Origin: Kipferlia bialata | Lineage: Eukaryota | NCBI GenBank assembly: GCA_003568945.1 | Contig: BDIP01000080.1 | Location: forward strand, 1 to 33,132 | Length of the DNA stretch: 33,132 nucleotides | Reading direction: 5' to 3' | In this document: positions 1 through 33,132 of the stretch, in pieces | Layout: each line of letters begins with the position of its first letter | Position numbering within the stretch: the stretch's first letter is position 1 | Notes under the pieces: model-generated | Seen by the model: only the letters and a program-made list of their open reading frames with translations | Databases searched by the model: none | What the model was told of the DNA's origin: nothing | Program-made: the position numbers and the translations under genes

Positions 1-16
1 GCACCTGATATCCTTT

Positions 17-51
17 CCCCCCCCCCCCCCCCCCCCCCCACCCCCACCCCC
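17..51. repeat. Poly-C tract in the intron end preceding exon 1
   Basis: Near-pure C run directly upstream of the TAG acceptor. Confidence 0.9.
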
Positions 52-54
52 TAG

Positions 55-149
55 GTTTCTGATCCCCATTGTCATTGTCATTGTCCTGTGGCAGTGGCCC
101 GCCATTGTGTTGACCACAGTGGATCCCAATGACCACCCAGTGGTATGTT

Positions 150-185
<36 letters not shown>

Positions 186-678
186 TTTGACTCCACCACG
201 TCAATGTATGTGGTTTGTATCCATCTCTCTCTTCCCATCTCTCTATGTATATATGTGTATATACATGAGTGTATATCTAACATTGCTATACCCACCCCCA
301 GACCCAGTCCATGCACATCTCTCTCTTTTCTATATTAAATATTCTATATTCATGTTGATATTTGTGATATATAAATATGTATATATATCATATTTGTTCT
401 TGAGCCCCAGGCCCAGTCCATGCCCCTTGTGCCCACATGTGCTGTCTATGATGGCAGTGACGGGCGGTGAGTATTGTATAAGGGCAACTATTCTAATATA
501 TATATGTATATCTATAGGTAACATCTGGTATCTGTCTATGTACCTCCCTCCAGTGTATTTGCATACCCTTCATGCCATTTCTACATATGTGTATAATTGT
601 ATTTGACTGTATGTGTTTGTACCTTGACCACTGGAGGTGTACGGCGATCTCTGTAGGGTCTCTATATCCCTTTGCTGC

Positions 679-714
<36 letters not shown>

Positions 715-770
715 TCTCTAACCCCCTAGGTATGGCCCAGGTGTCCCCCAGCCTGACTCGCGGTGTCACA

Positions 771-808
<38 letters not shown>

Positions 809-1466
809 TGTACCATAATATTCATGTATATACACTAACACAGCTATGGCCCTGGTGTCCCCCAGCCTGACACTGAGTGTGTGTCTCTCCCTCTGTCTCT
901 ATATGTACCATAATATATATGTGTATATATACTAGCACAGCTATGGCCCGGGTGTCCCCCAGCCTGACACTGAGTGTGTGTGTCTCTCTCTCTCTATATA
1001 TATACCCTAATATATATGTTCACATATACTGACCCAGGTATGGCCCGGGTGTCCCCCAGCCTGACACTGAGTGTGTGTCTCTGGCCTTTGCCCCCGGTAA
1101 CAACATGGCTGTCAACAGAACTATGGACGCTTTAGTAGGTACCACATATTTTATTGTTTGTTATCCTCAATTCATACATGTATACATATATATATATATA
1201 CAAGTTGGACAATCAACAGGACCATGGACGCACTCGTGGGTACGTCATGTTGGATAGTGGTTGTTGATGTATATGTGATATGTATGAGTATATATGCATG
1301 GCTGTCAACCGGACAATGGACGCATTAGTAGGTACGTACTGTTATGATTATACATGTATATGTATATGTATGTGTATATGGCTGTAAACTGAACCATGGA
1401 CGCACTGGTCGTTACGGACAGCGTAGTGTATAGAGTGTACCGACTTCGACATTATCCCCATTGTAT

Positions 1467-1506
<40 letters not shown>

Positions 1507-4500
1507 CCCAGCTGACTTTGGGTGGGAGGGTGAGACTGTCATATACTTACCATTGTCTCTCCATACAATTATCTTTGAGATACGTGCCTCATTACCCTAA
1601 CTCCCCAGCTGAGTTTGGGTGGGAGGATGAGTCCATCATGGTCTTTGACTCTGGCACTGCTCTGAACAACTACGCCAACAGCAACCCAGGCGTCATATGG
1701 CTAGGTGGGGTCTTTACACATACTCATCATCTATTTTACCTATGTCATATATGTAGTAGTGATAGTAGTAACACTATGTCTGTATATTGTTTTATCTGTT
1801 TGTAGTATTGTATACATACCCGCTCTATTATGTATGCCGTTCATAGTATACACACCTCACCCCAGGTGTCTCCTTTGCCGGTGTGACTGACACTGAGACC
1901 CTCCCTGCCAACATAGACTACACCATACACTACAACCAGACCATTCTAGGTATGAGCATAGAGTCTGCATTCATGAATCTCGCTATATATATACTTAATA
2001 TCTGTTCCTACCCCCATACAATGACTACCTGTACATGACATCTTGTACATTTATAGTTATATATATAAATATATATAGTATTCATATCTACTCTGACCCC
2101 AGACAATGCCTACCTGTACATGACATCTTGTACATTTATAGTTATATATATATATATTGTATACTATATCTACTCTGACCCCAGACAATGCCTACCTGTA
2201 CATGACCGATGGACTGGACCCCCTGGCAGACGAGTATGGCAAGGTGTATGACTCAATTACATNNNNNNNNNNNNNNNNNNNNNNNNNNNNNNNNNNNNNN
2301 NNNNNNNNNNNNNNNNNNNNNNNNNNNNNNNNNNNNNNNNNNNNNNNNNNNNNNNNNNNNNTATATATATATATGACAGATGGACTGGACCCCCTGGCAG
2401 ACGAGTATGGCAAGGTATATGATATATATATGCATACTATATATAGATAATGTTTGTATATAGTAGTTGCCTTGTCTGGCTTCACCCTCTATGCCCAGCA
2501 TGATCTATATCCCTCTCTCTATATTTATATATATATTTATATATTAACACCCCAGGTTGCCTGGTCCGGCTTCACCCTCTATGCCCAGCATGCTGTGGAG
2601 AAGGCAGTCATATACGAGCAGACAGGGACAACATTTGACCCACTGGTAAGTGTATAGTCACACATACCCGTATATAGGTGTGTATATGAGTACATATAGA
2701 GTGTGTTACTATAATAGTTACCGCAATCGGAGGTATTATTAGACATGGATATCATTTGACCCACTTGTACGTATAAGTTTGTAATTTGATGTGTGTTGGT
2801 TCTATATATATCTGACTCGTATAAGTAGTAATTATTGGGTTCATACTCACTGTTCCTTCTCACACTAGGTCAAGGGATACCCCTCGAGAAGTCTAGCTGA
2901 TGAGTTCATGCTGCCAGGTATGGGATATAGCAGTAACATATATAAACACTATATACATATTGTGTGTATAATCTACTCTACTATACAGTGCTTGAGTTCA
3001 TGCTGCCAGGTGTGGGATGCTATGATATATGTATACATATACCATACTATGTATGTGTTGTAAGCAAACAGTATACCTGATGAGTTCATGCTGTCAGGTA
3101 GCGGATTACTATTACTATGTTGTAAGATATATACTGTGTATATGATGTCTCTAGGTATACAGTGCTTGAGTCCCTGCTGCCAGGTAGGGGATTGTGTAGA
3201 GCATTCAATACCGATAGTGTATTCTGCAATCCGTGAAATCGTAGTCAGTGTCGTCGTGCTACCAGATATGAGTGCAAGCAGAATACTGTAATTGTGTATG
3301 ATTCATTCTACATTTGAATGTCACTACATTCCTCCCCCACCCCCAGACCCCATGACCAGTGCCGTCCTGATATCAATGCTGCTGTCATATCAGGTAACTC
3401 GATGGTGATTCATGTATGTGCCTCTATTGCTTGCTCAGCACTGTGCATATACATTAGTGTGTGTGGTATACATGCTCCTGTCATATCAGGTGTCGTGACT
3501 CTCATCCACCTGTGTTACTTGGTACTTCTTGCTAATTCACTGTACATGCACACACATACATATCTCACTCCAGATATTCATGGTTGCCCAAGGTGCTGTG
3601 GTTGAGAAGAAACAAGGGAAACTGGAGGCTCTGAGAGTAATGGGAGTGAGGTATGGTCTCTATCTCGCTTACACAGAAATATGTATACTCTTCCTATATG
3701 GGAGTGATGTATATATATATATATGCTCTTCTGCTGACTGAACTGGCCCTCTCTTTTTTTGTCTCTCGCTCTCTCTCTCTCTCTCTCAATATATATATTT
3801 GTATATTATATGTATACTCTACTACGCTCTACTTTTACCCCAGAGACCCCCTGTACTGGCTGAGTTGGGCCCTCGTCCAGATGTTCATCTTCACCCTCAC
3901 TCTGATACCCTTCCTCCTGTTGCTGCACTTGATACCGGACTGTGACATCTTTGGATACGTGGATGTGGGTGAGTATATGTATAGCATATATAGTGTATAT
4001 AGTATGTATATATATATATGTGTTATAGTATATACCTGACTGTGACATATTTGGATACGTGGATGTGGGTGAGTGGGTGTGCTATACCTGTATACAGTGT
4101 GTGTACGATATTTGTATGAATCAGAATCAAGATGAGAGCTATTTCTTTCCATAATCCCATCTGCACCCCATCTACAGGTGTCACCTTCACCCTATTCTTC
4201 ATAATCGAGTATTTGTCAGTCTACATAATACCAGTAAATGTACTATATATATATATACATATTGTTACCCCTATATGTATGTCTTCCCGTTCTATCCTAC
4301 ACCCACTTCAGGCGTCACCTTCACCCTGTTCTTCATATTCGGCCTGGCAGCAACGTCCCTGGGACTGTTCGTGGGTATGCCGGTTAAGAGATATAGCGTA
4401 TATATACACATAGACAGCAACGTCCTTGAGACTGTTTGTGGGTAAGTATGTTGCGATGGTGATTAAATTGTCATCTCTGTTTCACGTATGTTCACATTTG

Positions 4501-6485
4501 AATTCATACTGATTCTGACCCCATGCTGTGTAACGACTGGCATCAATAATCAGTATATATATTATTATGTATTTGATCACGTTTATATTTATATATCTCT
4601 ATCCCTTCTGACCCCATGCTGTGTGACGACTGGCATCATCGGGGCCATGATCATGTGTCTGCTGATCACAATCACAGGTAGGGACTGGGGTTCAAGACTA
4701 CAATATATATCAGTATCTATATATGTACTCATGTACAGTATTCTGGATGTTGATCTAGCAGTGATAGGTAACTGCTTTCCACTGATACTCTCTATCCTTT
4801 GTCTCCATATTGTGTCTGAGTACTATTGTCACTCCTCTGTAACCCCCCACGTGATCGTACTCTATTTGCATATATATATATAGTTGTATCCATGTGACTC
4901 TCATGCCCCATGTTTGGCCAGATAATCTGTCTCTCTCTGTATATATATATATATATATATATATCCTAACCCTCAGGCATTCTGTGCCCCATGTTCGGCC
5001 AGATTGATGCCGATCTCATCTTCTACGATCCATCCTTCATACCCGTCGTGCTGCAAGTCATCCTGTTCAACATATTCCCGTTCATCCCACTGGCAGTATC
5101 ATTGGGGTACGTTAATAGTAATATAAGTATAGAGAGAGAGATGTGTATGCATGTAGTATCATCCTGTTCAACATATTCCCATTCATCCCGCTGGCCCTCT
5201 CACTAGGGTTCGTGGATACATTTTACATTGTGTTGCCACTCTCTCTCTCCCTCTCTCTACACCCCCTCTTCACCCCAGGGCCATGTACATCGTTGTGTTC
5301 CCCAGTGTCACTATCGACATGAACACATACGAGACAATCATTGTGCCACCTAGCGAGAGGTATTCATCCCACATTCTATGATAGTATTGCTGTATTTAGT
5401 ATCAGTATTTAGGCAAATACATATACAAAGTGTTTCACTGTACTGTGAACACATACGAGACAATCATGGTACCACCGAAGTGTATATACGTATGTATATA
5501 CTCATGTCAGGTTCACCTTTGCCATGCTGTTTGGGTCTGACCTCTATCAGTACGAGGGCATGGCCTGCATGGGGGGAGGTATGTATTCATGGCCGCGATA
5601 TATATATATATATATATATGATTGTATCTTTACTGTCACCCTCCCCCCCAGGCTGTTCCTATGACACCCCCCCTGTGGCCATTGCCCTGGTCAACTTGAT
5701 AGTCAGTGCGGTGCTGTGGCTGCTACTCACTTGGATAGTAGGTATTATATATAATAGATATACATATATATGACGTGGATAGTAGGTATTATACATAGTA
5801 GATATACATATATATGACGTGGATAGTAGGTATCTCCTATATTGCATATATGTAGTAATTGTAGTAGATACTTGTCAGTGCGGTGCTGTGGCTGCTGTTG
5901 ACTTGGATAGTAGGTATCTCCTATGCCATTCATTCATTGTTTTGAATACAGTGATTATCTCAAATATTGTAGAATCAATTTCCAATGTATAAATGTGTAT
6001 TGTATAAGCCGTACGTCTCTGTTTGTAGTATCAGTGTCACTATCACTATATACATTCCCCCACCCCAGGTGAGTGGATGAGCAAGAACGGCAGTATCAGT
6101 ATGAGTATGTGTCAGAATGTGTATATATCTATGTATATATATATGTGTCTATATATCTAACCATAGGGGAGTGGATGGCCAAGAACGGCAGCCCGGGTCG
6201 CAACCCCCTGCAGCTACTCCACAGGTAATGGTACATATAGATGTTGTATATTCTAGTGTTACTAGTGACTATATAGATACTCACTGTTCTTCATATGATA
6301 TATAGATATATATATATATAGATATGTCCTTCATTGACAGTGACCAGTATTGTATTCTCATGTCACATGATAGTAGTAGTATCAGTATATTCTCATGCCA
6401 CATGAAAGATACTATCAGGGTATCATCATTCTATTCTCATGCCCCAGGAGCTACTGGTCCGAGAGTGTCCCAGGCCAGAGTCAAG
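55..6485 (+). CDS. ABCA: ABCA exons 1-19: TM1, first exocytoplasmic domain and TMD1
   Basis: Exons: 55-142, 411-466, 1038-1138, 1609-1704, 1866-1949, 2185-2243, 2556-2645, 2869-2917, 3347-3393, 3574-3650, 3844-3968, 4312-4374, 4618-4677 (AT acceptor inferred), 4977-5106, 5279-5359, 5511-5578, 5652-5741, 6167-6224, 6448-6485. Translation includes FLIPIVIVIVLWQW, WSGFTLYAQHAVEKA, VVEKKQGKLEALRVMGVRDPLYWLSW, several hydrophobic helices and RSYW. Confidence 0.85.
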
Positions 6486-9400
6486 GTACGGCATATATAT
6501 ATATATATACATATATACTTACTGTTACATATATTATATACATCCATATAGTATCCCAGGGAGTGTCCCGGGCCAGAGTCAAGGTGCGGTAGAGTATCTG
6601 TATATCCATGTATACATTAATTATACATACATATTTGTTACTGTATTAGTATATACTCCCAGAGTGTCCCAGGCCAGAGTCAGGGTACGGCAGAGTATAT
6701 ACATGTATCCATATGCATCCATTAAATGTCCCATTGCACCCCACTTTCAGACAGGCACAAGTCTATGTCTTTCTTGTTATATATATATATAAAAATATGA
6801 ATATGCATACTCACCACTCCACACAGGCACAAGACTCTCTCTCTTTCTCTATGTATATATATGACTATATGGTATTTACGTATTAGTCTATACTCATCTA
6901 TACTCACCCCTTCAGACAGGCACAAGCGTGTCCCTGTCCCCTACAATGAGGCAACGGGTACAGCTGACAGGCTGGAGCCCTTAGACTCAGGTGCATATAT
7001 ACACCTGTACATAGTTGTCCCATGTGTATATATATGTAACTATAACAAATATATTGTACAGCTTACAGGCTGGATCCCTTGGACTCAGGCATTAATATAA
7101 CTATATACATGTCTAGTTATATGCATATCCATATACACCTAACCCGTAGATGTATGACAGGAGATTGTGTCTTTCCTAGCCATTTTATCATGATAGTACT
7201 CCATGTATATGTTTGTATATACATACACGTCTCACCCCCAGATGCATGACAGGAGATGGTGTCTGTACATTCTCTGTCTCTATGGGACCATATATAAGTG
7301 TATTCCTCCTCTGGACTTAGTACCTGTATATATATATATACATACATACCTAACCCTAGATGTGAGACAGGAGATGGTGTCTGTGCTGACACACCCGTCG
7401 CTGGAGAAGGCAGTGGTGAGTGTATGTATGCATATATCCGATTGTATACCATACATTGTGGAAATATACGTTTTTAGTGTGTATATATAGACATCCATCG
7501 CTGGAGAAGGCAGTGGTGAGTGCATGTATGTAAAAATATATATATTCAGATAGGTATGTATAGGTAGTTCGGCGATGAATACGACAGCGTTAGTATTGTA
7601 TGGTAAAAGCATTTATACTTGTATTTCTGGTTGGATTCTCAATTCGTCTGACCCGTGTCCTTCATTTTCACTCTAGGTTGTTGCCCACTCTCTGGACAAG
7701 ACCTTCAGGACACGGGGCAAGTCATATAACAAGGCGGTGGACGGAATCACGCTCAGGTATATATATTTATATATATGTATATATATGTATATATATATGC
7801 GTGTGTCTTACACGTATGACCATGGTACTCAACAAGTATATGACTTGATCTGATACAACAACAATGGATGGATTTGGCCTCAGGCATGCACTGCATCTTG
7901 CTTCACATAGGAGTGTTTTGTAATATACTCTTAATCCTATATATGAGTGTTCTTTATAGTAGTGCATCTCATCCGAGGATCAAGCAGGGCCAGACCTTCT
8001 GTCTCCTGGGCCACAATGGGGCAGGGAAGAGTACCACCATAGACATGCTCACAGGTACAGTATTTGTCACAGTAGTGTATATAGAGTGTGTATATACATA
8101 AGTATCACAGTTGAGATGCTCACAGGTGTATAGGCAGTGGCATTAATGTATACGTGTTGTATCAATGATATATACAAGTACCACCATAGACATACTCACA
8201 GGCATATATATATAGTGTACAAAGTCCCCCAGTGACATACCCATAGGGTCATTCGTACTTAATGGCCACAGTCGTACCATCCTTAGGCCTAACCCCAGGC
8301 ACCCTGAAGCCCGACAACCCCGCCTCCTCCAGACTGGGCAAGGCCTGGATCAGTGGGCTCTCACTCAACAAGCACCCGCTGCAGATCAGGTACATGCCTA
8401 TATATTTGCTTATGTCTTTACTAATACCCACAGTACTATTTCTTTCAGTCTTACCCTCACAGGCGTACTCTAGGCATCTGTATCTAACGCCCACAATATA
8501 CACACCCTAACACTATATCAACCACCACCATCCATTCATTCCATTTATACCCACCCCCAGGCGCACCCTTGGCATCTGCCCCCAGGGCAACACCACCATA
8601 TGGCCATCCCTGACACCCATGCAGCACATGTGGATAGTGGGCATGCTCAAGGGTGTGTAATATATAGGATATGCACTGGTATATATATGTATATATATTT
8701 ATGGATATGAGTGTGTGCTGTAAACCTATATGTGAATATAAGTATATACCCATGCAGCACATGTGGATAGTGGGCATGCTCAAGGGTGTGTATATATGAT
8801 ATGTATATATCGTATATGTATATGTGAGTGTATTCTGTACGTATATGCAGCACATGTGGATAGTGGGCATGCTCAAGGGTGGGTATATTGGATATATATA
8901 TGTGTGTGTATGTATGTATATATATGTATATATATACACCCATGCAGCACATGTGGATAGTGGGCATGCTCAAGAGTGGGTATATTGGATATATATATAT
9001 GTGTGTGAGATGTATGTTTGTATATGTATATCCATGCAGCACACACACACATATATATATATGTGTGATATGTATGCACTCTCACCCCGGACATACCCAA
9101 GTGTCCAATACACACATATGTATATATATATATATGTGTGTGTGTATATATATATGTATGTATATATATATGTGTGTGTATATGTATGCACTCTCATCCC
9201 CAGGCATCCCCAAGTGCCTTATTCAGAACATGGCCATTGTGTTGTCTTGCCATTATATACTATATGTGTTCTGTATCTACTCTCTATCTACTCTCTATCC
9301 ATCCCCACCCCCAGGCATACCCAAGTGCCTCATTCAGAACATGGCCCTAGAGCTGCTGGGCTATGTTGATCTACTCGATGTCAAGAACAAACCGGCTGGA

Positions 9401-12400
9401 CAGTACGTGACTTGGATGTATCACTTGTAGACATTGTATGTACTAGAGTGACACACATACATCACCCATATACCCACTCTCATGTCAGGACAGTACGTGA
9501 CATGGATATATATCACATAGATATTTCACTCATTGGTAGTGTGTATACTGTCATATGAGGTGGATCTAGGTGGATATATATACCCTCTCTCATGTCAGGT
9601 TCTCGGGTGGTATGCTGCGGCGTCTGTGCATAGCCATGGCATTCACAGGGTGCCCAAGGCTGGTCATACTGGATGAACCATCGACAGGTGTATGAGATAG
9701 ATATAGATAGATGGATAGACATATATATAGATAGATAGATAGATAGATGAACCATCGACAGGTGAGTTTAGATATAGATATATATAGATATATATATATA
9801 TATATAGTTAAGCAGTATGTGCAGGTCATACTGGACGAACCATCGACAGGTGTGTGTAGAAGTATGGATATAGTACAGGTATTCTGATATGGACGAGCCG
9901 TGTAGGAGCGTGGGTACACATGGTGTACCTCAGTATGGCATCACCATTGTATTCATTGATACTATAATATACTGCGACTGATCCTAGGCCTAGACCCCAT
10001 TGCCAGGCACATTGTGTACCCTATATATACATATGTATAATTCTATATGTGTATAGTGTAATTCACTTACTCCAGGCCTAGACCCCATTGCGAGACACAC
10101 TGTGTGGACTCATACTCTATATATATGTGTGTGTGTATATCGTGTGTAGTGAATAGTCTAACCCCAGGCCTAGACCCCATTGCCAGACACACTGTGTGGA
10201 CTCGTACTCTCTGTCACTCTCTCTCTCNNNNNNNNNNNNNNNNNNNNNNNNNNNNNNNNNNNNNNNNNNNNNNNNNNNNNNNNNNNNNNNNNNNNNNNNN
10301 NNNNNATTACTATTTCTAAATCCCAGGCCTCGACCCCATTGCCAGACACACTGTGTGGACAGCAGTGGAGGCCATCACTGGGAAGAGGCAGCAGATGCCG
10401 ACATACGGCAGGAATGGACACCTCAGAAGGTAACGTATCATTTGGCTGATGCCAGTAGTGCAGAGATTAGTACTTATATCTCTTCTGGGATGGTGGACCC
10501 TCCCTCACTATGTACAATATTCATACATTATAATATGTATTGTATACATTATAATATGTAAACATAAAGCCTTACCCTAGGAAGTGGGCTCCCCCACCTG
10601 CTATTACGAAGTAGTACTAGTAGATACTATATACATTCAAATACTATGCATACCATACCCTGACACCTAGGAAGTGGGACCCCCCACTCACTCTGTAGAG
10701 TGTGATCATACCCATATCCTGTATCCATATATACAGTGTATGTATATATATACATATACAGTGTTATCCTTACCTTAGGAAGTGGGCCCCCCCACCTGCT
10801 GTGATGCTGACCAGCCATGACATGCCAGAGGCAGAGAGGCTGGGGGACGTGGTGGCAATCATGAGCAAGGTGGGGATGTATAGTGTGTCCTACTAGTTGT
10901 ATATGTATACTAATTGCTATATATGTATATGTATCTGTGTGGCAATCATGAGCAGGATGGAGACATACATAAATGGAATGTTCTTACATGTATATATGGA
11001 TATGAAGAGATATATAAGGATATGAAGAGAAAGATATGTTTCAGCTATATGTATATCCATCTTACTGAGTGTGGTGGCAATCATGCGCAAGGGATGGTGT
11101 ATCCTTATGGAAATATCCCTTATGTAGCAATAGTGTAGCAATCATTCTGCCTCTTGGAAGTTGTGTTGGCTATTGGCAAGTTGTGGATGCGATACCAGTT
11201 CTTCCACTCTCTCACCCCAGGGTCAGATTGCAGCCCTTGGCACAGTCATGCACCTCAAGGTATGTGTGTGTGTACATATGGAGATACAGTCTGATTCCCT
11301 ATTAATACCCCTGATTCTCTCTGTATGTCAGCTGATACCAGTATTTTCTTACACTCTGTACATATATGTATAGATACACCCACTGACCCCAGGCCAAGTT
11401 TGGGACAGGCTTTGTGATATCAGTTGTGGCAGACGCTGCTAACCACACGTCCAGGATAGCACGGGCTATTAGGAGGTATGTGAGATATATATACATAGAG
11501 TGTAGAAATAGTGTGTACTACTGTATGTCAATACTTCTACCATAGCATAGGATATTTGGAGGTGTATACATATGTATTGTTCATAGTATATATTTGCTGT
11601 ATATCCATACTCTCCCGAGTATAGTATAGCCTCTGCATACATATATCTCACTCAGGTCATGCCGTGATATGGACATTGACTATGTGGACCTCGCACCAGA
11701 GCTAGAAGGTACCACAGTTATATGGTATTGTGATACACAAGGCAGTAGTTTGTATACATACATGAATATGCATATGTATATATATATATCATAGACTATG
11801 TGGACCTGGCACCAGAGCTTGAAGGTATTGGTTGCATCATAACCTACAATACTATTTTCAATGTATCACAGTACAGCACACGCACACACACATACATATA
11901 TTTATATATATATATATATATACATGTCCTTATACCCCAGGTGTCACTTCCGATGCCCAGGAGGAGGAGGGACCGAGACAGTGGGGTGAGGGAGAGGAGG
12001 GAGAGCGAGAGGGAGAGGAGGAGGATGACGAACCTGAGCCAACAGGCAGAGGTATGCATATATGGCAATGTATACTATATATACAGTAGTCCAGGTGTTG
12101 TGGAACCGGCCTATTCTTCTGCTTACCTGATACTGATACTGATACCTCAGGTGGCTTCACTGAGGCCCTCATGGATCTATACGACGACCCAGAGTCTGAG
12201 GTGCGTATGTATACCAATATATATACCATTATATATACACTACACCATTTGTGTCCATTATTTACTCTATTCATTGCCTCATGGATCTATACGACGACCC
12301 AGAGTCGGAGGTGCGTATGTACTACTGTATGTGTATTCTCATTAGTATATTTGACGACTCAGAATCTAAAGGGTGGACAGTGAGTCATTTCGCTCTCTCT

Positions 12401-15166
12401 CTCTCTCTGTCTCTCTCTACATGACACTGACTGACTGAGTGTTTCTCTAGTGACATGAACTCACCCCCTAGGCCCGTGCCAACATTGTGACCCTTCTGGA
12501 CAGAAGTGCCCAGAGCCTCACATACAGTGTCAGCCAGGTAGTTATATATATATATATTACATACTATATATATATATATATATTTGTTGCGTGTTCACTT
12601 TCAGTGTCAGCCAGGTAGTTATAGTTATTAGTAGTTATATATACATATATGTCACTGTATATACTTTAATATGTATGTTGTGTGTTCACATACAGTGTCA
12701 GCCAGGTAGTTATTAGTAGTTATATTATATATACTATATTATGTATGTTGTGTGTTCACATACAGTGTCAGCCAGTTAGTTATTAGTAGTTATATATATA
12801 TAATACAAAATATGTATATATGTATGTATATGTTCACATACAGTGTCAGCCAGGTATAGACTTAGTAATGCATATGTATAACTATTACATAATATGTATA
12901 TATATGTATATATTATGTGTCCCATAAAGTGTTAGCCAGGTAGTTTTATGCCATACAGTTTTGTTTCAGATGTGTGGTGTTCTCCACTTGCATCATGTAA
13001 TGAATGCTCTTGTATTTGATAACGTGTCCTTCTTCATTTCGAGTATTCCATTTGATACACTCTACCATTTAGGAGTATCTGTGTTATATACCATGTCACT
13101 ACTTGTGCATTTTCCCGGACTCACCCCCAGTCCACCGCGACCAAGGTCTCCTCCTCGTATAGTGGAATATTTACATATCCGCCACTCTCTGTATTCCCAT
13201 AGAATTGTTCAACCACTTGCAAGTACTCACCCCCAGTCCACTGAGACCAAGCCTCACAACAGTATACAATGTATATATACTCCATGCATTCCCATTCTCT
13301 ATACTGATACCAGTCCACCGAGACCAAGCTCCCCACCCTCCTGTCCAGACTGGAGGCCAGGCAGGGCAGGGGGTTTGAGTACATAGAGGACATATCATGC
13401 ACACAGGTGTGTTGGAAGTAGTGTATATATACACTATATATACAATATTCAATGAGACATTTCGCGTATCCACTATGTCCCCCTCTGTCACCCGCCCCCT
13501 CACCCCCAGACCAGTCTGGAGGAGGTGTTCATCAATGTGGGCCACAGGTACAGTATGAGCACTATTGTAGTGAATATGTCTGGAATTAGTTACAGTGATA
13601 CTCATACTTACTTACAGATACTGACATTGCGGTGTCGCTATCAGTCTATGTGGTATCACCTGTATATGTATGCATTGTATACTCATGGTATCAGGGCCAT
13701 GGTTGCCTCCCATGCGCAGTGTCTGGCCAACATGCATCTACCTGAGGGCACGGACGAGAGCAGACGCATAGTGCAGCAGGTATATATTTGTATATGTATA
13801 TGTATATCACATGTATATCACACATATCATTTCCCTTTCCTCTCTCTACCTCTCTGCCTAGTCAGACTTGCCGTATGGATCTATATGTGTGTAGTTACTT
13901 ACCCCTTACACTAGCGAGAGGTTCTTGCCTGGGCATACGTGTGTATACGTATATATTTATATATATACATATATGTATGTATAGTAAGATTGTATGTCAA
14001 TATATATATCTAACCCTAGCGAGAGGTGCTAGCCTGGGCAGGCACTGACAGCTCTGAGCAGTGGATTGAGTCCACTCCCCCTCCTTCCCCCTCCCCACAG
14101 ACACAAAGTGCAACAGACAGGTATGTGTATGTATAGGCATATACAGTTGTAGTATATACAATACACTGCACGTCTGACAGATGCTATGCTTGTATATTGT
14201 ATGGTACACAATATTATGGTTGTACGGTCATTACACAGACATCTAGACAGAGTGCCTCAGATCAGGTGTATGTACTCATGTATGTTGTGCTATATCCATT
14301 CATTAATGTCACGTTCCCATCTCTATGTCTTACCCCCAGTTCAGCTTGTATGTATCTATATATATATGGAGTATTCCCTCTATGTCTTACCCCCAGCTTC
14401 AGCTCTGTGTCTGACAAGTATATGTATGAAAGTGTGAATATGTGTATTACATTTGTGTGATAGGATCCAATGTTGTGCTTACCCCCAGCTTCAGCTCTGT
14501 ATCTATATACATATGGAATGTTTCCTCTGTGTCTTACCCCCAGTTTCAGCTCTGTCTCTGACAGCAATGCAACCACCTCGTCTAGTACAGGGGAGATCAC
14601 AACACATGGGAACAAGGAGAGCAGGTGAGGGAGAGATAGAATGTGTGAGAAATGAGAGACGTGATGTGATATTGGTATAGTGATTGTCACTCCCTACCGC
14701 TCATCATAGGAGAGAGAGAAGGAGACGCGAACAAGAGGAGGCAGAGGCAAAGGTATGGGGCTCTCATACATACCTACATCCTAAATGCTATATCTCTCAG
14801 TTCTGATCTTTGAAGAGCCCACTGTACAGACCTAACACTTGTAATGGTAGTGACATGTCTGTGCTTATCTCAGTATTTGATCTTTCTGTAGTGTCTCGCT
14901 ATTTGTTTTGTATTGAGCCGTATGCATGTGTATCTGACCCTCAGATTGATGTGCTCAACCCACCTCTCAAGAGGCCTAGATACGCCAGGGGTCTCTTTGC
15001 CAAGCTGTGGGCGGTGGACAGGTGAATATTATTGTATTTATACATATGTGTACATATGAGTATATATATGATGTATTTATAAGTAATAGGTTTGCATGTA
15101 GTAGCATATACTTACTAGGATACATACTATCATTTGTACGCTGTGGGCTGTGGACAGGTTGTAATA

Positions 15167-15200
<34 letters not shown>

Positions 15201-18178
15201 GTGTATGTGTATTCTTTTATCCTTCTTTCACTCTCTCTCTATATACTATGCCCATCTCTCTCTTACCAATAGGACCCGTTCCTGTGGCCTCATGGGTCTC
15301 TCTACACATAACAGTGTATTATATATAGTGTAATATACGTAGAGTATATGTCTCTTACTCATAATAGGACCCGTTCCTGTGGCCTCATGGGCATCTTCCT
15401 CCTGCCCTTCCTCTGCCTCATGATATCATGGCTGCTGGTGGCACATCTCTTCCCATTCATGGTTGACTTGGTGGATGAGTATGTGGGTAAGGGAGAGACA
15501 TACATATATATGTGTATACAATGTATCGCTTGGTTGACGAGTATGTAGGTAAATATATATTTATATACTATATACAAGTGTAACTAGGCTACCGTGTCTC
15601 TGCATATACTATCAGTTGTGCATCTCAATCATATGCCCCTGACCCCCCAGCTGGCTACATCTATTTATAGTATAAATTTTATACTGGTATGTATTTCCTC
15701 ACCCACCAGGTGGCAAACGTATATTCATTGATATATATACCCCTCACCCCAGCTGGCTACATCGATGAGGCTGAGGCAGCCTGTCAGCTCTGTATGCTCA
15801 GCAACTACGTCCCAGACAACCTGGTTAGTGTGTAGTACTCGCAGTATGAAGTATAGTTGACTGGTCTTACCCACATTCTAAGTCTCTATGTATACATATG
15901 TTGCCTATCCCCAGTGTGCCTATCTGTGCCTGATTACCAGCCCCCAATTGATACATGGTAATATGTATATATATATATATATGTATATGCCAGTGTCTGA
16001 CATTCCAGTACCCCACCGAGCCCTGCCAGGGGTATGACATGCTGGGCAACCCATATGTATGCACACTGCTAGACCAGTACAAGGGTATGTAGTGTGAGAT
16101 ATACGTGTACATATGTGTAGTGTGAGATATGAGTGTACATATCTATGTCTGCACACTGCTAGACCAGTACAAGGGTATGCTTATGAGAGATATACGTGCA
16201 TATATACGTCTGTACACTGCTAGACCAGTACAAGGGTATGACCGTATATATGCTTCTTACACGCAGTGTTCTCTCCCTGTTAGTTTTCCATATATACGGT
16301 CTACAATCATAATCAGTATCCATCTTACAGTGTCTGTACTCTGCTAGACCAGTACAAGGGTATGAGTACATGCTATATAGTTCTAGTTCCAGTTCTAGAC
16401 CAGTGCAAGGGGATGCTTATGAGAGATATGTGAATAGATATATGTATATATCAAGGCTACGAGTATAAGCTTACTTCTAGTACTCTATTCTCTCGATATT
16501 CTCATGTTCAGTTCCGAAACCATACTAATCAGCATATATCTTAGTATATTGAAGAGGTACAGTTCATATCCATCTAACAGTCAGGCAATGTACAGTTCCA
16601 AGAGGCCACAGTGTTTGGTGACCTTTCTCCTAGGTATGGTGATCAGACACTTCTATATGGTTGTAATTATGACACGCGTCTATTGCACATTACATTACAT
16701 GTATTCTAATATCAGCATGAAGCGCTATGCCGTACCCGTGTCCATGACTGTGTTTGATGGGACTAGGTTCCCACTTGACAAGGTAGGGATATCTCCATTG
16801 TGTCACTCTATCCTATTTGTATTCACGGTAGTCTCCGGTCCAAGGAGGAGAGGGCTGTCTTGGTTGTACTGTGTGACTTCTACTCAGTGTATATATATTG
16901 ACTGTCTCACCCCAGCTCTCTGATGTCTCCTCCATGTCCAAGCAGGAGACGTCCATTGACATGTATAGTTATATATGTCTATGCCAATATATACATTCAT
17001 ACTGACCCCAGCTGTCTGATGTCTCCATCATGTCCAAGCAGGAGAGGGCAGAGTATGACCCATGGGTGGAACTGGCACAGCTCGTGGAGGCAGAGGTACA
17101 TATGTAGTGTACTTCATACGTATAATGATTCATCGATTTTGCTTTTGGGAGTATTGGGCACAGCTCGTGGAGGCAGAGGTACAAGGATGTAGTATATGGT
17201 ATATATGTGTGAGTGGATGAATGTATGTATGTGACACTGTGTCTGGCACAGCTGGTAGAGGCAGAGGTAGGAGGATGGCATAATGTTTTCACAATTGTAT
17301 TGTATTATATCGTTTATATAGGTGTATATGTGTGACACTGTGTCTGGTACATATAGTAGAGGTAGAGTTATATGGGTACTGTACAGAAAGTGTATGTATG
17401 ATTATGACATAATGCATGGTGTCTGGCACAGTTAGTAGAGGCAGAGGTATGACGTACGCACTGTGTTGAAATATATTGGAATTTGTTCTTCTGAACAATA
17501 TTGTAGCGTGTCTGACAACTGGTATAGGGTATTCATGTTAGTGAGAGTTGTCTCACGGCCTCTGTCTCTCACCCCAGCGATCCCTCCTCCCTACTGACCT
17601 AGATGGCACCCCTATTGTGGCTGCCCATCATGGGTCCCTGCCCCCAGCAGAGTCCATGGTCATTAAACAGGTATGAATGGATATATATCAGTCATATCGA
17701 ACATGTGTTTCATATATTCAATTATTAGCACTGTAGTCCTTGTATAATGCCTAACGCCAGATTGCCCCCACCTACTCCAACGAGAGAGAGCACGTCGCCA
17801 ATGACCTGGAGTACCTACTGCTACAGGTATGAGGGTGTATATATATGTGTATATATGTTGATATATATGTGTAGGTGATACCCTTGATGTATCTGCTACC
17901 ACAGGTATGGCATGTTTGTAGATAGAGTGCATTGTGATGTATACAGAACAATGATGATTACCACACACTGTCCCTCACCCCAGTCGGAGGTCTCTGACAT
18001 ATATTATACGCATAGTCTCTCACTCTCTCCCTCTCTCTCTCTGTCTCACTCCATAAAATCATATGTATAAACGCATTGTGACTCACCCCAGTCTGAGGTC
18101 TCTGACATATACACAGCGGCTGGGCTGGATGACCCATACCTCCCAGGTATATGATAGTATGCCATACCTCCATATATA

Positions 18179-18222
<44 letters not shown>

Positions 18223-21200
18223 GATTGGAGTATGCGTCATGTCATTATGAGTCATTCAGTGCACCATCCCTCTATGACCCATACCTCACAGGTACAGCAG
18301 TGTTATACGTATTCTGTGTGTTAAGATACTTAGTGTAGAATACATAGTATTGTGAACGCATATGCACATATATACACTGCCAGTATACACAACCATCCCT
18401 CTGCCCCCCAGGTGTCAAGGGCCTAGTGGCCCAGTACACAGCATAGTATGACATACCTACCTACATATGAATATATATATATACTGTGTTCAATTGTCTT
18501 GTATCATATTCACTTATCATCAGGTGTCAAGGGTCTAGTGGCCCAGTACCCAGCTGCCATCGGGGAGAGATACGCCAACAACGTGACATACGACCACTAC
18601 CTGGACACATTCGCAACCATCGTAGGTATCGCCTATCAGATGTCTTTTCATATTATACACACACACATAAATATATGTATATATATAACATATTACAGCA
18701 CATGGTCCTCGACATACGACCACTACCTGGACACATTCGCAACCATCGTAGGTATGGCATCTATCAGATGTATCATCATTACAGTATAATAATGACCACT
18801 GGATGCTATACCGATATGCAGAACCGGCATAGTGTATGTAATTCTTCTCTCACAAACACTATACGTTATAATATCGTGTGGGCCTCTTGTTCAACTCCTC
18901 TGACCCTCTCATGCCCAGGTGTGGATGAGCCCCTCTATCATGATGCATGGACACTTGAGAACTACGTCATGTACCAGTTGAGGTGTGTATATGTATATGT
19001 AGATGTATGTAAATTATAAAGATTGTGCATATGTTACCTGTATAGACACTGTTACTACGTCATATATATAGTATGTGTATAGTATATGTATAGTATGTGT
19101 AGTGTATATAGTCACTCATTAGCAGGTCCCACTACACCCGTGCCTCATCTGATGCAAACTACATGGAGGAGCCGGAGGTAATTGCAACAGTATAATATGG
19201 GTATATAAAAATATATATATTTAATGTAGTATGAATACTTGTAACTACTACATGGAGGAGCCAGGGGTATATAGAGTATATTATATATATATATGTTATG
19301 GTGTGAATACTTAGAAGCAACTACATGGAGGAGCCGGAGGTAATTATTATAGTATAATACATATATGCATTGTGTCAAGATGTATATATGTATATATATT
19401 TACATTGTGTTATGATTACTAGTAACAGCCTCATGGAGGCGCTTAAGGAATGAGGTTTATAGTGTGGACAGTGGTGTTCATGTTCATTTGTACACACTGA
19501 CCCCTAGGCCATCCTCCAGTCTGTTTTCAGTATATGGTATACATAGTATATATAGTATACTAATGTCTGTGTATGAGCACCCTAACCTTCAGGCCATCCT
19601 GCAACCCCTCCGAGATCTCTACTCCCGTGTCCCCTTAATGACCCTGTACCTCAGTGACTCCCCTGACAGTCCTGTCCAGCAGCCCACACTGCAGACATTC
19701 ATGCCACCTATGACAGGTAGAGACTGGACACACATGTATATATACTAAATGTATGCTATATGTATAGACATTGAGTCAACGCTGCAGACATTCATGCCAC
19801 CTATGACAGGTGCATAGCATATATATATGTAGTGATATATATACATATATGTACACCATGTACTCTAATTATATAGTCCACACTCCAGACATTCATGCCA
19901 CCAATGACAGGTATATCATATGTATAGAGTAGATGTATATAGTTATACATAGTGTTGATATATATACTATTTACTCTGTGTATACAGACATGTAGCCAAC
20001 ACTGCAGACATTCATGTCACCAATGACAGGTAGACACTGCTCGCATTATTCTATATCTACATATGGATGTTCTATATATGGCACACCCAGCCTGCTAGGA
20101 GATATATTCTATATAGTGATTGGTATACAGTTCTGACCTCAGGTGTGCGTCCCTACAATGCCCTGCAGCTCAGGATGAGTTGGACCGGGATAGAGGTGTG
20201 TATGTGTCTTGCATCTAAGTAACTGTTCTCTGCATAATGATGTATACTATATACTTCTCTCCCCTGTACCACCTCACCCCCAGGAGGGCACTGCCGAGTC
20301 CTATGTGGCCAAGACATCAGAGACTATCAACGCACCACCCAGCACACCTAGGTACCATCAGATACATGTCCTTACCTACTGACAGTATAAATTTACGTGC
20401 TTCCTTCACTGGCTATACTGTGGAGTTTGTCTGTGTGTCGTCCTCTCTGGCTCTATAATCATGTCTCCTTCTCACCCGACAGAGGGTCGGGTCTCTTCTC
20501 CAACCCCTTCTCTCTGCCTCCCCACGTGTCACTGGTCAATGACATACATGCCAAGGTACAGCGGCAGTTTGTGGTCTATTTGAGATCTTTCTCATAGGTC
20601 ATTTGAGTCTTCTCATATGTGTACGCTCTCTGCTCCGTAATTTACTTCCAGTCTTGTGTATACATATGTATATGTCTGGTCTAACCCCCTAGCTGAGTGG
20701 CGCTGCCCTCCGATGCTATTAGATGACTCTTGATGTGTGTATATATACTAATATACATATCTATAGTAAGAATATTCGCATTCCCGTTGTCTAACCCCTT
20801 AGCTGAGTGGCGCTGCCCTTAGGTCTGCCACGGGGGAGACACGGGACGGGGCAGGTACACATGGATATGTGTTATTGATAGATATATACACGAGATGGGG
20901 CAGGTACTGCAATATCATACAAGTTATTATGTATATATTTCTATAAACAGGATGTTAACCCCAGGCATCACGGCCTCCTTCCAGCCCTTCAAGTACATAT
21001 GTATATATATATATATATATGAGTGCATGTGCAATGCTATATACCCTCTACCCCCAGGCATCACGGCCTCCTTCCAGCCATTTAAGTACACCAGGGACTA
21101 CTCCTTTGCAGTGCTGGTGGAGACCATAGCCCTGTTCACTGCTGTCATCTTTGTGTCCATAGCTGTCTTGAGTCTGCTACCAGTCTTAGCATATCAGCCA

Positions 21201-24200
21201 GGTGGAGACATTATATATGGACATATATATATATATATGTAGTTGTATGCTGCATGTACTTGCATAACAGCCAGGTGGGGTCATGGATATATATGTATAG
21301 ATATGTACATATATGCATGATACACTTGCATACCTTCCTCCAAGAGGAAATGTGCCACTTGAGTGCATGTCTAACCCGCAGTGATGGAGAGAGAGCTGAA
21401 GCTGTTCAGTCTACTACAACTCAAGGGCATGCCTGCATACGTGTACTGGATCACTCTGCTCGGATACGACATGGCCCTGTGTGAGTGCTACATGTATATT
21501 GTTATGTATTTGTATATGTGTATATATGTATATACCCGATTTGTGTAGGTATACCATCAAGAGCTGTGGTTCTGTGATTGGGCATTACTCGGATACGACG
21601 TGGCCCTATGTGAGTGAAGTATTATGTTTATGTGTACCTATGAAGGCATTTGTTAATAGCCACTTGATGACCTTCTCTGACCCAGGCACCTGCATGACAC
21701 TGTTCCCCAATGTATGAACGGATATAGATATATTAATATATGGGTGTATATTAGTCTCTCTATGCTATTCTAGCTATTCTGACTCAGGCACCTGCATGAC
21801 CCTGTTCCTCTATGTCACGGGGCACCTATTCAGCATTGACGCAATCACAAGGTATCGGCATGTATATATATGCTATATATATATACTATATTTACTACAT
21901 ATATAATGGTCATAGACGCAATCACAAGGTATCGGCCTGTATCATATATATATATCACTTTAGTGTATATACCGTTTTGTTATGAATACATATTCGGCCT
22001 GGCTACTATATTGGCCAAGTTTCCTATTTGTGTCTCTCCCTGTCAGCCCAGGGTGTCCTTCCTGGCCAGTGACTCTTTCTGTTGTCATGACACCATACTA
22101 ACCCTCTGACTCTCTCTCTCTCTATACTATCCTTTTTTTCTCCATACTCTTTCCCCAGGATGTCCTTCCTGGCCCTATCTGTCTATCATCTGATATCTGA
22201 TATGAATATACTATATATACATCACCAATCTCATCCCCAGGATGTCCTTCCTGGCCTTGGTAGTTGTCATGACCATCATGTACTTCAACCTGGTCTGCTT
22301 CGCCATGCTGGTATCAGCATTCCTGCCCAACACTAAGGTACCGTGGATTGTAGTATTTAATAGTATGTACCACTGTCCTCCCCAACACTAAGGTTCACAT
22401 GCAGTGCAGTGCATGTTGGTGTGGCTCTTGAAGTATCCCATATCTCTCATCCAGTATAGTAAGTCAATACAGCGTTACACATACTGCTCCATACCCTAAC
22501 TCCCCTAGGTCTCCAGTGTCCTCCTCAATGCCTTCTACAGTTGCACAGTCGTGGTCACCATGATATTCTTCAGTGTCTATGACCCAGTCACCCTGTGGCA
22601 CGCACTCATACCACCCATGGTACGGAGTATACACGTACTACATATATATTTGTGTGTGTCTATATGCAAATATGGTTCACTTCTGTGTCTATCACCATCC
22701 TCTGCCCTCCCTCACCCCCTAGCTCTGCGTGACCCTCATCGGCAAGATGACATTCAGGGGATACAACATTGTGTCTCTGTTTGAGTCTCCCCTGATGCCC
22801 TTGTTGGCCATAGCAATAGGGGTCGGAGGTACTGTAGATGCTGAGTATTCATATATTCATATCACTCCAATGTGAACATTTACACTCGTCTTGTTACTGG
22901 CACCTAGCCATAGTCATCGTCTACAGTGTTATGCAGAGTTGCCCCATGTCTCACCCCCAGTGGTCTATCTGATCCTCGCTGTGTACTTTGATGCAGTCAT
23001 ACCAAAGAAGGTTGGTGCATGACATATATATTGGATATAGTTATATAGATATTTGTGTATATATTTCACTATGTCTTTGAAACCCTTGTTTATATGTATA
23101 TATGAGCACAGTATTTGTATAGTCATGTCCAAGAAGGTGGGGGGATGCCATGTATATATGTATATATAATAATCCATATATGTGTATATATGTATTTGGG
23201 AGAAGGAAATTTGCTCTTGTCGTGTTCTAATATACATCCTATCGTTAACTGGATACTGCATCGTTCAGCAGTGACTGCCAAGTATGTTCATATATACAGC
23301 AATACCCTCACCTCCAGGGCACTCTGGGTGTGAGGCGGTCTGTGTTCTACCCCCTACTGAGTATCATAGACATAGGGACCATGCTGCTAGGGTACATCAT
23401 GTGCTGTGGGGTCAGGTACGATGTGATATGTATTATATATATTTATATATATATATATACATATAGTCTATGAACTATGTATATCCATAATGATGTCTCT
23501 CATGTGCTTAGGTCATTTACATATTGGGTTCATGTATATGAAACTATGTGTATATAGGCACACGTTGAGAATATGTGCTGGTGAGATGGGTAATAAATGG
23601 TGTTCTTGACCTTGCATGGTGGCTGACCCTAGATACCGACCCAGGCATAGGAGGTCTCCTGTCCAGGCGCAGGGTCAGCCAGAGTACATGAAGGAGGCGG
23701 GTGAGGGGACATGTATGTATTTATATAGTTTACATATTTCTATATACATGTATGTATATAGAGACAGAGAGATGTCACATTGGCCTGAGTACATGACCCA
23801 GGCCCCGATCCCTTCATGCATGGTATTAGTGTATATAGATGTAGTTATATATATATATATATATATGTATGTATATATCTACATGTCTCATATCTTCTCA
23901 TCGCCAGGCCCCGATGCCTTCATGCCAGTTGGTGGTATGCCTGATGAGTACTCGGTGATAGCAGCCAGGGAGACATACGAGGTATATATATGTATATATA
24001 TATATGTGTGTGTGTGTGTTCTACCTACATATATACAGTGATAGCAGCCAGGGAGACATACGAGGTGGGAGGGTGTTGTACACTATATACTTTGTACATG
24101 AGTTCTATGGATATTTATCATAACGAAAACATCTCACTACCAATGTACCCACTCCTCTCACCCCCCAGGCGAGTCAGGCTGGGGATGATGTCAGTCCCCC

Positions 24201-25347
24201 CGGCCACCCCAGAGTGGACCAAGGGGAGGGCGAGGCACTGGGTGATACCGACTATGCACAGAGAGAGGGGGAGAGAGAGGCAGAGGCAGAGGCAGGGGTG
24301 GTCAGAAGTGCCCAGCTGGATGGAGGTATATATATGTATATGGGTGTGACACTCCAAATGCGCTACTGCCCCACCCATCAGAGTATAGCATGTACTATCC
24401 ATTGGTGTCTACTCGCCCTACCCTACAGTACTCTAGTCATCTGTTATAGTCTTAGCATCGTATATATGGATATGTGTATACACTTGCTGTGTTCCCTTAC
24501 CATCCAGTCCGAGAGATCCAGCCTGACTCCGACTGTCCCATCGACCAAGGTCACCCAGACACAGAGGGGATGGGAGGGGGAGAGAGAGAGGCAGACGACG
24601 AAGAGACGTCCATTATGCCCACAGTGTTTGCAGTCAGAGGCGGGGAGGTAGTGGTTGACTCTAGTCTTTCTATCCCACTGCACATACACTGAGATCGTCG
24701 GCTAGATGTCTCAACTATTATACCGTATGTTTACTCACCCCCAGAGAGACCACAACACTGTCTGGGACGGAGGGTTCGAGAGGGACGACTTTGCAGGTAT
24801 ATTCATGCATATATATGTGCATATATATATATATGTGTGTGTGTGTATATATACGGCATATGTGCATGAGGAGAGGGAAGACGTTGCAGGTTGGTGTGCA
24901 TATGTACATACCCATATGTACATACCCATATGTACATACCCATTTGTATATACCCATATGTAAGTATTCCGCAGAGACCATATTCTTTATACGACACCGT
25001 CATGTCCCTCACCCTTAGGCCTTGCCGGTATGCACTCCTCCTCTGTGGACAGTGACACCCAGAGCAGTGCCAGGTGTGTGTGTGGTGTATATACATGTTA
25101 ATATGAGCTCATGCATGTAATAGTATAGTATATATACACCCAGAGCAGCAGTGCAGGGTATGGATATACTGTTGGTACATGAATATGAATATGTGATACA
25201 GTATCTGTACCAGACCAGCAGTGCTAGGTGTGTATAGGATACACATATGTATATGAGCTCAGTAATGTATGCACACATATGTTGTTTGCACATATATGTA
25301 TCATATCACCCAGGTCCAACCAGAGTATACATGGATATTGGGATTTA

Positions 25348-25382
<35 letters not shown>

Positions 25383-28300
25383 GTCCATGACTCCTCTCTC
25401 ACCTCAGGTCCAACCAGAGTGTGGACAGTGTCACTGGCATCACCACCGCAGACACAGGCTCACCCACATTCCTAGTCAACCAGGTACTGTCATGTATACA
25501 CAAGGTGTATAATACACTTTCCAATGTCTTAGCCAGCGAAGGCCTCCCTACATTCCTGGTCAACCAGGTGTGGACTGGCACTGGGACTATGCTGTGTATT
25601 GATGGAATAGTATCATTCTACACTTCCCCAAATGCCCATATCAGTATTGTCCCAATATATCCTGCCAACTCTCTATGTCTTATTACTATGCCATTCTGTC
25701 ACTGTCTCCCCTGAATCACTTTGTATCCATACCCCCACCCCTCACCCCCAGTCTGTGTCCGGTCTGAGTCTGGGTCTGGTATGCTCATATGCAATATATA
25801 TATATATATATATATATATTATCTATATGTATACACCCCTCACCCCCAGTCTGTGTCCGGTCTGAGTCTGGGCGACATGAGCTCAGTCAGTGACCACCAG
25901 GTGGGGGATATGGAGATATATATGTGTAGATGTATATCATATGTAGACAAATTTCATATGTAGATGAATATCCGTAGTATAATCATATGTATCACTATCA
26001 GTCAGTGGACACCAGGTGGGGTTGTGTATGTGTTTCTATGGTCTAGTGGTCACGTGAATTGTGTATATAGGACATATAGTAGGTTTGCATCTTGACTAAC
26101 ACCCAGGCCTCCCCCCTACCTGGTCAAGCAGAGAGTCAGGACGGAGTGGCAGCAGTGGCCACTGACAGAGAGGCAGGGAGAGAGACTGGGGTAGAGACAC
26201 CCCTTGTGGAGAGAGAGGCAGCCCAGCCCGACAGTGCAGGTGTCTATCTATCACATATACAAGCACCATGGTGTAACAAATAGCTACGTGTCTTATAGGA
26301 TAGCTATGTGTATATGAGGTATGTGCACCATATCCCTGCCCTCATACCCAGACCCCCCTGTGTCTCCAGACCCCAGTCCAGCACAGCCAGCACTGCCACC
26401 AATAGGTACATGTTTATATATATACATCTATATATATACACTATATATCTGTTGGGTATATATGTGTATCACATTATACTTGAATACCACCAATAGGTAC
26501 ACGTACTATACATGTGTATACTGTACATTTGATTAGTACATGTACAATATATATACTATATATTGGATTTCTCTGTGAAGTCTCTGTTGACCTGTGTGGT
26601 GTTTAGTGTACATCACTAGGATAGTCAGTTCTTACGCTGTGTTGAGCGTCTGCATCCATGTATCATGGCGTCATTCAATAGTGTCCCTCACCCTAGGCGA
26701 CCTCTATAACACCAATGTGTTTGAGACATCAGTCACATCCCAGCCCACCCTGCTGGCATCCCAGACAGAGGTGAGAGATGATATGTAGATATATATACAT
26801 CAGTCATTAATGATTACTGTACTATGTGAGTGTATCTCTCTCACCCCCAGGCCTCTGTGTCAGACAGTGATGACCAGAGGGACAGGGGGAGACCCATAGC
26901 CATATCCCTGCCACTGCTGCCAGGTGAAGGGGTTGATTGTGTATATACCTCTAGGATGATAGGGTAACTACATTCAATAATAGTACAACCATATACCTAA
27001 TCCTGGCCCTATATTGAGTACAGTTCATATACATTGCCCCCTGATCCTAGTCCCCTGTCGCAGGACCAATGTGCATGACGTGAGGGACACTGTCATGAGA
27101 CACAACCCGGTGGACATAGATGTGATGGATGAGAGGTATGTGGTTCATGCATTGGGTGCTATATGTATATATACATACATTATTACTATATATTATAATG
27201 GCATTACTGACGTCATGGATGAAAGGTGGGGTACAGGCATGTGTATATACATATATACTATGTAGAGTGACATTGTTGGGATGGACGTCATGGATGAGAG
27301 GTGGGGGATACTGGCATTAGATGTAGTACATATAGTATATAGTGGCATTGTTGACATAGACGTCATGGATTAGAGGTATGGCGATTGTGGCAGTGTTGAT
27401 GTGTGTGCCCTGTGTTCTTTCTGGCTTCCAGTGGCCATATCACAGTATATACTCATTCTGACCCCCAGGAGGGAGGTCGCCACCTTCACCAGGGATACCC
27501 ACCCACTCATAGTGGCCAACATGCAGAAGTACTACCCACCCAGGTATGTACATATATATAGTATCATCAGTCTGTTCATCAGACTCTATATACATATGGC
27601 AGAGTAGATGGCAGAAGTACTACCCACCCAGGTACTGTAGGATTGTCACTGAGTGTATACCAGTGTTCAAATGATGGTTATCAGTGTCATTTGTGTATTG
27701 TTTGGCACTGATGTTCTGTATCTCCTTTACCCCAGATTCGTTGCCGTGCGTGATGTCTGTTTCTATGTGGAGAACAACACGGCAATGGCACTGTTGGGGC
27801 CTAATGGGGCAGGTCAGGCCGCGTAGGGTGCATGTGTATATAGTATATGTATAGTATATGAATAGTATATGTATAGTGCAATGGGGCAGGTCAGTCCACG
27901 TGTTGTGTATTGTATACACAGTGTTTAGTGTAGTATACATGAGTTGTATGCCGCCTGTAGGGCAAGTTAGTCTACGTCGGACCCATGTATACTAGTGTCT
28001 ATTCTGTATGATGTGACTGATGTGTGTTCTCTTCCCAACTGTGTCAGCATCTTCCATGTATTGTATGTGTCGTCTGTGACCATATACACGTATGAATATC
28101 AGTGAGTGATGTATTGGTATCAGTATCATATGCAGTCACCCACCAAGTGCACAATGTACCCTCAACTCTGTCTGTCCATGCCTTCCCCTCACGTCCAGGC
28201 AAGACCACCACCATCAGAGCAGTCACGGGACTCACAGCTCCAACCAGGTGTGTGATTAGTACTGGTGTTGGTCCCGTAGTTGTGTACATATCAGCTTTAC

Positions 28301-28693
28301 CATCAGGGGCACTGCCTCTGTGTCAGGTGACAATATCATATATAAATATACATATATATACTATATATGTACCCTAACCATCAGGGGCACTGCCTTTGTG
28401 TCTGGTGACAATGTGGCCAGAAGGCCAGCCAAGGTCCAGAAGCACCTGGGCCTGTGTCCCCAGCATGACGTGTGTGTGGTGGTGTATATATACTTACAGG
28501 ATCTATGTCTTTTAGTATCGTACATCAATGGATGTATAGCAGACATTTATATTATATATATATATATACATATATCTATTAACCATTCCCCTCTTCTCAC
28601 CCCAGCTACTTCCCCTCCCTCACTGTCCGGCAGCACTTCTCCCTGTTCTGCAGAATCAGAGGGGTCCAGAGGAAGATGGTGTGTAATACTTAC

Positions 28694-28733
<40 letters not shown>

Positions 28734-31700
28734 AATAGTGTAATACCTACTATATAATTAGTATATATAATTGATTGCTTTCTTGGAGTCTGTGTGTATT
28801 CTGTTGTGTCTCTCTCACCCCAGGAGAATGCCGTTGTGGAGTCTCTGGCCAAGTTCCTGGACCTCTACCCAGCCATAGACAGACGGGCAGACGCACTCAG
28901 CGGGGGGATGAGGAGGAGGTGAGTGGTGTATATATACAGCTAATATGAATGGTAGAGGATTTGTCAGTTCATCTGTGTTTGTAGTTTCAAGTACGACCCT
29001 TGTGTGACCTCTGACACCCAGACTGTCTCTAGGCATAGCCCTGATATGTATATCATATATATATATATCTTGATATGGTATATATGTATTGTATAAGTAC
29101 TCTAATATCCCAGACTGTCTCTAGGCATAGCCCTGATAGGATCGCCCTCGGTCTTAGTACTGGACGAACCCTCAACGTGAGTGTATTGGATATATAGTCT
29201 GGATTCGGATGTGCTCGTTTCTTGACCAACCCCATAACTTGTTGGAGTGGTATCTGTATATGTGTATACTGTAGATATCCCTTCTGCACTCACACTAATA
29301 CCCAGCGGTCTAGACCCCATGACCAGACGGAGTATTGTATACAAACACTCACCAGTATATGTATATACTCCTATGAATACACTATGTATTAGATATCTAC
29401 TAATACCCCAGCGGCCTAGACCCCATGACCAGAAGTCATATATGTATATACAAATAGTGTATATATGTGTCATATCCACACTCTACTCACCCCCCAGCGG
29501 CCTAGACCCCATGACCAGGAGGAGTGTGTGGAAGACAATCGACAAGGCCAAGGAGCACAGGGTGCTGCTACTCACTACGCATAATGTGAGTATATATACT
29601 GTGTATATACTATATATACTATATATATATATATATATAGTAGACCATCGACAAGGTCAAGGAGCACAGGGTGCTACTGTTGACAACACACAATGTGAGT
29701 ATATATACAATGTATATACTATATATATACTATATATATATATATACTATATATATAGTAGACGATCGACAAGGCCAAGGAGCATCAGGTGCTATTACTC
29801 ACTACACACAATGTGAGTGGGGTATACTACTTCTACATATATAGTATGTATGTGTGACCTGAGTGTGGTGTATCACATCCTAGTATTCAGAGTGTGTAGT
29901 TCATCCTATCACTTTCATTCACTCTCGGCAGAGACCCATGACTCTTTACCTCTCATGTTCTAACACACAAGCAAGATGTACTTGTATATTCCTATCACTG
30001 TAGATGGAGGAGCCGATGCCCTCTCTCTCTCTCCCTTCCTATATGTCTATATATACACATAAGTATTGTAATGTATACTCATCAGTCTCTTACCCCCAGA
30101 TGGAGGAGGCCGATGCCCTGTCCCAGAAGATAGGCGTCATGGTGGCAGGTATATATATATGGTATATATAGGTATATATACTTATATGTATAAGTGAAGG
30201 ACTATATACAGGTGAGTATATTTATATGTTTGAAGATAGGCGTCATGGTGGCAGGTATGTCTCAGTTTAGCGTATCCTATATATCATCGTATAGGTTATA
30301 TTGGTATTAGTTAGTATAGATCAAGACATTGGCGTCGTGGTGGCAGGTATATGAATAATAGTATATGAACAATAGTATATGAATATGTATTGTATATACC
30401 AGAAGATAGGCGTCCTGGTGGCAGGTGGATATGTGTATATATGTATATACATGTATGACAACACATATCTGTAATGATATAGTAGTGTATACCAGAAGAT
30501 AGGCGTCATGGTGGCAGGAAGACGTGTATGTGGGTATAGGTAAATACATATACCCGAGAATTGGTTGACTGATGTGTATTCACCTGACCATGTGTTCCAT
30601 ATATATATCTGATGGGTATATATATTTACTGGTTTACCAATGCCTCACCCTAGGCCAGATGAAGGCCATCAGGATATATATACTTAAACATACTTGTATA
30701 CAATTATACTACTAAATACTACTGAGTATATATTCTCATCTCACTCCCAGGCCAGATGAAGGCCATTGGGATATATATATTTATGGTCATTCACATGGAC
30801 ATGTACATATATTCGTGTATATATTCATCTATCGCGATACTGACCCCAGGTCAGATGAAGGCCATTGGGTCTCGGTTCCACCTCAAGGCGAGATACGGCA
30901 GTGGCTACATCATATCCGTCAAGCATGCCGCAAACAACGGTACAACCATACACAACAGGTATAGATTTCCATACATACATGTATACCAAAGAAAGCATTG
31001 AGACAACCATACATAACAGGTATGAGGTGTCTATACTTGTAGCTAACACTACCCCCAGGCTGTTCATGATCAACAGACACATTGTCAACACAGCCTCCCA
31101 GGAGACACCCGTGACAGGTTGTGTATGTATAAATGTATATATATATACATAGATACTGTATACTGTATACTCCCAGGAGACACCCGTGACAGGTACAGAC
31201 ATATAGTGTGATGATTTATAGAAATACATACATTCGTACATATTCTATACACTATGTACTCCCAGGGAAACCCGTGACAGGTATATGTATATATAGTCCT
31301 CTGTGCAGCTAACTCTAGGCCGTGTTGTGTCCCAGTTCACCCTAGCCTATGGGCACCCAGTCTCAGAGATACTACAGGTGGGTGGTCATATCTACCCACT
31401 CCCTGTCACTCCTTGTCACTCCTTGTCACTTGTAGTCCATCCACTGACACATTACACTGTACATGTCACAAAGCATGATTTCTCAGCACCATTTGCCCAC
31501 CTATATTGTTTTATGGATGTATATACTTGCATATACTGGTATATGCTTGTATACACTCGTATATACTGGTATATGCTTGTATATCCTTGCATACACTCTC
31601 TCTGTTCCTCACCCCCACCCCAGGAGTTGATATCCCTCAAGGCAGAGGGTGTGGCCTTTGAGTATGGCCTAGTGTTCTCCAGTCTCGAGGGTGCCTTCCT

Positions 31701-32279
31701 CAATGTGGTCACTAGTGCAGTGCAGGAGACATCGGCAGGTGGGGATATATCCAGATACATATGTATACATATAATCACATACATATATATATATATATGT
31801 ATATGTGTGTGTATGGCCATATAGTATGCTGAGGAGTAGTGTAGGAGACATCGGCAGGTGGTACATTTAGGAGTCGGATATACGTTTGTATCTACCATTG
31901 AGACCGCTCAGTATATCATTGGTATATTTATATAGATCTCCATGCACCCTATCTTCCTAGCCCTGACCCCAGGCACCAATGAGGAGTCTGACGTGTCAGT
32001 ACCCGAGTGGGACAGAATGAGGAGAGGGAGGTATGACATAGTTATATAGATATAGTGTGTATGATAGACAAATATATGCATGCATAGTGGGACAGGATGA
32101 GGAGGGGCACATCGATATTATTATAATATCATATCATATATAGAGTTATATGTTGTGGTACTATGACCCATCGTCCCTTGACCTACACATTCCCAGTACA
32201 GTAGTATTCAGTATGCATATCTGTCTACATCCCCTTACCATTGTATGATCCCTTGTCCCCTGAGGTATATATATATATT

Positions 32280-32310
<31 letters not shown>

Positions 32311-32394
32311 TAATTGTCACCTGACCCCAGGTCCAGTGGGGAGGAGGGCAGTATCAACGGCAGCTCATTCATAGTGGACGAGTCCACAATGTAA
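55..32394 (+). CDS. ABCA: ABC transporter subfamily A (full transporter, two TMDs + two NBDs), 5'-partial, 95 exons in window
   Basis: Manual splicing gives one continuous frame with consistent phases across 94 introns (93 GT-AG, one inferred GT-AT). ABCA hallmarks: VVEKKQGKLEALRVMG / YWLSW, RSYW, NBD1 GHNGAGKST...GICPQ...FSGGMLRRL...ILDEPSTGLDP...TSHDMPEAERLGD, LKAKFGTGF, TSLEEVF; second half VMERELK...KGMPAYVYW, DIDVMDER, NBD2 GPNGAGKTT...GLCPQHD...LSGGMRRRL...VLDEPSTGLDP...TTHNMEEADAL, LKARYGSGY, SLEGAFL; stop TAA 32392-32394. The first exon begins after an acceptor at 53-54, so the start codon lies upstream of the window. Symbol is family-level only. Confidence 0.95.
721..1415 (+). repeat. 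Exon-echo arrays flanking exon 3 (three acceptor-side copies, three donor-side copies)
   Basis: TATGGCCCNGGTGTCCCCCAGCCTGAC follows an AG at ~730, ~844 and ~941; the exon 3' end (NRTMDALV, with GT in the first two copies) recurs at ~1213, ~1298 and ~1378. Confidence 0.9.
2263..2361. other. Assembly gap (N run) in intron 6
   Basis: Run of N between exon 6 and its donor-side echo. Confidence 0.99.
6916..11475 (+). CDS. ABCA: ABCA exons 20-31: first nucleotide-binding domain (NBD1)
   Basis: Exons: 6916-6990, 7360-7415, 7677-7756, 7978-8054, 8299-8389, 8561-8652, 9315-9402, 9599-9687, 10327-10429, 10779-10869, 11221-11259, 11393-11475. Walker A GHNGAGKST (8009-8035), Q-loop GICPQ, signature FSGGM, Walker B/D-loop VILDEPSTGLD, H-loop TSH, then LKAKFGTGF. 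Confidence 0.95.
8745..9045 (+). repeat. Donor-side echo array of exon 25
   Basis: ATGCAGCACATGTGGATAGTGGGCATGCTCAAG(G/A)GT at ~8750, ~8845 and ~8940, plus a short remnant at ~9032, separated by TA/TG microsatellite. Confidence 0.9.
10228..10305. other. Assembly gap (N run) in intron 27
   Basis: Run of N between the last visible acceptor-side echo and exon 28. Confidence 0.99.
11656..15021 (+). CDS. ABCA: ABCA exons 32-42: regulatory domain R1 and inter-half linker
   Basis: Exons: 11656-11708, 11941-12051, 12151-12200, 12472-12537, 13314-13406, 13510-13547, 13695-13779, 14020-14120, 14544-14624, 14710-14752, 14945-15021. Contains the ABCA motif TSLEEVFI (from 13510) and an acidic E/G-rich insert (11941-12051). 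Confidence 0.85.
12590..12945 (+). repeat. Donor-side echo array of exon 35 (five copies)
   Basis: TCACATACAGTGTCAGCCAG-GTAGTT-like units at ~12594, ~12684, ~12752, ~12832 and ~12929. Confidence 0.9.
15368..23415 (+). CDS. ABCA: ABCA exons 43-67: TM7, second exocytoplasmic domain and TMD2
   Basis: Exons: 15368-15486, 15753-15823, 15994-16084, 16585-16633, 16716-16782, 17012-17095, 17578-17670, 17761-17826, 18092-18146, 18524-18625, 18919-18982, 19126-19177, 19593-19716, 20143-20195, 20284-20351, 20483-20555, 20803-20854, 21058-21201, 21382-21480, 21788-21851, 22241-22337, 22509-22619, 22723-22828, 22961-23010, 23318-23415. Includes IFLLPFLCLMISWLLV, VMERELKLFSLLQLKGMPAYVYW...YD and YLILAVYFDAVIP. 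Confidence 0.85.
16140..16420 (+). repeat. Donor-side echo array of exon 45 (four copies)
   Basis: CACACTGCTAGACCAGTACAAGGGTATG-like units at ~16147, ~16210, ~16337 and ~16395. Confidence 0.9.
23633..26923 (+). CDS. ABCA: ABCA exons 68-79: long low-complexity linker before NBD2
   Basis: Exons: 23633-23700, 23908-23981, 24169-24325, 24508-24647, 24745-24796, 25019-25073, 25408-25483, 25850-25900, 26107-26239, 26352-26405, 26697-26770, 26851-26923. All have GT/AG ends, GC-rich coding composition and compatible phases; rich in D/E/S/P/G with no recognisable motif. Confidence 0.75.
24899..24962. repeat. 14-nt minisatellite (CATATGTACATACC)-like, about four copies
   Basis: catatgtacatacc catatgtacatacc catatgtacatacc catttgtatatacc within intron 72. 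Confidence 0.8.
27051..32394 (+). CDS. ABCA: ABCA exons 80-95: NBD2, R2 and C-terminus
   Basis: Exons: 27051-27135, 27469-27543, 27736-27812, 28199-28247, 28385-28471, 28606-28678, 28824-28918, 29114-29176, 29498-29585, 30100-30148, 30850-30958, 31059-31117, 31319-31377, 31624-31738, 31973-32030, 32331-32394. Walker A GPNGA|GKTT is split by an intron; LSGGMRRRL, VLDEPSTGLDP, TTHNMEEA, SLEGAFL; ends ...DESTM*. Confidence 0.95.
29301..29818 (+). repeat. Echo arrays around exon 88 (two acceptor-side, two donor-side)
   Basis: CCCAG-CGGYCTAGACCCCATGACCAG at ~29301 and ~29407; TIDK.KEH.VLLLTTHN+GTGAGT at 29643-29700 and 29760-29818. Confidence 0.9.
30231..30770 (+). repeat. Echo arrays in intron 89 (four donor-side, two acceptor-side)
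   Basis: GAAGATAGGCGTCATGGTGGCAG-like units at ~30232, ~30323, ~30399 and ~30491; AG-GCCAGATGAAGGCCAT at ~30652 and ~30749. Confidence 0.9.
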
Positions 32395-32934
32395 ATAGAC
32401 GCTGGACAGGTTCCATAACATTGGCCTTGCCTGAGTGGATTCTGCACCAAGTGTCGGTGGGTATGGGTGTGTGAGTATATGCGTGTGGTAGAGTGATCGA
32501 GAGAGAACGTCCATGGCTGAAAACAATAGATAATAGGACGATGCGAAGTGACAAGAGGCTACTTGCCCATTTACGGGTCACTTTGGGTGTCAAAAGGAGT
32601 GATGGTATCAAAAGACACATTTTTGTGAGAGGATGAAAGGGTCCTTCTCGCATCATACCCTCTTCACATCCACACTAATAATAGCCCCACTGCATACCAT
32701 CCTCTGACTGAGTGGTAGAGTGTGCAGGTGCGTGGGGTAGATAACATATTGTGTGGTTGTGAGGGTTGCTCCTCTTGATGGTATAAGCTGATGGCTGTTA
32801 GAGTTAGTGGTAACCCTATTCACGTGTAGTTACATCTGCCCAGCATAGGCTCTACCCACCTTAGGTGTAGGTGTATGTGCACTAAGATTGTCTAGTAGCT
32901 ACACACCCCTCCCCCTCTCCTCATCTGACTCCAG

Positions 32935-33016
32935 ATATGGGCCGCATCCACATCCCCCTCCCTGCCTCGTTCAACGTGGCAGCACACCTCAGAATGGCAT
33001 GCATGATACACACATG
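32935..33016 (+). CDS. Probable exon of a downstream gene, product unknown
   Basis: Typical acceptor CTGACTCCAG (ends 32934), GC-rich 82 nt and a GTGAGA donor. Open in two frames, e.g. MGRIHIPLPASFNVAAHLRMACMIHT from ATG 32937. No upstream coding exon could be joined. Confidence 0.4.
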
Positions 33017-33049
33017 GTGAGACAGGACATGGCACCGGTGTCTCATCGG

Positions 33050-33088
33050 TCTCTCTCTCTCTCTCTTTTTCTTCTTTTCTCTCCCTCC

Positions 33089-33132
<44 letters not shown>
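33050..33132. repeat. (CT)n/pyrimidine tract and terminal poly-C run
   Basis: (CT)n and T-rich sequence followed by more than 40 consecutive C to the window end. Confidence 0.9.

What the first reader, a model, noticed from the sequence alone, without database searches (positions are those of the whole stretch)
291..32106. Gene-wide system of polarised 'exon echoes': introns contain partial copies of flanking exon ends with their splice sites
Seen: a large share of the 94 introns contain 1-5 direct-orientation copies, about 12-55 nt long, of the adjacent exon edge. Polarity is consistent. Copies of [exon 3' end + GT donor] lie downstream of their exon (exons 3, 6, 8, 11, 14, 17, 19, 21, 23, 25, 27, 32, 34, 35, 45, 48, 52, 54, 55, 80, 88, 89, 91). 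Copies of [branch/AG acceptor + exon 5' end] lie upstream (exons 2, 3, 4, 6, 12, 13, 18, 20, 21, 25, 26, 28, 29, 36, 40, 43, 48, 51, 52, 59, 60, 62, 63, 75, 84, 87, 88, 89, 90). Whole exons are essentially never duplicated. Short introns of 70-100 nt lack echoes, and long introns are long largely because of them. Inference: a recurrent local duplication process centred on exon-intron junctions drives intron growth. I do not know a described system with this regularity.
Basis: partly seen in the sequence, partly recalled or inferred. Interest (0 to 1): 0.92.

Follow-up and report, generated by a model that had tools for sequence, protein, structure and literature searches.

The report
Fossil alleles beside protist splice sites
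In a 95-exon transporter gene of a Kipferlia-type protist, two thirds of the introns hold spare copies of the neighbouring exon's edge with its splice signal, and these copies differ from the exon mostly at silent positions, so they are likely leftovers of recombination between strongly diverged alleles.

Summary
An ABCA gene (95 exons; 75% identical to Kipferlia bialata GIQ79794.1) carries 133 junction copies in 66 of 94 introns. Exon 3' ends lie only downstream and 5' ends only upstream. Raw DNA contigs contain them; RNA-like contigs splice past them. Polarity is simply the geometry of a duplication across one junction, and the pattern has a name: amphioxus 'mirages'. This scan noted it before in two sea-urchin genes.

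New here: density; a narrow unit (median 93 nt); almost no copied piece under 10 nt; a TA-rich spacer that is not a copy of the adjacent intron in single echoes (4 of 56, chance level). Echo-versus-exon differences are five times commoner at 4-fold than at 0-fold sites (CI 3.5-7.8), where duplication plus decay gives 2. The amino-acid changes look neutral, so echoes no longer code but diverged while coding.

Best reading (0.55): recombination between diverged alleles that pair only through exon sequence creates and refreshes the echoes. One gene only; no second allele was seen. New variant of a known kind; interest 0.72.

The parts
55..32394 (+). ABCA-family full transporter gene, 95 exons / 94 introns in the window (5' end lies upstream); exons 38-157 nt (median 76), introns 73-776 nt (median 230)
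   Evidence: seven joints confirmed by RNA-like contigs
302..314 (+). acceptor echo of exon 2 (411-466)
730..985 (+). three acceptor echoes of exon 3 (1038-1138): 730-757, 845-888, 942-985; two are whole-unit repeats, period 97
1213..1411 (+). three donor echoes of exon 3: 1213-1239, 1297-1331, 1378-1411; 13 codons changed silently, 1 to a stop
1512..1542 (+). acceptor echo of exon 4
2018..2502 (+). exon 6 acceptor echoes (2018-2039, 2103-2124), exon 6 donor echo (2370-2414, next to an N gap), exon 7 acceptor echo (2466-2502)
2741..3708 (+). donor echoes of exon 7 (2741-2766), exon 8 (2993-3009, 3070-3097, 3167-3183), exon 9 (3464-3489), exon 10 (ends 3708)
4032..5485 (+). echoes of exons 11-15: 4032-4068 D, 4178-4207 A, 4415-4441 D, 4525-4545 A, 4904-4923 A, 5159-5207 D, 5446-5476 D (D donor type, A acceptor type)
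5772..6093 (+). three donor echoes of exon 17 (ending 5785, 5829, 5913) and acceptor echo of exon 18 (6069-6093)
6561..7515 (+). echoes of exons 19-21: 6561-6583 D, 6657-6684 D, 6751-6761 A, 6823-6833 A, 7056-7088 D, 7150-7172 A, 7242-7266 A, 7491-7515 D
8101..9235 (+). echoes of exons 23-26: 8101-8125 D, 8177-8201 D, 8463-8480 A (silent changes only), 8748-8785 D, 8845-8878 D, 8936-8975 D, 9091-9103 A, 9204-9235 A
9746..11091 (+). echoes of exons 27-29: 9746-9761 D, 9821-9849 D, 9988-10017 A, 10076-10109 A, 10168-10201 A (N gap follows), 10581-10602 A, 10671-10687 A, 10939-10956 D, 11071-11091 D
11542..12310 (+). donor echoes of exon 31 (ends 11561), exon 32 (11790-11824), exon 34 (12277-12310)
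12538..13313 (+). longest intron (776 nt): five donor echoes of exon 35 (all 20-nt pieces, ending 12614, 12705, 12775, 12853, 12939), a core, two acceptor echoes of exon 36 (13131-13154, 13237-13252)
   Evidence: DNA contig covers the acceptor echoes and an RNA-like contig enters at the last acceptor
13915..15664 (+). echoes of exons 39-44: 13915-13935 A, 14397-14416 A, 14489-14504 A, 15140-15157 D, 15273-15296 A, 15529-15548 D, 15651-15664 A; introns 39 and 43 are spliced at the outermost sites
16085..16410 (+). four donor echoes of exon 45 in the assembly; read depth implies about five near-identical copies of the first unit, collapsed
16916..17446 (+). exon 48 acceptor echo (16916-16949) and three donor echoes (ending 17178, 17266, 17446)
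17984..20029 (+). echoes of exons 51-55: 17984-18003 A, 18274-18291 D, 18412-18442 A, 18711-18751 D, 19247-19266 D, 19319-19339 D, 19508 A, 19779-19809 D, 19875-19910 D, 19994-20029 D
20693..22392 (+). echoes of exons 59-63: 20693-20709 A, 20888-20903 D, 20965-20997 A, end 21274 D, 21588-21609 D, 21686-21713 A, 21911-21928 D, 22052-22067 A, 22159-22174 A, 22376-22392 D
23121..26496 (+). echoes of exons 66-77: end 23136 D, 23802-23819 A, 24038-24064 D, 24871-24889 D, 25136-25154 D, end 25227 D, 25314-25326 A, 25547-25567 D, 25752-25774 A, 25998-26015 D, end 26496 D
27209..29046 (+). echoes of exons 80-87: donor echoes ending 27225, 27300, 27375, 27631, 27889; acceptor echoes 28307-28334, 29022-29046
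29306..29812 (+). exon 88 (29498-29585): acceptor echoes 29306-29333, 29412-29435; donor echoes 29642-29694 and 29760-29812, three silent-site versions of nearly the same 17 codons
30004..32110 (+). echoes of exons 89-94: 30004-30025 A, four donor echoes of exon 89 (ending 30254, 30346, 30424, 30517), 30654-30669 A, 30751-30770 A, 31003-31019 D, 31170-31192 D, 31267-31280 D, 31838-31857 D, 32086-32110 D

Best explanation
Each echo is a spliced-out copy of an exon edge with its splice signal that likely once served as the working exon edge of another, strongly diverged allele, and was likely left in the intron by out-of-register recombination between alleles that can pair only through exon sequence. 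Shown: the layout is exon - (TA-rich spacer + 3' piece + GT)n - core intron - (AG + 5' piece + TA-rich spacer)m - exon; pieces are mostly 13-37 nt, steps about 93 nt; splicing uses the outermost sites in the three echo-bearing introns seen in RNA-like contigs. Inferred steps: (1) a break near a junction is repaired from a homologue whose exon matches at about 85-95% but whose intron does not; (2) synthesis runs about 65-75 nt into the foreign intron and collapses in TA-rich DNA, the second end cannot anneal across the unlike intron and is end-joined, so the new edge sits next to the exon and the old edge is pushed into the intron (variant A, about 0.3); or an older slippage duplicate has only its exon piece refreshed by short conversion tracts from working alleles (variant B, about 0.25); (3) exon-echo mispairing then multiplies whole units, giving arrays with a shared inner boundary; (4) selection removes whole-exon copies and acceptor-before-donor pairs, and exon definition makes single-junction copies harmless; (5) after release an echo decays neutrally. 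Polarity follows from geometry and needs no machinery of its own.
For: Silent bias: 80 of 479 four-fold sites against 60 of 1981 zero-fold sites differ (122 echoes); ratio 5.1, bootstrap over 80 arrays 3.5-7.8, never <=2 in 5000 resamples, and lost when the frame is shifted. It holds for single echoes (4.7), array members (6.2), donors and acceptors, echo against echo (3.7) and for each base separately. Simulated duplication plus neutral decay with the same detection filter gives 1.9-2.0 at every age; prior coding divergence of 0.15-0.2 plus neutral age 0.05 reproduces the observed rates. Amino-acid changes behave neutrally: 5 of 65 are stops (4.1% expected); they hit conserved codons as often as variable ones (51/731 vs 13/165, P=0.74) and match the homologue's residue in 3 of 64. 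Identity is about 90-95% on the exon side and falls to background by +7 to +9 (donor) and about -15 (acceptor), where splice signals end; echo signals score as high as true ones (1.64 vs 1.87 and 6.98 vs 7.50 bits). Spacer against core is unrelated in single echoes (4 of 56 at p<=0.05) but related between spacers in arrays (17 of 45; P=0.001), while introns 20% diverged would align in 97-100% of simulations. Spacers are TA-richer than cores, also position-matched. Pieces of 4-9 nt do not exceed background (10 seen, 15 expected by chance, plus about 13 under random breakpoints). The nearest echo is closer to the exon than the farthest in 15 arrays against 4. Within-array piece lengths are shared (0 of 5000 permutations). 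No acceptor echo precedes a donor echo in 20 of 21 introns with both; the 21st is a doubtful overlapping hit. Literature: metamonads lack NHEJ and rely on homologous recombination and alternative end joining (PMC8516963, passages); in hypervariable Schizophyllum crossovers concentrate in exons (PMC4209137, abstract).
Against: No second allele was seen: the DNA run shows no other letters over the covered part of 13001-17800, so allelic divergence of 0.15-0.2 is inferred, not measured, and sex in Kipferlia is not shown by anything I read. Alleles 15-20% apart at silent sites should have alignable introns unless TA-rich introns turn over much faster. Variant A does not by itself explain the lower limit on piece length; variant B does not explain the TA-rich spacer or the narrow step. 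Exon ends with echoes are not significantly more conserved than those without (0.76 vs 0.69, P=0.17). Only 1 pair of informative sites was available to test for recombination within arrays. One gene, one genome; RNA support is three introns, one low-depth contig each, from a run whose kind is guessed.
Confidence: 0.55

Rival explanations
1. Serial snapshots in one lineage: echoes arise by same-chromosome duplication and are then held under nucleotide-level selection (as splice-site decoys or regulators), or simply mutate four to five times more slowly than silent exon sites, so they preserve earlier states of the drifting exon while spacers scramble by slippage.
For: Echo signals are as strong as true ones; exon-private changes in arrays are all at degenerate sites (7 of 7); nearest echo is the most similar; needs no second allele (none seen).
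Against: The changes echoes do acquire look unselected at the protein level; 18 of 122 have lost the splice dinucleotide; 28 introns manage without an echo; no reason is known for slower mutation 90 nt away in the same transcript; spacers differ from cores in composition, not just in sequence.
Confidence: 0.2
2. Role swapping under hazard selection: echoes replace the working exon edge often enough, by slippage deletion or conversion, that amino-acid-changing and signal-destroying mutations in them are purged.
For: Predicts conservation of exactly the exon piece plus signal, a minimum piece length, and old unalignable spacers.
Against: Stops and changes at conserved residues are not depleted. 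By inference, an exchange rate high enough for selection to act would also erase silent differences or the echo itself unless population diversity is already very high, which returns to the main explanation.
Confidence: 0.1
3. Plain mirage: replication-slippage tandem duplications at random positions, filtered by selection, decaying neutrally, with hypermutable TA-rich spacers.
For: Explains polarity and the absence of whole exons; ten arrays are recognisable whole-unit repeats and one appears to be a young five-copy expansion. This likely describes the secondary growth of arrays.
Against: Predicts a 4-fold/0-fold ratio of 2 against 5.1 observed; predicts many short pieces (absent), spacer-core homology in single echoes (absent) and intron-only units of similar size (none by TRF).
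Confidence: 0.08
4. Functional alternative or recursive splicing: echoes are used as coding sequence or as intermediate splice sites.
For: Silent bias and intact signals; step length resembles the shortest introns (73-103 nt).
Against: Stops and neutral amino-acid changes; only 11 of 116 echo sites would give an in-frame, stop-free product; exons with donor echoes are not enriched for AG ends (35/46 vs 40/48) nor acceptor-echo exons for GT starts (5/34 vs 13/60), which recursion needs; seven of seven RNA joints use the model's sites.
Confidence: 0.04
5. Assembly artefact, such as concatenated haplotypes.
For: Two N gaps lie inside arrays; copy number is wrong in at least one array.
Against: Unbranched contigs at depth about 415 carry 8 echoes with flanks and 0 differences; up to 7 different echoes per intron; the error seen is undercounting.
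Confidence: 0.01

Closest known systems
Amphioxus 'mirages' (Adh3, globins BflGb6/BflGb9, TnC, PGBD5; PMC3087553 and PMC3902484, passages read; the original Adh3 paper not read)
   Same: Direct repeats spanning one exon-intron boundary, at either end of an exon, often keeping AG or GT, harmless to splicing, unstable in copy number; units of 10-160 bp.
   Different: Reported at a few loci, here in 66 of 94 introns of one gene. Mirage units of BflGb6 are 81-100% identical as units; here whole-unit likeness is seen in 10 arrays only and not in single echoes. The passages I read report no synonymous bias, no lower limit on the exon piece, no TA-rich spacer and call the mechanism unclear.
Intron gain by tandem duplication of an AGGT site (Rogers model; PMC3265369, passages read)
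   Same: Short intragenic duplication that copies splice signals and leaves the protein unchanged.
   Different: There the duplication lies inside an exon and creates a new intron; here it spans an existing junction and lengthens an intron.
Exon-biased recombination in hypervariable species (Schizophyllum commune; PMC4209137, abstract read)
   Same: Exons are the only stretches alike enough to pair between diverged alleles, the premise of the proposed mechanism.
   Different: That abstract describes in-register crossovers, not duplications at junctions.
Kipferlia bialata ABC transporter A, GIQ79794.1
   Same: Collinear ABCA protein, 1751 of 2325 aligned residues identical.
   Different: Not this gene: a paralogue in K. 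bialata or an orthologue in a relative. The K. bialata genome paper reports 124,912 introns and has no occurrence of 'duplicat' in its main text (PMC5874029; supplements not read).

Membership tests
Mirage (junction-spanning minisatellite) | Direct repeat that includes one exon-intron boundary | tested here: met
   112 of 128 hits reach an exon end within 3 nt; 59 of 67 continue with GT, 40 of 45 are preceded by AG
Mirage (junction-spanning minisatellite) | Head-to-tail repeat of the whole unit, intron part included | tested here: inconclusive
   Met for 10 arrays and 17 of 45 spacer pairs; not met for single echoes, 4 of 56
Mirage (junction-spanning minisatellite) | Normal splicing is preserved | tested here: met
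   Outermost sites used at introns 39 and 43 and at the exon 36 acceptor; one low-depth contig each
Mirage (junction-spanning minisatellite) | Copy-number variation between haplotypes or cells | not testable with these tools
   One DNA run; depth shows a collapsed array but no second haplotype
Intron gain by tandem duplication (Rogers model) | Intron ends copy the flanking exons so that the duplicate's GT and AG form a new intron | tested here: not met
   Wrong-polarity junction hits 0 of 3012; echoes lie inside existing introns
Recursive splicing | Intermediate site regenerates a splice site (exon piece ending AG or starting GT) | tested here: not met
   No enrichment, P=0.45 and 0.59
Tandem or mutually exclusive exon duplication | Whole exon copied with both splice sites | tested here: not met
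   0 of 128 hits touch both ends; largest fraction copied 0.76
Retro-copied (mRNA-derived) fragments | Copy runs across the spliced exon-exon junction | tested here: not met
   38 loose 14-mer matches, none a true spliced junction; they fall on real splice sites or are chance; copies keep intron signal bases
ABCA transporter (host gene) | Two membrane domains and two ABC nucleotide-binding domains in one chain | tested here: met
   ABC_tran hits on exons 23 and 27; 75% identity along the chain to a protein named ABCA with two ABC_tran stretches

The most novel reading that the evidence does not exclude
Kipferlia introns are a fossil record of allelic recombination: aborted repair between hyperdiverse alleles deposits former working exon edges next to most junctions, genome-wide, builds about half of the intron DNA, and lets one haploid assembly reveal cryptic sex and silent-site diversity of 15-20% in a free-living fornicate. 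Mirages of amphioxus and sea urchins, recalled as highly polymorphic species, would be the sparse form of the same process.
Probability: 0.4. Interest if true: 0.87.

Novelty: new variant of a known kind. Interest (0 to 1): 0.72.

Why it matters
It offers a mechanism, testable with existing genome data, for a structure whose origin the mirage papers call unclear. It shows a route of intron growth that accounts for half of the intron DNA in this gene. If echoes are old alleles, they measure diversity and recombination in a protist lineage for which one genome is at hand. They are also a natural experiment in splice-site choice: an echo signal outscores the true one in 41 of 72 donors and 23 of 44 acceptors, yet the outermost site is used, in a genus whose spliceosome is reported as reduced (87 of 174 proteins, PMC6679479, abstract and passages). 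In practice they will mislead gene predictors and collapse short-read assemblies.

Tried and rejected
No whole genome is held, so the genome-wide test could not be run. An unsupervised gene finder took echoes for exons (169 exons); I curated the model by hand and checked it against RNA joints and the homologue. Three word-based protein searches with single exons found nothing; the ESM Atlas gave no usable hit. The metagenome scan covered 26 of 64 parts and returned three loci with a 23-residue match; they are GC 56-61% without TATATA and were dropped as unrelated. No RNA holder was listed on record; run X2 is only guessed to be RNA. The DNA run gave no cover at 16361-17800, which is no evidence. 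Rfam: 0 matches. I first read the 5x depth at exon 45 as matching the five assembled copies; one search showed those words are single-copy in the window, so the array is collapsed. Rows dropped: of 128 hits I removed 5 that do not reach a junction and 2 doubtful ones, and added 12 from junction-anchored scans to reach 133; codon statistics use 122 of the 128 (123, 112). Rejected: recursive splicing, mRNA origin, origin from the GIQ79794.1 lineage (3 of 64 residue matches), ongoing protein-level selection on echoes. Literature searches without a description of this pattern in Kipferlia or of silent bias in junction repeats; the library lacks most subscription journals and I read no supplements, so absence is weak. 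(repair mechanisms) was seen as a listing only and is not used as support.
Full report
1. The gene. The window holds one gene on the + strand, 55-32394, whose start lies upstream. I curated 95 exons (median 76 nt) and 94 introns (median 230 nt; 93 GT-AG, one GT-AT) giving 2489 codons without a stop. Seven joints in RNA-like contigs coincide with the model. A search of 1.84 billion representatives with exon 11 gave one hit, Kipferlia bialata ABC transporter A, GIQ79794.1; the model aligns to it at 1751 of 2325 residues, in 94 of 95 exons. The window is therefore from K. bialata or a close relative (inferred); it is not that protein's own locus.

2. The observation. With exon sequence alone as query, adjacent introns give 73 and 45 hits at score 12 or more against 0.38 and 0.39 expected, and next-nearest introns and the reverse strand give none. 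Of 128 hits at score 11 or more, 67 of 77 downstream ones touch the exon's 3' end and none its 5' end; 45 of 51 upstream ones touch the 5' end and none the 3' end. A junction-anchored scan finds 117 right-polarity and 0 wrong-polarity sites, 0.8 expected. The curated set is 133 echoes (83 donor, 50 acceptor) in 87 arrays and 66 introns, step median 93 nt, SD 22, range 44-180, covering 12,581 of 24,869 intron bases. Two unbranched DNA contigs carry 8 echoes without a difference; this run may be the assembly's source. At exon 45 the depth is about five times the flanks on words that occur once in the window, so the assembly undercounts there. Contigs of the RNA-like run skip the echoes in introns 39 and 43 and enter exon 36 at the last of three acceptors (one contig each, depth 3-5).

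3. Anatomy. Each affected intron reads: donor, spacer, exon 3' piece with GT (repeated), a core that itself runs GT to AG (median 116 nt), then AG with exon 5' piece, spacer, acceptor. In 20 of 21 introns with both kinds the donor echoes precede the acceptor echoes; the exception is a doubtful overlap. Pieces peak at 16-22 nt; 4-9 nt pieces do not exceed chance and pieces above 37 nt are scarce. Identity is 90-95% on the exon side and drops to background at the end of the splice signal. Echo signals are as strong as true ones (scored among echoes with an intact dinucleotide). Spacers are 72% AT with a TA step frequency of 0.215, cores 63% and 0.133; the difference holds next to donors (0.232 vs 0.163) and acceptors (0.240 vs 0.162, and 0.140 for acceptors without echo). 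Spacers match each other within arrays (17 of 45) but not the core in single echoes (4 of 56; arrays 6 of 30). Ten arrays are whole-unit tandem repeats and no intron-only repeat of that size was found; a separate scan of echo-masked introns gave 22 partly redundant hits against 3.2 expected, mostly spacers of young units, a missed echo, or short-period minisatellites.

4. The key result. Echoes differ from their exon at 80 of 479 four-fold and 60 of 1981 zero-fold sites; the ratio is 5.1 (3.5-7.8 over 80 arrays) and disappears in shifted frames. If a copy simply decays while the exon drifts at silent sites, the ratio cannot pass 2; simulation with the same filter gives 1.9-2.0, and fits the data only with 0.15-0.2 of earlier divergence confined to silent changes plus about 0.05 of neutral decay. 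The same bias appears between echoes (3.7) and in single echoes (4.7). Exon 88 and its two 53-nt echoes spell nearly the same peptide in three codon sets. The amino-acid changes include 5 stops in 65 and ignore conservation. So echoes are non-coding now and diverged earlier under coding constraint.

5. How it most likely works. Polarity is geometry: a direct duplication across a donor leaves the exon-joined copy first, across an acceptor last. Copies of a whole exon, or an acceptor placed before a donor, would make a false exon and are absent, as selection predicts (inferred). Use of the outermost sites despite equally strong inner ones points to definition across the short exons (inferred from established splicing models). 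The silent bias needs a second, working version of the exon, that is a diverged allele. Between such alleles only exons can pair, as in Schizophyllum (PMC4209137, abstract), and metamonads lack NHEJ and depend on homologous recombination and alternative end joining (PMC8516963, passages). I therefore favour out-of-register allelic recombination: either aborted repair that copies an exon edge and about 70 nt of foreign intron and is then end-joined (A), or conversion that refreshes only the exon piece of an older duplicate (B). Exon-echo mispairing then multiplies units, as the shared piece lengths, the whole-unit arrays and the collapsed young array show. A accounts for the TA-rich, unrelated spacer and the narrow step; B for the minimum piece length. 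Neither accounts for everything, and no second allele was observed. Confidence 0.55; rivals are frozen same-lineage snapshots (0.2), role swapping (0.1), plain slippage (0.08), functional splicing (0.04) and artefact (0.01).

6. Relation to what is known. The echoes work like mirages and meet two of their defining features; whole-unit repetition is met only in arrays, and variation between haplotypes could not be tested. They are not new introns of the Rogers type (PMC3265369, passages), not recursive sites, not duplicated exons and not mRNA copies. The K. bialata genome paper does not mention duplications in its main text (I read passages and section 7). Seven searches found no account of this pattern in Kipferlia or of silent bias in junction repeats; subscription journals, the original Adh3 paper and supplements were not seen.

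7. Verdict. New variant of a known kind, interest 0.72; the genome-wide fossil-allele reading has probability about 0.4 and would merit 0.87.

Noticed in passing
window 4375-4617 (intron 12) and 4513-4545: The intron ends in AT, not AG, seven bases after the branch A (the modal distance); its echo has the same AT. Exon 13 is real: 15 of 19 residues match the homologue. Suggests acceptor choice by distance from the branch point.
   Followed up: partly
window 9403-9598 (intron 26): Looks like a whole-intron duplicate: an acceptor copy, a 4-nt remnant of the exon 26 end and a donor copy abut at about 9481-9500. Too short for my filters; not in the count.
   Followed up: no
whole gene: 12.6 introns per kb of coding sequence, even intron phases (31/35/28) and 75 of 94 exons ending in AG; by recalled knowledge this resembles lineage-specific intron gain at AG sites more than ancestral retention, against the reading in PMC5874029.
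   Followed up: partly
window 16060-16180: Read depth of about five times the flanks on words that are single-copy in the window: a collapsed young array.
   Followed up: partly
window 2263-2361 and 10228-10305: Both N gaps lie inside echo arrays.
   Followed up: no
window 31319-31377 (exon 92): This exon has no counterpart in the annotated homologue (0 of 19 aligned): missed in that annotation or an insertion here.
   Followed up: no
window 24899-24962 and 31518-31597: Intron-only minisatellites with short periods (14; 10 or 30 nt), unlike the junction units.
   Followed up: no
window 32936-33018: Probable exon of the next gene on the + strand, with the same acceptor style and an open 28-codon frame.
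   Followed up: partly
L001-L003: Metagenome loci with a weak 23-residue match; composition unlike the window; treated as chance.
   Followed up: partly

Follow-up and report, generated by a model that had tools for sequence, protein, structure and literature searches.

Silent differences between exon edges and their intronic copies in an ABCA transporter gene of Kipferlia bialata

The introns of an ABCA transporter gene of Kipferlia bialata hold short copies of the edges of the adjoining exons, hereafter called echoes. At exon 3, these copies spell the same peptide with other codons. How can segments inside introns differ from their exon in a way that respects the protein, and where do they come from? 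A preliminary description of this DNA had proposed that the differences arose under protein constraint, and that the echoes might be captured ends of diverged alleles or paralogs, displaced former exon ends, or templates still in use for gene conversion or unusual splicing. We addressed these proposals in the window, i.e., the whole stretch of DNA analyzed (33,132 nucleotides; contig BDIP01000080.1 of assembly GCA_003568945.1).

The host gene and its echo arrays

Because an unconstrained gene predictor took echoes for exons, we curated the gene model by hand and then checked it against two proteins, P0003 and P0001. The model has 95 exons (median length 76 nt) and a 2489-aa open frame, 5'-partial, with a single terminal stop. 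The public K. bialata ABCA model, P0003, is identical to it at 2469 of 2469 aligned residues and differs in lacking exon 13 and in carrying 12 additional residues. Pfam ABC_tran was found in 2 of the 7 exon pieces searched, and the best solved-structure matches of the exon pieces were human ABCA3/7/1/4. These results agree with what is expected of an ABCA transporter, namely two ABC domains of ABCA-like sequence and about 2400 aa. A search with exon 4 led to P0001, named K. bialata ABCA in its record, and a search with P0001 led to P0003. P0001 is a collinear paralog with 75% amino-acid identity to the curated model. These were the only two K. bialata ABCA proteins found in the range searched (1323–4211 aa); P0002 was also among the protein matches (E 2e-5, 42% identity).

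To detect echoes, exon edges were aligned locally with the introns next to them, and wrong introns served as controls. Of the 94 introns, 64 contain anchored echoes, which number 132 in total (83 on the donor and 49 on the acceptor side), against a wrong-intron null of 0.67 per replicate. Each unit is an exon edge with its splice site, repeated in the same orientation inside the intron. It comprises about 25 nt of exon edge (aligned median 25 nt) and about 65–66 nt of intron, and successive units lie a median of 93 nt apart. Donor units occupy the 5' side of introns and acceptor units the 3' side, donor echoes standing ahead of acceptor echoes in 21/21 introns that hold both. Intron length follows 137 + 90 x echoes (r = 0.91), and echo units make up about half of all intron bases in the gene. 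They lengthen existing introns; no new intron was created.

Some units are plain same-chromosome duplicates, and 2 of 66 echo pairs are near-identical on the intron side. As the assembly rests on short reads, identical young copies would be collapsed in it. Both N gaps fall inside echo arrays. Beside the first of them, at 2202–2361, a joint in a contig of the sequence set X1 goes back 59 nt at a depth of 956 (about twice normal), hinting at collapsed, recent identical copies.

The codons of the exon 3 echoes (Table 1) read exactly as first quoted, including the TGA in the third echo. The exon itself ends (1114–1140) with the codons AAC, AGA, ACT, ATG, GAC, GCT, TTA and GTA and a single G before the GT. 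In donor echo 1 (1215–1241), 5 of 8 codons are changed, all synonymously (AGG, ACC, GCA, CTC, GTG); just upstream it reads W-T-I against M-A-V in the exon, which may mark the edge of the copy. Donor echo 2 (1307–1333) has 3 changed codons, again all synonymous (CGG, ACA, GCA). Donor echo 3 (1387–1411) carries 5 changes, of which 4 are synonymous and the other is AGA to TGA, and its GT is lost (G/TT). Synonymous changes are also present in the middle acceptor echo of exon 3, where they include the split Arg codon. This family is among the most diverged of the echo families and is no outlier in kind.

Table 1. Positions of the host gene, exon 3 and the echoes around it
Feature	Position	Strand	Basis
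ABCA transporter gene, 95 exons, 132 echoes in 64/94 introns	55..32394	+	model; P0003; ABC_tran/ABCA matches
Outermost exon 3 acceptor echo, with its own branch point and YAG	728..766	+	alignment
Middle exon 3 acceptor echo, with its own branch point and CAG	842..888	+	alignment
Acceptor echo of exon 3 (innermost)	939..985	+	alignment
Exon 3, ends ...NMAVNRTMDALV, phase-1 donor GT at 1139	1038..1138	+	model; NRTMDAL once in P0003
Donor echo 1 of exon 3, WTI-NRTMDALV G/GT, five synonymous codon changes	1206..1241	+	inside X1 record 5
Donor echo 2 of exon 3, MAVNRTMDALV G/GT, three synonymous changes	1297..1333	+	inside X1 record 5
Donor echo 3 (outermost) of exon 3, synonymous changes and AGA>TGA, GT lost	1378..1413	+	alignment
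Exon 4 acceptor echo, sharing the intron of the three exon 3 donor echoes and lying downstream of them	1510..1542	+	alignment

The preliminary description had also allowed that different haplotypes were wrongly concatenated by the assembler. For exon 3 with echoes 1 and 2, X1 record 5 speaks against this: it spans 1053–1340 with no other letter, at a depth of 410 vs 318–456 for neighboring long pieces. Echo 3 is bridged by no X1 contig among those listed, which would favor an artefact. An artefact would also suit a unit size close to short-read length, and X1 may be the source sample of the window rather than an independent one, so that its contigs attest the junctions in reads without implying recurrence elsewhere. 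We nevertheless give an assembly artefact next to no credence, as separately built contigs run unbroken across exon and echoes at normal depth (194–671 and 1513–2041 in addition to 1053–1340), X1 holds 0.93 of the sampled words from 2400–10200, and a join from intron to mid-exon exists in no normal allele. A degenerate exon 3 pattern had 0 matches in metagenome contigs, and single-exon word searches returned no match.

Synonymous bias and its null

Differences between echo and exon were counted in 128 ungapped echoes, excluding 4 gapped and 14 unanchored matches and trimming 6 distal bases. Over 2442 bases we counted 121 synonymous, 79 missense and 7 stop differences, corresponding to a dN/dS of 0.21–0.27. 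When each distinct change was counted once in its family (84 families), the numbers were 106 vs 85 and the dN/dS 0.28, with a family bootstrap range of 0.20–0.39 and a bootstrap P(dN/dS ≥0.5) of 0.0002. The value near 1 originally set as the expectation for a dead copy turned out to be too lax. Because a live exon keeps gaining silent changes, a dead copy beside it should give about 0.5, and the pooled and family values are below both. Nor were the exon 3 examples selected outliers, since dN/dS is 0.22–0.29 without them. Echo–echo pairs, which are not independent of each other, gave 0.35 (54 vs 59). Changes private to one echo (30 synonymous vs 35 not) gave 0.31–0.41, a range not distinctly under 0.5 when taken by itself. 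The domains diverge evenly, and the echoes show no overdispersion.

The bias follows the genetic code. Third-position transversions number 52/841 when synonymous vs 13/789 when not (p = 2e-6), and first-position transitions 5/55 when synonymous vs 17/765 when not. Both enrichments support the proposal that the differences arose under protein constraint. In the other two forward frames dN/dS is 1.44 and 1.83, and the synonymous bias is absent there. Compared with their exon, echoes differ at 85/392 four-fold and 67/1602 0-fold sites; given the 0-fold decay observed, about 32 four-fold differences would be expected of a same-chromosome copy, where 85 were seen.

Two other causes of the bias were considered and rejected. 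Simple 3-base periodicity fails to account for a bias that is codon-aware, and with CpG sites removed, which excludes CpG hypermutation, dN/dS is still 0.27.

Splice signals, decay and present use

Splice signals of the echoes have diverged while working. Echo acceptors are as strong as real ones (medians of 6.3 and 6.4 bits), although 6.8 of 14 positions differ between an echo acceptor and the real one it belongs to; the same amount of change placed at random would bring the score to −3.0. A branch-point motif lies upstream of 33/47 echo acceptors and 81/94 real acceptors. The GT is kept in 70/81 donor echoes and the AG in 42/47 acceptor echoes. Identity between echo and exon donors falls from 59/81 to 29/81 between positions +3 and +8, and the intron side is near background beyond about 6–13 nt from the splice site. 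On that side, 3/128 echoes are near-identical to the authentic sequence and 19/128 exceed the 95th percentile of the null.

Two further explanations were discarded. Old copies refreshed in their exon part only would not keep branch points that are different yet strong. Nested or recursive splicing as the reason for the echoes would leave codons unconstrained, and donor and acceptor echoes are unbalanced.

To follow decay we also used an independent detection, in which the window was fixed at 18 nt and the query left out the splice dinucleotide; it found 127 echoes against a null of 2. In this set, 0-fold differences are more frequent in the outermost echoes (33/353) than in the inner ones (25/573; p = 0.003), while four-fold differences are near 0.25 in both (20/82 vs 36/134; p = 0.75). 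The GT or AG is lost in 8/29 outermost vs 5/47 inner echoes (p = 0.07). Echoes without GT/AG show 11.8% 0-fold change vs 5.4% for the others, with equal four-fold change. No age gradient by rank appeared among the local-alignment echoes; found in the fixed-window set only, the gradient thus depends on including degenerate copies. The differences resolve into two components: a neutral decay that is linked to age (d0 about 0.04), and a silent offset of 0.17–0.21 that is independent of age. Since replacement decay doubles outwards while four-fold change stays flat, the echoes look dead now and would already have been different at formation.

The suggestion that echoes might still be in use fared less well, and present use is unlikely. 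Their offsets modulo 3 are unbiased (49/39/40, p = 0.49), the frame is open in 13/128, and stops make up 7 of 86 non-synonymous changes vs 4.4% expected if neutral, beside the age-linked decay. Translation through alternative or unusual splicing might draw on the retained GT and AG, and on P0003, in which one echo is included as a duplicate of 12 aa; the corresponding segment stands once, not twice, in the paralog. To substitute for an exon edge, an echo would moreover need splice sites in mid-exon, and none is consistently apparent in the alignments. Over 60–2260, the region covered by the RNA comparison, in which no listed piece lies over exon 3, the sole RNA contig of the gene itself (depth 2.3; from a run guessed to be RNA) joins exon 1 to the last exon 2 acceptor, past the echo at 300–314. 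P0003 uses authentic splice sites except once, beside an N gap. We therefore regard translation of the echoes as very improbable. Indirect use can be conceived as well. Silent gene-conversion cassettes belong to antigenic variation, with donor copies kept intact, and echoes could stay protein-compatible by indirect selection if they were frequently brought into the gene by deletion or conversion. This would explain why both codons and splice consensus are retained, but frequent exchange would homogenize the units, whose intron sides are unalignable, and the seven stops and the outward decay indicate copies that are not kept intact. No skip from exon to echo occurs among the joints listed (15 of 16), in contigs that drop rare forms. 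Cassettes are in our opinion improbable.

Origin of the echoes

Could the copies come from elsewhere in the genome? At 130 echo-covered codons where the exon and P0001 differ, the echo agrees with the exon 120 times, with the paralog 4 times and with neither 6 times. All three exon 3 donor echoes read L-V like the exon, where P0001 reads V-I. Capture from paralogous ABCA genes gains something from the existence of a collinear paralog and from 4/10 echo changes at diagnostic codons that match it, but linker echoes are as close to their exons as echoes elsewhere, while the paralog is <30% identical in several linker exons, and the protein range searched holds P0001 and P0003 only. We hold such capture to be highly improbable. 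Among the origins initially listed, diverged alleles and displaced former exon ends fit the data, and the paralog option is rejected for P0001. Plain duplication within one chromosome and subsequent neutral decay, without any exchange between alleles, is a known process that accounts for placement, order and outward decay. It predicts a dN/dS of at least 0.5, the lower four-fold count given above, alignable intron sides and decayed splice signals; it is contradicted unless silent sites of exons change about 5x faster than dead intronic copies, and we find it extremely hard to believe. A combined scheme is unlikely rather than far-fetched: units would arise as same-chromosome tandem duplications, and later on, ordinary recombination in a highly diverse population would replace the edge of the exon and the first bases of the intron with those of another allele. 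Echoes would then still record other alleles, with the difference gained after birth. This scheme predicts the same codon-aware offset and outward ageing, and clear same-chromosome duplicates exist, as does the X1 joint that goes back 59 nt at about twice the depth. However, it needs exchange within 60–90 nt in mostly unalignable introns, and it must be fast, as inner echoes already carry the full offset (36/134 four-fold sites).

With P0001 ruled out as the source, other working alleles of the same gene remain. A second allele was not encountered in the two runs compared, which represent at most one sample. Among the X1 contigs listed over 60–2260, from which variants are dropped, there was no 90–95% identical copy of any exon; these contigs comprised the gene's own sequence and a copy about 84% identical, presumably P0001. 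A transcript-like entry, record 10 of the set X2, is also about 84% identical (63–143, 1607–1702, 1864–1941 and 2183–2245) and shares the exon 4–5 junction; it too is presumably P0001.

We propose, with about even confidence for and against, that echoes are dead copies of exon edges and splice sites from other working alleles, made by slipped or aborted recombination between diverged homologues. Alleles with a silent divergence of about 0.2 and unalignable, microsatellite-rich introns would pair only at short conserved exons. Exchange or repair synthesis near an exon edge would copy the partner's edge, its splice site and about 65 nt of intron, and the copied segment would rejoin out of register. 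Only a product spanning the splice site would be harmless, because the first donor and the last acceptor would still be used. A new unit would enter next to the exon and push older units outwards, where they would decay neutrally (about 4–9% at replacement sites). The initial silent offset (about 0.17–0.21 per four-fold site) would then represent allelic diversity, at the top of its known range. A Dmc1 that tolerates mismatches, acting where NHEJ and Rad51A are missing, would be a plausible driver.

Parts of this scheme have precedents, in the accessible sections of the papers cited. Schizophyllum commune has a synonymous diversity of 0.20 and crossovers favoring exons (PMC4576712, PMC4209137), so that silent diversity near 0.2 and exchange in conserved exons, which the mechanism requires, occur together there; its crossovers are in register, whereas the products proposed for Kipferlia are out of register and stacked in introns. 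In flies, SDSA may end in end joining (PMC2895639), and such aborted SDSA likewise combines partial homologous copying with non-homologous rejoining and leaves a templated insertion, but it was shown at induced breaks in flies, not in any fornicate nor gene-wide. Fornicates are described as being without NHEJ and Rad51A and as having two Dmc1 paralogs (PMC8516963), and Dmc1 tolerates mismatches (PMC7809202, PMC11514202).

Against the allelic reading, intron sides have diverged further than expected from a silent diversity of 0.2 alone, which requires fast microsatellite-driven intron turnover as an additional assumption, and the tight unit size (median 93 nt) is unaccounted for. The analysis covers one gene in one strain. 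As a tentative and rather doubtful extension, much of the intron sequence of Kipferlia would stem from a recurrent recombination slip of limited size, driven by mismatch-tolerant Dmc1 where NHEJ and Rad51A are lacking, that stacks diverged-allele junctions by age.

Repeats that span a splice junction are already known. According to the available text on intron 7 (IVS7) of human F7, its 37-bp minisatellite holds silent 5' pseudo-sites and the first donor is used (PMC1557585). The Kipferlia unit likewise spans the exon–intron border and leaves extra donor sites, but where F7 has identical pseudo-sites in one intron, Kipferlia has heterogeneous units on donor and acceptor sides in 64/94 introns, with unalignable intron parts and codon-aware divergence. 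The whole-length near-identity that characterizes a minisatellite was found in only 3/128 echo–exon and 2/66 echo–echo pairs. Internal or tandem genomic duplication is another described source of intron sequence (PMC3265369, PMC2809761, portions of text), and there too short local copies of gene sequence end up spliced out. In the cases covered by those portions, new introns arise from coding sequence, and rarely, while in Kipferlia each unit adds about 90 nt to an intron already present, and the copies, unlike those of tandem duplication, would not have been identical to their neighbor at the start. The accessible part of the K. bialata genome paper (PMC5874029) reports intron numbers and does not contain the word stem "duplicat"; among the titles and openings of abstracts listed in searches of the open-access literature, none described such echoes in Kipferlia. 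What is new is the density of the echoes, their occurrence on both sides, the heterogeneity of units whose splice signals were tuned independently, and the measurement of a silent offset beyond the reach of a same-chromosome copy.

The arrays give intron growth a concrete route, at about 90 nt per event and amounting to about half of the intron bases in this gene. Because full-strength decoy sites are kept, they also offer a natural way to test how a reduced spliceosome chooses the first donor and the last acceptor. If the allelic reading is true, a single genome of a free-living Giardia relative could suffice to infer diversity, recombination and sex. If the slip reading is true, a single assembly would preserve allelic variation in layers across the whole genome, and would testify to cryptic outcrossing in a hyperdiverse fornicate.

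Echoes also mislead gene prediction, as in the public model P0003, which carries one as a 12-residue duplication. P0003 takes the acceptor echo at 10166–10203 as an exon and so reads LDPIARHTVWTR twice in the first ABC domain, where P0001 has one copy; the doubling is likely a prediction error beside an N gap. Exon 13 (4616–4677), omitted by P0003, is preceded by CAT in place of YAG, and its acceptor echo at 4523 likewise has AT. It keeps the frame and aligns to P0001 at 81%, and its intron is likely a non-canonical GT-AT intron. The acceptor of exon 23 (7975–7977) is GAG, not YAG, in the curated model, and the P0003 protein sequence agrees there. Finally, an exon-like segment between CAG and GT at 32935–33019, 3' of the ABCA stop codon, is probably part of the next gene.

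Follow-up and report, generated by a model that had tools for sequence, protein, structure and literature searches.

The ABCA transporter gene of Kipferlia bialata analysed here raises the question of why partial copies of exon edges, lying within introns, should differ from their exons mainly at silent sites. The term echo denotes a partial copy of an exon edge inside the adjacent intron, and the window is the whole stretch of 33,132 nucleotides that was analysed. Kipferlia is a free-living flagellate, and the window holds one ABCA gene.

Host Gene and Exon Model

55–32394, + strand: ABCA-type ABC transporter gene, 5′-partial, host of all echoes (exon model, public model P0003)

An exon model constructed from the window sequence alone comprises 95 exons and 94 introns (93 GT-AG, one GT..AT), with 7,471 coding bases in one open frame of 2,490 amino acids. 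The silent changes had been claimed in a sequence-only reading to confirm the frame of each exon, and the frame built from the window, with exon numbers equal to those of that reading, indeed agrees with public model P0003 ('ABC transporter A, ABCA, partial [Kipferlia bialata]', from the 33,132-base contig) at 2,469 of 2,469 aligned residues. PF00005 was matched on exons 23 and 27; NCBI names P0003 ABCA, with PF00005 and PF12698, and its relatives are ABCA proteins. The gene encodes a full-length two-cassette ABC protein resembling named ABCA proteins and is accordingly assigned to this family. It is collinear with P0001, which at 75% identity is the closer of two ABCA paralogues in K. bialata, P0007 being 36% identical. 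P0002, an unrelated repeat protein, was dropped as a relative, a micro-exon at 14247 was dropped from the exon model, and protein searches with single exons gave no match. Two N gaps of the scaffold lie within echo-bearing introns.

Census of the Echoes

A first, codon-blind census at a score of at least 12 was applied to 188 exon/adjacent-intron pairs, with 1,500 non-adjacent pairs as control. It yielded 119 echoes, compared to 1.0 expected by chance from the non-adjacent pairs, on 76 junction sides of 58 exons. A second, independent census using a fixed 18-base window (match of at least 13/18) gave 109 matches and 0 in controls, adding 12 copies to the first. Representative echoes are the following:

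303–32107, + strand: full set of 119 exon-edge copies (codon-blind census)
730–985, + strand: three acceptor echoes of exon 3 (730, 845, 942); Pro codon CCA/CCT/CCG
1213–1403, + strand: three donor echoes of exon 3 (1213, 1297, 1378); Arg AGA vs AGG/CGG, Thr ACT vs ACC/ACA, one stop
4032–4068, + strand: exon 11 donor echo; 2 silent
4180–4207, + strand: exon 12 acceptor echo; 1 silent, F>I
4525–4545, + strand: exon 13 acceptor echo; non-canonical AT before the echo, as at the real acceptor
5159–5195, + strand: exon 14 donor echo (census)
5874–5913, + strand: exon 17 donor echo; CTA>CTG, CTC>TTG
7491–7515, + strand: exon 21 donor echo; 2 silent
8463–8482, + strand: exon 25 acceptor echo; 15/18 in the fixed-window census, 4/4 silent by eye
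8748–9043, + strand: four exon 25 donor copies; exon part identical in the aligned segment, intron parts diverged
9204–9235, + strand: exon 26 acceptor echo; 2 silent
9988–10201, + strand: three exon 28 acceptor echoes; an extra 12-residue repeat of the public model fits the copy at 10168
11790–11824, + strand: exon 32 donor echo; 3/3 silent
12595–12939, + strand: exon 35 donor array, five units; the most minisatellite-like array
16144–16410, + strand: four exon 45 donor echoes (census)
17157–17446, + strand: exon 48 donor echoes (17243, 17423); CTC GTG vs CTG GTA, TTA GTA
19779–20029, + strand: three exon 55 donor echoes (19779, 19875, 19994); 5 silent codons, 2 P>S
20965–20997, + strand: exon 60 acceptor echo; 2 silent
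27226–27375, + strand: exon 80 donor echoes (27226, 27281, 27350); I>M and E>stop among the changes
29642–29812, + strand: two exon 88 donor echoes of 53 bases; most diverged, 7 and 6 silent codons, 1 residue change each

Anchored echoes, lying no more than 3 bases from the splice site, make up 107 of the 119 (42 acceptor-side, 65 donor-side), and 71 of the 188 junction sides of the gene carry one. The median offset is 112 bases. An echo covers 76% of its exon at most and never the whole exon, and 34 of the 119 are identical to it. Copies of donor ends lie downstream of the exon and copies of acceptor ends upstream; wrong-polarity copies at 12/18 or better numbered 0 in the fixed-window census. 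Splice dinucleotides are intact in 39/42 anchored acceptor and 57/65 donor echoes; their decay (12/214 bases) proceeded at a rate similar to that of amino-acid changes.

The exon-like part of the copies is far better preserved than the intron part. Likeness drops to background about 10–15 bases into the intron from the splice site, and the intron side ranked in the top 5% of controls (unrelated introns) in only 15 of 103 cases, although the first exon 88 echo is 91% alike on that side. There are 5 intron-only repeats versus 119 echoes. Introns without an echo have a median length of 146 bases, which reaches 344 where there are two echoes and 500 where there are four (rho 0.81), each echo being associated, as a correlation, with ~100 extra intron bases. 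Microhomology at the distal joins is weakly suggested (P 0.04).

Reads were compared over 52–3960 only (exons 1–11), which is the scope of the allele and splicing checks. Contigs of run X1, possibly the same sample as the window's source, cover echo-bearing introns there, with one letter differing; the contig over 1053–1340, in the exon 3 donor-echo region, is identical to the window.

Bias towards Silent Sites

Silent bias had been claimed to recur at many junctions, whether donor or acceptor, and a binomial test on the codon positions of mismatches in all echoes had been proposed. In the first census, mismatches fell on codon positions 1/2/3 as 46/21/117 of 184 (p 4e-17 against 1/3, 1e-4 against 1/2), and counting each site-allele once left 46/21/102 of 169 (p 6e-13 and 0.004, respectively). 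The fixed census gave 51/29/114, with a ratio of 0.30, compared to 151/125/119 for chance matches in its control. The bias thus holds in both unselected censuses, with pN/pS of 0.26 in acceptor-side and 0.16 in donor-side copies. Among 173 changed codons, 107 were silent, 61 residue-changing and 5 stops, and the overall dN/dS was 0.17, with a junction bootstrap range of 0.11–0.31 and a maximum of 0.455 in 2,000 draws. The junctions had been called independent, which does not apply to echoes of one junction; nevertheless, one echo per junction still gave 0.11–0.31.

The examples first listed are all present but were selective, since F>I in exon 12, P>S twice in exon 55, and I>M and E>stop in exon 80 had been omitted; the exon 25 acceptor echo (8463) and the exon 80 echo at 27226 were recovered by the fixed-window census but lie below the threshold of the first. 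These omissions, together with the N gaps inside echo-bearing introns, might suggest that the bias reflects choice of examples or misassembly. This is refuted as the main cause and is hardly credible given two codon-blind censuses with a chance-match control, and separately assembled X1 contigs, albeit maybe from the window's own sample, that carry echo-bearing introns letter for letter.

Third positions had changed at 2/75 Met/Trp sites, 30/346 two-fold sites (24 silent transitions, 6 transversions) and 77/446 four-fold sites. Change thus tracks degeneracy, which indicates a filter at the amino-acid level. Neither CpG decay nor transition bias nor AT bias accounts for the excess. The 21 most diverged matches of the fixed census (12–14/18) showed a weaker bias (ratio 0.68), probably due to the 18-base window overrunning short echoes.

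Silent divergence of the echoes, ~0.17, is unrelated to their amino-acid decay of ~0.03: it was 0.163 in 71 echoes without amino-acid change and 0.178 in 17 with two or more (rho −0.07). Differences common to sibling echoes were silent in 17 of 17 cases. Amino-acid changes were found at 52/725 codons for paralogue-conserved residues versus 13/164 for variable ones, so that the non-silent differences (~40% of all) look like neutral decay, blind to conservation. The farthest echoes had amino-acid changes at 19/441 sites versus 9/447 in the nearest (raw counts); chimeric units should show a gradient of such changes with distance from the splice site, but ratios of 0.17, 0.20, 0.28 and 0.11 do not clearly trace one.

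Splicing and Translation

The echoes might be translated, either as alternatively spliced small exons or by an RNA route swapping the exon end for the copy. The splice dinucleotide is kept in 96 of 107 anchored echoes, and the public model inserts LDPIARHTVWTR ahead of exon 28, which agrees with the echo at 10168. However, this echo adjoins an assembly gap, the paralogue has its peptide once, and the other 118 of the 119 are absent from the public model. An acceptor-like motif lies upstream of 1/65 donor echoes versus 101/949 random intron places, an in-frame donor closes 10/38 acceptor echoes, which is no excess, and five stop codons occur among the echoes. Wrong-polarity copies, which decayed whole-exon duplicates would have left, are absent at 12/18 or better. 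By their sequence, the echoes are without the second splice site needed for inclusion, whereas alternative or mutually exclusive exons would each carry an in-frame acceptor and donor of their own. Mutually exclusive tandem exon duplicates are two exon copies that diverge at silent sites; the echoes differ from these in being partial, in lacking the second site and in their strict polarity. RNA cover is sparse, as none of the listed runs containing the stretch is catalogued as RNA and 4 records of run X2 (guessed to be RNA) matched over 52–3960; the sole spliced RNA contig runs from exon 1 straight to exon 2, leaving out the echo at 303. We therefore regard translation of the echoes as distinctly improbable.

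Single-Lineage Decay as an Alternative

A pseudogene, processed or unprocessed, compared with its parent is a dead copy beside a constrained one, with some third-position excess and dN/dS of ~0.5 or above. The excess is alike in the Kipferlia echoes, but their dN/dS of 0.17 differs. In a clonal lineage one copy is constrained at a time, which implies that dN/dS hardly falls below 0.5. Simulated duplicate-and-decay (8 settings of 400 runs, kappa up to 8) gave 69–91 silent changes on average and 111 at the highest, whereas 112 were observed at kappa ~1.4, above every simulation; fitting the simulation took a constrained path ~4 times the neutral one. Five clonal settings of a forward toy model gave ratios of 0.53–0.60. 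Duplication followed by decay in a single lineage, predicting ~0.5 and a pS that rises with pN, is rejected by the observed ratio and the absence of correlation. Clock models reached the observed rho in no more than 0.75% of runs, a model of baseline plus decay in 4.5–12%.

Exchange within the chromosome could move an echo into the exon, where bad copies would be purged, and indirect selection would thereby keep echoes protein-compatible. The better preservation of the exon-like part suits this idea, as does the reported instability of mirage arrays, even somatically, by unequal or intra-strand crossing-over (the accessible part of PMC3087553). Yet ratios of 0.55–0.60 came out when two-way exchange was modelled clonally under lethal selection (three settings, theta up to 0.8), the slowed clock predicts a joint rise of pS and pN that was not seen, and the amino-acid changes ignore conservation. 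A skip from exon end to echo was found in 0 of the 15 X1 joints listed (of 18), in contigs that drop rare forms. Indirect selection appears rather improbable.

Alternatively, the echoes might be frozen snapshots of one lineage whose exon silent sites evolved ~4 times faster than the same sequence in the intron. The exclusively silent sibling-shared differences agree with this, and it was not rejected by a triplet test, in which the less-silent echo branch carried 5 silent and 16 non-silent changes and three-allele sites numbered 4 versus 1.5 expected (p 0.07). As a clock model, it is nevertheless rejected on the pS/pN correlation; CpG-type changes are few (11/77 at four-fold sites), and intron DNA flanking the echoes changes faster than the echoes, not slower. 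We judge it very improbable.

A Possible Second Functional Copy

Two constrained copies on the path, without the need for regular sex, would also be provided by a second functional copy within the lineage, such as a homologue that diverged in an ancient hybrid or in an asexual diploid, or a close paralogue since lost, and ABCA paralogues do exist in K. bialata. At 164 echo codons where P0001 differs, however, the echo has its own exon's residue 151 times and that of P0001 4 times, a comparison by which the echoes are not derived from this paralogue. No copy at least 85% alike was present in run X1 over 52–3960. Silent counts are over-dispersed under a two-source mixture (P 0.024; one constant, 0.022; exponential coalescent-like baseline, 0.29), and three silent states occur at some codons (exon 3 CCA/CCT/CCG, ACT/ACC/ACA). 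Such a donor is thus unlikely.

A Probable Origin from Alleles of a Recombining Population

We consider it probable, though well short of assured, that the echoes are untranslated, mirage-like junction duplicates whose exon part came from other working alleles in a population that recombines and is highly diverse. We infer this diversity and recombination from one gene of one strain. With recombination (theta 0.2, r/mu 100), the toy model gave pS 0.168, pN 0.032 and a ratio of 0.19, so that silent diversity of ~0.16 with frequent recombination reproduces the observed numbers; the model is small (N 250–300) and its parameters were picked to hit the target. With theta 0.05 and strong recombination the ratio was 0.27, within the bootstrap range, and the level of diversity is therefore loosely bounded. 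Counting against an allelic origin are the triplet test, by which single-lineage histories are not directly rejected, the one echo taken as an exon by the public model, the marginal fit of baseline plus decay to the correlation (P 0.045–0.12) and the weak likeness of the intron halves. Only one haplotype was seen, without a second allele or close paralogue in run X1 over 52–3960, and relatives or other strains were not found in two metagenome scans.

The proposed sequence of events starts from copies that cover the splice-site side of the exon only, those of donor ends lying downstream and those of acceptor ends upstream. Selection may remove any copy that has both splice sites or the other polarity, or none may be made. 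Units stacked head-to-tail with their splice dinucleotide in the adjacent intron would likely be spliced out, and the intronic copy would decay neutrally, by ~0.03 changes per site. The extra ~0.14–0.17 silent differences would have arisen between working exons of different individuals, brought together by one of two routes: a standard crossover or conversion involving an exon and its recent duplicate, or an exchange, unequal or one-sided, seated at the exon match, the sole part aligning between alleles. Each copy goes along with the ~100 more intron bases noted above. The intron halves are far less alike than simple duplication predicts, which would require either that introns turn over very rapidly or that exchange is restricted to the exon matches.

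More tentatively, and with doubts outweighing our confidence, we suggest that Kipferlia introns are stacks of intron ends from many individuals: exchange between diverged alleles would start at the exon edge, the only alignable DNA, and end by microhomology without Ku-type end joining, so that the former exon end is displaced into the intron. In favour of the allelic origin itself, meiotic genes are retained in metamonads, in which Ku-type end joining is lacking, although sexual or parasexual processes in Metamonada have not been directly observed, according to the available text of PMC8516963. Also in its favour, silent diversity of 14.1% is given for an outcrossing nematode in the part consulted of PMC11925023.

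Relation to Known Systems

Amphioxus mirages (Adh3, globins BflGb6/BflGb9, troponin C, PGBD5) are likewise tandem copies spanning an exon-intron boundary at either exon end, with AG or GT kept and splicing reportedly undisturbed, in a highly heterozygous host species, as far as the accessible parts of PMC3087553 and PMC3902484 describe them. The echoes share the boundary-spanning tandem unit and the AG/GT signals; whole-unit minisatellite repeats occur in a minority, e.g., the exon 35 array. Mirage units are 81–100% identical throughout, whereas the Kipferlia intron halves are mostly without likeness, and single loci are reported in amphioxus (same portions of PMC3087553 and PMC3902484) compared to 71 of 188 junction sides of one gene here. 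The words 'synonymous' and 'silent' are absent from the main text of the amphioxus globin mirage paper, and searches of the open literature, judged from result listings apart from the papers cited, turned up no report of Kipferlia copies or of silent-site bias in mirages. The junction-copy structure is thus known, and the silent bias with its allele reading is apparently new, as no published report was found.

Silent donor cassettes, used in gene conversion and antigenic variation, are untranslated copies that look protein-constrained. The echoes differ, as their amino-acid changes are blind to conservation and they repeat the resident protein and store no variants.

If the allelic origin holds, junction copies would test for recombination and estimate population silent diversity from a single assembly, in any intron-rich genome that has them, and would supply a record of recombination, read from one genome, for a group without observed sex. 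If Kipferlia introns are indeed such stacks, the process would build a large part of intron DNA and leave a readable allele archive in every genome, and regular outcrossing with ~15% silent diversity would be shown in a metamonad from one cultured strain. Intron length rises with echo number, which suggests how introns can lengthen. An intronic copy that is biased towards silent sites is not thereby shown to be translated, and gene predictors may mistake junction copies for exons, as with the exon 28 echo in the public model.

Host gene and gene models

The window carries a single gene on the + strand, for which an exon model was built from acceptor motifs and frame continuity. It comprises 95 exons totalling 7,471 bases (median length 76), separated by 94 introns with a median length of 230, corresponding to 12.6 introns per kb (94 in 7.5 kb of coding sequence), and yields one uninterrupted reading frame of 2,490 residues that encodes two ABC cassettes. 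The source organism, the free-living fornicate K. bialata, has 124,912 introns (PMC5874029). A one-exon search identified the collinear, 75%-identical K. bialata ABCA protein P0001, and a search with this paralogue retrieved P0003, the public model of the window gene, annotated as 'ABC transporter A, ABCA, partial [Kipferlia bialata]'. All 2,469 of 2,469 aligned residues of P0003 were identical to our model, the two differences being that in P0003 exon 13 is skipped and that a 12-residue repeat is added ahead of exon 28. The features concerned, together with a second unusual acceptor, are as follows:

4375-4617, + strand: intron 12, with a normal branch motif followed by terminal AT in place of AG
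7975-7977, + strand: acceptor of intron 22, GAG in place of YAG, also used by the public model
10168-10204, + strand: echo included in P0003, repeating LDPIARHTVWT ahead of exon 28 and adjoining an N gap

P0003 omits exon 13 because of the AT acceptor. Since P0001 keeps this exon (16/20 residues identical), intron 12 is likely a genuine GT..AT intron; its acceptor echo at 4525 carries the same AT as the real acceptor. Exon 92 (31319-31377) is present in the window gene and P0003 and has no counterpart in P0001. An exon-like stretch behind an acceptor-like motif in intron 44 (15915-15957) is found in neither public protein, and the frame does not need it.

Echo census and codon-position bias

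Echoes, partial copies of an exon end with its splice dinucleotide in the adjoining intron, were collected by comparing every exon with both adjoining introns, using ungapped, codon-blind scoring and a cut-off score of at least 12. This yielded 119 segments in 188 exon/intron pairs, against a chance expectation of 1.0 derived from 1,500 non-adjacent pairs. They represent 76 junction sides of 58 exons, and 107 of the 119 reach the splice site. Polarity is strict: all copies of donor ends lie downstream of their exon and all copies of acceptor ends upstream of it, and in 42/42 same-intron pairs the donor copy lies ahead of the acceptor copy. Intron length follows echo number (rho 0.81), rising from a median of 146 bases in introns with 0 echoes to one of 681 in those with 6. 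DNA contigs of X1, a sequencing run possibly from the same sample as the window, contain the echo-bearing introns of 52-3960 with 1 letter different.

The sequence-only reading had proposed that silent codon changes recur at many junctions, and the census confirms this, with 46/21/117 mismatches at codon positions 1/2/3 in the 119 echoes. Its individual examples are present in the sequence, but several amino-acid changes had been omitted from them. Divergence between echo and exon was dN 0.035 and dS 0.21 (ratio 0.17; 0.11-0.31 when resampled 2,000 times with one echo per junction). When the census was repeated with windows of a fixed 18 bases, the counts were 51/29/114 and the ratio 0.30, reaching 0.68 in the most diverged class, compared to 151/125/119 for chance matches. 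Third-position change rose from 0.027 at Met/Trp codons through 0.087 at two-fold sites, where there were 24 transitions and 6 transversions, to 0.173 at four-fold sites. As it follows codon degeneracy, the silent excess lies at the amino-acid level.

Translation of the echoes

The echoes themselves are probably not translated. Only 1/65 donor echoes has an upstream acceptor, which is under the background of 101/949, and in-frame donors show no excess among acceptor echoes (10/38). None of the 119 spans a whole exon, and the sole spliced RNA contig passes over the echo at 303. This shortage of acceptor-like motifs immediately 5' of donor echoes looks as if copies able to make a spliceable mini-exon had been purged. 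The echo at 10168, counted as coding in P0003, argues against non-translation. As an exon, however, it would duplicate 12 residues within the first cassette; because an N gap adjoins it and the paralogue has these residues once, the repeat is probably a gene-prediction error.

Duplication within one lineage

A junction duplicated within one lineage would have only one copy constrained at a time and is expected to show dN/dS of ~0.5 or above, because the dead copy changes everywhere and the exon at silent sites. In duplicate-and-decay simulations holding the number of differences per echo as observed, the mean was 69-91 silent changes and the maximum 111, all below the 112 observed, and plain duplication was therefore rejected. 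A constrained path ~4x the neutral path fits the echo data. Clock-like models with slow echoes or fast exons were also rejected, since silent divergence is independent of amino-acid decay (0.163 in 71 undamaged and 0.178 in 17 damaged echoes). The amino-acid changes look neutral: they fall on conserved and variable residues alike, include five stops, and are about as frequent as changes in the splice dinucleotides. Each echo thus consists of two layers, a silent baseline of ~0.15 and an unselected decay of ~0.03.

Source of the silent baseline

Such a baseline needs two simultaneously working copies. The extant paralogue P0001 was ruled out as the source by 164 informative codons (151 own versus 4 paralogue residues). 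No close second copy or second allele was seen in the X1 contigs over 52-3960. This region is represented by one haplotype at even depth, including a 1,360-base piece without any alternative letter, which fits a culture that is haploid or homozygous. The silent spread among echoes is fitted better, by small margins, by a coalescent-like mixture of sources than by one or two sources. Other alleles of the population are the simplest source. Forward simulations with a toy model returned ratios of 0.53-0.60 under five clonal settings, whether or not two-way exchange and selection were included. Once recombination between an exon end and its copy was allowed, the ratios dropped to 0.39, 0.26 and 0.19 for r/mu (recombination over mutation rate) rising from 10 to 100. 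At r/mu 100, echoes differed from their exons by pS 0.168 (silent) and pN 0.032 (amino-acid-changing) at a silent diversity of 0.16; a noisier earlier run showed the same trend, with a ratio of 0.27 at low diversity. As the parameters were picked to meet the target, the model demonstrates sufficiency of a recombining-allele source, not proof. Comparable silent diversity is known from Caenorhabditis brenneri (14.1%; PMC11925023). Metamonads retain meiotic genes and lack Ku70/80, fornicates lack Rad51A, and sex is unobserved in metamonads (PMC8516963). Two metagenome scans recovered no other K. bialata strains.

Relation to mirages

The structure itself is already known from amphioxus mirages, in which exon-intron boundaries are copied in tandem, splice signals are retained and splicing is reported to be undisturbed (PMC3087553, PMC3902484). 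A literature search, which did not extend to the original Adh3 paper, returned no report of such Kipferlia copies or of the silent-site signature. New are the echo density, the rejection of the single-lineage null and the reading of echoes as leftover alleles, the last being drawn from a single gene in a single strain. In contrast to amphioxus mirages, the Kipferlia units mostly lack likeness over the whole unit, and we therefore term them mirage-like rather than mirages. Their intron halves are far less alike than their exon halves, and just 5 intron-only repeats occur across 9.6 kb of unmasked intron. Very fast turnover of simple-repeat introns might erase the likeness of the intron halves; alternatively, units might arrive as blocks from other alleles via exchange at the exon edge. 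The opposite pattern is seen in one echo of exon 88, which has an intron side 91%-alike and nine differences in the exon part; this points to mosaic histories.

What the first reader, a model, noticed from the sequence alone, without database searches (positions are those of the whole stretch)
29533..29818. Strong synonymous-echo case: the NBD2 H-loop exon end is present in three codings
Seen: exon 88 ends aca atc gac aag gcc aag gag cac agg gtg ctg cta ctc act acg cat aat|gtgagt. Echo 29643-29700 reads acc atc gac aag gtc aag gag cac agg gtg cta ctg ttg aca aca cac aat|gtgagt (7 synonymous, 1 replacement codon). Echo 29760-29818 reads acg atc gac aag gcc aag gag cat cag gtg cta tta ctc act aca cac aat|gtgagt (6 synonymous, 1 replacement). 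There are no indels and the donors are intact. The upstream acceptor echo at ~29301 also recodes GLDPMTRRS silently (ggt/ggc, aga cgg/agg agg). Both donor echoes begin right after a TAG, so cassette use is conceivable but would lose or duplicate catalytic sequence (inference).
Basis: seen in the sequence. Interest (0 to 1): 0.85.

Follow-up and report, generated by a model that had tools for sequence, protein, structure and literature searches.

The report
Spare exon ends fill protist introns
In a transporter gene of the free-living protist Kipferlia bialata, short copies of exon ends sit in the introns beside 55 of 95 exons and differ from the exons mostly at silent positions; they are likely untranslated duplication debris that likely records other working versions of each exon brought in by recombination.

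Summary
Observation confirmed. Exon 88 of a 95-exon Kipferlia bialata ABCA gene is followed by two copies of its last 17 codons plus donor (7 silent/1 replacement and 6/1). This is the extreme case of a gene-wide pattern: 110 exon-end copies at 55 of 95 exons, 5' ends only upstream, 3' ends only downstream, 133 silent against 95 replacement codons (silent share 0.58; controls 0.21-0.24 for neutral decay, 0.35-0.38 if the exon alone is constrained). Cassette use is unlikely: the TAGs lack the branch-point signal, stops are not depleted across copies, and the one spliced RNA contig reaching exon 89 carries a fourth coding that fits paralog GIQ79794.1. Most likely the copies are untranslated tandem-duplication debris whose silent differences come from other working versions of the exon: for exon 88 partly the paralog, which shows exon-sized sequence exchange with this gene; gene-wide not the paralog (3 of 161 diagnostic codons), so probably diverged alleles. 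The source is inferred, not shown. The scan noted similar single arrays in two other genomes (unchecked notes). Not found in print in my searches.

The parts
55..32394 (+). ABCA transporter gene, 95 exons, 5'-partial, 2494 codons plus stop; 110 exon-end copies lie in its introns
   Evidence: public model P0006 identical at 2469 of 2469 aligned residues
29114..29176 (+). exon 87 (Walker B, LVLDEPS)
   Evidence: aligned to paralog P0001
29306..29333 (+). acceptor-side copy of the exon 88 start, with its own AG; 3 silent, 0 replacement codons
29412..29435 (+). second acceptor-side copy of the exon 88 start
29498..29585 (+). exon 88, NBD2 D-loop end to H-loop (GLDPMTRRSVWKTIDKAKEHRVLLLTTHN)
29586..29641 (+). 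used donor GTGAGT and TA-rich spacer of repeat unit 1
29642..29700 (+). echo 1: AG, 17 codons (7 silent, A>V) and donor GTGAGT
29701..29759 (+). spacer of unit 2, close to the spacer of unit 1 (36 matches, 2 mismatches in the first 40 letters after GT)
29760..29818 (+). echo 2: AG, 17 codons (6 silent, R>Q) and donor GTGAGT, followed by unrelated intron
30004..30025 (+). decayed acceptor-side copy of the exon 89 start, ending in a CT run (score 12, below my counting threshold)
30100..30148 (+). exon 89 (MEEADALSQKIGVMVA); four counted donor-side copies follow it

Best explanation
The two echoes are copies of the last 17 codons and donor of exon 88 lying in the next intron, likely made by short tandem duplications across the splice junction, likely never translated, and their silent differences were likely brought in from other working versions of the same exon by recombination. 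Steps: (1) shown: copies always include the exon end that adjoins their intron, so a duplication from inside the exon to inside the intron leaves the exon whole and puts the spare end in the intron; (2) inferred: the spliceosome takes the innermost sites (first donor, last acceptor), so the spare ends are spliced out; (3) shown: copies decay like non-coding DNA at replacement sites (stops, lost GT/AG, drift to A+T); (4) shown: they nonetheless differ from the exon at silent sites about five times more often per site than at replacement sites, more than duplication in place allows; (5) inferred: either the copy or the exon was afterwards (or at birth, by unequal exchange) written from another functional coding. 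For exon 88 the donor is likely in part the paralog GIQ79794.1, whose exon 88 peptide is identical and which shares exon-sized near-identical DNA with this gene; for the rest of the gene the paralog is excluded, leaving diverged alleles (silent diversity about 0.12-0.18 would be needed) or a closer copy not seen here.
For: Polarity: 111 of 113 copies touch the adjoining exon end, 0 of 113 on the wrong side; shifted controls gave 0-1 hits. Units are tandem: within-intron alignments run across copy and spacer at 71-87% for long units; median intron length rises from 146 nt with no copy to 500 with four. Not translated: 6 of 67 replacement changes are stops (4% expected), GT lost in 11 of 70, AG in 4 of 40, only 8 of 70 donor copies have an acceptor as good as the weakest 5% of real ones, 3 of 70 distal donors would give an open frame. 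Replacement changes follow intronic A+T drift (48 of 79 S>W, 0.64 expected) while silent ones are near-symmetric (67 of 121, 0.74 expected under drift, p 8e-6). Silent share 133 of 228 against 0.21-0.24 and 0.35-0.38 in planted-copy controls run through the same detector and 0.39-0.52 in a local-conversion model. Copy against copy, both intronic: 46 silent, 43 replacement in 38 pairs. pS does not grow with flank decay (0.187 in 23 copies with recognisable flank, 0.196 in 84 without) while pN does (0.031, 0.046). Echo 1: spacer 36 matches/2 mismatches but 7 silent codons at about 13 silent sites. Paralog exchange: paralog-type RNA contigs differ at 7 of 7 codons at the exon 82 start and 8 of 51 letters in exon 83, but at 1 true letter of 74 in exon 85, 2 of 65 in the exon 88 5' part, 0 of 30 at the exon 89 start (read by eye).
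Against: No donor sequence was seen: neither the paralog's DNA nor any second allele could be read. Where the paralog's residue differs, copies keep this gene's residue at 141 of 161 codons and take the paralog's at 3, and pS does not track paralog identity (rho -0.13), so the one donor known cannot explain the gene-wide bias. Without exons 88 and 3 the silent share falls to 99 of 188 (0.53; p 3e-4 against 0.40 but 0.04 against 0.46). Against the two-lineage null the S>W symmetry is only p 0.08. Silent counts are not overdispersed among copies (chi2 117, df 109), so tract-like import is not shown, and echo 1's 7 silent codons are only a p 0.013 tail among 110 copies. That the near-identical RNA pieces come from the paralog and not from another allele or gene is inferred. 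No RNA contig at 99% or more was laid on this gene (0 of 14), so innermost-site splicing is not directly shown for it.
Confidence: 0.6

Rival explanations
1. Purely local history: tandem duplication, neutral decay of the copy, silent drift of the exon and conversion among neighbouring units; the extra silent bias is chance, shared ancestry among copies, or a faster silent rate in coding DNA.
For: Explains polarity, stops and A+T drift with no outside donor. Where the exon differs from all its copies the change is silent in 10 of 11 cases. With transitions only and six exchanging positions the model reaches 0.52, close to 0.53 seen without exons 88 and 3.
Against: Observed transitions are 126 of 265, for which the model gives 0.39-0.44; planted-copy control 0.35-0.38 against 0.58; one copy per exon side still gives 84 of 142 and 89 of 165 silent; copy-private changes are 36 silent to 39 replacement, about twice the neutral share; echo 1's young spacer with a silent-saturated coding part (Fisher p 4e-4).
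Confidence: 0.13
2. The copies are kept free of replacements by indirect selection, because they are often used as repair templates that overwrite the exon (copy-to-exon conversion), so a damaged copy is a liability.
For: Exonic parts stay about 92% identical (265 differing letters over the 110 copies) while 84 of 107 flanks are unrecognisable; 19 of 110 copies are identical to the exon; pN is lowest in NBD2 (0.017); replacements are slightly conservative (BLOSUM -0.15 against -0.50, p 0.053). Fornicates lack NHEJ and Rad51A and lean on homologous recombination (PMC8516963 section 8).
Against: Stops, the most harmful template errors, are not depleted (6 of 67). Conversion frequent enough to select would also erase silent differences (inference).
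Confidence: 0.1
3. The echoes are used: as cassette exons, through distal donors, or by programmed or frequent DNA deletion that joins the exon 5' half to an echo 3' half, giving proteins from alternative codings.
For: Donors are intact and as strong as the used one (4.7, 4.7, 5.3); both echoes are 51 nt, phase 0; V and Q occur at these positions in 10 and 4 of 119 scored homologue hits. The spliced RNA contig's 6 differences equal the number echo 1 has from 29570 on, so an exon/echo 1 hybrid cannot be excluded by count.
Against: No branch-point signal before either TAG (scores -4.2, -3.6); no GT in the exon at the joint; a cassette would repeat the strand that carries the H-loop; stops and lost splice sites across copies; an RNA contig with echo 2's difference count reads through its donor unspliced; the paralog supplies a simpler source for the fourth coding.
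Confidence: 0.08
4. Misassembly: haplotypes or paralog pieces stitched in tandem by a short-read assembler.
For: The window has two N gaps with copies beside them and two letter errors; one copy seen in X1 is missing from the window; echo 1's own contig was not displayed.
Against: Unbroken X1 contigs of 1883, 864 and 823 nt with 0-1 other letters span copies of exons 80, 81, 84, 87 and 88 at single-copy depth; X1 holds 0.96 of sampled words over 24000-33000; copies carry stops and unique flanks.
Confidence: 0.03

Closest known systems
Tandem genomic duplication model of intron gain (Rogers), as reviewed in PMC3443670 (passages seen)
   Same: Short intragenic tandem duplication that touches coding sequence and leaves the protein unchanged.
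   Different: There an exonic AGGT is duplicated and a new intron is born; here the duplicate spans an existing junction, no intron is gained, the old intron just grows and acquires spare splice sites.
Tandem duplicated, mutually exclusive exons (Dscam; PMC3236188, search listing only)
   Same: Neighbouring exon-derived copies that differ mostly at silent sites.
   Different: Those are whole exons with both splice sites and are translated (recalled); these are exon halves with one splice site, with stops not depleted.
Gene conversion between paralogs, including microsatellite-associated conversion among exon-bearing genomic repeats in Schistosoma SmPoMuc genes (PMC2576457, passages seen)
   Same: Patchy, exon-sized near-identity between family members; repeat units separated by simple repeats.
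   Different: In SmPoMuc the repeated exons are expressed and the introns are homogenised; here the exonic part of an unexpressed copy stays alike while its intron flank decays, and the known paralog explains only the NBD2 part.
Introners and insertions with target-site duplication or DSB-repair introns flanked by direct repeats (PMC3443670 passages; PMC9860276 listing only)
   Same: Direct repeats around a stretch of intron.
   Different: Spacers form no family: 36 hits between different introns were all TA/CT/CA low-complexity; repeats are 14-53 nt and always contain an existing splice junction.
ABCA subfamily full transporters (human ABCA1/3/4/7; K. bialata GIQ79794.1)
   Same: The host gene is an ordinary ABCA.
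   Different: Only the intron content is unusual.

Membership tests
ABCA transporter gene | two ABC ATPase domains and two membrane domains on one chain, best matches in ABCA | tested here: met
   ABC_tran on 2 of 12 exon peptides above cut-off; exon 88 peptide hits ABCA3/7/1/4 chains; public name ABCA for P0006 and P0001 with PF00005 and PF12698
Cassette or mutually exclusive duplicated exons | each copy has its own acceptor with branch point and its own donor | tested here: not met
   TAG sites score -4.2 and -3.6, real minimum 0.16; 8 of 70 donor copies have a passable acceptor
Cassette or mutually exclusive duplicated exons | copies appear in mature mRNA | tested here: inconclusive
Cassette or mutually exclusive duplicated exons | copies free of stops | tested here: not met
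   7 stops in 110 copies, not depleted; the two focal echoes themselves have none
Intron gain by tandem genomic duplication | the duplicate creates a new used donor-acceptor pair | tested here: not met
   open 95-exon model needs no copy; public model agrees at exon 88; paralog joints fall at the same exon borders
Introner or transposon insertion with target-site duplication | inserted stretches form a sequence family across loci | tested here: not met
   within this window only low-complexity hits between introns; other loci could not be searched (no genome)
Paralog gene conversion | patchy near-identity between otherwise silent-saturated paralogs | tested here: met
   exons 82-84 and 86 diverged, exons 85, 88 (5' part) and 89 (start) near-identical in RNA contigs (p 1e-6 to 1e-3 at 0.5 per codon); assignment to P0001 is inferred
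Paralog gene conversion | the copies carry the paralog's diagnostic residues | tested here: not met
   3 of 161 diagnostic codons; exon 88 has no diagnostic residue, so the focal echoes are untested
Allelic recombination in a highly diverse population | silent diversity among isolates near 0.12-0.18 | not testable with these tools
   both runs come from one sample; value solved from pS and pN
mRNA- or cDNA-templated insertion | copies continue into the neighbouring exon instead of the intron | tested here: not met
   flank against neighbouring exon 3.2 of 10 letters, control 3.4

The most novel reading that the evidence does not exclude
Kipferlia introns are continually rebuilt from duplicated exon ends by a recombination-only, mismatch-tolerant repair system (no NHEJ, no Rad51A, two Dmc1 paralogs), and each spare end is a snapshot of another working allele or paralog; one genome would then hold, in its introns, a readable archive of its species' silent diversity, and its spliceosome would have to pick the innermost of several equally strong splice sites at more than half of all exons.
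Probability: 0.35. Interest if true: 0.75.

Novelty: new variant of a known kind. Interest (0 to 1): 0.56.

Why it matters
The parts (tandem duplication, gene conversion) are known; the scale and rule are not ordinary: 55 of 95 exons carry spare ends, always on the side that leaves the exon whole, with donors and acceptors nearly as strong as the used ones (3.9 against 4.2; 7.9 against 8.6). If this holds genome-wide it gives a direct mechanism for intron growth in the intron-rich fornicate (124,912 introns, PMC5874029), a natural test of exon-definition splicing in a reduced spliceosome, and a way to read past allelic diversity and recombination in a lineage whose sexual cycle is, to my recall, not described. 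It also warns annotators: the public model of this gene takes one such copy as an extra exon.

Tried and rejected
No whole genome is held, so other genes and the paralog's DNA could not be read. Reads could be laid only on 27000-29588, not on the echoes. No listed run is on record as RNA; X2 is a guessed RNA run whose cover falls in 13 of 30 bins, those with exons. Its lack of 99% matches to this gene is no evidence of silence. Two single-exon protein searches found nothing (proteins over 2000 aa were not searched). A degenerate exon 88 motif found 0 matches in metagenome contigs. Pfam named only 2 of 12 exon peptides. Rejected: cassette use; spacer as mobile element; mRNA-junction origin; paralog P0001 as gene-wide source, my first reading; detector bias; dinucleotide microhomology at breakpoints as a general rule (exon side 0.24 against 0.27 background, intron side 0.42 against 0.39); nested splicing between paired spare donors and acceptors (numbers are unmatched, e.g. 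intron 48 has donor copies only). Dropped before counting: hits under score 14 (19 of 132), 2 hits not anchored at an exon end, 1 copy beside an N gap; 3 more copies with N in the flank were left out of the flank test (107 of 110). Earlier scan notes on this genome: none. The Paramecium preprint (passages) had its diversity table as an image, so I cite no value from it; that some microbial eukaryotes reach silent diversity above 0.1 is recalled. Supplements of the cited papers were not opened.

Full report
What the window is. The window holds one intron-dense gene on the + strand. A splice-site model curated by hand gives 95 exons, 7485 nt and an open frame of 2494 codons plus stop; all 94 donors are GT. 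The public protein P0006, named 'ABC transporter A, ABCA, partial [Kipferlia bialata]' on a contig of 33132 nt, is identical to it at 2469 of 2469 aligned residues. Exon 88 is 29498-29585 and matches the D-loop to H-loop stretch of human ABCA3/7/1/4. A paralog, P0001 (GIQ79794.1), is identical at 1751 of 2325 aligned residues and at all 29 residues of exon 88. A third K. bialata ABCA, P0011, is 57% identical to P0001 in the searched region; no closer full-length paralog was listed.

The observation. Confirmed letter by letter: echo 1 has 7 silent codons and A>V, echo 2 has 6 and R>Q, no indels, donors GTGAGT. Random placement reached 13 silent codons in 0, 1 and 0 of 20,000 runs. Three silent letters (29567, 29579, 29582) are shared by both echoes against the exon. 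The spacer after the exon and the spacer after echo 1 are close (36 matches, 2 mismatches); the intron after echo 2 is unrelated. The simplest history is one duplication that made the TAGTAG junction and a second that doubled the unit (inference).

It is a gene-wide pattern. Ungapped matches between each exon and its two flanking introns: 113 at score 14 or more, against 0, 1 and 0 with exons shifted to other introns. 111 of 113 touch the exon end that adjoins the intron, none lies on the wrong side; after dropping 2 unanchored hits and 1 beside an N gap, 110 copies at 55 of 95 exons remain, median 25 nt, median spacing 107-124 nt. No copies lie in non-adjacent introns except GA-repeat noise and NBD1/NBD2 homology (23 hits). 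Differences fall 69/36/160 on codon positions 1/2/3; 133 codons are silent and 95 replacement; pS 0.194, pN 0.041. Planted neutral copies recovered by the same detector give a silent share of 0.21-0.24, and 0.35-0.38 when the exon also drifts silently; observed 0.58. A backward model of conversion among 2-6 neighbouring positions gives 0.39-0.44 at the observed transition share and at most 0.52 with transitions only. Against my reading: without exons 88 and 3 the share is 99 of 188, and silent counts are not overdispersed.

The copies are probably not translated. In this gene the branch point is fused to the acceptor (a CTNAY-like motif within 16 nt in 85 of 95 acceptors), as described for other fornicates (PMC6679479, passages). 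The TAGs before the echoes have none and score -4.2 and -3.6; real acceptors average 8.6, lowest 0.16. Gene-wide, 8 of 70 donor copies have a passable acceptor, 3 of 70 distal donors keep an open frame, GT is lost in 11 of 70 and AG in 4 of 40. Stops are 6 of 67 replacement changes against 4% expected. Replacement changes drift to A+T as intron DNA should; silent changes are nearly symmetric, as between two codings.

Reads. Contigs of DNA run X1 and guessed RNA run X2 (one sample) were laid on 27000-29588 (16 of 93 pieces and 12 of 51 loose ends shown). X1 confirms the window over contigs of 1883, 864 and 823 nt, shows three contigs that begin with the TA-run junction at the 29533 equivalent (two are listed as pieces, with 8 and 4 differences; the latter is not in the window), and shows a second gene with the same exon borders. 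X2 covers exon bins only. Its loose ends encode KEVALCTRDQ and PGSVQKHLGL, the residues of P0001 (read by eye). One X2 contig is spliced from a coding of the exon 88 end with 6 differences straight into 30 letters identical to exon 89; the echoes have 8 and 7 differences over that span. It fits the paralog; by count alone it could also be an exon/echo 1 hybrid. Another X2 contig with echo 2's count reads through the donor unspliced. No X2 contig reached 99% (0 of 14), so splicing of this gene itself was not seen.

Where the silent differences come from. A copy born in place and then left alone cannot fall below pN/pS of about 0.5; the data give 0.17-0.21. Copies also differ from each other silently (46 to 43 in 38 pairs), and pS is the same whether the intron flank is still recognisable or not, while pN rises. 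Identity drops from about 0.9 to background within 3-6 nt past the donor. So the exonic part has spent much of its history under coding constraint on another molecule, or is rewritten from such molecules (inference). For NBD2 a donor is at hand: paralog-type contigs are silent-saturated in exons 82-84 and 86 but near-identical in exon 85, the exon 88 5' part and the exon 89 start, the mark of exon-sized conversion. For the gene as a whole the paralog is excluded: at 161 codons where it differs, copies keep this gene's residue in 141 and take the paralog's in 3. Diverged alleles remain; solving pS = 2d + pi and pN = d + (0.05-0.1)pi gives pi 0.12-0.18 and d 0.02-0.035. This could not be tested with one sample. 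Fornicates lack NHEJ and Rad51A, have two Dmc1 paralogs and are argued to depend on homologous recombination (PMC8516963, section 8 read); Dmc1 stabilises mismatched base triplets (PMC6719624, abstract). That this machinery makes and rewrites the copies is my inference.

Comparison and novelty. It works like an intragenic tandem duplication plus gene conversion; it fails the tests for cassette exons, duplication-born introns, introners and cDNA-templated inserts (membership table). The K. bialata genome paper counts 124,912 introns and its main text has no word starting 'duplicat' (PMC5874029, passages). Eight full-text searches on Kipferlia introns, partial exon duplication, cryptic sites and conversion (listings only) showed no description of this pattern; subscription journals and supplements were not seen. 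Two unchecked notes of this scan report single exon-end arrays or copies with silent bias in an annelid and a sea urchin gene, so isolated cases occur elsewhere; the density and strict polarity here are the new part.

Verdict. Observation confirmed; cassette reading not supported; best reading 0.6: untranslated exon-end duplicates carrying silent letters of other working copies. New variant of a known kind; interest 0.56.

Noticed in passing
window 4615-4677 and 4522-4545: Exon 13 has a homologue in the paralog but its acceptor reads CAT, not CAG, and so does its upstream copy; the public model skips this exon. Non-canonical acceptor or a lost exon.
   Followed up: partly
window 28475 and 28630: Two likely letter errors in the window: X1 reads A at 28475 (restoring a GTGAGT donor) and X1 and X2 read C at 28630.
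   Followed up: yes
window 10168-10327: The public model P0006 carries an extra LDPIARHTVWTR before exon 28, apparently an acceptor-side copy taken as an exon beside an N gap.
   Followed up: partly
acceptor-side copies, whole gene; e.g. 29306: 20 of 40 acceptor copies lie a multiple of 3 nt from the used acceptor (p 0.02, one of two tests) and 7 of 40 keep an open frame, including 29306 (64 extra codons); donor copies show no such bias (25/22/23).
   Followed up: partly
17 exons with copies on both sides: In 17 of 17 such exons the 5' copies end before the 3' copies begin; in exons 12, 21, 75 and 88 they nearly tile the exon.
   Followed up: no
run X1 record 8, at the 29533-29588 equivalent: A single-copy-depth DNA contig with the same TA-run junction and 4 differences from exon 88 that the window lacks: a collapsed third echo or an echo in the paralog.
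   Followed up: partly
window 15915-15957: A 43-nt exon-like block with good acceptor and donor between exons 44 and 45 that fits no open frame of my model; old copy or frame error.
   Followed up: no
window 23783-23825: A donor-side copy of exon 68 runs directly into an acceptor-side copy of exon 69 inside intron 68.
   Followed up: no
window 31319-31377: Exon 92 has no counterpart in the paralog's public protein.
   Followed up: no
window 9988-10201: All three acceptor copies of NBD1 exon 28 read CTA where exon 28 has CTC, matching NBD2 exon 88 at that codon.
   Followed up: no
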